A stretch of DNA of 64,000 nt from Psilocybe cubensis (taxonomy: Eukaryota), in the NCBI GenBank assembly GCA_017499595.2, contig CM039000.1, positions 930,001-994,000 on the forward strand, in the 5' to 3' direction. A model generated the notes under the pieces. It searched no databases. It saw only the letters and a list, made by a program, of their open reading frames with translations, and was not told the origin of the DNA. Shown here piece by piece: positions 1 to 64,000 of this stretch (position 1 is the stretch's first letter; each line of letters opens with the position of its first letter). The translations under genes and the position numbers were made by a program.

Positions 1-3000
1 GTAGGCAGAGGCACTGGCATGGCAGTCACTGACGCCAATTCGGCGTGACCATCCAATTAGTAGTAGGCCCGAGGGGTTGGACCAAACCCTACTGACACCG
101 TCGATATGACACTACTCACACGGCGACCATCTAGCGCTAGCGCTTACCAGTCTTTTGGCGTATATGAAAAGAGCATGCTTTGCGTTTATCAGTCTCGGCG
201 ATTCACAATTTCTGGGGTAGAATAACTGGTACTTGATCTTTAAATTACCCTCCGATTCCGGGTCCCGTTTACGGAGGTTGCTGGCAGCAAGTGGCATCGT
301 CGCGCCGCGAGTTCCGTAACCATACGTCTAGCTCAGAAGTTTCCAGAGGTTGTCGATGGAGATATCCTGGACGATGTGTTAGAGGTGAGACCATGAGTGT
401 ATGGTCCTCGAAGGATAGAATCTGACCGCCATTACTGTAGCTTGCTTCAACAAAAGCGACGGTCCGAGCAATTCACTCTTTTGCGTACTACTGCCTGCAA
501 TTTCAATAGTCTGGCATTCCATTGCCACTGTGTGTCGACGGAAGACTTGATAGCTGTGCTTTCACCGAAGAAATTGTCTCATACAGCAGAGACATCGTCA
601 ATATCGATGCCACGAAGATGTTGCAACATCCAATACAGTCGGCGCAAGACTTTGATACAAATGAAAGATATCCACATTCAAGTCGAACAGAAGAAACACA
701 AGACATCGTACAACAAAACCAGCTATATTAGCATCCAAGCTCTGCTTTTTTTGCTCGGAAACCCATTGCACAATGCGTTCGCAACAAACTCGAGCCACAT
801 GAAATTCTTTAGCCTCCATCTGGACCTGATCTTAGGATTCTGTGTGTTCTCCGTGTCTCTTGATGTGTGTGTCTCTCGTATTTCGACAGAGAATCTGTGG
901 CGCAAGAAGAGAAAAAAAATCACCTCTGGCGTGCACTGGAGGCTTGCCCCTCCCGAATTTCCAAGCCGTGGCCTGCCGACATACTGCTTAGTCACCGATC
1001 GCGTCATGACGCGCCTGCAGCCTGACAGCTCTGCAAGCACAAAATTTCTGTGTTCACGATTCCAGTCGTTCCCAGATGTCCGAAAGGTTGCCAACAACCC
1101 ATCTTGGAAGGAATACAAGGCAATAAAATTGTGCATCAAACTGGTGACCCTCAGGCTGCTTGGCTTGCAAGTTTCAGTCGTTGGCAGGAAAGGTCAAGAT
1201 TCAACACAAGCGTTGTTTGGTGGACGTAGGATTGACGCATGGATTATCTGCCTCAAGAAATGATGATTGTACAACAAACTGTCGGTGCAAGATACACCGT
1301 AGCCTGAATCACGCATCCGTCGAGGAACTCCAGCTCGAGCAAGCAGAAAATGAAACCCCTGTAGAACCCAGCCAACTGATGGTAGAGCAAAATCTCCTCG
1401 CTGGATTTTCCAAGGCCGCTGGTGGTCCAGTACAAGCATTGCTGCTGGCGCAATAAAAACATCCGGCTTCAAGGTGGCATAGTCCTGAGGAGAATGATTT
1501 GGTAGAGAAATGGAGTGTTGTACCACGAGGATGGTTGTTACTACCATATCCGGGCACCGCTCCCGAATCTCCTGCTTGCCAAATTTACACTGGCACTGCA
1601 TGGCTGCACGCATCAGAGCTTAATTGTTTTTCTCGCCTTTTTTCACCTTATACTCCATCATTAACAGCGCCCACCATTGCTCCTTTAATCCTATTTCTTC
1701 TATCCTTCGCTCGCAACATTATTGTTGCAGTTGCTTTGTATTTTGCTGTGAAATATCGACGCGTCATCTGCCGATTTCCTATATTTCCAATCGTCCTCGT
1801 TGGCTAACACAATGCTCCTCACTCACCAAACAATTGAAGACACGTATTTGTCTTCAAAAGGTACTCCAACGCGTCATTTTTACTATTTGTCCTTACGCAC
1901 AAAGTCTACTTCTATAGACTCCCCCCAATCTTCCTCACCCATCACGAGTCAACTGGAGTTGAGAAGCTCGTTCTCGAGTGATGAGAGTAATGTACACCGT
2001 GGAACCTTCTCGGTGAGTTCGTTGTCAGCTCAGTTGAAGTTGGTCGTCTTACGCGTCTCATGACACCCAAGCTATCCTCGCTCCTCGAAATATCCACCTA
2101 CAAATTCAAACTGTTCATTTTTCGCTGCAAATCGCGATTGTCCCTGCTGCCATTTTGGCCCTCACGCCAAACCTCCTTCTTACCTTGATCCCCACCAATA
2201 ATTGGCACTACGGCCTAACCACCCCATGTCCACATTTCCTAATGACCATTGCATCCTAATCGTCCACTATGTCTATATACCCCACCGCCGTCGAGTTGTT
2301 TTGAAGGACGTATTGCTATCGTACTGCCCCCTCCACCAACCTAATCTACTGTACATACCCGTTGTTGCCGCCACGTTTTCTTGAATGTCACTTTCACGTA
2401 CTAATACTAGCATGTATCATACTATAACCTCTTGTGAAATATCATTTTGACTTTTGTTGTACAATAGTCTTTGACTCTCGCGTCGCCGCGGAGTAGAAAA
2501 TTAACACTGCCATGCATCAACACCGGTTGGACATATTGTCATCCCTTGAAGTACACAGATACTTGTTCAATTAACACGAGGCTCGGCGGTAGGTAGAGTT
2601 TCATCATGGAAACCCCAAGCAGGTGCTGTGAGAGAAGAGAATTTTAAGGTTCCACCAGCCTGTGGACCACCTCCGTGATGTTCCTGGCTAAATTCACAGG
2701 GAAACTATGGCAATTTCAATGGTCTCGTCTCAAGATGATTTTTTTTGACAGAACGGAAGTCGAGTCACCAGTACAAGCGAACTTTATTTACATTTAACTT
2801 GATGACATATAGACACTGGCCATTCGCCGAAGCAGTGAGATCGATCGTCTGTGTATATATAGCAAATTACCGTCTGCTTGTTGAAAATTCTTGGACACCG
2901 GAAATTTGTGAACAGGTTGCTGCGCTCAACGGTCTTGAACCATCATGGAAAAACATTTTCTAATTGACCGGTCGTTAACAGGATGGAATCAGATGAAGAA

Positions 3001-3055
3001 AAACGACGTACACGGACAAGCTATGGAAACATTTTGAACTTTCCAGTGATGATAC

Positions 3056-6000
3056 TCATAGAAAATACATGGAAGTCTCAAGGTTGGGGTGCACTTTCCG
3101 GAAAGCCTTTCTCCAGCGCTCCATCGCAATCTCCTTTTCTTCATAGTTCCAATAGGTGTACGCTGACTCTTCATCAAGATCATCCTCTTCTGGATGAAAA
3201 TGAAGCATTCCATGGGAACATACTAACTGTTGAAACAAATGAATATTGTGTATTGCATCACATTTGACTGTTTCTTACATCGGCATCTTGACGAAAGGTT
3301 AGGCACGTTCAATGTCCTCAACACACTGTGTATTTATGATACTTACAATTTACGGGTGTGGGAATTGAGATAGCGCATGTCGCCTTTGCGTAGTTGTGGC
3401 AAAGAGAATACGAAAGCTCTTGTAGACTGAAGGCAGGAAAAAATTATCGACCAGACCGGCAGAGGCCACTAATCTTAGACTTACGGTTGCATGTCGTAAT
3501 GCCAATTCTCGTCATGGAGGATGCTATAGTGACGGGAGCGGGAAGCTTTGGGATGTTCTTCGATCAACAAATGAAAGAGACACAAATATGAGCCCACTCA
3601 CCGTTTTGCCTTTGCCAATCTTTCTTGGATGAATGGCTCTGTAAATAGAAATTGGGCACAGCAGGATTTGTTACTCCGCTGTCGACTACAGTCCCAGCAA
3701 ACGTATATCCATCTTTTACTTCTCTATAACCATAAATGAGTTGAAGGCGTGACCTCGCCATAAGCGATATGTTGCTTTACCTTTTATCTGTGCAGAAAAA
3801 TGTGTGATGACTTGGTTCAAACCATGCTTCAATTAGCCAATGTTAAAAGAAGATGCTAACGTATCTCACCGCTTTCCTACGACAATATATGTCAAAAGAG
3901 GGAAGGGAGTTTTATCCCGCGATATTTCATACTTTTTCCACAGCTTTGAGAATGCGCTTTTGATGTCGGATATTTCGCGCAGAGCTAATGATTTGAACTG
4001 GGTTTCGGAAATACCGTCCCTGTAGAATATCAAACGTTTAGGCGGTCCTTTCCACTTACGGCCAAAAGTGTCGATCGCTTGAAAAACGTAATCCTGTAGA
4101 TCCATGATACGATCCACTCCAGGAACTTGTATTCCAGGCAAGGCTGCATACTGTGTAGCAGTGTCGTCGAGAGAATAGACGACCCCAGTAAACGATGGTC
4201 TTCTCACACTGTGCTCTGGATGCCTAACGCCCGCGCCTGTCACGAAGGCAGCAGATTAGTATCATCAAGCATGTTAAAGGCCTCTTTACATACCCATGAT
4301 GATGAAACGGTCCGTTTTGAGTTGCTGCATGACTTGCGAATCACTGTAGAAGTTGGTTCCTCCGAGGCGGGCATTTAATCTAAGATTTTGATAGTAGGAT
4401 CAAATAAGATACTATGGTAATAAAATGATTAACATACTTGAGAGCAACATTATTATAGTATTGACTGATGTTATTTGGGCGGCTTTGCCTGGTTGGTAAC
4501 CTACCTTCCTGGAGGCATTGAGTTAACACCCCTACGAACAAGTCATTATCAGTATGCGGTCATAGTAGAGTGCCATCCAAGTTACCTAGGGTTATATCAC
4601 CCCACCACTTAACTCGACGTCTGATTGGTGCAGCCCTGCTGAGTCCTGGCAAGATAACAACGACCATCAATTCCCGTAGGTACTGGCTATAGGTGATTGG
4701 AGGCTTTTGACCCTCTGCGAGTCCAAACACTTGTATGTCATAATATTTTTTGATAGCATCAGACATTGTCTAGCAGTATTGAGATGTAGTGGATTTCGAA
4801 GATGTATCAATTGAGAAGAACTTACAAACTCGACATCATCGGAAATTTTAGCTGGTACCATAAATGGCGATTCATTGACATCTGAGGGACCCAAGTTGGT
4901 AACACTTCTGATACTTAAACAACTGTTCATGACATTCCCATTCCTAAGCAATATCGTTAGGAGTAATACGTGTGAATATCATTATCAAACAAAAAACACT
5001 TGCCAAGTCTTGTACAGGACTCAACGATACAGGATTTATGACGTCTGAGGTCATGAAATATTATCGATTTCTTTGTTTCTGTGGCGAATGAGATAATCAC
5101 CCAATATTTCATAGCCACAGGGTTAGTAAACCCTTGTTGCAAGGTATTCCAAGCACCATTCTTGAATGTCTGCTGCGGCGTAAGACATATTCTTTGTGAG
5201 GGACAGTGATCATAACCTACCAAATGAGGATCAGTCGGGTTGAAGACGATCCGAGGAGGGAGCAGTAATTTAGCACTGATTGTGATGGGACTAGGGCTAA
5301 TCTTCATTCCTGCTTCTAAAATAAATTTCGAATGAATAGATAGTTGTACCTATCGACAGGTAAAACAACACTATTCCAGAAATAAAATATAAGTAAAGAT
5401 CCATACCGCATCTTTGATCTTGCACATCTTGGAACTCGGAGGTACGACTGCCTTCCTCGTAAACTTTGTAGTCAGGTCATAAGGAAGCCTGTTTTTAAAG
5501 AGTTGCCCAGGTTCAACTTCGCAAAGCTCCAGTGGAACTACATCATTTGACTGAAGGCGAACACCAATATTCTTAGGATTGCGTAATTGTGTGTAGACAT
5601 CTTGCTAAAAAAAATCCAGGTCAGCACACAAACCACATGCATAAACTATAGATACAACAGCAACCGTCGGTTCCAACTCATTTTCGTGCAAAAAATATTC
5701 TCCAGCAGTTGGGACCAGTCCTCGAATTGACTTAGGCCGTGATCTTGTGCCATCAATTCTTTGGTACGTTATCAGAATTGGGCGGAGAAACTTCTGTAGT
5801 GTTTTGAACTCAGGCTCTCGCTCGTGTAGATTGAGCCCACGGATATCATGAATTTTAAGCTTATCCATACATATATTTTCAGGAATATCACGGAAGAGAT
5901 TCGTCAGCTTGCATTATATCAAATATAATTTTTGCGACTAACGCTAGTCCAACAGAAGTCTGCATTACGATTATCAATCTACCATGTGCAGGTCTAACTG

Positions 6001-6945
6001 TTCTGTACCATTTTATAAATAGGAAAAAAAACAAATTCATCGAGAATAAGACATACTGAATTATTCCATCCCAAACCTCTAAACCACTACCCTCAAGTTT
6101 AAGCCCGTTCGTCGAATTGAAGGAAGTCCATGTTTTGCGAGTTCTGTACCTATATAAAGGTTTTGACAACCCTAGTAATTTTAAGCATGGCGCCAGGAAG
6201 ACCTACAAATTTTGACCCTGTTGTATAAGCAATTGAACCAAATTCAAAGCAGCTAACGCTCTTGGAGTTCTCGTTTTCTCCTGAATGAGGTCGTAGACGT
6301 GCCTAATGTCCCCAAAATTTAGTGCGTCAAAGATGAATGGGCATAACCCCTAACCTTGGGTCTATTTGTTCTGCAGAGGTCAGAGAGAATTTGATCTTGA
6401 TTATTCCTATTCCAGCAGCATGAAGGGGTTTCCATGATTTCATGCTAATGAAATACTGAGAATACCAGCTCAGAGTTAGACAGAGGGTCGTTTGAGCGAA
6501 AACGTACGGCCCCATTTTCATTCTTCGCGTGTGGGAGTAGCCTAGAGGCATACGCAGTTGCCTGTCCGTCATATAAAATTGGAGGGGTGAAAATCTCTGG
6601 CGCAACAATGGTTTGCAAATGTTGCATCAATCTTATTCTGTAGGTCCGGAGGGCGGGAGGGTCGAATTCTGCGAGTTCTCCAATAGTAAGCCAACCTAAT
6701 AATCGCGCCGCAGACCCTGCACGTCGTAAAAAAGGGGGCTTACCCACTTATTAATAAAAGAGGAGAAAAAATATCAGGAGCTTTCTCAACAAAGACTTTT
6801 AGACACTCTCAAGCACTCATGGCTCACCGTGGTACATGTGATACCTTCCAGTCGGTAGTTGCGTGATTTCGAACGCGTTTGCTGTAAGCCAGATTGGAGT
6901 GTATCCAGCGGGAGATCCTGAACTGTCTTGACGTGTCTCCGCCAT
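3056..6945 (-). CDS. Argonaute family protein, multi-exon (AgoA); predicted slicer-deficient
   Basis: Spliced exons give the N-domain ([11 protein letters not shown]), LEVWDG, PAZ (PLELCEVEPGQ), MID (VKWWGD..LTQC, NVALKLNARLGG) and PIWI ([36 protein letters not shown]-stop at 3056). Start codon uncertain: 6945, or a further exon near 7100. Confidence 0.93.
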
Positions 6946-7560
6946 ATTGAACAGTTGTCAACTTTGAAGGAAGGGACGCTTTGGAAAATATTCTTTGCTA
7001 GCAGACAGCAGTTGGACAACAGTAAGCGAAAAACAAGAGAGTACACTCACGGGAGCAAAAGTGTTTATACCCTTTTGATCGTGGGAACGTTTGTCCATCA
7101 GTGAGATTCGGCACTAAGAAATGGGTGGTATCAAAGTATCATGTAAAGGGCGGATTTCTTTTTTCAAAAATGTCCTTTCGCAGAGATACATCCATCTTCT
7201 TACATATCAAGGGTATTACTCCATTCAACGAACCAAATCATGTTATCGATCCAGCGTAGTGCAAGCGACCTCGTCCAGACGACAATGACTAACTGCAGAG
7301 AAAATGACTCTCATTACAGAGAACCGGAGACTGCTCATAGGTACTTAATGATTGATTTATATTTTACGGTTACCATTTTTTATATGCAATTATTTCAATA
7401 GTTGACTTCGGGGTCAATGTGAGAACAGCGGGACTTAGAATGATTGTGTCGCCGTACCTATGCCTCGTCGCTATAAAGGTATCGTTAACGGCGATGGAAT
7501 TATGATCAAAAGACGTCTTACTATGATCGACAAGGAAAAGAGTGTTATCGAAGATATTCC

Positions 7561-10500
7561 TCAGAGAAAATACATTGACTTTAGGAGATTGGGATGAACT
7601 TCTTTGAAAGTCCCTTTCCATCGATTCATGTCTATGGAACTGTTTGACGTGCCGCTAGAACTTGACTGATTATCGTCGAACCGCAGGTCCATATCATCAG
7701 GATTGATGTGAAACATGCCACGAGAGCAGACCAGCTGAGAGATGAATTAATTATGGGTACATGAATAGACATACAAAGGATCCCTTACATCGGCATCTAC
7801 AAAATCAAATCAGTTGACTTATCAATCAATTAAACGACTAGAACGTACAATATACCGGGGCGGGTATTGAAACCGAGCGAGTAGCTCTCGCATAATTATG
7901 GCATAATTTATATGAAAGTTTGTGGATTCTGAGAGATACGATGAGAAATTCATCTCCCGTGAGTAGAGGAATTAAGTTACTCTGGCATGTTGAAATTCCA
8001 ATTTTCATCGACAAGAACAGTATAATGACTGGAGCGCGATGCTTGAGTATGGGACTCAGTTAAAAATTTGTGCTGAAAAGTAAGCAAGATATACGCACTG
8101 CCTTGAATTGCGGCATGACTTTGGAGATAAAAATCGTGCACCGATGGATGGGTGATCCCACTATCAATTAAAGAGCCTGGAAATGCATTTCGAACCTCGC
8201 CATTTCTGGAGAAAAAAAAGGTAACAGATGAGAAATGAATACATTATGCGGGGAATATCACCAAGTTACATTTCCTGGAAGAAAACTGAGTGATGGCTGT
8301 AGGTCCATTCAATGAGATAATCGAGTCAAGGAATTGACAGAGTGACGTACCGCTTTCCCACAACAATATATGTCAACAAAGGGAAAGGTTGGTCCGTCTG
8401 AGTTTTTCTCTTCTCTACCCATAGCAGAGCAAATGCTGATCGTATGTCCTCTATTTCGAGCGGAGCCACCGTGTTAAATTCGCCTTCAGATATGCCGTCC
8501 CTGTAGAATATCAAATGCCGCGGGGGTTTGTCATTGCGATGGATGAAAGTGCGTAGAGCTTTAAGTACGTAATCCTTCAGGTCCATGATTCGCTCAACTC
8601 GAGAAGCTTGGATTCCGGTGACGGCGGCATATTGGGTCGCTGAATTATCGAGAGAGTACACAACTCCTGTAACTGATGGCCTGTTGACAGTAGGCCCCGA
8701 ATGCCCGACATCTGCGCCTGGAAAGTGCGAATTCAACAATCAGAATGGTTTGCAGCTTTCAAATCGTACCCATAATCATGAAACGATATGGTTGAAAAGC
8801 ATCCAGTGGGCTGTAAAAATTTACACCCCCAAGACGAGCGTTTATCCTATGTTTGTAAGCACTAGTTCCAATAAAATGTGCAAGAGCATCCTATGGACAT
8901 ACTTGAGTGCAACATTGGTCCAATACTGATCTTTTGCATGCAAGAGTTTATTTTCACGAATGCATTGGGTGGCAACACCTGGAAGAAGTTAATATACACC
9001 CACTCATACTCCATGGACCTTATATATTTATACCTTGAGTTATATCTCCCCAGTGTTTGACACGATCCCTGATCCCTCCTGCGTTGAGAGGCAAGATAAC
9101 AATAGCTATTAACTTTCTCAAAAAGTATGCGCGCTTGTCTGTTGTCGAGGGCAGCCTATCCTCAGATTTTTTAAAGTAAGACTCGACGGCTTTTTCCATG
9201 GTCTAGGAGACGTTAGATACTGAAAACGTGTCGACAATGGATGTACGTACCCCTTTAACATTATAACCGTTACCAGGTGGCGCTACGTGAGGCAAGGCAC
9301 CGATATCTAACAATATGTTAATAGACCCTAAGAGATACAAATGCTGAAGTCATACTCATTCCTCAATAAGTGTAAATATCAACATTTAATTCAACGTAGG
9401 TATCAAAAAAAGAACGCGTGCCGAATTTAGCACAGGATCCCAGGAGGCTTTTAGGTTTGGTGGCCACCATTTCCATAATTTCTCTCTCTTTGAACCTCGC
9501 GGAGAACGAGACAACCATACAAAATTTAATTTCTCTTGGCTCAGTGAAGCGTTGATCGAGGGCGTTCCACTGTCCACCTTTGAATTGCTACTGGGGTAGT
9601 AAGCCAACAATTCTTTACATAGAATAACGATGCCAACGAACTAGTTTGGGTGAGTTTCGATCAAAAACCACTGGGGGTTGATGTAGTAGTTTAGCGTCGA
9701 GTCGCATAGGTTCAGATTCCAATCTCATTCCCGATTGCAAAACGAATTCTGACGCAACAGTTACTTTCCCCTGCCCGCAAATAAGATTCAGTTTAAACAA
9801 TTGCGATAAGAAGGATTGACATACCGCATCTTTGATTTTCTTCAACCTTTTTTGAGGTATCATTGTCGAGAATTGCATCATGTCGGCCATCATTTCATCT
9901 GACAGTTTTCTCTTAAAAAACTGTCCGGGTTGAACGTCGCAAAGCTCGAGAGGAATGACATCCTTGCGCGGATTCCTACTGGAAGTAAGGCGTACACCGA
10001 TGATTCGAGGGTTCTGAATACAAATGTTGTAGGTTTGGAAGAAATAGCTCTGTGGTCGAAGATTGAAGATCACTGAAGGTGAATAGGTAAAGAAATTCTG
10101 TGTTTACTTACAGAAACAGTCATATTTTCAAAACCATCCTTCAGAAACGGAAAATCTCCGGCAGCTGGAACTAATCCACGGATTGTCTGTGTTCCTGATC
10201 TGTTTGCTCCTGTGCGTACCGTTATTCTTACGCCCTTGAGGAATTTCTCCAATATTTTGAAATTTGAGTCGGTTTCTCTTAAAACGAGAGTGCGCATGTC
10301 TTTGGTGCCAAGCTTATCCATGCAAATATGAGGTAGATACCCGCTCTTATATCTAGGATAAGAAATTCAATACCAGATCTTCATTTCAGTCAATACTTGC
10401 GTACATAGTCGCAGTACACGTATCCACATTGAGAATCATTTTGCCAATAGTGGGCCGTACAGACCTGGTCCGAAATAGGAGTCAACGTCAAGGATGGAAA

Positions 10501-11426
10501 CGACATGCAGAGGACGTACTGGAAAACACCTCTCCAAAGCTCCAAACCACTGCAACCTAGGTCGAATTTGTCATTGCCAGCGAAATATGCCCGACCGTTG
10601 TTGGTGTGGTGCCTTCCAGAGTTATCATCGTCAATATCTTGGTCCTCAAAACGTTCATTTGCACTGACATGTTTGGAAACTGCCGCACGATAAGTTGGAT
10701 TAGATTGGTAGCGACCAGCGCTCTTGTAGTGGATCGATTTTCGCGAATAAGGTCATAGACGTGCCTGTACGTGTTATCAGACCACTAAACATAGCATCAG
10801 GCAATAATTTGGTTAGCCTGACCTAGCGTCAACCTCGTCGCCGTTGGTCAAGGTAAAATGAATCTGAACTGTCCCTTTTGCAGATGGATCAACTTCTCCT
10901 GACTTTCCCAGGCAAACAAAGTACTTGAATAAAAGATCAGAGCCACATTCAAAGTCAGTGTGAGTGTGGCAGTGAACAGAGAAACCAGTGCATACATTCC
11001 CGCTTCCAGTGTTAGCTAGTGAAAGAAGTCGATCCGAATACACACGCGACCTTCCATCGAACAGAAGATGACGTTTGAACACGTCCGGAGCAACAGTGAT
11101 TTGCAAATGATGCATTAGCTGCACCCTCTTGTGTCGACTGTGGCATTCCGGGGTGAACACTACAACCCCGGGCCCCTCATCAACATTATGACCATGGTGC
11201 AAATCCTATAGAGAGATAGCTCACCAACTAATTGCCACAAACGAGAAAGGAAGCATCAGGAGTCCGTCAGAGCACAATCATACAAGGGAACAGTAGTGCT
11301 TCGCTCACCATCGTACGAATAATACCTATTGGTAGGCAACTGCGTTATCTCAAACGCATTAGTTACAAGCTTTATCGGTACGTAGCCAGCGTGTGTTTGA
11401 GGTCCAGTCGCAAGAGGGGCAGACAT
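7561..11426 (-). CDS. Argonaute family protein, multi-exon (AgoB); intact DEDD tetrad
   Basis: Starts [31 protein letters not shown] at 11426. Contains PAZ ([11 protein letters not shown]) and PIWI motifs [39 protein letters not shown], ending SMYFL-TGA at 7561. Confidence 0.95.
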
Positions 11427-11730
11427 CCTAGCCAGCTAGGACAAGGTGGAAGAGAGAGGTCAAGTTGCAAACCAAGGGTCGGTTGACAACCCCGTCTAAA
11501 TAATCGCGTTGAGTAAAAGTCCCGTGTCGCGTCGCGTCAAAGAGGGTTTGTCACCCCGCGTGTGATAATCACTGCCACCCCAGTACAGCAACAGAGGAAA
11601 AGGGGTTTAACAAATAGAGTAAACTACAAAGAGAACAAGGAGTCAAGGGAGTAGCTTTTATAAAATCAACAATAAGCCCCTTTAAACTATCCCAAAAGCG
11701 CAAGAGCACTGCAGATTCTACTCACTTCTA

Positions 11731-12834
11731 CTACCTAGACACCCACGAAATCTTCCCAAAAGGCGTCGTTTCACTGCCACTCTTTGATCCATCTTTCACG
11801 TAGAATCCCACCTCATAGATCCCCGTCCCTCCTTCCGAAGTTTCAATGAATGCAATTTCGTCTTCATCACCAGGGACACTCAAGATAAGCCGAGCATATG
11901 AACCAAGATGATTGGCATTCACGGTATCAAGGTCCCAAATCACATCTCTCGAACTGGACGAAATAGGTTTCTTGCCGACCACTGAAGTCAACTGGCCAGC
12001 GATGGCTTCAAAAGAATCGCTACTAATCAAAATGCGCACAAATGCGATTCCACTAGCAGTCGATGGGTGTTCCGTGTTAGTGGGAGGCTCACTTGGGACC
12101 TATCGACAACGCCAACTGATCCTTGAGATTCCTAACGTGCACCAGCGAGTCAGACAACGCACTCTTAGCCCGCGGGGTGTCACATCCCCACAAAAGAACG
12201 GAAGCACACCGCGCCCCGCAACTGCAGGCGCAGAGATGAGCCACTTCAGCGCCTGCCCGTCAGGCCGCACACGTCCGCCATCCTCTTCCGGACTGTATTT
12301 CACACCACTGCCTTCCGCCCGACCGCGTTCATTGATCGTCTGCGCCACGCTGTCGGTGTGCGAGCCGTTCCCGAGAAATGCAAAGTCGATCCAGCCTGGC
12401 TCCTTCTTTGCCCATGGATGTTTCTCGCGCTGCTCTCGCTCGGGGCTGCCTATGGGGTAATGCGACGCAGGGTACGTGAAGGATATCAGCTCCAGGTAGA
12501 CTCCGTCAGCGAGGACCTGTCAATACAACGAGATGCGAATGAAAGGTAGGGCAGCGACCAGGGTGAACATGGCTCATTCAATCAATATGGATTCACTGAA
12601 ATGCGTTTTGAAGACACGAACGACGAGAGCGTTGGCGGTTAACCCGCCTACATGAGTTCCTCCAGGAAGCACTCTGAGATACATCATTGGATGCATTCAA
12701 CGTGGTTTTCTCTTCGAAATTAATCGATAAACATACTTAAAACCACGATCTTCAAATTGTCTAGACGCCTCTTCCACAGTACCAGGGGGTGTCAAATGGA
12801 CGAGGTGGTCGAGTGTGCCAGTGTTGATCGGCAT
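11731..12834 (-). CDS. Glyoxalase-like domain protein (Glyoxalase_3 / VOC fold), multi-exon
   Basis: Reconstructed N-terminus MPINTGTLDHLVHLTPPG..GF, then PGGTHVGGLTANALV, DGVYLELISF, GGRVRPDGQALKW and LPFFCGDVTPR. These are motifs typical of this family. Confidence 0.8.
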
Positions 12835-13311
12835 CGAAGATCGCTCCTGGTCAGTCAATAGGGAATGGAGTCAAGAAAGTCCAGCAATAAGAACACGACA
12901 TATGGGAAAAGTTGATAAAAGATATTGCCCCATTTCTCGCGCCCTGTTCGTCTGTTCATGACGCTGTCAGCCTTGGCGGCCCGAAATCGGCCGTTTTGAT
13001 GGGAGCTGAATTGTTCAGCCTGCTTGGACGACTTACAGTCTCTCGATTCCATCAGTCGTTCGTTGGTTTGGTGGGAATATATGTGAAGAGCTAGTACCAT
13101 ATCAACGTTACCTCAAAGGTACGAGCTTATGCGCGGGATTGTAAAAAGCCGGGCTTTGAGTTCCGAATGTAAAGGCTCTGGGTGTCCAGGGAATTATTCC
13201 CTGCCTCCATTGTGATTTTTGACGATAATTTAAAGTACATGATCCACCTTGAAAAAAGCGGGATGAAGAGAAACCCCTTGATGCCAGAGAGAAGTACTCA
13301 CCAAGCAGTAA

Positions 13312-14392
13312 TTACAGCCTCTGCTCTCTCCAGCTTATATCATTAGAGTCTTCAATCAAGAATTGGTACCACAGGAAGGCAATCGGAGCTGTAGCGAGGT
13401 GCCATAGGGAATGCGCGTCGATAGTTCTTGCCCAAGGCTGGAAGTCAAATAATTCGAGGCTTGTTGCGGCGGTCATCAAAACGACAAACCACGCGGCCTT
13501 GCTGACGAACTTGGGTCGATAAGATTTTGGCTGAGAAGGGAATCGGCGAATGAAGGACATAGATGTCGGCAGGGCATAGATTGCCCACAATATATTATGG
13601 CTGACGCCTAGGACGGTGTTGAAGACGATGTTATAGGTATAGTCAAAGCGAGGGAGAAATAGCAAATATGAAACATGGGCGATGTACATTATTGAGAAAA
13701 GGATTGTTATGGATATGCGTTTCCATGAGTTGGATGGTTGGGATGGTTTTGCGGACAATGTCAGTCGCGACGTTTGAGGCAGCGGGTATAGGTGAAAGAG
13801 GCGAAGGATAGCAATATATAGACCATAAAGAATCGAAAGTGCGGCGGAAAAGTAATCCAGTTTCTCAGTGCGAGGGGTATCTAGAAAATGGTCAATGGTA
13901 CGACGCGTCTATTGTCCCTGGTGACAGACCTCTTGTGTGGAATATACCAGACCAAAACCAGGCGTTTATGCTAATCGCCGACCACATGAGATAGTAAGGT
14001 CTCATAGGATGATGCTCAGAAATCTTCCTCCTGATTGCTTCCCTCCCGCGTTTGTGAGCCCATAAATTGAGAAGCGAAAACACGACCGAGGCTGGCTCTT
14101 GCATGCCTAGAAACCGGTAGAACGGCCATTTTCCGTAATATTGTTGTAATGGCTTCCCATTTCGGACGTCTGTGTCGGTGATTTCTGCCATGCATAGATA
14201 TTTGCAGTCATCTACGCACGACCAGCGTGTCACTCGAAGCCAGACCTTGAGCCCTACTTCGTTCATTCCGCAGTGATGGACATTGCAGCGGCCTACACAT
14301 CCCGTAAATAGTGGAGATCTATCCCCTGAAGACGCAAAAGTAACAGAGAAGAGGGTAAAGAGAGTAAGGAAAGTCGCAAACGCGATTTTCAT
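13312..14392 (-). CDS. PER1: Per1-like GPI-anchor lipid remodelling protein (PGAP3), 2 exons
   Basis: Signal peptide followed by ASSGDRS, WSCVDDCKYLCM, QYYGKWPFYRFLGMQEPASVVFS, FHTRD, LELFDF and DAHSLWHLAT. Confidence 0.95.
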
Positions 14393-15000
14393 GGTCTATG
14401 CACGGGATAGACTTCCGAGACGGTTGGCGTCGCGGCTGAGTAGATCGTGCTGAGTAAGCCGTGATCGTCACGGGCGCTCGTGCTCCTGTCTTGCCGCGTG
14501 TAGTTTGATTATCCCAGTCCTTTCCTACTAGTAGCAAGGAGGTTAAAATTGCTTTCTGAGAATATAGATACCTTCTCTAACGGATTATAAAAAAACGATT
14601 ACCGCTTACCCCATTCTAGCTTCGCACATTTGGTGAAAGAAGGAAAGAGCCCGGCGCCTCCGCGTGACATAGCGTGACAAGACTGGATGATATCATTGGA
14701 CGATCCTCTCGGGCCTGCAGGCGACCTGCGATTAACCACGATTCGACTGCGACTCCGCTTGTCAGCGAATTCCCGGCGACGCTAATGCCCTGCTTCACTC
14801 GCCTCTTGCTTTTGTCCCCAACAGCCTAGTCTACGTTTCAGGTTCCCTCCCCAAGGCGATGAACACGGTCATCTGCGCATCTTAGCCTTAATTTCGAACA
14901 TATAACTCAACAACCTACCTCACTGCCACAGCAGACTTCGGCCTTTATTAATAGAAAAACATCCACTCTTTCCATTCCCCAGACGTCAACCATTTCGAGT

Positions 15001-18000
15001 ATGAGCGCTGCCAATAAAGAGCCCTTGCACATGCAAATCAATGCTGCAACTCGAACGCGCCCATCAGCAGCGGAAAGTCCACTTGAATCCACGACTGTTG
15101 GTAAGCAGCTTGTTCATCCTTTACATGAGCGCCCATTCAAGTACAATCATGCTATGTACCAGATTATGCCAAATATGTATCGCAAGGAAAAGGCCTCGAT
15201 TCCGTTGCAAGAGTCAGTCCAGACGGACGCATATCTTTGCTTTTCGACTTCAAGGATAGCAAACTACCCGAGATACCCAAACCCCAGTCACGGAACACCG
15301 AAGAATTCGCCATAGACCCTAGAGAATGGCAGGAATGTCCGAGTATTAACATAGTTATCATGATTGTTGGGAGCCGTGGTGCGTCGTGTTGGACTAGTCT
15401 TCACTCAAACTCTCATTTCAACATCCCGATTGGCCAGGTGATGTACAACCATACGTAGCGCTGGGGAAGCAATTGTTGAAGGATGGCCATCGGGTACGGA
15501 TCGCAACCCACGAGACATTCCGCACGTTCGTTGGCGATGCAGGCTTGGAATTCTACAGTATAGGTGGCAATCCCCAGGATCTCATGAGTTATATGGTGAA
15601 AAGTAAGTTGCAACTCCCACAATATATATATGGCTTCCGCTAAATAAAGCTCAGATCCTGGGTTAATGCCCGGGTTCGAGTCGCTCACCAACGGTGACAT
15701 TGCGAAAAAGCGCAAGATGCTGGCGGAAATGATCGATGGGTGCTGGGATGCTTGTCATACGCCTTGTCCTGTCACAGGACGCTCTTTCATAGCCGATGCT
15801 ATAATATCGAACCCACCCACGTTTGCTCATGTCCACTGTGCGGAGGCCTTGGGCATTCCACTACTCCTGAGCTTCAGTGAGTGTAAATTTCACAACCTAC
15901 TCTGTGATGTACTCATCAGTTGACCAACTCTGCAGCTATGCCATGGTGAATCCTCGTGTACTCCCTCGGGAAGCCTCCTCATGTACAAACCAACTTACTA
16001 AATTATAGGACGGCCACCACGGCCTTCGCTCATCCCCTAGTCAATATCACAAACTCAAATGCTGGATTTGGTGTAACAAATTACCTGAGTTACGCAGCTG
16101 CCGATCTCTTAACATGGCAAGGGTATGCATGCTTTCTAATTCCCCTTACTGCGACACGGGCTAATATGCCTCTAGAGTTGGTGACATCATCAACACTTTT
16201 AGAACGTCGAAACTGGGGCTTTCCCCATTGGGAATACGAGTAGGGCCAGGATATGTCGACCGGCTGAAAATACCGTGGACATATTGTATGAGTCCTGCGT
16301 TGGTCCCGAAGCCGGACGATTGGAAGAGCAACATCGGTATGAAAGAATCTCGTCAACTTAATCAGATAACATCCTCACATTCATTTCCGAAAAGATGTTT
16401 CTGGATTCTATTTCCTCGACCTGGCCACAAACTACCAACCGTCGCCTGAATTGTTGGCTTTTCTGTCAGCAGGGGAAACCCCTGTATACATTGGGTATAT
16501 TTTGACGTAAAGCCATCCAACTAGCTAATGCTTACTAGACCCCTGGCAACCTCAGGTTCGGATCCGTTGTAGTTGACGATCCAGCTGAGATGACCGGTAT
16601 GATCATAGTCTCATATATGTGTTGTTTACGTGTTGAATTCCCCTTTTTACAGAAATCATCTTCGAGGCAACAAAACAAGCTGGTGTGCGAGCTCTGGTCT
16701 CCTCTGGTTGGGTTCGTCTCTACCCTCTCACGATCTAGCCTCTTTTTTAACCCCAATACAGGGTGGTCTAGGTGGCATCTCCGTCCCACCTCACATATTC
16801 ATACTGGGAAATGTTCCACATGATTGGCTGTTTGACGAAGAGCGCGTGTCTGCCGTCGTGCATCATGGCGGTGCTGGAACAACCGCAATTGGTCTCGCCA
16901 AAGGTCGCCCAACAGTAGTCGTGCCTTTCTTTGGCGATCAAGGATTCTGGGGTATGTCAATTAGACTCTGATTACTATGAATTTGTTTGGATCGTGACGA
17001 TTGGCATGGTAGGAAATATGATCCACAAAGCAGGCGCTGGGCCGAAGCCGATCCCGCACAAAGAACTCAGCGTTCATAAACTGCGTGACGCCATCACCTT
17101 CGCTGTCAGCCCTGCCGCCAAAGAAGCTGCGAAGGCCATGGCACAAAAGATCTACGAAGATGTACGTCGCGGTGACGTTTTGTGATCTACAAGATTTGCA
17201 TGGCGTCTGACACCTTGGTTTGCCATAATAGGACGGCGTACGGAAGGGCGTGGAGAGCTTTTATAGGCATCTTCCGTTGTTGAATATGAGGTGTGATCTG
17301 GATCCTTCGCGCGTAGCTATTTGGTGGTCGGATGATCTGGTAATTTTTTGGTGTTGTTTATAGTGATCCGCAATACTCAATGCATCTTTTACAGTGCTTG
17401 AAACTTAGTGCCTTGGCCGCTCAAACGCTAGCTGATGCGAAATTAATATCCCTACAGACACTCAAATTACATCGTGAGATCGACCATTTCAACGTTAGGT
17501 CCAAGTCTCCGTTTACTGACTTTTTCATTCCAGGACCAAAAGAATACAAAGTCCGAAAGAAAGTCGCCGACCCAATGACAGGTGCTGGCGGAGCCAACGC
17601 TATGTTCTGGACACTTACCAATCCAATGAAATTTGGAAGTTTCCTCCAGTAAGAACTTTTAGGTGCAAATAACATCTTTGTTTTATGGCTGATAAACTCT
17701 ACAGAGGACAAGAGACACCGCCTCCGCCAGGTATTTTGGACGCCATGGCCACCGTTCACGATGGACTTCGAAGACATTCTGCAGATCAGAGACTAGTGCA
17801 ATCTCCTGTCCGTGACCTTGGCCTTGTCGCTCTGAATAATTGAATTAATACAGGAATACTTTCAGGATTCCATTCAAAGCGTATTTGAAACCAACAAGGA
17901 AGTAAAAAAAAGTTCTATATTCGAGTCGAAGGTATGCCGTCGACGCTCCTTATCCACATTTGTTGCGCTAACTCGACTACATCACAGGGTTTCTTAAGAT

Positions 18001-18453
18001 CCCTTAAAAATTGTATGTGTATTCGACGGCCCATAAACATCCAAAACCCATCTCATTCATTTTTTGGTAGTACTTCCTGGATCGAGACCGTCCACTCCCA
18101 AATCTCCCAAATCCCCAACACCCAAATCACCCACTCCAAACTCTGGCTCTAGCTTCAAATCATTCATGATGCCAGTTCAAGGCTCGTGGCGATTTGGATT
18201 ATCAGCCTCTGGCAAAACGCAATACCAGCGCCAGCGTCTCACTCGTATCGCAGAAGGCAGGAAAGCCGTCAAAGCAAGCACGGACGACCAGCGGGCGACG
18301 ATTATCCGAAAGTTCAAGGAGGAGCTGCGTAATACGCCTGCGAGGCAGAAGGCTTATCGGGAGGCTGAAGAGAGGGCAACGCATAGTGGGAGTGTGGATT
18401 ACGGGCATAGCAAGGCGTTGAGCCTTGATCAGGGAAAGTCTCTGACAAGGTGA
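15001..18453 (+). CDS. Glycosyltransferase family 1 protein (sterol 3-beta-glucosyltransferase-like), multi-exon
   Basis: Motifs IVIMIVGSRGDVQPYVALG, HRVRIATHETF, ADAIISNPPTFAHVHCAEALGIP, YIGFGSVVV, NVPHDWLF, VVHHGGAGTTAIGL and VPFFGDQGFWG. No PH/GRAM domains were seen, so it is not called ATG26. Ends are approximate. Confidence 0.88.
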
Positions 18454-18879
18454 TCGTTGTAAATGTGTGCAGCGTTATGGTATGCGTTTTAGCTGTGGAT
18501 CTATAGGCAGAAAGCTGGTTGGGTTGGTGCAGCTTAGTTAATGGCCAGGGATATGTCGCTTTTCGGACGGCCGACATCGTATATGATGGCTTATGCAATG
18601 GGAAGGAAGACACTATGTACTACCTTCCCACTTTACGATTATGACACGCGTGTAGAGTCTTTAACCTGAAAGTACTAATACTTATATTAACGCATGAATT
18701 AACAAATATCAACTACCTAGGAACCAATTTTCCAACAGTCCTGATAAGCAAATTCTTGGGCTGGCAATCAGAGGGAAATCACAACAACATAAGTCATGTT
18801 CAGGATGTCTCGGGTTTCCTTCTTATTACGCCTTGAAACAATTACAATTAGCGTTGTCGATGACTACGTCAGATTTCGA

Positions 18880-19789
18880 ACCCATACCTTTTTGCGAGGT
18901 CCAGAATTTGAATGGTGACCGGGCCACTTCATGACTGAGGGAGTTGCATATTTGTGTAAATTGTGCCAACTTGTCTGGCAGGGAGTCTACAAGAACTGAT
19001 TGTGATCATTCATGTCGACCACAAGTCGAAGAATGGACCAAGTTCAGGAATTCAACCTTCGAGGTGCTATATCTCGGATTAGATCAGGTTGACGTTTCAT
19101 ATAACGTTTGTAACGTAAGAGGCGTACTCAACGTTTAGTTGTAGATTGGCGCTCAGAAAAGCCAATGCATATCCGAAACTTTGAACGGATTATACTGATA
19201 TAGTTGACTATGTCGGTGCCTGGAATGCAGGTCAGAAACCAGAGTTGTAACACGTTATGCGAGGTTCGTCGATGTTACTAGTAGGGTCCTCGGAGAAAGC
19301 TACTGAGACGCCAAAGTCGAAGGGTGGATAGCGAACCTCCTTTGTATCCCGTAATTCTGCTCTTTGAAATCCAGGTGTACTGGTTACAGTACTATAGGTG
19401 CGTCATGAGCGGACCACACACCTGTCAATGGAGGCAACGAGAATCTTTGGGATCCTGTTCGCTTCTTGGAACAAAACGAGTATAGTAAGGGTACGTCGCA
19501 TTCTTTGCCTGCGGAGGGTGAGCTGGGACGAGTACAGTTTCATGATGCTTTCCGTATGGATGCTTTTGGGATCGTATATCGGTGTAGAGGGGAAAAGGGT
19601 TGGACAACACCCACTAATTTTCGAGTGTTTTGGGAAACTCCAAACAAGGCTTTTCCAATGAGTATTCCGGTTTGGGGTCACAATCACAGGCACGGTCGGG
19701 GCGGGGATTAAAATAAATGTAGGATGTAGGAGAAATAAAATCAATATTGTCAAATACCAGTGACCGACTTGGCACGAGCCTGAGAACAT
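18880..19789 (-). pseudogene. Degenerate copy of the kinase-like family
   Basis: Homologous motifs (HWKSLVW, PPQAKNATYPY, EVRYPPFDFG, PYNPFK) are split across frames by indels, and the middle exons are deleted. Confidence 0.8.
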
Positions 19790-20608
19790 GACAGTAATGT
19801 AGTATATTGGCCGGAGGCTAGTAAACAGGATTTAGAAGGATCTCAAAATGGAATCCGTGCTCCATGATTCTGATTGGTCGGAAACTCCGTACCGTACTGA
19901 TCCTTCCAAACATTCACACATACCATTAGCACAAGGGGCACCATAACAATAGTCTCATGAGTCAGAGCATGACCCGACGTCGAAGGATGAGTATTGCTTT
20001 TTTATTTCTATTAGCACGAAACATTTTGCTAAGTGCCCAAGAACTAGTATATTCAATTACTTTAGGAAAGCTGAACGAGAACTGTTCCTGGTGTTCTTTT
20101 TGGGATTACTTCTTACCACTTCTTGCTAAAAACACGGGTGCCAGTGTAAAGGTTTTATTTAAATGGTGTCCAGTATATACTATGGTTTGCGTGTCGTACC
20201 CTGACATCAATCTCCAGTGAGGGGGCATGAGGCGCCGGAGTCTACAATAGAAACCATTATCCCCTTTGGGCAGTTATACACCTGTCACAGGAACTCCGGC
20301 ACTCCGGCACTAGGGTGTCAGGAGGGCGGATGGATACATTTGACCAAAAGGGGAAAATAGAATCATTGGGAAGAAGACGAAGAGGACAATGGCCCGCGAA
20401 CAATGGGCACTGGGCAACCGTGGATTTTTGTGCGGCATCATTTCAAAGCCTGATTATCAGTGATCAGTAGATGACATGACAGATGTATATGTCTGATGTT
20501 CTGCCCTGATTTGAGTCACTTCTCGGAATATAATCTGAATGAAATCCTCGCCAGTGCCAGTGCCCGTCACCAACGAGCCGCTGCAGATCCGTCTTTAGAT
20601 TTACTGTG

Positions 20609-20737
20609 TAGCTTCTTGAGATACTAATTTAGATAATGTTATAGACAAGGCAATCAACAGTATGCCGGCAGAGTAAAGAGTTTACTAAACAAAGCATTAT
20701 TTTAACAATGTAATGTGCTAAGCCGTACATGACGAGG
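20609..20737. repeat. About 130 bp direct repeat, copy 1 (copy 2 at about 23227-23358)
   Basis: tagcttcttgagatactaat..gataatgttat..ggcaatcaacagta..gctaagccgtacat..cgaggt occurs at both places and brackets kinase copy 1. Confidence 0.85.
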
Positions 20738-20752
20738 TAGTACCTTGTCCCA

Positions 20753-22284
20753 TCAATCCATACTAGGTTCATCAACATCCACTGTAATGGGTTTTCCATT
20801 TTTTTTCTTGATTATGCCACCTAAGGTATGCAAGCTTAGCTTGTGAATGAATTTGGTAGGTACTCAATGACCTACCTCGGCGCCATATCCAGCTATCAAA
20901 AGATGACCCAGCAATTTCAGGACTGAGGCCGTCACATATTTCTTTGAATCTAGCAAATGCCTGACTCGCTGTCAACTGATTAGGGTCATTCATATTAACC
21001 ACCGAATCAAAAAATGGCCCTAGTTCAGGGACTAGGCTTTCGAGGTGCTACAGAAATGAACCGTGAGCAGTTAGAACAAAGACATTGACAAACAGTGAAG
21101 TCAATCTCACTCTGACATATGTTTGAAGGACGCTCGCTAGTAGAGCTACATCTGCTTTGAAGGGATTGTACGGATAGATAACCGAATCATCCGGTATGTT
21201 GCGTATAAACCATGAATTATAGCGTATCATGCGCAAATCTTCTATGACCGTGTCCTCGGGGAAAGCTATGGAAATACCAAAATCGATAAGGGCATATCGA
21301 ACTTCGTTCGGATCTCGCAAACCCGTTCTACGAAAATATTCCAAAGGTTGAAGAATCACATTCATGGCAGTATTCTGGGCCATAAAGTCAAGATGCACAA
21401 TTTTGTTGCTGTGTAGGAAAGCAAATGTCTATTTTAATTTATGTTAAGACACGACCCCAGCGGTTGGTAATGTTACTGAACTGACCTCTAACCATATTAG
21501 TGCGAAGGACATGAGTTGGGAGACGGACTCGAATTCGGCTACACATGCACAATCCCACCTGATAAACCACGGTGTCACGGAACAGTTTCCAAAATAAAGT
21601 CAAGGACCTACCTGGGCATCACCACAAAGATGAACTTATCGAATTTTATGTATTCTAGAGCGTAGATGGTGTGGTTTGCCGGATTATCTCGCAGTTTTTT
21701 ATCGTTAAGGCGTTGAAACACCTTCAGCTCTTGCGTCGGTTTGTCTACTTCCGATATGACTCTAGAAAAAATGTTTCCCGACCAATTAGAGCGTGAATAG
21801 GTTCAGTTACAGGTACTCACTTAATCACTACTTCTCTTCCTTGAAGATCACGAGCAAACCAAATACGCGGGTACAGTATAGATCTTGGGACTGGCTCGTT
21901 GCTTCGGACGTGACGAGCATAAGGGTAAGACGCGTTCTTTGCCTGAGGGGGCCAGGGAGCAGGGACTATTTCATTCCACCGATCCGGGTCTGGATGCTCT
22001 CGATAGAACCGATACCCTCGGGAGGAAAAGAAAGGGTCCAAAAACAGCCAGAAGTATTTAATGGAGTATAATTCCAGCGTCATTGAATCGGAATCGTAAG
22101 TTTTGTAATGCCAGTCTTTAAGTGTCTCCGGAAATTTCAAATTCGATCTCATGAGACGCCATGTCCAAACCAGACTTTCCCAACGAGAGTCGAGCTTGAT
22201 AACTCTTATTCGAGTTCGCTTGGTGGTAAAAAATATGAACGCGGAAGAAATGGCGACAATACCTGTGATGGCAATAGTAGACAT
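20753..22284 (-). CDS. Atypical protein kinase-like protein (AgaK1-like), copy 1, 6 exons
   Basis: Hydrophobic N-terminus, GREVVIK, QELK, NHTI, HLDFMAQN, IDFG, YNPFKAD. Splice sites are intact. Confidence 0.85.
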
Positions 22285-23518
22285 GGTTGATGACGGAAAT
22301 GAGGAAACTCGCAACACGGTTGATATCGAACTCTCATGAAAGTATCCCACGATCACTGCATGATGGTTCCGATTGGTGGATAACTTACTACAGAGTGTCA
22401 GAGTTCAACCAGAGTCCGATGCAGTGGATGTCTTCAAACCATTATGAGAGTGTCGTGAGTATATTGGTGTGGGAACTTCGTTGAACAAGATATAAAAGCC
22501 TGGGTGATTTCAAGTTCCTAAGCTCTCTCGAACTTTTATTATCACCTTCAATTTACCCACAAATCTTGAATTCTTCACGAGCGCATTTTCTATTCTCTGA
22601 GCTCTGCAATGGCCCAAACACCCGAGGTATAGAGTCCGCTTCCTATCCTACATATCTTGTATTCAAATTTCCTCCCCCATGCCAACTTAGTAAACATTCA
22701 CAATCGGCGCTAAGGTCAAGTTTGTCGAGACGTTGTACACCCCTATTCGATCTCAGTCAGTGTGGGGGGGATCTACGGGAGAAGTCATAGGAGCAACGTT
22801 AACTACGGCGGGTGGATTCGATGGGCCTGTATGCTTCCATCTCATAAATTTGACTGGTTGTAATCCATCTGACGTTGTTATTGGGTTAGACCATTCAAAG
22901 TTATACATATACGATCAAGGTGGACGGATCGGGAGCGACTGTACCGTCTGTCCCCGAACGTTATCTGACAGAAATTTGAAGTTCTTTGTAATACAGTGTC
23001 AAGAGATTTATACATGTATGTGTCCGTGCATATCAAGCTTCGCATTCGCTCTAACAAAAGGTAGTTTGCACATCCATAGCCTCGCCTTGATTCTCATTAC
23101 ATCCTTTGTACACCTATATGACCTATTTTGCTGATTTGAGGTTTATTAGGCCCTGTTAGGTAGCGACTCACATCCGTAACTTGCTACCAAAACATATTCA
23201 TTATTGCTTTACCGCCATTATGGTACTAGCTTCTTGAGATACTAATTCAGATAATGTTATCTACAGGGCAATCAACAGTACGCCGGTAGAGCAAGGAGCT
23301 TACTGAACAAAGCATGATTTTAATTTCATCTAATGCGCTAAGCCGTACATAGCGAGGTTTGTCGAGGGAATAGAATGGCATATAATACCTCGACTCAGAA
23401 AGAAGACTCGATTACTTCTACTTACAATTAGTTGTACTCTTATGAACATTTCACACGATCACATACACTAAATTTCAATTGCTCAGATAGACTGAGACTC
23501 GCTAGACCTGTGATTGGG

Positions 23519-23670
23519 AAAATAAGTAAGAAACAGATCTAACTGCCCACATTGACATCCACATCCGGAGTCGAAGTTGTCTCCATGGTGGGGGTGCCGA
23601 GGTCTTTTTTTGTCATTATCTCTTTCCTTGGCGGAGGACGGTGTTCGACCACCCCTGCTCTCTCTGTTAA
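23519..23670 (-). pseudogene. Relic of the HOS2 3' end (last codons, stop and start of 3'UTR)
   Basis: aataagtaagaaacagatctaac..gacatcc..ccggagtcgaagt..ggtgggggtgccg matches 28224-28370. Confidence 0.85.
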
Positions 23671-23859
23671 GCTGTTGATCACTTCATTCCTGATGCCTAT
23701 GGTTAATAATATTACGGTTTCCCCACGAATGTAGTTTTGGATGGTATAGGCACTAGCCCTGACATAAGTATATTGTGATCTGCCTCGTTACGCAACAACT
23801 TGGGAATGGGGCTTAGATGGGATATGTCGTCTGACTATTAAGAGAAACTTCAGAAGGGC

Positions 23860-25367
23860 TCAGTCCTGCTCAGTCACTGTAATGGGTTGTCGTTGCTTCT
23901 TTTTGATGATGCCACCTAGTAGGATTTCCAGATTAGCTTGAAAGTGCATTCAATATATCCTCAAGAACTTACCTGGTCTCCAAGTCCAAGTATCAAATGA
24001 TGATCCAGCAATTTCGGGACTGAGGCCATCACATATTTCTTTGAATCGGGCGAAGGCCTGACTAGCTGTCAGCTGATTAGGGTCATTCAGGTCAACCACC
24101 GAATCAAAGAACGGCCCGAGTTCAGGAATAAGGTGTTCAAGATGCTATGGACAACGAAAAATCAGAGAAAATGATGGCACATAGAGCAATGCAAGTAAAC
24201 TCACCCTAACATATAACTGAAGAGAGCTTGCTAGCATCGCTAAATCCGCCTTGAAGGGATTATATGGGTAGATGACCCAGTTGTCGGGTATATAGTGTAT
24301 AACCCACGAATTATAGCGTATCATGCGTACGTCCTCTATGACTGTATCCTCGGGGAAAGCTACGGAGAAACCAAAGTCCAGGAGGGCATACCTCACTTCT
24401 TTTGGATCTCGCAATCCTGTTCTACGAAACAATTCCCTATGTTGAAGAATCACGTTCATACCAGTATTTTGCATAACAAAATCAAGATGCGCAATTTTGT
24501 TCCGGTGTAGAAAGTCAAATGTCTGGTATCACTCATAGTAAGATACAACCACAATAGCCGACAATATGGCTGCGCCTACCTGAAGCCATATCAGCGCAAA
24601 TGACATTAGCTGAGAGACGGTTTCAAACTCAGGGAACAAGGAAGAATCCCATCTAAAAGGCCATGTTCGAACCGATTAAATACATGAACTAATCATATCA
24701 CGTACCTAGGCATTACCACAAAGACGAACTTGTCGAACGTGATATATTCTAGCGCGTAGATGGTGTTGTTCGCTGGATCCGCTCGAAGTCTTTCACTGTT
24801 AAGGCGCTGGAACACCCTCAGCTCTTGTGTTGGCTTGTCTGTTTCAGATATAACCCTGAAATAGAATCGATTATATCATGAATATGTTTGTTTGGTAGGT
24901 GCTCACTTGATAACAACCTCTCTTCCAAGTGCATCACGAGCAGCCCAAACACGAGGCGAGCAGGTCCACTTTGGGTCCGGATCATTGCTTCGAATGTGAC
25001 GGGCATAAGGATATGACGCATCCTTTGCTTGAGACGGCCAGGGAGCAGCGACTATACTACCCACCCAGTCTGGTTTTGGATGTTTTTGATAGAGAGTGTA
25101 GCCCCGCGAAGCGAAGAAAGGGCGCAGAAACAGCCAGAACTCTTTTATAGTGAGTATCTCACCCAGCATAGAATCCGAGTCGTTGGTTTTGTAGTACCAA
25201 TCTTCAAGCTTCTCTGCAAAATGTAATTTCGACCTTCTGAGGCGCCAGGTCCAAAGCAGGCTTTCCCAATGCGAGTCGAGTTTGATGACTCTAATTGGAG
25301 TCCTTCTGAAGGTCACAAATACCAAGGTAGACATAATTGCAGCAATGGTAGCAATGATAGCAGACAT
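23860..25367 (-). CDS. AgaK1-like kinase, copy 2
   Basis: Starts MSAIIATIAAIMSTLVFV; contains GREVVIK, HLDFVMQN, LDFG, YNPFKAD. Same 6-exon structure. Confidence 0.85.
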
Positions 25368-25548
25368 AGTCCTCTAGGGAATAAAATGAAATGCAGTATA
25401 CGTTGACTGGGAATAGAGCAAGAGTGCCACAGAAGATTTGAAGTTCAAGGTTGACCGTGTTGGTTGATGATTATTAACTATTACTAGCCATATGCTCTGA
25501 ACATTTCACACGGTCACGACAACTGTTCAAACATTCGTCGACATCGCT

Positions 25549-25686
25549 GAGGCCCCGGGAAGCTCCCCTAAGGGCTTGTCCCAAATTTTGCAGATTTTGG
25601 CCCTCAAATCCGCGAAACCGGCCCGGGACTGGGTACCTACTGGACGTACCCGCACAACACTGCCTAGGGGAGCCTCCCGGGGCCTC
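25549..25686. mobile_element. MITE-like element / 22-bp inverted repeat pair, 138 bp overall
   Basis: gaggccccgggaagctccccta (25549-25570) is the reverse complement of taggggagcctcccggggcctc (25665-25686) with one mismatch. GC-rich island; no clear target-site duplication. Confidence 0.5.
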
Positions 25687-28241
25687 GTCGGTGGCACCGT
25701 TTAATTAGTAAGTTAGTGCAAGGGCGTCAACCGTAAGTGGTTACCTTCCAAGTTAATCGATTCGAACTCGATGATGCCATGAAAAGATGGGGGGTGCTGC
25801 GTTTCTCCCCGGATTTACCTTCAAGCTTCAAGGTTATAAAATGTAACGTACTATCTGCACTTAAATTTTATCTCGTGGCTTAATAACTGCAGGCTTGTAT
25901 ATGATTAGGGCATCAGAGTAGAATGTTACTAGCCATGGCAATCTACCATGGGCGTTTACGCATCTCGGAGTCTAATAGTAGAAACTAGTCAAAATTCAAG
26001 AATCATCATCCATTTATCTGACTCAGCTCATGGATGTTGAATGAGTGAATATTATTTTACAGTACACAGAAATTTGACTCGATTCAATATAGATCTGAAA
26101 TGATAGTCTCCATTGAAATCTCAAGCAATGTCGGATTTTTTCAGTTAAAATGTCGAAGTATGTATGCAAACCCTATAGACTCATTTAGGGCGGAGTGTTA
26201 ATATCACCCTGACAGATATAAAAATCCTATACGATATCAAATCCCTAGTTGTCCTTTACTTCCAACATCACCATTATCAACGAAATTGATTCCGGATGAC
26301 AACAGTTGCTCCTAGGGTACATTTTCACGTTAATTTTCTTATGCCCTATTTATTGATGATGTTCTCTCCGATGGCAACATAGATAAGTATAGGCGCTTCA
26401 GTTAGGTTCGTCCGAACATTCAGGACAAAACCTTCAGTCGGTTGGCCCAAAGTCATAGACAGAGGGACTACGGGCACTATCACCGAGTCAGCGAAAACAG
26501 TGCTCGGGGGTTTTGATGAACCGGTGGGTCTCCTTATCGAGTTTGTTGTCTCATGCCTATCTGAAGATGCTATTTGACTAGCCAATTTATGGTTACAGCC
26601 ACACAGTGCTACTCGACAATGAGGAGATTGTTCTTTCTGTCCCGGAAGAATTTTTAGAGGAGATATAGTGACCAGAGGTAATTCTCTTCCATGTCTTGTA
26701 TTCTTTTTTCTGAAATGATTGCGTTTATCAGTCTCTACTATATCCGCCTCGTATTGTTCTTTACCTGTACAAATACACAATTGATTTTGTTGATCTGGCC
26801 ACAGTCTCTTCTCTGATTATCTGCACATCTTGCAATGACTTCCGCGTGCTTTGCTGTGGCGTGAAAAGCTGCTGAAACATGAATGAGAAGCAGCAGACTT
26901 GTACAGTAGAATATTATGTGACAATTGTTTGAATCATTAGGCCTTAGGGTTAGGCCATTATGTGTTCGTCGAGCAATCAATGGCTATGCCTCGCATGAAC
27001 GGAGTTAAAAGAGAGGTGATACTTACCGGAAGGGCGGTTCCCTTGAAGCAAAATTAACACCTGATAATCCAGAGACCATCAGTGAGACGAATGTCGACTC
27101 TCGGTTTCCATTTCCTATACGTTATGAACACTCCAAAGACAGGTTCCGACAGATCCAGGTATGACCATATGGAATCGAAATCCAGGGGAAATCTTGACAT
27201 GACGCGGACTATGTTTGCAAACATACCGAACTTCCTTTTTACCAACGGTTGACTCAGAGAAACGGCCCGGACAGGGGTGTCAGAAGGGCTGACCATGGAT
27301 TCGGCCAAAAAGGAAGTAGGTGTGTAAAGGTTGGAAACGGGAACAAGAAAGCATCGATAACACTATAGATAGGATATTAATATCAAGTACCGAGTCCTGG
27401 AGCACAAGTTCTGACTCACACAAACGACAGAGATCCAAAAATTTTCTCCGGGATCTTCCTCGTTGATTGCGCAAACTACAGGAGAATAATGGGAATTGGG
27501 AAAGCTCCACCAATGTGCAGACAATCCTTTCGCTGCCTCAGAACAAAGACACTTCCAGAATTGTAGCCAGCAAAAAAAAGATTCTCCTTAGACTTCCTTT
27601 GAACTTGATAAAAGTCGTTAGATGCCGACAGTCGTGAGAGTAGCATTCACTGTCGTGTGCAGAAGAAACGCTTCTACGGAACACCATCCCTGAAAGCATC
27701 CCGCAGAAGTAGTTGAAATCCATCAAGAGCGTTGTGCATGGCATCAAAGAATTTTGCATCGGACAGAAACCATATGACAGAACTTAAAAAAAGGCGTCCT
27801 TTTCAATCTCAAAGTGTAAGGCTGAGCAATCGCAGAACCTGAAACTGACAATGGTGACTCAAGGGCGTAGCGTAAACAAAGAGCAGAGAACATTCGAGAA
27901 CTCAAGAAAGGTATAGGCAATACGCCTGGTGATCGCAAAGACGGCTTGGAAGGATGTTCTCAATATGGAGTGGAGAGCATTGATGAAGCAACTCAAGTCC
28001 CCTGGAAGTTGAAAGCATCGTTGAGCCTTGAATGGATCGTGGTATGATGGTCTTCAGACCACTTGACGAATCCTGGACCTAGAGAATATATTATCGTTAG
28101 AAAAGTGAAATGAGAATGGGAACATAACAACATACCTCCTTACCGACTTACAGCATTAAAATAAAATGCGCAATCCTTGACTTGTACTCGTACACATGAA
28201 CTATGAAACTGGTACCCAAAAAATATAAGTAAGAAACAGAT

Positions 28242-30241
28242 CTAACCGTCCACGTCGACATCCATGGCCGGAGTCGAAGTCGTCTCCGTGGTGGGGGTGC
28301 CGGGGTCTTTTTCTTTTTCTTTGTCTTTATCCCTTTCCTTGTCAGCAGCCGCTGCTCGACCACGACCCCTACCTCTGCCACGACCTCTCCCTCTTCCTCT
28401 CTTAACAGGTGCAGGGCTGGGTTCCGGTACGGCGTCATCGTCATCGTCATTCGCGTCGCCAGTTGCACGTGATGGCGTAGCAGGAGTAGGAGGTGCGGAA
28501 ACTGAAGCTGAAGCTGATGCAGCTCCTCTTCCACGACCACGTCCTCGCCCCCGTCGGCCGCCCCTCGCCCTCCGCCCAGTACTGCCACCACGCGCTCTGG
28601 TGCTTGGCGCCGGGGAATCGTTGTCATTGTCGTTATCGCCTTCGTAATATTCAGCACGGTTTGTTGATCTTCCGAGGCGTCGTTCTCCTGCCTGGCCTGT
28701 GCCCTTCTCTTCATCCTTCTCTTCAGCTGTCTTGTTCTCATCCGCGAGCAGGCCTTGGAGATCAGGAGGGATCTCTTGCATAGCTACGCTAGGTGCACCT
28801 TGAAGGTATCGAAGCTTATTTCGAATGCTAATGGTGATACGTTGGAGCGAGGCAGGCGAATTTTGATTGTCGACTTTCCCCGTCAAGGGTGGATGAAGTT
28901 TCCAATGGGAGTCGGCGAAGAATGAATCATACACAGTCCTCGGGAGTTCGTCAGGTATTTCCGCCCCTACCAGAACAGAGGTTTCATACGTCCAGCAGCG
29001 ACTGACATTCTTGATAGTGTAGCCTCCACCACCAACGACCAGCAACGGGACGTTAAACTTGCGTACAAAATTGACGCACTCACCATGCGCCGCGATGGAG
29101 AGATTGAACGCGCCAAGCCGATCACAGCCAAGCGAATCGGCACCACACTGCAAAACAATCGCGGACGGACGGAAGGCGGTGACGGTGTCCCCGATGACGG
29201 TCTTAAAAATTGTGAGATACATCTCATCGTCGATGCCGTCTTGCAAGGGAACGTTGAGAGCAAAATGTTTTCCGGGGCCGCTCCCGTTGTCGTCGAGCTT
29301 TCCTGTCCCGGGGAAGAAGTCGCCTGTGTATTTGTGAAATGAGACAGTCATAACGCGATTGGACTGGTAAAACGCGAGTTCCACGCCGTCGCCGTGATGG
29401 ATGTCAATATCGATATATAAAACTCGGGGGTGATATCTGAAAATGTTCAGTACGAATACGAGCTTTGAAGATAATATAAACCGAACCTCAAAAGCTCCAG
29501 TATGGAGAGGACAATATCGTTCACATAACAAAAACCACTAGCTTCGCCTCGTTTCGCGTGGTGGAGTCCCCCAGACCAATTGATAGCTATGTCAGTAGTG
29601 CCTGCGCATAGTTTACGTGCCCCTGCAAGAGAACCTCCTGCGTACATGCGACAAAAATCGTACATATCAGCAAAAATAGGGCAATCTTCGACACAATTGA
29701 AGTTATCAATCATTTGCCTCATTTGTGATTGATTTTGTGGGGTGACCCTGTTAAACCCATTTATCATCAGAATCTAAAAAGGAAAAAGCGACGTTTAAAA
29801 GTATTGACCTTGAAAGAAAATCAATATAGTCATGATCGTGATAGTTTTCCAATTCTTCCTGAGTTGCGGGTCTCGGGTCGTAAATGTTATGGATTTGCTT
29901 GTCCAAGCCGTATCCCATGACAAGGGCATTCGTCAAAGTAAGGCGATGGGGTTTCATTGGATGCCTTTCCTGACGACGGAAAACTGGTGAGTCCATGCCA
30001 CCGTAAATCATTCTTCAAAGCGTACACCATAGTGTTGCGCTCCAACCCCCTTTGGAAAATAATATGACACGATTGGACGAGAATGAGGCTTTTAGCAATT
30101 GTAAGCTGCCCGATACCTTTGAAACTACAAAAGCTTGCTTACATTGATACGCTCCGTAATCGGTTGAGCGGTCCCATGAATCCCGCGATCGGCGAAATAT
30201 GGTGAAGAAGAGAATGTCGTCGCCTGCGAAGACCGGACCAT
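28242..30241 (-). CDS. HOS2: Class I histone deacetylase, Hos2-like, with RG-rich low-complexity tail
   Basis: [87 protein letters not shown]. The [13 protein letters not shown] and AHGECV signatures favour Hos2 over Rpd3. Confidence 0.9.
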
Positions 30242-30841
30242 TATGGTATTCGAGTGCTGAAGAGTAGCTTTGAGCTGTTAGTCTGTGTATCGTGGGATCA
30301 ATATAAAGTGTCGAATTCGAAATGTAGGTACTAAAAATTCAAAAAGTGAGCAGTGGTTTCGGTGCTTGTTGAATCACCTAGAATGCTCACTATCGCTGTC
30401 AAAGGCTATTCAGGACTGCCGTGGGTAACAAATGCAAGAAGGAGGGTTATGGTCGAAGTTTAGTTTCCATACGGCTACAATGGACGACCAATACACCGAG
30501 CGAGTTAAGGAAGACGCAATGGGTCGGAATCTGGTAGACTTTAGCAAGAATGCTTGCCCCAAGCGCACGATCTCAAGGCACTGAGCGCTGAGTCATCAGC
30601 TTTCCCGCGGTATAGTTGTTCCTGCCCGCCCTTTGTTTGTTTGGAATGGCCTGAACCAAACAACGAGCTCTTCGCGAGGTACAATATCGTTCACTTTTGG
30701 TTCACCTTCTGAGCTCGCGGCTATCATCCAGTTTGGTGCAGAACCACTACGCAAGCCCAAGCACCCAAATAGCAAACCAGCTGTTCGAAAGACTAAAATC
30801 GCCCTATGAGCCGTTAGAAAGGCATACCTTTTCTGAGCTCA
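30242..30841. promoter_or_regulatory. Putative bidirectional promoter between HOS2 and PFS2
   Basis: About 600 bp between two head-to-head start codons. Confidence 0.5.
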
Positions 30842-32912
30842 ATGTCTACGACTACTCTTCCTATATTGCTGCCGGGATATGCAATTCCAAAGTCGATATC
30901 TACACCACACCTTGACTGGAAACCACGAAGATACCTTTCGGAACCCCAACCTCCGCCTCAGGATGAAGGAAAGTTGTTGGAGCAAGAGTTAGCAAACGCG
31001 CGACAAATGATTGATGGCAAAATCATTAAGAAGACACGACCTCGGCGGACGGTGGATTACAACGGTGGCATGGGTAGATGGGCTCTGGTAAGCATAGTGA
31101 ATAGTCTTGTTTAGTATCACTAATAGCATCCTAGCTTCGGAAACTTCGACCCAATCCTAACTATGTACCTAACCTGCGGCCTGCTCCTCCTTTCATCATC
31201 GACGTGAGGGTTTTCGCGTAAATTACACCCACATTGTTGCTTCACTAATTTTCTCTTTAGCTCCTTCCTCCTAAAGCATACCCCGAAAACCCATCTACTT
31301 CATTATGTACCAAGTTCGTGCACACATCCACGAATAAAATTCGCTGTCCGGTGAACGTCGTCACGGTACTGTCATCTCTTTTTCTTGGATAACATTCACG
31401 TTTATGATTTGACTGTACAGTGGACACCAGAAGCTCGACGTGTTCTGACTGGATCAACAAGCGGAGAATTCACGCTATGGAACGGTCTTACCTTTAATTT
31501 CGAAACCATCCTTCAAGCACACGACTCTGCCATCTGTGCTATGACATTCACCCATTCTGGCGCCTACCTTGCCTCAGCAGATAAAACAGGAATCATAAAA
31601 TACTTTGAACCTAATATGAACAACTTAACGGCTTGGCAAGGCTCCTCTTCGCGCGAAGCTATCCGCGGGCTAAGCTTCAGTCCAGATGACAGACGGTTTG
31701 CAACAGCAAGTGATGATTCAAGTATCCGGATTTGGTCCTTTGCAGAGCGACGGGTTGAGAGCGTGTTGAGCGGTATGTTATTGTTATCTATAGCAGTATT
31801 CAACACACTAATCTCCTTGAAGGACACGGATGGGATGTGAAATGCGTGGAATGGCATCCAACGAAAGGTCTTTTAGTGTCTGGTAGTAAAGATAACCAAA
31901 TTAAATTTTGGGACCCTCGTACGGGAACTGTACTGTCGACCTTGTACGTAGACTTATACATTTCTAATTTTCCATGCTCATATTTCGTCGCAGACACCAA
32001 CACAAAAATACTATACAAGCTCTTTCCTGGTCACCGAACGGCAACATGGTCGCTAGTGCCTCTCGAGACCAGACCGTTCGAGTTTTTGATATCAGAGCAA
32101 TGAAAGAGTTTAGGGTTCTCAAAGGTCACAAGAAAGAAGTTTGTTGTATGTCTTTACTGTTCTCGCTATCCCCACTTCACTTCTCATTTGACTATTGAAA
32201 TATAGCGGTGACTTGGCACCCAGTGCATCCTTTGCTGGTTTCCGGTGGATCAGAAGGAGCGATCCTCCACTGGGACCTTTCCACTCCTGACGACAACTCC
32301 TTTACACAAGCTGTGTCCGCGCCCCGAGCAACGCTGTCACAGGCACATGACTCGAATGTGTGGTCAGTCGCATTCCACCCATTTGGTCACTTACTCGCCA
32401 GTGCCTCCAACGACCACACAACGCGCTTCTGGAGTCGAGAACGCCCGGGAGACGCGACTTCTGTATTCTCTGGTGGTGGAGAGAAACCACCGGAGATTGT
32501 CGACATGCAAGGGCAAGAAGAGGAGGAGGACGCGATGGTGCCCGGCTTCGGAGCTGGAGGCGGTGGCGGCAACGCTGCTTGGTGGGGCAAAGAGGAAGAT
32601 GGCGGCGCTGGTGGTGGTCCCTCAGACATTGGTCCTAGGAGAGGCGGTGGTTACCCAGATCATGCGGAGGAAGATTTTATACCAGGCTTTGGAGGTGGTC
32701 CACCAGCAGATTCCCGGCCGAGACAGAACGGGTACTCGTCCATGGCTCACGACTCTTATGAAAACAGCGAGAAGGATGAGTTTGGTCGGGACCGTGATCT
32801 CAACAGTGGTGGGGGACACGGCCACAGTGATGACTGGGGCCGTGGAGGAGGCGGTGGCGGTGGTTATAACCGCGGAGCTCGTTTCGGACCGTCTAGACGG
32901 GGGCGATATTGA
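30842..32912 (+). CDS. PFS2: Polyadenylation factor subunit 2 (WDR33 homolog), WD40 repeats
   Basis: [89 protein letters not shown]; Gly/Arg-rich tail. Confidence 0.95.
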
Positions 32913-33065
32913 TATCTTTTGTTGTAATTATTCGTTCTGATTCAACTCTACTGTCGTGTACTGAACGCAGAGGAAAAGATGCATATGAAACAATTCTATC
33001 ATAATGTGTTTAATCTTCCTTCAAGAAATACTCGGTCAATCATGAGTCAATTAGCCTGACCAATT

Positions 33066-34522
33066 TTAATCTGCAGCCAGCAGGCGTTTCATGTGTTTAA
33101 TCTTCTTCTTTTTCACCTGGAGATTTAAACCAATTTCATTCCCTTCGTACAACTGGAACGGCTCAAATTACTCACTTTAATCTTTTCTTGCAGCTTCCCA
33201 GCCAGTTCCTTCTCCAATCTGTCGGTCGCAAGGTAATCCGTCTTTTTATCTGATAAGATTGATTAAACATTTCATATAGCAAAACGCACCAAAACGTCCA
33301 TTCGGTTCGAATCAATCCGTACGACCATGGTGTCAACAAACTGTGTCCTGTTTTGCTTTTCTTCTTTGAGCTCCTAGACGAATAGAAACGGTCAGTATAC
33401 TTCACGTATCTTCAAACATCATCAAATCAATTAGCTAAACCGACCTTTTTAGGTTTTCTGTCTTGTGGGTGCGCAGTACCAGATTTAGAACCATCCAACG
33501 GCATCGGTTCGACTAGACACAGAATACCAAAAGTCAAGATATGCGTTGTTGGAAGAAGGGCCACTCAACCATCGTTGTTGTTAATTTCAATAATGTTGGG
33601 TGACCTTGGAGTCGGATATCGTCCCCCACTGCTATCCTCCCTCAAGCTCCTTGTAATCAACACTAATGGTGAAACTTAGAACACTCAGATCCGACCAGCA
33701 ATTAGTGCACCTACCATGTGCATTTGCTGTGATGCCTGTCGGAGGAGGCCTTGAATATATGGTATCCTCCTCAGCCCAAATAGTGGGTGGTATGTTTCCT
33801 CCGTCCTCCTCTGGCACCGGTATCTCGAATACAAATGTTGCGAACGGCAGCATATTCTGCTTCTCGTCGTCGATGATGTTCATGAGGTCAGCATTGTTCT
33901 TCTTGTACTGTTGCCTGTCAGGGCCTACCACCCATTCGGGTTCTGCGACCTTTCCGCGTATACGCCTAATCTCCAACCGAAGGCTGCAAGGTGACTTCGC
34001 TTGTTCTATTCGAACCCTTATGTATGGGCTAACACGCTTTATTAAGGATGTCAAGACTCACCTGCGGCTGAATATGGACATGTTCCAGCTGAATAATCGC
34101 ACAACCTCCCCGCCTTCAAACATCCTTTGATTTTGTATGGTAAATTATGGTACCCATATGTTGTCCTCATGTTTTGGCTTTTCTGGCGGGTCTTATCCAT
34201 TGTAACGACGGCTACGCAAAAGTCTTCGGTCTCCATCCTGTAGTATCCATTCCTGATAAACACCTGGCAGAGAGCGGATACGGGCCGTTGTCCATCTGCC
34301 CTTCTCCAAAGAAGAACAAACGGCTATATAACAGGTCAATCGTATGCAAAATCGGAGTTGCAAGAGGCTCACTGTTTTTGGCTCCAGGTTAACACTGGCG
34401 GTTACTGTCTGTAGGTCCTCGTCTATAACGGGTTCTGTCGACAGCATTTGACAATCCCCTTTGTAACAGTGCTTAAGCCAAGCTTCGAAGCCTCGGTACC
34501 TAACTTTGTAGGACGGCTCCAT
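33066..34522 (-). CDS. Hypothetical protein, multi-exon
   Basis: Consecutive ORF pieces bounded by GT-AG signals (MEPSYKVRYRGFEAWL..., SLRLEIRRIRG..., basic C-terminus VKKKKIKHMKRLLAAD). The family was not recognised. Confidence 0.6.
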
Positions 34523-34904
34523 GCCCTCGTCACTCGTAGTAAGAGGAGCTTCACCTAAGAAAACAAAGTTGTACTAGGGTGCCCCATTTCGACCTTACTT
34601 GGAGCTTTATAAGTTCCCTCGACGACCCCGGCAATCTCCTTATTAATTGACTCGACTTCGCGCTGCGATCAGAGTTTCTTTGTGATGGCGAGAGCCCCTC
34701 ACTCCCGACAACGCGAACACAGAGAAATGCTGCTAGAGATTATTGAGCATAACGCTTATTGGGATTTCCGCTCTCAAAACCTCGCAATCTGACAAACAAT
34801 AATGATTGAGGAGGATCACTCAATTACAGGAAAGAAAGGTATTAATATGCCCGTTCAGTAGAAAGGGAGTGACGGAGGCGCCAGATATGCGTTGAGAAAC
34901 CAGG

Positions 34905-36410
34905 CTAGTCAGTAATTGTTATAACATCCCCATCTCTCTTGTAGATAACACCACCTTGAAACACTACTTGAGCTTGAAGAATGAAGTTAACATTTAAATA
35001 CATACCTTGGCGCCAAATGAAACCATCGAAGGATGCACTAGCCACCTCGGGGGTAAGATTATTGGATATGTCTGTAAACCGAGACAGTGCCTGGCTGGCT
35101 GAAGGCTGATTGGGGTCATTGATGTCAATCAAGGAGTCGAAGAATGGCCCAGGCTCTGGAATTTTACTTTCGAGGTGCTGAAAAGTGTAGATTATTTATC
35201 AGGAAACTGTACACCATTGATCATTGCAGGCAATCTCACGCTGACAAATGTTTGAAGACATGTGCCCATAAAAGCAACGTCCACTCGAAATGGGTTGTAT
35301 GGGTAAGTGATTGATTCCGCTGGTACCCAATGCCGGTCAAAGCTAAGAACGTGGTCCATACGCGCCTCTTCAATGACGGTGTCCTCAGGGAAAATGACAG
35401 CAGCATCAAAGTCAAAGAGGGCATAGCGGACTTCTTTTGGATCCCGCACTCCTGTCCTGCGATAAATTTCTGCAGTGGTCATAACAGCATTCATCCCCAT
35501 ATTTTGTGCAAGACAGTCTAGATGCACGATCCTGTTGCGGTGTAAAAAACCAAAAGCCTATTCTGACCAGTTCAATAGATGTTTCAACGTGATCAGCGTG
35601 TTATTACCTCGAGGATTATCTTGGTGAGATGCATAAGTTCAGAAACATTGGAAAATTCCGGCTCAATAGCACTATCCCATCTTTACAATATGAAAATGAG
35701 CGGGATCCAATGAATAGAACTATTGGCACCTACCTGGGCATCACCACAAATACAAATTTGTCGAAAGTAATGTATTCGATGGCGTAGATGGTATGGTTGG
35801 CGGGGTCGGATCGCAACCTTTTGCTGTTAAGCAGTTGCATGACCTTCAGCTCATTTGACGGGTTGTCGACCTCAGATATCACCCTGAAAATATGAAAGGT
35901 GATCAACAAGTGGGGTAAACTCGATGGATACACTTACTTGATTATAACATCTCTTCCAAGTGCATCGCGAGCTGCCCATATACGTGGTGCCCACGTAGCC
36001 CTCGGGATGGGAGTCTTGCTTGGGAGTTGACGAGAATAAGGGTACGAAGTAGCTTTTGCTGCGGGTGGAAATGGTGGAGGGTTTAGATTTCCAAGGCCGA
36101 TGGGATCTTGTTGATACATCGCATAACCTCGCGAAACGAAGAACGGGAGCACGAACATCCAGCAACTATGAATGTAGATAAAATCACCATGTGAATCTTC
36201 GAGATTCTTCAAATTCCAGTCCTCGAGAGCTTCTGGAAATATGATGTTCGACCTCATGAGACGCCACGTCCAAACCATACTTTCCCAACGAGAGTCAAGT
36301 TTAATCATTCTAACACCGCGTCGTTTTGCCTTGAAAAGTAAGGTTGCAGGAAGGACAAAAACGAAAATAAAAGTAATGAAGTACATGAATGAAGGGAGAA
36401 AGGCGGGCAT
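34905..36410 (-). CDS. AgaK1-like kinase, copy 3 (DFD variant)
   Basis: GRDVIIK, HLDCLAQN, ALFDFDAA, YNPFRVD; 6 exons. Confidence 0.85.
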
Positions 36411-36793
36411 CCACGAGCACCGACTCAAGTAGGGTAATGACACAAACTCAAGAGATAAATTTGGCTACAAATATACGTGGGAACCATCATATAAAATGGC
36501 CAGTGCCGACAATTAGTCAAGGTTGTATGCCTACTCAGTTTAAGGGGCAGCCGTAAATGTAGCTATGTTGTGTATTACTAGTACATATACAAGCAATATG
36601 AATGTGGCGAACGTGAAGAGAACTTCATGTTGTACCATTACATGCCGAGTGCCGAGTAATGTCTTTGTGACTAGGATGTTTGTTGTTCTTGCCCACTAAA
36701 CCATGCGGATTCGACAGACAGAAGAGCGAATTGCAATATCTGAAGATAAAGCTAAAATTGAACTGCAGTCGCTCAACGGAACTGACTATCCTA

Positions 36794-38322
36794 TTACAAA
36801 GATTCAACAACGGTAATTAATTCCCCGTCCTTCTTCTCGATCACGCCTGCCAGAAATCATGGTCAGTTTTGTCAATCAGTCTGGTCAAATTTTAGATCAA
36901 TACCATTAGACCAAACTCGAGTATCCAATGGTACCTGGGCAATATCGGGGCTCAGACCATCACATATCTTTGTAAAGCAAGCGAGAGCCTGGCTAGCAGA
37001 GAGCTGATTTGGGTTATTCATGTCAACCAATGAGTCAAAAAATGGACCAAGCTGCGGAACAAATGGTTCAAGATGCTATATCAATGACTGTCAGCAGCAG
37101 CCTGCTGTGAAATTACAAAATAACTCACTCTGACGTAGGTCTGAAGGCTAGTGCCTAGAAAGGCCATGTCTAATTTGAATGGATTGTACGGATATTTGAC
37201 TGATTCATCTGGTACATCATGCAGCGCGAAGCTGTTATAACGTGTCAAACTTGCTTCCTCAATGTCGGTGTCTTCAGGAAAAGTAATAGAGGCACCAAAA
37301 TCGAATAGAGCATAGCGAACCTCTGCTGGATCTCGCATTCCTGTCTTTCCAATTGTCTCCGAAGAATCCATCACTGCATTCATACCTATATTCTGTGGTA
37401 GAAAATCCATGTGCACGATTTTGTGACGATGCAGGAAATCAAAACCTGTCATTAACCTTATTTAGTGGTCAAACGTCAGGTATAAAATATCGTACCTGGA
37501 AACACGTCAAAGCCAAAGACATAGTCTCGGATACAGTGGCAAAATCGGGCAAAAAGGCACTATCCCATCTTAAAAAGAACGTACAATGAGCGAAGAATAC
37601 TTCAATTGGTTGAAAATGAACATGAATACCTGGGCATTACAACGAAAATGAACTTGTCGAAAGTGATAAATTCAATAGCGTAGATTGTGTGGTTCGCTGG
37701 ATCAGACCGCAAACCTTTGCTATTCAGGCGTTTCATCACCTCGAGCTCTGGGGATGGGTTGCCCACCTCAGATATCACCCTAATGCAACAGTTATTAGTT
37801 ACATACAGCCTCAAATTGAACCACATAACGGAGTGCTCACTTGATTACAACATCCCTCCCAAGTATATCACGAGCAGGCCACATTCGTATTGACCATGCC
37901 ATTCTTTGTTTGACCTGATTGCATGGAACCTGACGAGCATAAGGGTACGACGTGGTTTTCGCAACAGGAGGGAACGGAGGAGGGTTTAGATCGCTAAAAC
38001 CTTCTGCGTCTTGTTGATACATTGCATATCCTCGTGAAGCAAAAAATGGCCGTAGGAACAGCCATACGTGCTTTACGTAGACCAGGTCGTCCGCAAATGT
38101 CTCGTCTCCCTTGTAATACCAATCTTTGAGTGTTCGTGGAAATGTGATTTTTGACTTCATGAGACGCCAAGTCCAAACCACACTTTCCCTTCGGGTTTCG
38201 AGGCGAATCACCCTAAGTTGGACTCTTTTTGTGGTAAAGAAGATTAAAGCTGGAAGAAGGACAGCCACGGTCACAAAGACGAATGACATTAAGGAAAGAT
38301 CGATGAGCGCAAAGTGTCGCAT
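36794..38322 (-). CDS. AgaK1-like kinase, copy 4
   Basis: Starts MRHFALIDLSLM; contains GRDVVIK, HMDFLPQN, FDFG, YNPFKLD. Confidence 0.85.
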
Positions 38323-38379
38323 TCGAAGATTTCGGTGACCTGCAAGGTCGTGGGATCAGTTCGGAAAGCTCTTTCGGAG

Positions 38380-39300
38380 ATACGTAAACAATGAGCAGAG
38401 AGCATCTGAGAAAATAAGAAAGGGATATCGATAAGGACCAAGGTAATACTTTGATCGCAAATGTGGTTTGGAAAGGATGATCGCAAGAGTAGAGCGGAGA
38501 GCATTGATGATGAAACCCAAGTTCCTTGGAATTGAAAACATCTTTTAGCCTCGAATGGATCATTTGTGGCCTTGATCCTTGACTTTTTGTATTCATACAG
38601 GTGAATTCTGAATCTAGTACCCAGAAAATACAGGTAAGTAACAGACCTAAACGTCGACGTCGGTATCATCGCCGATAGGCTGCGTCTTCCCCCCTCCTTC
38701 CAGCCGAAGCTGCGGGGTGACCGTGGACCTGCCCTCTACTTCACCCTTTCCCCCTTCTTCTCTTTGACAGGTGCAGTTGCAGTGGTGGAGCCTGGCGGCG
38801 GTGGTGTAGTCAGTCGTCGTCGTCGTCGTCGTTGAGGGTCGTTTTGAGCCTCAAATTGCACGTGATGGTGTGACACTCTCAGCGCTGCAAGCCCCTGTTC
38901 CTCGACGACGACCCAAGGCCTCGCCTTTCACCCTATTCCCAGTGCTGGCACTGCGGCCTCTGGAACCCAGAGCCTGAATACCGCTTTCACTTTCGGTTTC
39001 GCATTCGTAGCATTTAGCGTGGATGGCTGATCTTCTGAGGCGCTGTTTCCCTGCCTGTCCCTGGCCTGTCCCCTTCTCTTCACCTTCTCTTCCACTGTCC
39101 TGCACTCATCCGTGAGGCGAATTTGTAGATCAGTAAGGGTCCCTTGAGCAGACATACTACATGTACTTTTCTGGTATCAATGCTTGTATCGAATGTTAAT
39201 ATTGATAGGCTCGTGAAATTGGTCGAACTTGCATCCAATGAAAGGTCCTGAAGTCAACCAAATTTAAGTTTTGGGGTCTTCGGAGTGGAATTGTGTTGTG
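38380..39300. pseudogene. Relic of HOS2 3' half and downstream flank (-) joined to a short PFS2 fragment (+)
   Basis: 38380-39205 matches about 27870-28840 ([12 protein letters not shown] vs AEYYE). 39212-39300 matches PFS2 at 31837-31935. Confidence 0.85.
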
Positions 39301-39509
39301 GAAAACAGCACCGTGCATATGGAGGAGAGCTGAAGAAGGTTATATCGAGAGCGCTTGATGGTATATATTTCCGTTCTTGAGACCGCGTAATTCCGCAAAA
39401 AAAAATTACATTGATATAAAGGGGCACTCAGTTATAGGACAGAAAAGTATCAATACGCCCGCTCATCACAAAGAAGTGATGGAGGCAGCGGATATGCGTA
39501 GAGAGCAGG

Positions 39510-41028
39510 CTAGTCGGTGATTGTTATAACATCTCCATGTCTCTTGTCGACGACGCCTTGGAACATTACTTTGAGCTTGGATAACATAATTTGATAACTA
39601 AACGACGCATACCATCTTCCCAAATGAAGCCATCACAAGGTGCACTAGCCACCTCTGGGCTAAGATCATTGAATATATCTGTAAAGCGGGCCAAGGCCTG
39701 TTTAGCTGATAGCTGATTCGGATCGTTCACATGAACCAAGGAGTCGAAGAACGGCCCAAGCTCGGGTATTCTGTTTTCAAGGTGCTGAAAGGTCAAGAAT
39801 TTCATCAGAAAGTCATACAACATTGAGCATCACAAGAGAGCTCACCCTGACGTATGTTTGAAGGCATGTACCCATGAAAGCGACGTCAACTCGAAATGGA
39901 TTGAACGGGTACGAGATAGTTTCGGGTGGAACATCGTGCAAAGCAAAATTGAGGTCACGCCGCGATGTATGCGCCTCTTCGAGGATGGTATCCTCAGGGA
40001 AAACTTCAGAAGCACTAAAATCGAAGAGGGCATATCGGACTTCTTTCGGATCCCGCAGTCCTGTTCTGCGACTAGTTTCCGAAGATTCTAAAACGGCATT
40101 CATGCCAATGTTTTGTGGAAGGCAGTCTAAATGAACGATTCTGTTGCGGTGCAAGAAGTCGAAAGTCTATGACGGCCTGATTAATCCTCATGATATAACG
40201 AAGTGATAGTTAATTTTGCTTACCTCCAGAACTGTTTTGGCAAACGACATCAGCTCAGAAACATTCTCGAACTCAGGGAGGATGCAACTATCCCATCTTT
40301 AAATATTTAGTTTTGAATGTCATTGAGTGGCTTAAACATGGAAGCCTACCTGGGCATCACTACAAAGATGAATTTGTCGAAAGTAATGTAATCGAGGGCG
40401 TAGATAGCGTGATTGGCCGGATCGGAACGTAACTTCTTGCTGTTAAGGAGTTGCATGACCTTCAGCTCGTTTGATGGGTTGTCGACCTCTGATATCACCC
40501 TAAAAACATTTTAAATGAACAACAGGCGATGTAGAGTCGGTAGAACACTTACTTAATTATAACATCTCTTCCAAGTGCGTCGCGAGCTGCCCATATACGT
40601 GGTGCCCACAGAGTCCTCGGGATAGGAGCCTTACTTGGCAGTTGACGAGCATAAGGGTACGCCGTCACTTTTGCTGCGGGTGGAAACGGTGGAGGGTTCA
40701 AATTTCCAAGGCCGACAGGATCCTGTTGATACATCGCATATCCTCGCGAAACGAAAAAAGGGAGTACAAACATCCAGCAACTATGTACATAGATAAAATC
40801 TGCATGGTAATTTTTGGAATTCTTCAAATTCCAGTCGGCGAGGGTTTCCGGAAATGCGAGTTTCGACCTCATTAAACGCCATGTCCAAACTAGACTTTCC
40901 CAAAGAGAGTCAAGTTTAATCATTCTAACACCGACTCGTTTGCTCTTCATGAAAAGCAACGAGGCAGGGATGATAAACACAAAAGTGAAAGTAACAATAT
41001 ACAAGAAAAAATGGAGGAAGGCGAGCAT
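39510..41028 (-). CDS. AgaK1-like kinase, copy 5 (DFS variant)
   Basis: GRDVIIK, HLDCLPQN, ALFDFSAS, FNPFRVD. Confidence 0.85.
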
Positions 41029-42280
41029 TGAATATATCCACGAGCCCTTACGCGGTAAGGGTGATGATGACACAACGCGGCCTCTTGAGCAGTGAGTATG
41101 GCGTGGGAACCTTTGTAGAGGGGTCCGAATGATGAATGGGGAAATTAAATATTTAAATCCACACCACATCCTCATCATGATTCGCGATGCACTCTGGTTC
41201 TCTCTGGTTTTCATCACACTTTCAAATCTTCTATATATTCTTCAGAGCCAATTAGTATCCGGGGGCTAGAAAGGGGAACTTCAATGTTCAATGTAAATTG
41301 GCTAGATATGGATGCGCCAATCAAGATTCGAAGATACGAAGGCTTCACAGACGAGGTGGCAAAAGGCGGTGGGAAGGCAGAAATCACACCAACTATACTT
41401 AGTAGGATTGACCTTTATCGCTCTGTGTGGTGTATTACTAACAATAGCGCATAAACATAAATTCTGACGAAAAAGGCGAAAAAGGTACTCAATAAAACTT
41501 CATTGATAAGGCCCGGCGCTCAGCAGCGCTCACCTCACTGGTTTAGTCAAGATTTATATTTTCTTCGGACTCCTATGGATAGACTGCGGATGGTAGATAT
41601 AGTGGTCTAAATATATGTCCACTTTTATGTAGTCCGCCGAGCATCCCCTGATGAAAACACAGATTACCGATGCAATCCATACGAGCTTCTGCAAACATAA
41701 GCCACTGGCAAAAACCAGGTGTCTGCTCCTGTTTCATGGTAGAACTATAAACTTAATACCGTCGGACCTTACAGCGAAATCGGGCCAATGTGACTCGCTA
41801 TTTAGTGGTTTACTCGTCTGTGTATTGGTCGTTCAGAGCTCCCACTCAATTATTATGCTTGCTCATATTAGCCATTGAGTCAAGACACAGGCTTGGATGC
41901 ATAGGCATAAACTCCCGTAAACCTGGAAGATAGGTATCCGTTGTCTTGAAGACTGGTTAAACGTTAATGTGCTTATGAGAAATCCACGTGTCATTTGTAT
42001 CTCCCAGTTCACTCCTCAGTATTCGCGTCCTTGGTTAAAACAATGGAGTGATGTACCTGGACACATGCACAATCATCGATCAGGCTATTGAAAAATGCGT
42101 CATGGTAAAAAATGATGCAGAGGACTTGATATCATTCCACTGCTGGGAAAGCTAAGCCGGTGTCCAGAGCCCGGACTCATAGCGATTTGTTGGCCAACCA
42201 GGGCCAATAGTATTTAACTAAAAGACCAAATCTTTATAAAAAAAGTGAAGGAACCAACAGATACGCCTTCAGATATCAGG

Positions 42281-43769
42281 TTACTCAGTTATGGTTATCA
42301 GATCACCATGTCTCTTGCGGACAACACCTTGGAAGATCTCTTGAGCTTGGAGAACATAGTCCGATAGATAAGCGCGTACCATCCTTCCAAATAAATCCAT
42401 CACAAGGTGCACTAGCCAGCTCTGGGCTAAGAGCATTGAATATCTCTACAAAGCGATCCAGAGCCTGTTTAGCTGAAAGCTGGTTAGGGTTGTTGATATC
42501 AACCAACGAGTCAAAGAATGGCCCAAGCTCAGGAATCCTGTTCTCAAGGTGCTGAAATGTTGACAATCTGATCAAAAATCTGTAGAGCATTGATCATTGC
42601 AAGGGATCTCACCCTGACGTATGTTTGAAGACATGTTCCCATGAAAGCGACGTCCATTCTGAAGGGATTGTACGGAAAAGAGATTGTGTTGAATGAAACA
42701 CCGTGCAAACCAAAGTGGGGATCGCGCCGTGACGTACGCGCCTCTTCAATGATAGTATCCTCAGGGAAAACTTCAGAAGCTCCGAAATCAAAAAGGGCAT
42801 ATCGGACTTCTTTTGGATTCCGCAATCCTGTTCTGCGACTAGATTCCGAGGTTTCCAAAACGGCGTTCATGCCAATGTTTTGGGCAAGGCAGTCAAAATG
42901 AACAATTTTGTTGCGGTGCAAAAAATCAAAAGTCTATGACGCCCTAATCAATGCCTATCCTGGTATATGACTAAGTGATAGTTCTTTTGCTTACCTCGAG
43001 CACTGTTTTAGCAAATGACAAAAGTTCCGAAACACTCTCGAATTCAGGAAAGATGCAACTATCCCATCTTTGAAAATTTAATTGTGAACAGCATTGAGTG
43101 GTTCAGAAGATGAAAGCCTACCTGGGCATCACGACAAAGACAAATTTATCAAAAGTAATGTAATCGAGAGCAAATATGGTATGGTTGCATGGGTCGGATC
43201 GCAACCTTTTGCTATTAAGGAGTTGCATGACCTTTAGCTCGTTTGATGGGTCGTCGACCTCAGATATCACCCTGAAAATATGTGAAATGAAAACAGGCCG
43301 GATAGACTTGGTGCACTTACTTGATTATAACATCCCTTCCAAGTGAATCGCGAGCTGCCCATATACGTGGCACCCACAAAGTCCTCGGGGTAGGAGTCTT
43401 ACTGGGGACTTGCCGAGAATACGGGTACGACGTAACTTTTGCTACGGGTGGAAAGGGAGGAGGGTTCAGGTTTCCAATACCGGAAGGGTCCTGCTGATAC
43501 ATCGCATATCCTCGTGAAACGAAGAATGGGAGTACAAACATCCAACAGCTATGTATATAGACAAAAGCTTCGTTGTAATCTTTGGGATCCTGCAAGGACC
43601 AGTCGTCGAGAGTCTCTGGAAATACGAGTTTTGACCTCATTAGACGCCATGTCCAAACCAGACTTTCCCAACGAGAGTCCAGTTTGATTACTCTAATGCG
43701 CACTCGTTTGGTGACCATGAATATTAATCCAGGAAGGATAAAAGCGATGGTGAGAGTAATGATGTCCAT
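42281..43769 (-). CDS. AgaK1-like kinase, copy 6
   Basis: GRDVIIK, HFDCLAQN, FDFG, YNPFRMD. Confidence 0.85.
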
Positions 43770-45119
43770 AAAGGAAGAAGTCGAACAATGAACATTATTT
43801 CAACCATTGAATATTGACTTAAATATCAATAATTGGACAGTCCGGATCCGTGAGAACATGTACATCTGCCGGTCCGGTCCGGCGGCCCCTTCATACAGAC
43901 CCGAAAATTTGGGCTCCCAGCATCGGACGTAAGGTGACTTGTCCTCACAGACGGATGAAGTCAAGCACTGTTTTCCAAAGTGACTACACACAACAACATA
44001 TTATGCGCCCCATACGCTTTAGGTCTTTCATCCGAGACGAGCGCAGACGGTACAATCAAGCAACAATTGCACGATTGAGCAGATAAGTTCAAAGGTTGCA
44101 AAGTCATGTAAACAAGTTATCTTATTTCTTCTTCACAGATATATAAATGAATTGCTCATAAACGGTGTTAGAATATGGCAGTATACTACTGCTGCTAGAC
44201 TTAATAATTGGTGTTTGGTCAGGCAAAACTTCGCTCGTACATGTAGATGACACAGATACTCACATTGACGGAGTTCAGGTGTCTCACAAGCTAACTTACT
44301 TCCTCCAAGTATTCTTCTTGGACCCCCACAATATTCATGCCGGTTGCATGTGACTTCACCACATAGACAATGTCTCCTTGCTGTCATTTTTAGGGATACT
44401 AAGATAATGGGGAAGCATAAATGTAAACATGGAGACGTACATTGTAGTGATGTGACTTCCCTTGAGAAACATGGGAGCTAACTACGTCTGCTGTTTGTCC
44501 TTTGGGTGCTTTCTGGACATTGCTTGGGCCTATGAATTCCTCAATAAACACAACCTTACTCCCGGGTGCATACTATAAGTTGATGTGTCATAGTTAGTAA
44601 GATAGTATGAAGGGGGACATAAGAATAGCATACCTTTGGGTTTGCCGACATAGTATGATGGCAAGAAAGGGCTTTGTAAAATCAATGAAAAAGTGGATAC
44701 AGTGTCGAAGATGTCAAGACAAGCACTACGGTATTTATCTCTGTCTCAATAAATAATTTCACACCCAGATTGAATCTTTTAGGCAAAAGCGTTCCAGACA
44801 TTTTTCTATATGTCTCCATAAATGTGAGAGAGAAGATATACTGTGACAGGAGTGGATGACTAGATTATGTGCAATAACAGTGTACTTACGGCTTCTGCTG
44901 AATGACCATCAGGCGCCGGACCCTGTAGTCGTATCCGTTTTCAGAGTCCAGTTTCCCCTTTTAGTTTCCCTCGCTCAAATACTATATGACAACAGAAACC
45001 GAATTAAGGAGCAGTGTCAAGGGTCCAGGAATGCTCCCCAACTTGGAACCAACTCAAATCAGACAAGTGGTATTAATAAGTATGACTCGATGGTTAGGTT
45101 ACGCCACAAGGTGAAGTCT

Positions 45120-45320
45120 TCGTTCATGATTTTTTCATGTGGTTACCTGTCAGCAAAAGTCTCTCGAGATACAAAATTCAACCTCATGAGACGTCACGTT
45201 TGGGTAATGTCCAAACCAAACTTTCGCACTTTCCCAACGCGAGTCCAATTTAAACATTCTAACCGTAAGACAGAAGCAAAAGGCATAATAACTTAAATCA
45301 GTAACGAAGAAATGGAAACC
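45120..45320 (-). pseudogene. Degenerate exon-1 fragment of a kinase copy
   Basis: ctcatgagacgtcacg..tgtccaaacc..ctttcccaacgcgagtcc matches the LDSRWESLVWTWRLMR region with indels. The upstream flank 45405-45483 matches 62572-62652. Confidence 0.75.
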
Positions 45321-45680
45321 TGATATAAAGATTCAGCTCGGATCAATTGTAGATATCTAACCGTATATTGACCACTGTGGATCAGGCTGATTCGCGAGCC
45401 TTCTGTGAAAAGATACTACGCGTTAACACCGAGGAGCAGTAGCCTGGATTCTATGTGTCTGATACATATGACTCAAAACCAATCTGCCACGAATAATTGC
45501 CTTGAGTCTGTTTTTAGCGTTGGATAATCTTTTGTTGTACATCCTTTTGTGCGACTATTCCAGGTTTGTAACACGCCCTGGTAAGAATAGTAAACTGAGC
45601 CCAAAACGATGGTCTATCAAAACACATTACAAGGAACGTCACCTATTCATCGCGCAACAGCCATACACTCAGATATTGGG

Positions 45681-45956
45681 CTATGCAGCAATCGTTAAGG
45701 GATTACCAGATCTCTTTTGAACTACGCCTTAAAATAATTCTGGTTCTGCTTGAAGCAGGATTGAGATGCTTAATTAGATACCTTTTACCCACAGGAAACC
45801 GTCAGCTGAGGGTGCGCCTTTCACCTCAGAGCTAAGATTATTCCATATATCACTGAATTGAGCCAGAGCCTGCCTAGCTGATAGCTGAGAGGGGTTATTC
45901 ACATCAACCAACGAATCGAAGAACGGGCCAAGCTCTGGAATTTTACTTTCGAGGTG
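45681..45956 (-). other. Orphan, open-frame duplicate of kinase exons 5-6
   Basis: tttcag|HLESKIPELGPFFDSLVDVNNPSQLSARQALAQFSDIWNNLSSEVKGAPSADGFLWVK|gtatct..taag|GVVQKRSGNPLTIAA-TAG. Confidence 0.85.
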
Positions 45957-46084
45957 CTGAAAAGTGTAAATTATCTATCAGAAGCTGTACACTATCGATC
46001 ATTGTACAGGAGAGAAAGGTATTCATATTCCCGTTCAGTAGAAAGGGAGTGACGAAGGCGACAGATATGTGATGAGATACCAGG

Positions 46085-47608
46085 CTAGTCATTAATTGTT
46101 AAAACATCGTCTGTTCTCTTGGAGACAACGCCGCCTTGGAAGACTGCGTGAGCTTGAAGAATGAAATTGGCATTTCATCACATACCTCGGCGCCAAATAA
46201 AACCATCGAAGGCTGCACTAGCCACCTCGGGGTTAAGGTTATTGGATATCTCTGTAAAACGAGATAGTGCCTGGCTTGCTGAAAGCTGATTGGGGTCATT
46301 GACGTCAATCAAGGAGTCGAAGAATGGCCCAAGCTCTGGAATTTTACTTTCGAGGTGCTGAAGCGTAGATTATCTATCAGAAATCTGTACGACATTAATC
46401 ACGGCAAGGAAACTCACCCTGACATATGTTTGAAGACATGTGCCCATGAATGCAACGTCCACTCGAAATGGGTTGTATGGGTAAGTAATTGATTCCTTCG
46501 GTATGTAATGCAAATCGAAGCTGAGAACGTGGTCCATACGCGCCTCTTCAATGACAGTGTCCTCAGGAAAAATGACAGCAGCGTCAAAGTCAAATAGGGC
46601 ATAGCGAACTTCCTTTGGATCTCGAAGTCCTGTCCTACGATCTATTTCCCCAGTATTCATAACAGCGTTCATACCCATGTTTTGTGAAAGACAGTCCAGA
46701 TGCACAATCTTGTTACGGTGCAAAAAATCGAAAGTCTATTGTGACCTCATTCAGTAGATATTTCAAGGTGACCAGCATGTTAGCTCAATTGATTACCTCA
46801 AGGATTGTCTTGGTGAAATGCATAAGCTCAGAAACATTAGCAAATTCAGGAGAGATAGCATTATTCCATCTTTAAAATATGAACATCAGCGCGACCCAAT
46901 AATTAGAAATATTGGCACCTACCTGGGCATCACCACAAATACAAATTTGTCGAAAGTAATGTATTCGATGGCGTAGATGGTATGGTTGGCGGGGTCGGAT
47001 CGCAGCCTTTTGCTGTTAAGCAGTTGCATGACCTTCAGCTCATTTGACGGGTTGTCGACTTCAGATATCACCCTGAAAATATGAAAGGTGATCAACAAGT
47101 GGGGTAAACTCGATGGATACACTTACTTGATTATAACATCCCTTCCAAGTGCATCGCGAGCTGCCCATATACGTGGTGCCCACACAGTCCTCGGGATGGG
47201 AGCCTTAGTTGGGAGTTGACGAGCATAAGGGTACGATGTCACTTTTGCTGCCGGTGGAAAGGGAGGAGGGTTCAGATTTCCAAGGCCGACAGGATCCTGT
47301 TGATACATCGCGTATCCTCGCGAAACGAAGAACGGGAGCACGAACATCCAGCAACTATGTATATACACAAAATCTGCGTCTGTATCTTCGAGATTCTTCA
47401 AATTCCAGTCATCGAGAGTTTCTGGAAATACGATGTTCGACTTCATGAGCCGCAACGTCCAAACCAGGCTTTCCCATCGGGATTCTAGGTGAATAACTCT
47501 GCATGGAACTCGTTTTGTGGTCAAGAAGATTAATGCAGGAAGGACGATAGCCAAGGATACAAAGATGAAGGGCATTAAGGGAAAGACAATGAACGCGAAG
47601 TGTTGCAT
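46085..47608 (-). CDS. AgaK1-like kinase, copy 7 (DFD variant, chimeric)
   Basis: Starts MQHFAFIVFPLM; contains GRDVIIK, HLDCLSQN, ALFDFDAA. Confidence 0.85.
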
Positions 47609-47685
47609 TCGAGCTCCAGCCTCGGGTTATTTGTGACTTGCAGCGTCGTGGGATTAGTTCGGAAAGCCCCTCCGAGGTTATGTGT

Positions 47686-48580
47686 ACGTAAACAAAGAGC
47701 AGAGAGCATCCGAGTGGTCACAAAAGCGGCTTGGAAAGGATGATCGCAGTAATCCGGGAGGAAAGAGCCTTGATAAAGAAACTCCAAGTCGCCTGGAGTC
47801 GAATACATTGTTTAGCCTTAAATACATCATTCTTGGTCCAAGAATCCTAGAGTACATACGTCGTTAGGAAAGTGAAAAGTGAAACGCGAACCCCTTACTG
47901 GCTTAGCGTTGAAATGATACGAAGGATTCTTGACTTGTTGTACTCATACAAATGAACTATAAATCCGGTACCCAAAAAAATATAGTAAGAGACAGACCTA
48001 AACGGCCACATCATTGTATCCATGGGCTGTAGTCGAAGTCGTCCCGCAGCCGTGGTGAACGTGCCGAGGATCCATATTCATGCCTCTCCTTGTCAGCGGC
48101 CGACGGGATAACGAGGACCCTCCTTCTACACCTCCTCTTTTCGTTCCTCTCTCAACAAGTGCAGTGGTGGGTTCCGGTCAGGTTCCGGTTCCGCGGCGGC
48201 GTTGTCGTTTTTTGCGTCACCAGCCGCACGTGATGGCGTGACCGGCCCAGGACAGGAGTAAGGGCGCAAAACCTGGTGATGAGCTCGATCTCGTCTTCGC
48301 CCCCGTCCTCGGCGTCCTCCCAGTGTTGGCACTGAGGTCTCTGGTACCCAGCGTCTGACAACCGCTTTCATTGTCGGTATTTTCTTGTAGTACTCAGCCC
48401 CGTTATTCACCTTTGGAGGTGTCGTCGTTTCACCCGCTACCTGGCTCTGGCTGTCTCCTTCTCCTCAGTCTTCTCTTCCGGTGTCCTGTTTTCATTCGTG
48501 AGGCGACCTTGCAGGCTAGTAGGAGTCTCATGCGCGGTTATTCTACCTGGATCCCGAAGTTATCACATCTTGTTTTGTTG
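47686..48580 (-). pseudogene. Relic of HOS2 3' half and downstream flank
   Basis: Matches about 27870-28830, for example PVTPSRAAGDAKNDNAAAEPEP vs [22 protein letters not shown]. Frameshifted. Confidence 0.85.
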
Positions 48581-48587
48581 ACACGCT

Positions 48588-49175
48588 CGTGAAATGGCGT
48601 CGAATGAGAGGTCTTTTGGCCTCTGCAAGTAAAAGACGACCAAATTAACTTTGGGATCCTCAAGTGCACGCAGGTATTTACCTTTCTAGTCTCTTATACT
48701 CATATTTTTGCCTAGACATCAACACACACAAAATATGCAGGCTCTTTCCTGGTCGCCGAACGAACGGTAGCATGGTCGCCAGTGCCTCTCAAGACCGTTC
48801 GAGTTTCCGATATCAGAGCATACATTGAAACCGTTTTGCCTCCTGTCGATTATTGAAAAATAGCTTGACATTCTGTGTATCTTTTGCTAGTTTCCGGTGG
48901 ATCAGAAGGAGAGATATTGTTTCTCCACTGGGATCTCTCCTCTCCCGACGACGAGTCCCTCACTCAAGCCGTGTCCGCTCCTCGTGCAATAGTGCTCTCG
49001 CTGTCAGTCGCACTCTACCCATTTGGCCACATACTCCCCAGTGCCTTCAACGAATACATAACGCCCCTCTTGAGACTTGAACTCCCCGGGGGCTTTATTT
49101 CTGTGTTCACTGGAGGTGGAGATGACCCACCGGAGATTGTCGACAAGCAGAGAACGGAAAGGAAGAGGATATGAT
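48588..49175 (+). pseudogene. Relic of PFS2 3' half, introns retained
   Basis: [35 protein letters not shown] and SVFTGGGDDPPEIVD match PFS2 at 31837-32530, with deletions. Confidence 0.9.
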
Positions 49176-49329
49176 GGTCTCCGTCTTTAGCGCTAGAGAA
49201 GGTGGCTTGTGGGTGCGCAATCTCAGCTTTGACACCATCCGACAACAACCGTTCGTCTAGAAACCGTAGCAAATTAACAGAAACCACATCACGCGCTTTG
49301 GAGAACGGCGACTCATCCGTTAGCGAAGT

Positions 49330-49615
49330 TGTTAATCTCGACAACGTTGGGTATTCTTGGAGTCCGATATAGCCTCCAACCTCTATCCTCCAAGCGCCTC
49401 GTAATCACCAATAATAGGGGCCCTTTCCCGTCTACCCTTATCCAAAGGCGAAAGAATGTTTCCATAACAGGTCAATTACATGCAAATCGAGGATGTCCAC
49501 CTACGAGCTCGCCGTTTTTGGCCTAAACGCGACGGAAATTATCATGTTTGTCGGCCTCTGTCTGAAATGGGCTCCAGTCGACAGCATTTCAAAATTCCCA
49601 TTGTAGCGGCTTAAC
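49330..49615 (-). pseudogene. Relic of the 33-34.5 kb hypothetical gene
   Basis: 49330-49415 matches about 33580-33668 (gttggg..cttggagtc.gatat..ctatcctcc..gtaatca). 49568-49615 matches about 34430-34478 (gtcgacagcattt). Confidence 0.75.
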
Positions 49616-50061
49616 TCAAACTTCAAAGACGTACTTCAAATCGTAGATTGACCCGTCGTCGGTCGCCGTAGTATCTTCTGCTCACGGAACATATGTGACT
49701 AAGGTGCACTATCTCGATCTCACATGGTGCTTTGTGTTTTCCCTGGATAGCCCCTTCCATCACCGTATTAGCTGGCCCGCTTTTGCGCCGCGGTTTGACT
49801 TTCTTTATGATGAGCAAAACTCCTAACTCCCAACAACACGGACATCTAGGAGCGCTAGATATGCTGTTCACTGTAGTTCCACTCTTGAGACCACGGAATC
49901 CCGCAAACAAAACAATACACTCTAGAAGACGGACACCCAGTTATATCAGACAAAGATCGTGGATTCCTGCATATGTCGCGCGTGGTACGATCGAGACAAG
50001 AGGCTAGTATTTTTGTTACATGCCATCTACTTGGCCTTGACTCTGATTCGCAGGCAAATTA

Positions 50062-51539
50062 TTAGAGAATCGTTATAACTTCTCCGTCTTTCTTCTTGAC
50101 TGTACCTGGAATAACAGCTTCAGTTTTGTTTTTGATTCCGTCAAACGCAGACTTGCACTGACCATTCTTCCATGCCCTGGTATCGAATGATGCCTGAGCT
50201 ACATCAGGACTTATACGGTCACATATATCTGTGAATTTAGCCAGTGCTTGACTGGCTGAGAGCTGTTTCGGGTCATTCATATCAATTAGTGACTCAAAGA
50301 ATGGACCAAGTTCAGGAACAAGGTTTTCAATATGCTATTTGTGACAGCGAATAAGATAACGGCAGTAAATGCGACTGTCAACGAAAGAAAACTCACTGTA
50401 ACATATGTTTGCAAAGCGGTGCCTAGAAAAGCGATGTCTGCTTTGAATGGATTGTAAGGATATTTGACTGAATCCTCCTGTATGTTGTGCACGCCAAACC
50501 AGAGATAGTCTGTCGTAAATGTGTCCTCGATAACAGTATCTTCCGGGAAAGCCACAGAAGCACCAAAGTCAAAGAGGGCATATCGAACCTCATCTCGTTT
50601 TCGCAGTCCAGTTCGACGAAACATTTCTGTGTGTTGAATTACAACATTCATGCCGATATTCTGTACAAGGAAGTCAAGATGTACAATTCTGTTGCGATGC
50701 AAAAAGTCGAAAGTCTATGTAACGTAATAAGGTCGATGCCATCGGCGAATAATACTGTTGTACATACCTGGAAACATATATAGGCAAAATGCATGAGTTC
50801 AGAAACGTTCTCGAATTCGGGTGCCCAGGAAGAATCCCATCTAAAACATGAGGGCCATTTTGTTGACAGATAGACAGTAGAGACCTTACCTAGGCATCAC
50901 CACGAAGACAAATTTATCGAAAGTAAGAAAATCCAAGGCATAAATCGTGTGATTGGCTGGGTCGGACCTCAACTTTTCGCTATTGAGTCGTTGCATGACT
51001 TTCAACTCTTGCGATGGATTGTCTACTTCCGAAATTATCCTAACGTAGAAAACATCAGAATAGCCCAGAATGTGAAAAAGGAAACTCAACTTTATGACGA
51101 CGTCCCTTCCCAGGGCATCGCGAGCAGCCCATACACGTAGTGACCATATCATTTTTGATTCCTGTACATTAGTCGGGACCTGGCGAGCATAAGGGTATGC
51201 CGCATTCCGGGCCACAGGAGGGAAGGGAGGGGCTACAAGCTCTGTGAAATTGGTAGGGTGCCTTTGGTACGTAGTATATCCTCGAGAGGCAAAGAACGGG
51301 AGTATGAACACCCAAACACTTTGCACATAAATCATGCTCTCCTCCATTCTGTCCCAGTCCTTGTAGTACCAGTCTTCAAGTTTCTCTGGAAATGCAAGGT
51401 TCAATTTCAAAAGACGCCAGTTCCAAACAAGACTTTCCCATCGAGAATCAAGTGTAATGAATTTTTGTTTGAATAGCTTGCTAGTCAAAGAGACGAGTGA
51501 AGGAAAGAAGATAGCGACGGTAAAGGTAATGGCGGACAT
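50062..51539 (-). CDS. AgaK1-like kinase, copy 8
   Basis: Starts MSAITFTVAIFF; contains GRDVVIK, HLDFLVQN, FDFG, YNPFKAD. Confidence 0.85.
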
Positions 51540-52688
51540 TACTCGAAACGAACATGGCACGAATGTGATCGATTGGATTCTCGATCATAGGCATCTCGGC
51601 ACTGCCTATAGCCTGAACCGCTTCCAGTGACCCACAAGATGCATTTTTCGTGGTTCGAAAGACGTCCGTTCATAGATCTTCTAGTATGGTTCAGATTGTT
51701 TTCATGAATATGCATCTAGGGCTGAACGTTTACGCACACAGTGGATATTCCGATGTTGCTGTGAGTCTATGATGGACCAGGTTTTTCCGATGTTGGACAG
51801 CTTTAAAAATAACTACGTGAACGAATTTGGGCTTCGGGAAGGATCCTAGAGTTGAATATTGAATGTCGAGCCACTATACGACCCACTGACTCATCATGAA
51901 GTCTAACTGGTTATTCGGAGCTTCAACCTATCTGGCGAACACTAAGAATCAGTTCGGGCTGTCGGGGATCGTAAATATCATCACACGCCATGGTCTCTGG
52001 TTTATTCATCGAGTCAGCTCTCTAATCTTCTCGTCAAACCTATCATGGTCCGGACTCCTTTTGCGGTATGTGAACAGCTTTGAGGCTTTTGACTAGTCTC
52101 CGATGGTATGATATGATGAGTTGAAACGAGATGGTAAAAAGGGGTGGGGTGACAGAAAGTATTCCGACCAGTGGGGCACGGACAGTATACATAGAAGCAC
52201 TTCGCAATGGCGTGAACGCAAATTTTCACCAAAATGGCACTACAAACGTGAAGAGAGCTTCTCTGATAAGGCTCAGCGCTCAGCGCTCACATATTATTGG
52301 TTGAGCCAAAGATTTGGATTTCTTTAACTGTCTATGCATTGACAACGGATGATATTGCTATATATATGCCACTGTTGTAGTCTACGACCACATTTGCTAA
52401 TGAGGAACGCATAGATTAATGACCCAAAATCCACAACTTGCTTCAATCTACCGAATTTCTCTAGCAGAAGTGATCAAGAAACAATCTGTATTTAAATATA
52501 GACCAGGTCATTTATAGTTTCTCCACCTCGTATCCGCTACTATCCAGTGTCACTACCACATTTACCAATGGATAACTCAATAAACAACCACACCATCTTC
52601 CTGGACCAATTAGACTAAAGGCCCGCTCCAGTCTTCCATAGGCTTGATCATTACCAGAGGGTTAACGATGGTAACAGACATCGACTGG

Positions 52689-54192
52689 TCAGAGATTTGT
52701 CAGGTCAGGTATGGTTATGATGTCGCCATATCTCTTGCGGACAACTCCTAGGATTGTAATTTAGCTTTGAGCATAATCCAACATCTGGTTACATACCATG
52801 TTGCCATGTGAATAATTCAACAGGCGCATTTGTCACCTCAGAATTCAGACTGTTGCATATATCCGTGAAGCGAGCAAAGGCCTGACTAGCTGAAAGTTGA
52901 TTGGGGTCATTTGCGTCAACTAACAAGTCGAAGAATGGCCCCAGTTCAGGAATTTTGTGTTCAAGGTGCTGACATATCATTAATTTTCATAAGAAAGCAG
53001 TAGAACATCTATAATCACAAGGGAGCTTACCCTGACATATGTTTGAAGACATGTGCCCATGAAAGCAACGTCCATTCGAAATGGATTGTACGGATATGTA
53101 ACTGAATTAGGGGGCACACCGTGCAAATGAAAGTTGAGGTCACGTCGCGAGATCCGTGCCTCTTCAATAACAGTATCATCCGGGAAAATCATGGAGCCAC
53201 CAAAATCAAAGAGGGCATATTGAACTTCCTTTGGGTCTCGTAGTCCTGTTCTACGAATCGTTTCGGATGATTCCAAGACGACATTCATCCCAATGTTCTG
53301 TGCAAGGCAGTCTAGATGAACAATTTTATGGCGGTGTAAAAAATCAAAAGTCTGTTACAACCTGATCAGTCTACATTCCAATATGAGTGTGTAGTGGTTT
53401 AGTTTGCTTACTTCGAAAACTGTTTTTGCATACGACAAAAGCTCGGAAACGTTATCGAATTCAGGGAGGATGGAACTATCCCATCTTTTGGACAATTAGT
53501 CGTGAATGTTGAGTGGTTTAAAAAACAAAGCTTCACCTGGGCATCACTACAAAAATGAATCTGTCGAAAGTGATGTATTCGATAGCATGAATGGTATGGT
53601 TCGCTGGATCCGCTCGTAACTTTTTGCTGTTAAGGAGTTTCAAGACCTTCAGTTCATTAGATTCTTTTTCTACCTCCGATACCACCCTGCAAATACATCG
53701 AATTAAACAATATAGAGAGCAGTAGACTGGATTGAAGGCTTACTTGATTATAACATCCCTTCCAAGAGAATCTCGAGCTGCCCAGATACGTATCGACCAT
53801 GCTTTCCTTGGGTTGAGATTTCTGCTTGGGACCTGGCGAGCATAAGGGTACATCGTAGTCTTTGTGGAAGGGGGGGAATGAGGAGGATTTAAATCACCAA
53901 AGCTGTCGGGGTCTCTTTGATACATTGTATATCCTCGTGAAGCAAAGAAAGGAAGTAGAAATAACCAAATGCTTTGTACATAGATTAAGTCGGCGTCCAT
54001 GTTTTCCAAGTCCTTGTGGTACCAGTCGGCAAGAGTGTTTGGAAAGATCAGCTTGGACCTCCAGAGATGACACGTCCAAATGAGAGTTTCCCAATAGGAC
54101 TCGAGTTTGATTACTCTAATGCGGACCCGTTTGGTAGTCATGAATATTACGACAGGAAGGATAGCTAGAACGGTGAGGAACACAATGACCAT
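52689..54192 (-). CDS. AgaK1-like kinase, copy 9
   Basis: Starts MVIVFLTVLAIL; contains GRDVIIK, HLDCLAQN, FDFG, YNPFRMD. Confidence 0.85.
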
Positions 54193-55450
54193 AATGTGAG
54201 AAATACAGACGTTTGACGAGTACCGTGGTGACCAATTGGACGTTTAAAGTGATCCCCGCCTATTTAAGTATCCCCCAACATCCCATTCTCTTACACAGAG
54301 AAGTCACAGGTCTATTCGCAACTTACCATTGAACACAACATGAATGTAATCATTACGCGACCCAGAAAAGAGCTTGGAGTTGAATGAAATTGAGACTCTA
54401 TATGAGGTTCTGACTCATCATGAAGTGAGATTAGTTATTGGGAGCTTCAAAAAAACGGTGAAGAAAAATAGTCAGAATATTCTAGGTCATACATAATAGC
54501 CGGTAAACGCCGAGAGGAAGAGCCGGGTGTCGGGGGCCGGAAACGTCACTGTTTTTCATCACTAGCAGCTCTTCTCGTTAAAACCTATCATGGTCTTCCA
54601 TTTGCAGCGTGTGAGCTGTGTTGGATACTAGTGTCTGGGGGCATGGAATCTCAACGCTTGATGCAGATGAATTCACGACGGATGATAGCCTTGCTATATT
54701 TGTGCCATTGTTCTATTGTAGTAGTTGACGACCGCATTCCCTGTCGAACACATAGATCGACAATCTGAAATCCACAGGCTTCTCCTAAACTCCTCCAGCA
54801 GATGAGCAAGAAAAAATCTAATAAAGACTTATCGTCTACTGATTGAGTCACAACTGAAAGGATTCACACCACATGGCATGACCGATACGACGGTACGTCT
54901 GGAATCAATATACCTCTCTATAGGTTTTCTGGCTTACATGTGCATTCGGCATTCGGTCGTTCAGAAATTGTTACTCAATGACCATATCTGCTTTAGAAAG
55001 ACGCATATTAGTGTAGTTCGCGATGTATTGGAGGGAGAAACTGAGAAAATAGTATTGTCACGGTCGGCCGTATCTAAAGCAGCTTCCAGAAGCAGATATG
55101 CCTTTGCGTTATCTTTGACTGCGGAATATCACACTAAAGCATACCCACAATCCGTATGGTAGTTAGTCATAGTAAAGTATACAGTATAGTTTCATTCAAC
55201 TCGTTCGAGCGTGATGGGAGTTCTTAGGCGGCATAGACCAAGAACTGCAATATTTACCAGTGGATTAGTCAATGAAACTGTTGATATTACATTGAGACTA
55301 TTGCTTTTAGTACTTCTACGTACCGCTGTATAGATGACTTCCGCTACGCAAATTACCCTGCTAGACTTAGACATTGTTGCTCCCGAGTTTCTAAATTTGC
55401 ATATTGAGTGTCGCGCGAACACCGACTTAAGGTTGACATTGTAGAGCTTG

Positions 55451-56955
55451 TCAGAAATCTGTTGGGTCAGGTATGGTAATGATATCGCCATATCTCTTTA
55501 GGACAGCTCCTAGATCGCAACTTCAGCTTTGAGCATAAATTTACATCAGGTTACCTACCATCTTGCCAAATGAAGGCTTCATTAGGAGCATTTGCTACCT
55601 CAGGGCTAAGACCATTGCATATGTTTGTAAAGCGAGAAAAGGCCTGACTGGCTGAAAGTTGATTGGGGTCATTGACATCAACCAATGAGTCGAAGAACGG
55701 CCCCAACTCGGGAATTCTGTTTTCAAGGTGCTAAAATGTCAGCAATTTTTATCAGAAAACATGAAACCATCAATCATCGAGAAGATACTCACTCTGACAT
55801 ATGTTTCAAGGGAGTTACCCATGAAAGCAACATCCATCCGAAATGGATTGTACGGGAAAGTAACTGATTCAGGCGGGACGCCATGCAAACCAAAGTTGAG
55901 GTCCCGCCGCGAGATACGCGCCTCTTCAATGTTAGTATCCTCTGGGAAAATTTCAGAGGCACCAAAATCAAAAAGGGCGTATCGAACCTCCTTTGGATCT
56001 CGTAGTCCTGTTCTACGACTGGTTTCCGAGGACTCCAAGACGGCGTTCATACCAATATTCTGTGTAAGACAGTCTAAATGCACGACTTTGTTGCGGTGCA
56101 AAAAGTCAAACGTCTATCACGGCCTAATTAATACTTGTTCCAATGTGATTATGTACTAGTTTATTTTGCTTACCTCCAGAACTGTTTTGGCAAACAACAT
56201 TAGTTCCGAAACGGTTTCGAATTCAGGGAGAATGCTACTATCCCATCTTTGAAAACTTAATCGCAAATATTCTTCAGTAGCTTAAACATGGGAGCCTACC
56301 TGGGCATCACTACAAAGATGAATTTATCGAAAGTAATGTAGTCGAGGGCGTAGATAGTATGATTTCCCGGGTCGGATCGCAATTTTTTGCTATTAAGGAG
56401 TTGCATGACCTTCAGTTCATTCGATGGTTTGTCGACCTCCGATATCACCCTAAGTGTCCAGAGTTGAATAGATGGAAGGAATTAGGCTGGATTGAAGGCT
56501 TACTTGATCATAACATCTCTTCCGAGAGCATCACGAGCTGCCCAGATACGTATTGACCATGGTCTCCTGGGGTTGAGACTTCTGCTTGGGACTTGACGAG
56601 CATAAGGATACGAAGTGGTCTTCGCAGCAGGGGGGAATTGAGGAGGATTTAGATCGCCAAAGCTGACAGGGTCTCTTTGATACATTGCATATCCTCTTGA
56701 AACAAAGAAAGGGAGTAGAAATATCCAGATGCTTTGTACGTAGATAAATTCGGCGTCCATGTTTTCCAAGTCCTTGTGATACCAGTCGGCAAGAGTGTTT
56801 GGAAAGATTAGCCTAGACCTCCAGAGACGACACGTCCAAACGAGAGATTCCCAATAGGACTCGAGTTTGATTACTCTAATGCGGACCCGTTTGGTGGTCA
56901 TGAAAATCACGACAGGAAGGACAGCTAGAATAGTGAAAAAAGCAATGACCATCAT
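55451..56955 (-). CDS. AgaK1-like kinase, copy 10
   Basis: Starts MMVIAFFTILAVL; contains GRDVMIK, HLDCLTQN, FDFG. Exon 1 is very similar to that of copy 9. Confidence 0.85.
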
Positions 56956-57420
56956 GTGGGAAAGGCAGACATTCAACGTTCAACTTAGCTCGGAAAGTTT
57001 AGGTACTTATAGTCTTATAACGGCATGACGTCGGCCCATTTTATTGGTATCATTACCAGGTGTGTATACTTGCCGGGGCCGCCAGCCGATGGACCGGTGG
57101 GCGTTCCGTTAACTTGCATGATATTGTGAATCTTTCGCTCAATAGTCGATATCTGAGGAAGCTTCATTTACCAAGTAAAGCACTAAAACACCATAACGAC
57201 AATGACAGTCTGATCATATTTCTTCGAATCTACGCACAGTTAGACAGAAAACTACTATTACATAGCACGTCCTGTATATTCCAATCACCGTTCAATATAG
57301 TGCAGGAAATCATAGCAGAATCGTCCAATGTTTGTCAGATAAGACATCACTCATACACAATTAATATCCACACTCACATTTACACGTCATGGCGGATTTA
57401 TTGGTAGAGGTGTCTTAAGG

Positions 57421-57789
57421 CTAAGTAACGACCTCCAGGAAATCTTCGGGAACGCCGAGAATGTTTGTTCCTGTGGTCCCTGATTTGACCATGTAGGTTA
57501 CATTCCCTAACTGCAATTTCCATCAAGTTCATTGAGTAATTTCTTCAACAGAGAGAGGTCATATTTGAGACATACAGTACGGATATTGAATTGGCCAGTT
57601 GAGACCTGGGATTCGACTACTTGTCCAACAAGACCTTTCGGCGCTCTGTAAACCCCTCCGTTACTGACATAATCTTTTGTGAATCGGACAAATATCCCGT
57701 CTTTGAACTTCAAGTGCCATGGTCAGCATATCGACAATAGAGTGCAAGTGAAATAAACATACCTTTGCTTTCGAAACTCCGTTGGGCAT
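57421..57789 (-). CDS. Small hypothetical protein, 82 aa, 3 exons, possibly an SH3/KOW-like beta barrel
   Basis: Exons 57789-57763, 57707-57576 and 57510-57421, with GTATGT donors and 55/65-nt introns, join in frame. A TATAAA lies about 120 bp upstream. Confidence 0.65.
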
Positions 57790-59699
57790 GGTGTGAAATA
57801 TAGAGGTAGATGCTTTAAAATCGAAGAATGGGTGGAAAGACTGGTACTATAAAGTAGATGTAAGGATAAGCAGGTGCAAGAGCTCTTAAATACATCTTGA
57901 CAAAGTTTATACTCCGCGTTCAATGATGAATCTTTCAAGGAAAACTTTGTGTCAGGCGTCTCATACGATTAGGTGTGGATCGTTTTCTTCTTCACCATGA
58001 GGCTGTGAGAAGTGACATACCCACAAGGGTACCACCGCTGACTCACAGATGATATTCATCAGACCTGAATCTTTCCGGTTACGGGTCCAGGTGGAGTTTT
58101 GGAGAAGGGGTAATGACCAACCTTTGTGAGCGCAAATGGTGCACGACAGCTTCTTGGATGTGGCAAATTTGATAACAGGCGTCGGACCTATAGATAGAGG
58201 TGTATTCTCAGTGCCCTTTTAATATTTTCAACTATAAGAACCGAATTAAAGGAAACAGGAATCCCAAGAGTCCACAATGAGATAATTGACTACGAACACA
58301 AAAACAAAGCTTACCAATATTGTTGAAATCTATTGGATTGCATGGTTATCTTGATTCTAAGCGCGCCACTCGTTGCCCGCCGAGCCTTGAGAAATACACA
58401 TATTTCCATTTAAGATGATGGCGGATAAATGGCGAGTATGACTCGATGCTTCAGTTCCCAAGGTAAGAAATCCGACCAAAGTTGTCAACCAGTGGCCCTA
58501 TGGTGGCTGAAGCTCCGGGTGTTGTTTGTTTTTTTAAATCTTCTGGAAGATGTCAAAGAATGGAACTAGCATATATAAATAACACACACACACACAATCG
58601 AAAGTGGTAGACCATTCCCAAGATTCATGCCTTCCTAGATTTCCTTGGACAAATCCAACGGTCATTTATATCAAACATAGCCTGTCATTTTGTAGCCATG
58701 ATTAGGGAGAATCTCGCTTTATCTCAAGCAAAGATCCGACTGGAGAGATTCTAGACACTTGACCATTGTCTATAGTTCTCGGAACACAGATATCGCGATA
58801 CAAAAACCAACTACAGGAGTTTTCGATATGAAAATCTTCTTCACGAACCGTGAGTATCAGATGAAAGAAGTTCGATTGTACGGCGCCATGCAAGCCGGGC
58901 TTTCCGATCACAAGTAGATTTTGACTAAGAACCGGCGATGAGAGAGTGCTAGCCAGATTGAGAATAACAAGATACGGGAAACAGCGGGGCAAGATGCTCG
59001 TTTTAATACTACACAGCGGGTATGAGGGACGATGGGAGCTAACAGCTGTGATGTTGTTTGCCGTCGACGTAGGTACCGTTGTTAGAGTCGGGAAGACTAT
59101 TGGTGTCGTATGGTATGAATGTTGAGTTCAATAACAGTACAGCCAGGTGCCGAAGAGGCTGAAGAACCGGTCTTCCATACCCTCAATTGAGTGTGTGCTA
59201 GGGGCAGAGATTAATGATAAGCTCTCACTCAGTTGCCCAGTTGCTTCACGGCGACAGTAAGACGTGGAGACAATCGAGCTGCTGGTTAAAATAGAGCAAA
59301 TACAAATGCAGGCGGAGATGAAGAACTATCACTCGTCAACAGCAAAGGTGAGTGGCGAAAGGTCATGGTGGACGCATAAAATCATGCAGCGGAGACATAG
59401 CCTGCCCCTCCGAGAGTCTTTGGCGTGCTGGCATGACAGGTAAGATTAGGTTTAGTAGCAACACACAATGTTGCTGATCATATCGAGTAGCGGGGGCGGT
59501 ATCCGAGATGTCTTTGAACGAGAGAGGGTGTCAATGTATGTTTGTTTCCAGAGATCATTCAGGAGGTGGTGGCATGGCTACGGCATTGAGAGAAGGTCGC
59601 CGAATTTTTGTACGAGTTGCCCTTGAGAAAGCTAATACGGTTGAAATGGGACCTGAATGCATACCATATTTCCTTCCGAAATATTACGCGAGTTCCATG

Positions 59700-60500
59700 C
59701 CATTGAAATGTCAACGCCTTTATGCATCTTGTTAGACGAGAGTTGATTTGGGCCATTCATGTCAACAAGCGGTGCGAAGGATGAACCAAGCTCAGATTTA
59801 CTTGGAGATTGCAACAACGTCCTCAACGTAAACGAACTCACGCTGACGTATACTTGCAGTCATTTCTGTTGTGATGAATGATTTGGACGGGTGTTGGAGC
59901 ATTTCGATTGGTGCGACGTGTAATCCAAAAGGGGGGGATGGGTTATAGACAGATCCTCATAAGCGTCGTTTGTAAGAGCCAAGGCACCGAAGTTATAGAA
60001 AGTAGATTAAGCTTCATAGTGCTGTCGAATTCCTGTATACGCCCAGTTTGCAGTGATAAAGCTTGAGTCGATTATTGACCCTACGTATGTTGTATGTGTA
60101 GTAGCAATCGTCGGAGTAGCTGCAGTTCGAAAAAGGTGGCCCGAATGTAAGACGATGCCCCTTCCAATTACATCGCAGGAAGCACAGTGACCACATCTGC
60201 TTTCATTCTGGCACGCTCGTTAGGGCTTGAAGGTATGGCACAATCTTGGCCACCCGAAAAAGAGGGGTGAAATCTGTGCTTTTATCACATACCCGCAAGA
60301 GGCAAACAACAGCCATATGAGCACCCATTGAACACTTTACACAAAATCTCCTCCTTCTCGTCCAAATCCTTCTGGAAGCGCTACTTTCAAGGACATCAGG
60401 TCCAAACAAAATTTTCACAATGTGAGTCAAGGCGTTGATTCAGTGTCGGATCCATTTGGTGGCCATGAACTTTGGATGAAGAGGGTCTCAATGGTCTTGA
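59700..60500 (-). pseudogene. Heavily degenerate kinase copy
   Basis: Remnants of RLDSHCENFVWT, PLFRVAKIVPY, QVYVS|gtgagt and SELGSSFAPLVDMNGPNQLSS, with many indels. Confidence 0.75.
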
Positions 60501-60983
60501 AAGTGCAAAAGGGAGGTAGAACGCCTCCAAGGGAAGGATGTGGATGTGCAAGTTGACGAAGGATTGTCGATGAGGGTAGGGACTATGAGGGTCTGAAACC
60601 AAGGAAATGAGGTCACGTTACGCCTCTTCGCGAAGAGGGTGCATGGACCACCTTGTCACAAGCTAGATCAAGCATCGTTGTCCTTTCATACTGCAAGATC
60701 GGGATAACAGGTATTATTCATGTGCCTTGGAGTTTACAGTCAAGCATGATAATCCCAAAAAGTCGTGATTTAGACGGGCAGTACTAGCAGCCCAGCGAGC
60801 GTTCATACCAAACCATCGAAGTTCATTAGTTCGGATCCTTGGAAATTTTTGCTTGCTAGTAATTTCCCGTCCTGGTTCTGAGGAGGAGGCGTCTTCCATC
60901 ACGTCGGCATGTGCGAGGTTTCAAGTTCACGAAGAATTGTGATAGTATAGATGCGATAGCTGTTAAAGTAGTCAGGGATATGG

Positions 60984-62493
60984 CTAGTCGAGGATTGTTA
61001 TAACATCACCAGATCTTTTCTGAACTACTCCTGGACGAGAAATGCCAGTTAATTTTGAGCATAAGTTTGGCGTCTGATGACATACCGTCTTCCCAGATGA
61101 AGGCGTCAAGAGGAGCGCAAGCCACTTGAGGAGCAAGATCATCGAATATCTTTGCAAAGCGAGCCAGGGCTTGGCTAGCCGAAAGTTGGTTGGGGTGATT
61201 CACGTTAACCAATGAGTCAAAGAAAGGTTCAAGCTCGGGAATCTTGTTTTCAAGATGCTAAAATGCCAACAATGTAGTTAGAAAGCAGTACACCTTCGAC
61301 CACCGCAAGAGACCTCACCCTGACGTATGTTTGAAGACATGTGCCCATGAAAGCGATGTCCATTCGAAATGGATTGTATGGGTATGAGACACTTTCGGAC
61401 GGAACACCATGTAGGTCAAAGTTAAGGTCTCGCCGTGACATCCGCGCTTGTTCAATGACAGTATCCTCAGGAAAGGATACAGAGCCGCCAAAATCGAATA
61501 GGGCATATCGAACTTCCTTTGGATCCCTTAGTCCTGTTCTTCGACTCGTTTCCGAAGATGCCATAACCGCATTCATGCCAATGTTTTGAGGGAGACAATC
61601 TAAGTGCACAATTTTATTGCGGTGTAAAAAATCAAAAGTCTATTACAGATTAACCTATTACTGTTCCAATAAGTCTGTGTAGTTCATTTGCTTACCTCGA
61701 GAACTGTTTTGGCAAAGTGCATGAGCTCAGACACATTGGCGAATTCCGGACGGATAGCACTATCCCATCTTTACAAAAAATAAATGCAAATATTAAGCAA
61801 GGTTTGAAGACACCCACCTAGGCATCACCACGAAGACAAATTTGTCAAAAGTGATGTATTCAAGGGCATGGATTGTATGATTAGCCGGATGGGAACGCAA
61901 CTTTTGACTATTAAGAAGCAGCATAGTCTTCAGTTCGTCCGATGGCTTGTCAACCTCTGATATCACTCTGTGAATATTTAATATTGACAAGAAGTGGTTC
62001 AGTTGAACGCTTATTTGATTATAACGTCCCTTCCAAGTGCATCGCGAGCTGCCCAGATTCGTATTGACCATGATATTCTTGGGTTGGGAGTCTTACTTGG
62101 GACCTGACGTGCATATGGGTACGACGTGGTCTTTGCGGCAGATGGTACACAAGGAGGAATTAAGTCGCCAAAGCTGACAGGGTCTTCTCGGTACATCAAG
62201 TACCCCCGCGAGAGAAAAAATGGGTGTAAGAGCAGCCAGATACGCTTTACGTAGATTAAATCCTCGAAAAAGGTTTCTTCGCTCTTGTGATACCAGTCCT
62301 CAAGTGACTTTGGAAAGGAAGTTCGTGTATTGATCCAAGCCAGGCGCCATGTCCAAACCAGACTCTCCCAACCAGAGTCGAGCTTGGTGAATCTGACTTG
62401 TACACGTTTGGTGGTCACTACGATCAAGGCAGGAAGGAAAACAACAAAAGCCAAAGTAATGATATCCATGGAGAGAGGAACAAAGGCGAACAT
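60984..62493 (-). CDS. AgaK1-like kinase, copy 11
   Basis: Starts MFAFVPLSMDII; contains GRDVIIK, HLDCLPQN, FDFG, YNPFRMD. Confidence 0.85.
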
Positions 62494-62863
62494 TTGAACA
62501 TTGATATTACATAAAGCCTATATTCAGAGTGGAGGCAACTAACGGCATAATGACAACTATGATTTTCCGGCGTGAGAAGATACGCATTAACACCAAGGGC
62601 ACAGGTAGCCTGGACTGTGTGTGTATCACATATATGTGGCTCAACACCAATTCGTAGATAATCTCCATGAAATCTGCTTCGAGATTTACATCATAGTATT
62701 GTTAGGGTGTTTTGTTCCGCATCTTATACCTTATTACAACTGAGCGCCGTCACGGTGGCAGGGGATTCCTGTCGTTTGCAAAAAAAATCATAGATTCAAC
62801 CAAAAAAATTACAAGGCAACATCATTGATTCATCTCAGAACAGTCGTGCACTCAAAAATCGAG

Positions 62864-64000
62864 CTACTCAGTAATTGTTATAACATCCCCATCTTTCTTG
62901 TAGACAACACCGCCTTAGAAAACTACGTGAGCTTGAAGAATAAAATTAGCATTTCATCACATACCTCGGCACCAAATGAAACCGTCAAAGGATGCACTAG
63001 CCACCTCGGGGCTAAGATTATTGGATATCTCTGTAAAGCGAGCCAGTGCCTGGCTTGCTGAAGGCTGATTGGGGTCATTGATGTCAATTAAGGAGTCAAA
63101 GAATGGCCCAAGCTCTGGAATTTTACTTTCGAGGTGCTGAAGCGTAGATTATCTATCAGAAATCTGGACGGCATTAATCACGGCAAGGAAACTCACCCTA
63201 ACATATGTTTGAAGACATGTGCCCATGAATGCAACATCCACTCGAAATGGGTTGTATGGGTAAGTAATTGATTCCTTCGGTATGTAATGCCGGTCAAAGC
63301 TGAGAACGTGGTCCATACGCGCCTCTTCAATGACAGTGTCCTCAGGAAAAATGACAGCAGCATCAAAGTCAAAGAGGGCATAGCGAACTTCTTTTGGATC
63401 CCGTACTCCTGTCCTGCGATCTATTTCCGCAGTGGTCATAACAGCATTCATCCCCATATTTTGTGCAAGGCAGTCTAGATGTACAATCCTGTTGCGGTGT
63501 AAAAAATCAAAAGCCTATTTTGAGCTGTTCAGTAGATGTCTCAACGCGATCAGCGTGTTGTTACCTCGAGGATTATCTTGGTGAAATGCATAAGCTCGGA
63601 AACATTGGCAAATTCAGGAAAGATAGCACTATCCCATCTTTACAACATGAATATGAGCGCGACCCGATGATCAGAAACATTAGCGCCTACCTGGGCATCA
63701 CCACAAATACAAATTTGTCGAAAGTAATGTATTCGATGGCGTAGATGGTATGGTTAGCGGGGTCGGATCGCAGCCTTTTGCTGTTAAGCAGTTGCATGAC
63801 CTTCAGCTCATTTGACGGGTTGTCGACTTCAGATATCACCCTGAAAATATGAAAGGTGATCAACAAGTGGGGTAAACTCGATGGATACACTTACTTGATT
63901 ATAACATCTCTTCCAAGTGCATCGCGAGCTGCCCATATACGTGGTGCCCATACAGCCCTCGGGATGGGAGTCTTGCTTGGGAGTTGACGAGAATAAGGGT
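62864..64000 (-). CDS. AgaK1-like kinase, copy 12 (DFD variant; 5' end beyond window)
   Basis: Nearly identical to copies 3 and 7; HLDCLAQN, ALFDFDAA. Confidence 0.85.

Follow-up and report, generated by a model that had tools for sequence, protein, structure and literature searches.

A tandem array of AgaK1-type kinases with a predicted N-terminal membrane anchor in Psilocybe cubensis

Introduction

The genome of Psilocybe cubensis harbors a tandem array of AgaK1-type kinase genes of which anatomy and history, taken together, indicate with high confidence that it is genuine, old, and still changing. The array is located in the 64,000-nucleotide stretch of DNA analyzed here (the window; GenBank assembly GCA_017499595.2, contig CM039000.1, positions 930,001 to 994,000), and it grew partly through duplication of a block consisting of a kinase, gene X, PFS2, and histone deacetylase (HDAC), which is new here. 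As most of the anchored subfamily could be removed by one deletion, the array constitutes a compact test case.

This paper describes the structure of the array, the family to which its kinases belong, the forces that shaped the copies, and the variation among sequencing runs. The initial annotation of the locus had proposed a role in immunity or somatic incompatibility, and the evidence is discussed in relation to this and other explanations.

Anatomy of the array

A tblastn search of the window with the exons of one copy detected 12 exon sets, all on the minus strand between 18.9 and 64 kb and the last truncated at the edge of the window, as well as 4 kinase remnants at 60434-59728, 45944-45789, 45314-45228, and 19420-18913, which bears out the initial count of 12 co-oriented 6-exon copies, 2 pseudogenes, and 2 fragments. 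Each copy contains 5 introns of 47-63 nt, with positions and phases common to all 12 copies, and the spliced proteins of the 11 complete copies are 401-415 aa in length. Public proteins labelled Psilocybe cubensis match K03 (P0003) and K07 (P0005) at 100%. The features are listed below in window coordinates.

62864..64000, minus strand: K01, AgaK1-type kinase, chimeric; start codon past the window at G000:C3:994355
60984..62493, minus strand: K02, kinase, probably broken, with AT in place of GT at the intron-1 donor; frame open if spliced
59707..60434, minus strand: decayed kinase pseudogene (tblastn remnant)
55451..56955, minus strand: K03, intact kinase, 408 aa; identical to P0003 over 407 aa
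52689..54192, minus strand: K04, intact kinase, 407 aa (spliced model)
50062..51539, minus strand: K05, intact kinase, 401 aa (spliced model)
47687..49945, no strand assigned: decayed colinear duplicate of the HDAC-3'/WD40-3'/gene X block (27.9-34.9 kb), 65-71% nt identity
46085..47608, minus strand: K06, intact kinase, 414 aa; mosaic, introns 2, 3, and 5 seen spliced
45216..45959, minus strand: kinase fragments derived from exons 5-6 (45959-45687) and from part of exon 1 (45314-45216)
42281..43769, minus strand: K07, intact kinase, 403 aa; identical to P0005, used for the structure model
39510..41028, minus strand: K08, intact kinase, 412 aa; one-base insertion allele near codon 6
38335..39504, no strand assigned: second decayed duplicate, HDAC 3' end and region upstream of gene X, 69-78% nt identity
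36794..38322, minus strand: K09, kinase whose frame is broken by one base (~37446), possible pseudogene or assembly error
34905..36410, minus strand: K10, intact kinase, 411 aa; matches K01 at 92.6% nt identity
33459..34719 (approximate limits), minus strand: gene X, protein without Pfam match, in the duplicated block
30900..32912 (approximate start), plus strand: WD40 gene (Pfam WD40 only), which we take to be PFS2-like
28242..30400 (approximate start), minus strand: class I histone deacetylase (PF00850, E 3.8e-52; spliced joints seen), presumably HOS2-like
23860..25367, minus strand: K11, intact kinase, 409 aa; recent duplicate K00 past the window
23519..23652, no strand assigned: third HDAC 3' remnant, upstream of K12, 80% nt identity
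20753..22284, minus strand: K12, intact kinase, 414 aa; public P0170 is the same model
18886..19420, minus strand: kinase pseudogene, exons 4-5, with stops and frameshifts, K11/K00-like

Two elements of the original description required adjustment. The 12 copies had been considered apparently coding, which holds for the 10 that have canonical GT-AG introns throughout, but K02 and K09 deviate. The intron-1 donor of K02 reads ATAAGC, and exon 1 is missing from its public model, P0004. In K09 the frame shifts by one base at the conserved intron-3/exon-4 junction and is restored by weaker alternative donors only; the public model of K09 leaves out the catalytic loop, its depth in the RNA-like run X10 is near nil (0-0.75), and it may be a pseudogene or an assembly error. 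The extent of at least 45 kb was likewise correct in that the array continues past the window, with K00 lying at G000:C3:~996.2 kb and K13, in inverted orientation, at C3:1015.5 kb, but it is not continuous, because K01-K12 are interrupted at 28-34.7 kb by the histone deacetylase gene, the WD40 gene, and an unknown gene.

Protein features and predicted topology

In all 14 copies (including K00 and K13), the N-terminus is hydrophobic and 3-6 of the 12 residues after it are K/R, and all contain the motifs [DE]V[IVM]IK, HxD(C/F)xxQN, and DF(G/D/S). The catalytic loop reads HLD, HFD, or HMD, i.e., non-RD, in each of them, and the alphaC Glu is kept in the array alignment, so that the motif set described initially (no GxGxxG, VxIK Lys, alphaC Glu, non-RD loop) was fully recovered. 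Gly is absent from the beta1-beta2 loop of every copy, and GxGxxG was encountered in 1 of 102 relatives, making its absence a family-wide trait. The lack of a glycine-rich loop, in combination with Pfam PF00069 scores of 17-27 bits relative to a cut-off of 31.7, characterizes these proteins as atypical kinases with an ePK fold. The AlphaFold2 model of K07 (pLDDT 94, pTM 0.91) is a bilobed ePK fold with one helix at residues 3-22, for which Foldseek retrieved PAK1 at E 3e-9 and structural comparison gave ePK matches with Z up to 16.9 (rmsd 3.2 over 220 aligned residues), the structure matches being spread evenly across many ePK groups at 10-20% identity. A viral structure library returned only generic kinases (9-19% identity) and gave no indication of viral origin, whereas sequence searching of solved structures yielded weak ePK matches only (best E 0.0013). 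Pfam runs on single exons gave no match for 4 exons, an atlas search with residues 1-120 gave no usable match, and a single-sequence fold prediction (pLDDT 37) was unusable.

The N-terminal membrane anchor proposed initially is predicted from hydropathy and from the helix at residues 3-22 of the structure model. In all 14 copies the first basic residues come after 20-31 mostly hydrophobic residues with nothing ahead of these, leaving no ectodomain, and the predicted topology is a single N-terminal signal anchor and a kinase domain facing the cytosol.

The array copies are probably active kinases, judging from their catalytic residues, as K150, E161, H236, D238, N243, and D273 are kept across the array. 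Alternatively, they could be pseudokinases with little phosphotransfer that function as baits, adaptors, or scaffolds, a role for which the Arabidopsis ZED1/ZRK cluster is the decoy/adaptor parallel. The absent glycine-rich loop fits such a role, as do the replacement of the beta3 Lys by Arg in 16 of 114 relatives and, in the array alignment, the absence of the catalytic-loop Lys and the degenerate APE-like motif. However, the beta3 Lys, HxD, Asn, and DFx Asp are present in 14 of 14 copies, H236, D238, N243, and D273 show conservation of 90% or more among 123 relatives, and the catalytic regions display the lowest omega (see below), which renders the pseudokinase explanation improbable.

The AgaK1 family and its expansions

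The classification as AgaK1 was supported by full-length homology to other/AgaK1 of Coprinopsis cinerea and by grouping with named AgaK1 proteins in trees, a membership that rests on the names given by public sources. An array kinase is 31% identical over 380 aa to C. cinerea AgaK1 P0161 (pairwise E 3e-55), and sequence searching matched P0036, named AgaK1, at E 2.6e-46. Clades with named AgaK1 proteins comprised 38 rows (support 98) in a quick IQ-TREE run, the careful search being unfinished, and 44 rows (support 97) in FastTree; named AgaK1 proteins of Coprinopsis, Hysterangium, and Ephemerocybe fall in the same clade as the array. The array shares with C. cinerea AgaK1 the lack of GxGxxG and the FFxxxGY, PYAR, and NPF-x-x-D motifs, but differs in its stronger anchor and in being non-RD in all copies, whereas P0161 has HRD.

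The 14 array copies and the 5 copies of a second cluster (C8) form one clade, and 13 Mucidula proteins form another; Mucidula expanded the same subfamily independently. Among the matches listed, most named species account for 1-2 and two species for at least 13 each, and copy number seems very species-specific. In the C8 cluster, near which F-box-like genes are encountered, 4 of the 5 copies apparently lack the N-terminal anchor. The genome as a whole contains at least some 42 AgaK1-like loci in clusters, with about 23 further ones (counted as loci irrespective of integrity) in four other places. AgaK1-like genes are generally clustered in this genome, and the array is not exceptional in this respect. 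A metagenome search confirmed no locus.

Neither an anchored subfamily nor AgaK1 tandem arrays were found described in the literature using the term AgaK1 (preprint supplements aside), and no functional study of AgaK1 was found in the literature searched. Expression of an AgaK1 gene of C. cinerea decreases under bacterial challenge (PMC4704728), and an AgaK1 gene has been correlated with the response to fungal co-culture, again a decrease (PMC13214342); both concern genes other than the array copies. The array resembles the FunK1/TKL families of Agaricomycetes, which the accessible part of 10.1101/349894 presents as lineage-specific kinase expansions of unknown function.

Duplication, gene conversion, and selection

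The housekeeping passengers of the duplicated block have decayed to ghosts of 65-71% identity, whereas the kinases have remained under purifying selection (omega about 0.2), which implies that the kinases were kept by selection and turns the passengers into an internal control for selective retention. K11 and K00 are 95.6% identical at the nucleotide level over 1.6 kb (dS 0.06) and represent a recent duplication; this pair, together with the other duplicates, the four remnants, and the block ghosts, substantiates the birth-and-death turnover proposed at the outset.

Pairwise comparison resulted in a median dS of 1.83 and an omega of 0.15 (91 pairs, saturated pairs excluded). Model M0 gave an omega of 0.21 on 376 codons, a set that includes the K09 and K02 models despite their non-canonical junctions and leaves out gapped columns and all codons ahead of K07 residue 25. 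Regional omega was 0.07-0.12 for the DFG region, the catalytic core, and the N-lobe, and 0.28-0.37 for the beta1-beta2 loop, hinge, and activation segment. Positive selection was not found with M2a, which equaled M1a, or with M8 versus M8a (p = 0.71); M7 versus M8 gave p = 0.018, yet the extra class has an omega of 1.09.

Near-neutral build-up of copies in a region prone to duplication, or an artefact of assembly, is largely refuted and very improbable. The four remnants, the two doubtful copies, and the Argonaute genes and small repeat element that are also duplicated near the array are compatible with it, but copies that are 54-93% identical in protein, an omega of approximately 0.2 at dS well above 1, the decay of passengers and not of kinases, and the coverage of the stretch by independent runs with K06 spliced as predicted all argue against it.

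Intron 1 is identical (54/54) in K01, K06, and K10, whereas their remaining introns are mostly 10-35% different. K01 and K10 are 100% identical over codons ~53-114 with unrelated N-termini; K01 is a chimera of its own N-terminus and a K10-like and K06-like body, and K06 is a mosaic of K10-, K08-, and K01-like tracts. A PHI-like test (p = 0.005) and run tests are both uncorrected for rate variation and for the 91 pairs. The identical intron 1 and the sharp identity switches point to recent gene conversion.

Strain variation and transcription

Strains were compared using 4 sequencing runs over 20 of the 45 kb, with strains that are possibly related cultivars and with X12 as the sole raw-read run. 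Within these limits, and with holes present, the cross-isolate comparison proposed initially revealed ordinary divergence: run X9 differed at 166/7737 positions (2.1%) in six listed array pieces versus 134/5838 (2.3%) in flanking genes. It revealed no copy-number change over K07-K09 in X12, of which the depth was 30.6 over K09-K07 versus 30.5 in control bins, i.e., single-copy. Run X7 has 1 difference from the window over 28.0-34.9 kb, is identical at 36.3-40.2 kb, and diverges by ~1.6% beyond that, a pattern suggestive of free recombination within the array. Both X7 and X9 show holes at the K06 5' end, X9 shows a further one at the K09 5' end, and K08 carries a one-base frameshifting insertion near codon 6 in X7 and in 27 of 52 X12 reads.

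Presumed new chimeric alleles at 43316, 43645, 43664, 43686, and 47687 were rejected, as their loose ends match K04, K02, K01, or the 27871 region. The doubled depth over K10 and K06 is accounted for by reads from K01, a copy beyond the mapped stretch; the K01-specific 5' end is present in runs X12, X7, and X10.

Sequencing reads in which K06 introns 2, 3, and 5 are spliced as predicted indicate that at least K06 is transcribed. Depth in X10, a run that is RNA-like by guess (none is recorded as RNA, but spliced joints are visible) and in which depth is a poor expression measure, was 142-223 for K06/K10-type sequence, ~15 for K07/K08, and 21-40 for flanking genes.

Relation to immunity and self-recognition

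The step from array to immunity or somatic incompatibility is not directly supported, given the lack of positive selection, the ordinary divergence in a small strain sample, and the absence of a linked NACHT and of an ectodomain. None of the 40 PF05729 (NACHT) matches is on C3, although very diverged NACHT genes could escape, and no kinase-NACHT pair or LRR gene was present among the reading frames inspected at C3:920-1033 kb. The non-RD loop, offered initially as a sign of immunity, is a weak argument, because the RD/non-RD state is labile, with repeated flips within the AgaK1-type family (RD in 48 of 115 members with a residue at that site, including C. cinerea AgaK1), and because the proteins are without an ectodomain. 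Plant receptor-like cytoplasmic kinase clusters (Pto/Fen, ZED1/ZRK) are tandem, membrane-tethered, and without ectodomain, which the array kinases resemble in being tandem, predicted to be membrane-tethered, and equally devoid of an ectodomain; unlike these and the non-RD immune receptor kinases, the array has no specific structural kinship to them, no linked NLR, and RD/non-RD flips in its family. The accessible part of PMC8463890 associates non-RD kinases with immunity, and the array shares the non-RD loop with pattern-recognition receptor kinases but lacks their ligand-binding ectodomain.

The first mapped basidiomycete incompatibility locus, somA of C. cinerea, contains kinases that vary in number, and its alleles are generally <50% similar in protein (10.64898/2026.06.24.733965, accessible part). 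Both loci are clustered kinase genes in a mushroom-forming fungus, but in that part of the source the somA kinases are tail-to-tail with a NACHT gene and adjoin an LRR gene, whereas the array is head-to-tail with no NACHT match on its contig. Moreover, somA alleles are deeply diverged and array alleles ~2% apart, a comparison made by description, as the somA kinase family is unnamed there. If the array were an allorecognition locus, haplotypes would differ in kinase repertoire and mismatched fusion would lead to cell death, as at somA. The variable somA kinase number and the mosaic, ongoing turnover of the array agree with this, and the holes at the K06 and K09 5' ends and the K08 frameshift allele are leads only. 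In contrast, the X9 divergence, the X7 pattern, and the flat X12 depth, from 4 runs over 20 of 45 kb, argue against it, as does the NACHT count; an allelic self-recognition locus is not supported, and we consider this explanation quite improbable.

Discussion

The explanation that we tentatively prefer, as a fair possibility and not an established role, is a kinase set with differing partners and expression levels that signals about the biotic environment or stress. The array represents a species-level tandem expansion of an AgaK1 subfamily with a predicted signal anchor, in which each kinase would be held at the membrane by one N-terminal helix with its catalytic domain in the cytosol, as predicted from the hydrophobic segment and basic residues. 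Since no receptor domain is present, the kinases would act downstream of, or beside, another sensor, placed by analogy like plant receptor-like cytoplasmic kinases, and they may have a role in defense downstream of such a sensor. The copies arose by tandem and block duplication, swap sequence by ectopic conversion, and are held by purifying selection. Divergence is centered on loops that in other kinases are turned toward substrates or partners and that might be so here, although variable loops are to be expected in kinase families generally. The recurrent independent bursts, the Piwi and F-box-like genes near the clusters, the AgaK1 expression changes with bacteria and fungal co-culture, and the kinases of somA speak for a biotic role; the lack of positive selection, the fact that both expression changes are decreases in other genes, the general clustering of AgaK1-like genes, and the apparently missing anchor in 4 of 5 C8 copies speak against it.

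Developmental or physiological signalling with no defense role, in which copies are kept by dosage or by split expression among tissues or stages, is a slightly less probable alternative. It accords with purifying selection without positive selection, with the very uneven X10 depth (a poor expression measure), and with the expanded, developmentally regulated Agaricomycete kinase families in the accessible part of 10.1101/349894; species-specific copy number (among the matches listed) and ongoing turnover are ill-suited to a conserved developmental programme. Returning to signalling about the biotic environment, its boldest extension is that mushrooms possess a so far overlooked branch of innate immunity in their AgaK1 arrays, i.e., anchored, receptor-less baits or executioners, independently re-expanded in several lineages and reshuffled by conversion, that sense microbial effectors or foreign cytoplasm at a membrane and cause cells to die locally, whether or not unlinked NLRs take part, which is speculative and unlikely. 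A defensive role would mean that fungal immunity includes a kinase module devoid of receptors, just as the first basidiomycete incompatibility locus proves to be kinase-bearing, and a role that is not defensive would make the array an ordinary, well-documented type of lineage-specific expansion. Finally, 3 of the 8 genomic Piwi loci flank the array, which may be one local accident.

Organization of the kinase array

A motif scan combined with exon-wise tblastn recovered the exons of one kinase gene in 12 sets, all on the minus strand, from 20.7 kb to the window end (K01 to K12, numbered from right to left, with K01 cut by the window end), as well as four kinase remnants, in agreement with the 12 co-oriented copies and four remnants of the initial annotation. 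The six-exon plan recognized earlier was also recovered, with five introns of 47-63 nt at positions identical in all 12 copies; the 11 complete copies encode 401-415 amino acids, and pairwise identity among the 12 is 54-93%. The proposal that all copies are apparently coding could be upheld only in part: introns are GT-AG throughout in 10 of 12, but K02 has AT as its first intron donor, and the conserved intron-3/exon-4 junction of K09 is off frame by one base. Five alternative donor/acceptor pairs would restore the K09 frame, each altering or deleting conserved sequence, and the public K09 model lacks the catalytic loop. An assembly error is possible, because the public sequencing run X7, otherwise identical over a 3954-base stretch of the K09 region, has one extra base somewhere in it. 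K03 and K07 match public proteins labelled Psilocybe cubensis at 100%, and introns 2, 3, and 5 of K06 are skipped at the predicted sites in the RNA-like run X10. Within the 46.6-Mb genome, two further copies (K00 and K13) are located on the same contig (C3).

Copies and genes associated with the array
K00: just past the window end, same contig as the array
K13: 20 kb beyond K00, inverted, same contig as the array
L033:4747-6847, plus strand: reading frames directly after K13 with FunK1-like motifs, no Pfam match
Window 33459-34719, minus strand: gene X, no Pfam match

We take the motifs in the frames after K13 to be those of FunK1 kinases. Two public models are fused, P0006 joining gene X to K10 and P0001 joining K00 to K01, and both are probably annotation errors.

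Family membership and predicted protein

At E<=0.001, 699 cluster representatives matched, the look-alike clusters being mostly basidiomycete and the named relatives including 'other/AgaK1' proteins of Coprinopsis cinerea, Hysterangium, and Ephemerocybe. K07 is 31% identical to the C. cinerea protein over 380 amino acids, and trees place the array kinases together with named AgaK1 proteins. Agaricomycete kinase expansions are already described in 10.1101/349894, and the AgaK1 family itself has been named; the array is real and well-supported. No account of the anchored AgaK1 subfamily, its arrays, or this locus was found in the literature, the family-defining paper and preprint supplements aside.

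All 14 copies on the contig lack a Gly between beta1 and beta2 and keep the beta3 Lys, HxD, Asn, and DFx Asp, as had been noted for the window (no GxGxxG, with Lys and HxD/Asn retained). Absence of GxGxxG is family-wide, the motif being present in 1 of 102 relatives. The non-RD loop had been taken as a hint of immunity; this lost its force, because Arg precedes the catalytic Asp in 48 of 115 relatives (Leu, Gly, Cys, or another residue in the remainder), and the non-RD state is thus no stable marker in the family. AgaK1 kinases may use an unusual nucleotide-binding mode. In the alignment of K07 with its relatives, the beta3 Lys (column of K07 Lys150) is replaced by Arg in 16 of 114, with the catalytic Asp and Asn kept.

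The K07 model, built from a 123-row alignment (pLDDT 94, pTM 0.91), has helices at 3-22 and 33-46 and a long helix at 62-84 that forms an N-terminal extension, as well as a kinase domain, and resembles ePKs from many groups to a similar degree (best Z 16.9, rmsd 3.2, 220 aligned). Basic residues after a hydrophobic segment orient that side to the cytosol (positive-inside rule). Because all 14 copies start with 20-31 mostly hydrophobic residues, with 0-1 basic residues ahead of the 3-6 K/R in the next 12 (the initial annotation had noted a hydrophobic segment and then basic residues), the array kinases are predicted to consist of a signal anchor and a cytosolic kinase, without an ectodomain. 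Among the 11 copies that are complete in the window, the best 19-residue hydropathy ranges from 1.7 to 2.9. A hydrophobic N-terminus, scored as a 17-residue mean >=1.6, occurs in 21 of 35 named ingroup proteins from 9 genera and in none of 4 outgroup proteins, although some negatives may be truncated models.

Evolution of the array

The expected birth-and-death turnover is apparent from several features, including the four remnants. An intact HDAC/WD40/geneX block sits between K10 and K11, and the K05-K06 spacer is a colinear, 65-71% identical, decayed duplicate (ghost) of its HDAC-3'/WD40-3'/geneX part. The K08-K09 interval contains a second ghost, and a third, small piece is found upstream of K12. 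These ghosts show that the array grew in part through duplication of whole blocks, in which the housekeeping passengers later decayed and the kinases did not. Duplication is still going on, as dS between K00 and K11 is 0.06, and gene conversion is recent, given that K01, K06, and K10 share an identical intron 1 and that the nearest paralog of K06 shifts from K10 via K08 to K01 along its length. The 2.7-kb spacer between K03 and a pseudogene (window 56990-59700) has no other match in the genome and is apparently non-coding.

Median pairwise dS is 1.83 with an omega of 0.15 (M0 omega 0.21). Omega has its minimum (0.07-0.12) in the DFG, core, and N-lobe regions and peaks at 0.28-0.37 in the activation segment, the hinge, and the beta1-beta2 loop; a few sites, e.g., 131, 206, 241, and 305, are close to neutral. 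Codon models gave no sign of positive selection (M8 vs M8a p=0.71), in a test whose power is limited by conversion and saturation. Neutral accumulation of copies is highly improbable as an explanation. The P. cubensis copies are monophyletic and 13 Mucidula proteins, several of them from contigs of equal length, form a separate clade, so that two bursts took place independently.

A ~150-bp MITE-like element with 29-nt inverted ends lies upstream of K11 (window 25542-25693), and its first 70 bp match ~40 genome places. Several matches are paired exactly 24,963 bases apart on C1, C7, C9, C10, and C12 (e.g., C12:1362980 and 1387943; C7:3060186 and 3085149), which suggests a repeated 25-kb element.

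Strain variation and candidate functions

Four runs were compared over 28.0-48.0 kb, i.e., 20 of the array's 45 kb. In X9, six listed array pieces diverge by 2.1% (range 0.9-6.1%), compared with 2.3% for flanking genes; raw reads of X12 cover K09-K07 at 30.6x, against 30.5x for control bins; and X7 changes from identical to ~1.6% divergent within the array. Coverage holes at the 5' ends of K06 (X7 and X9) and K09 (X9) alone prove no difference. K08 has a one-base insertion near codon 6 in X7 and in 27 of 52 X12 reads, for which compensation elsewhere is possible. At somA, the C. cinerea somatic incompatibility locus (10.64898/2026.06.24.733965), alleles generally have <50% similarity and vary in their number of genes, whereas the P. 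cubensis array over the stretch compared shows ~2% divergence and, in X12, flat depth over K09-K07. This ordinary strain divergence, together with the failure to match any NACHT gene on contig C3, the predicted lack of an ectodomain, and the codon-model result, argues against an allelic recognition role such as the somatic incompatibility proposed initially, and makes that role improbable.

Genes flanking the array
Window 3238-6660 and 7847-11205, minus strand: tandem pair of Argonaute genes, left of the array
Window 11731-12519: glyoxalase-like gene, between Argonautes and array
Window 13312-14395: Per1 gene, between Argonautes and array
Window 16609-17800: glycosyltransferase gene, between Argonautes and array
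L032:~2800-6200 (C3:~1006-1009 kb), plus strand: third Argonaute gene, 10-12 kb right of the array

Tentatively, we favor biotic or stress signalling by anchored kinases of differing specificity. Recurrent species-level bursts, turnover and conversion, the placement of three of the genome's 8 detected Piwi loci within ~17 kb of the array ends, and the somA precedent speak for a biotic role. Against it, both published AgaK1 expression changes found are decreases: expression of a C. cinerea gene fell 5.9- and 7.1-fold with bacteria (PMC4704728), and that of one gene fell in fungal co-culture (PMC13214342). Developmental partitioning of the copies is a somewhat less likely alternative, and a role as decoy pseudokinases is unlikely.

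Other AgaK1-like clusters

Five more divergent tandem copies of the same subfamily are found at C8:2032-2042 kb. In four of these the first in-frame Met lies just downstream of the anchor position, and these seem unanchored, barring a missed upstream exon; the same four carry an additional intron. Two F-box-like genes lie ~11-15 kb downstream. With a more distant relative as query, ~23 further kinase loci were found, again clustered (loci were counted irrespective of integrity).

Further AgaK1-like loci, with clusters of another subfamily
C9:546-714 kb: cluster, 15 loci in the 120 kb analyzed
C6:1008-1014 kb: cluster, 3 loci
C11:1600-1607 kb: cluster, 4 loci
Elsewhere on C9: 1 AgaK1-like locus

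Given these loci on C8, C9, C6, and C11, clustering is normal for the AgaK1-like family in P. cubensis. Orientations are mixed in the C9 cluster, where one duplicate pair is inverted and kinase copies have two ADP-ribosylglycohydrolase genes as neighbors.
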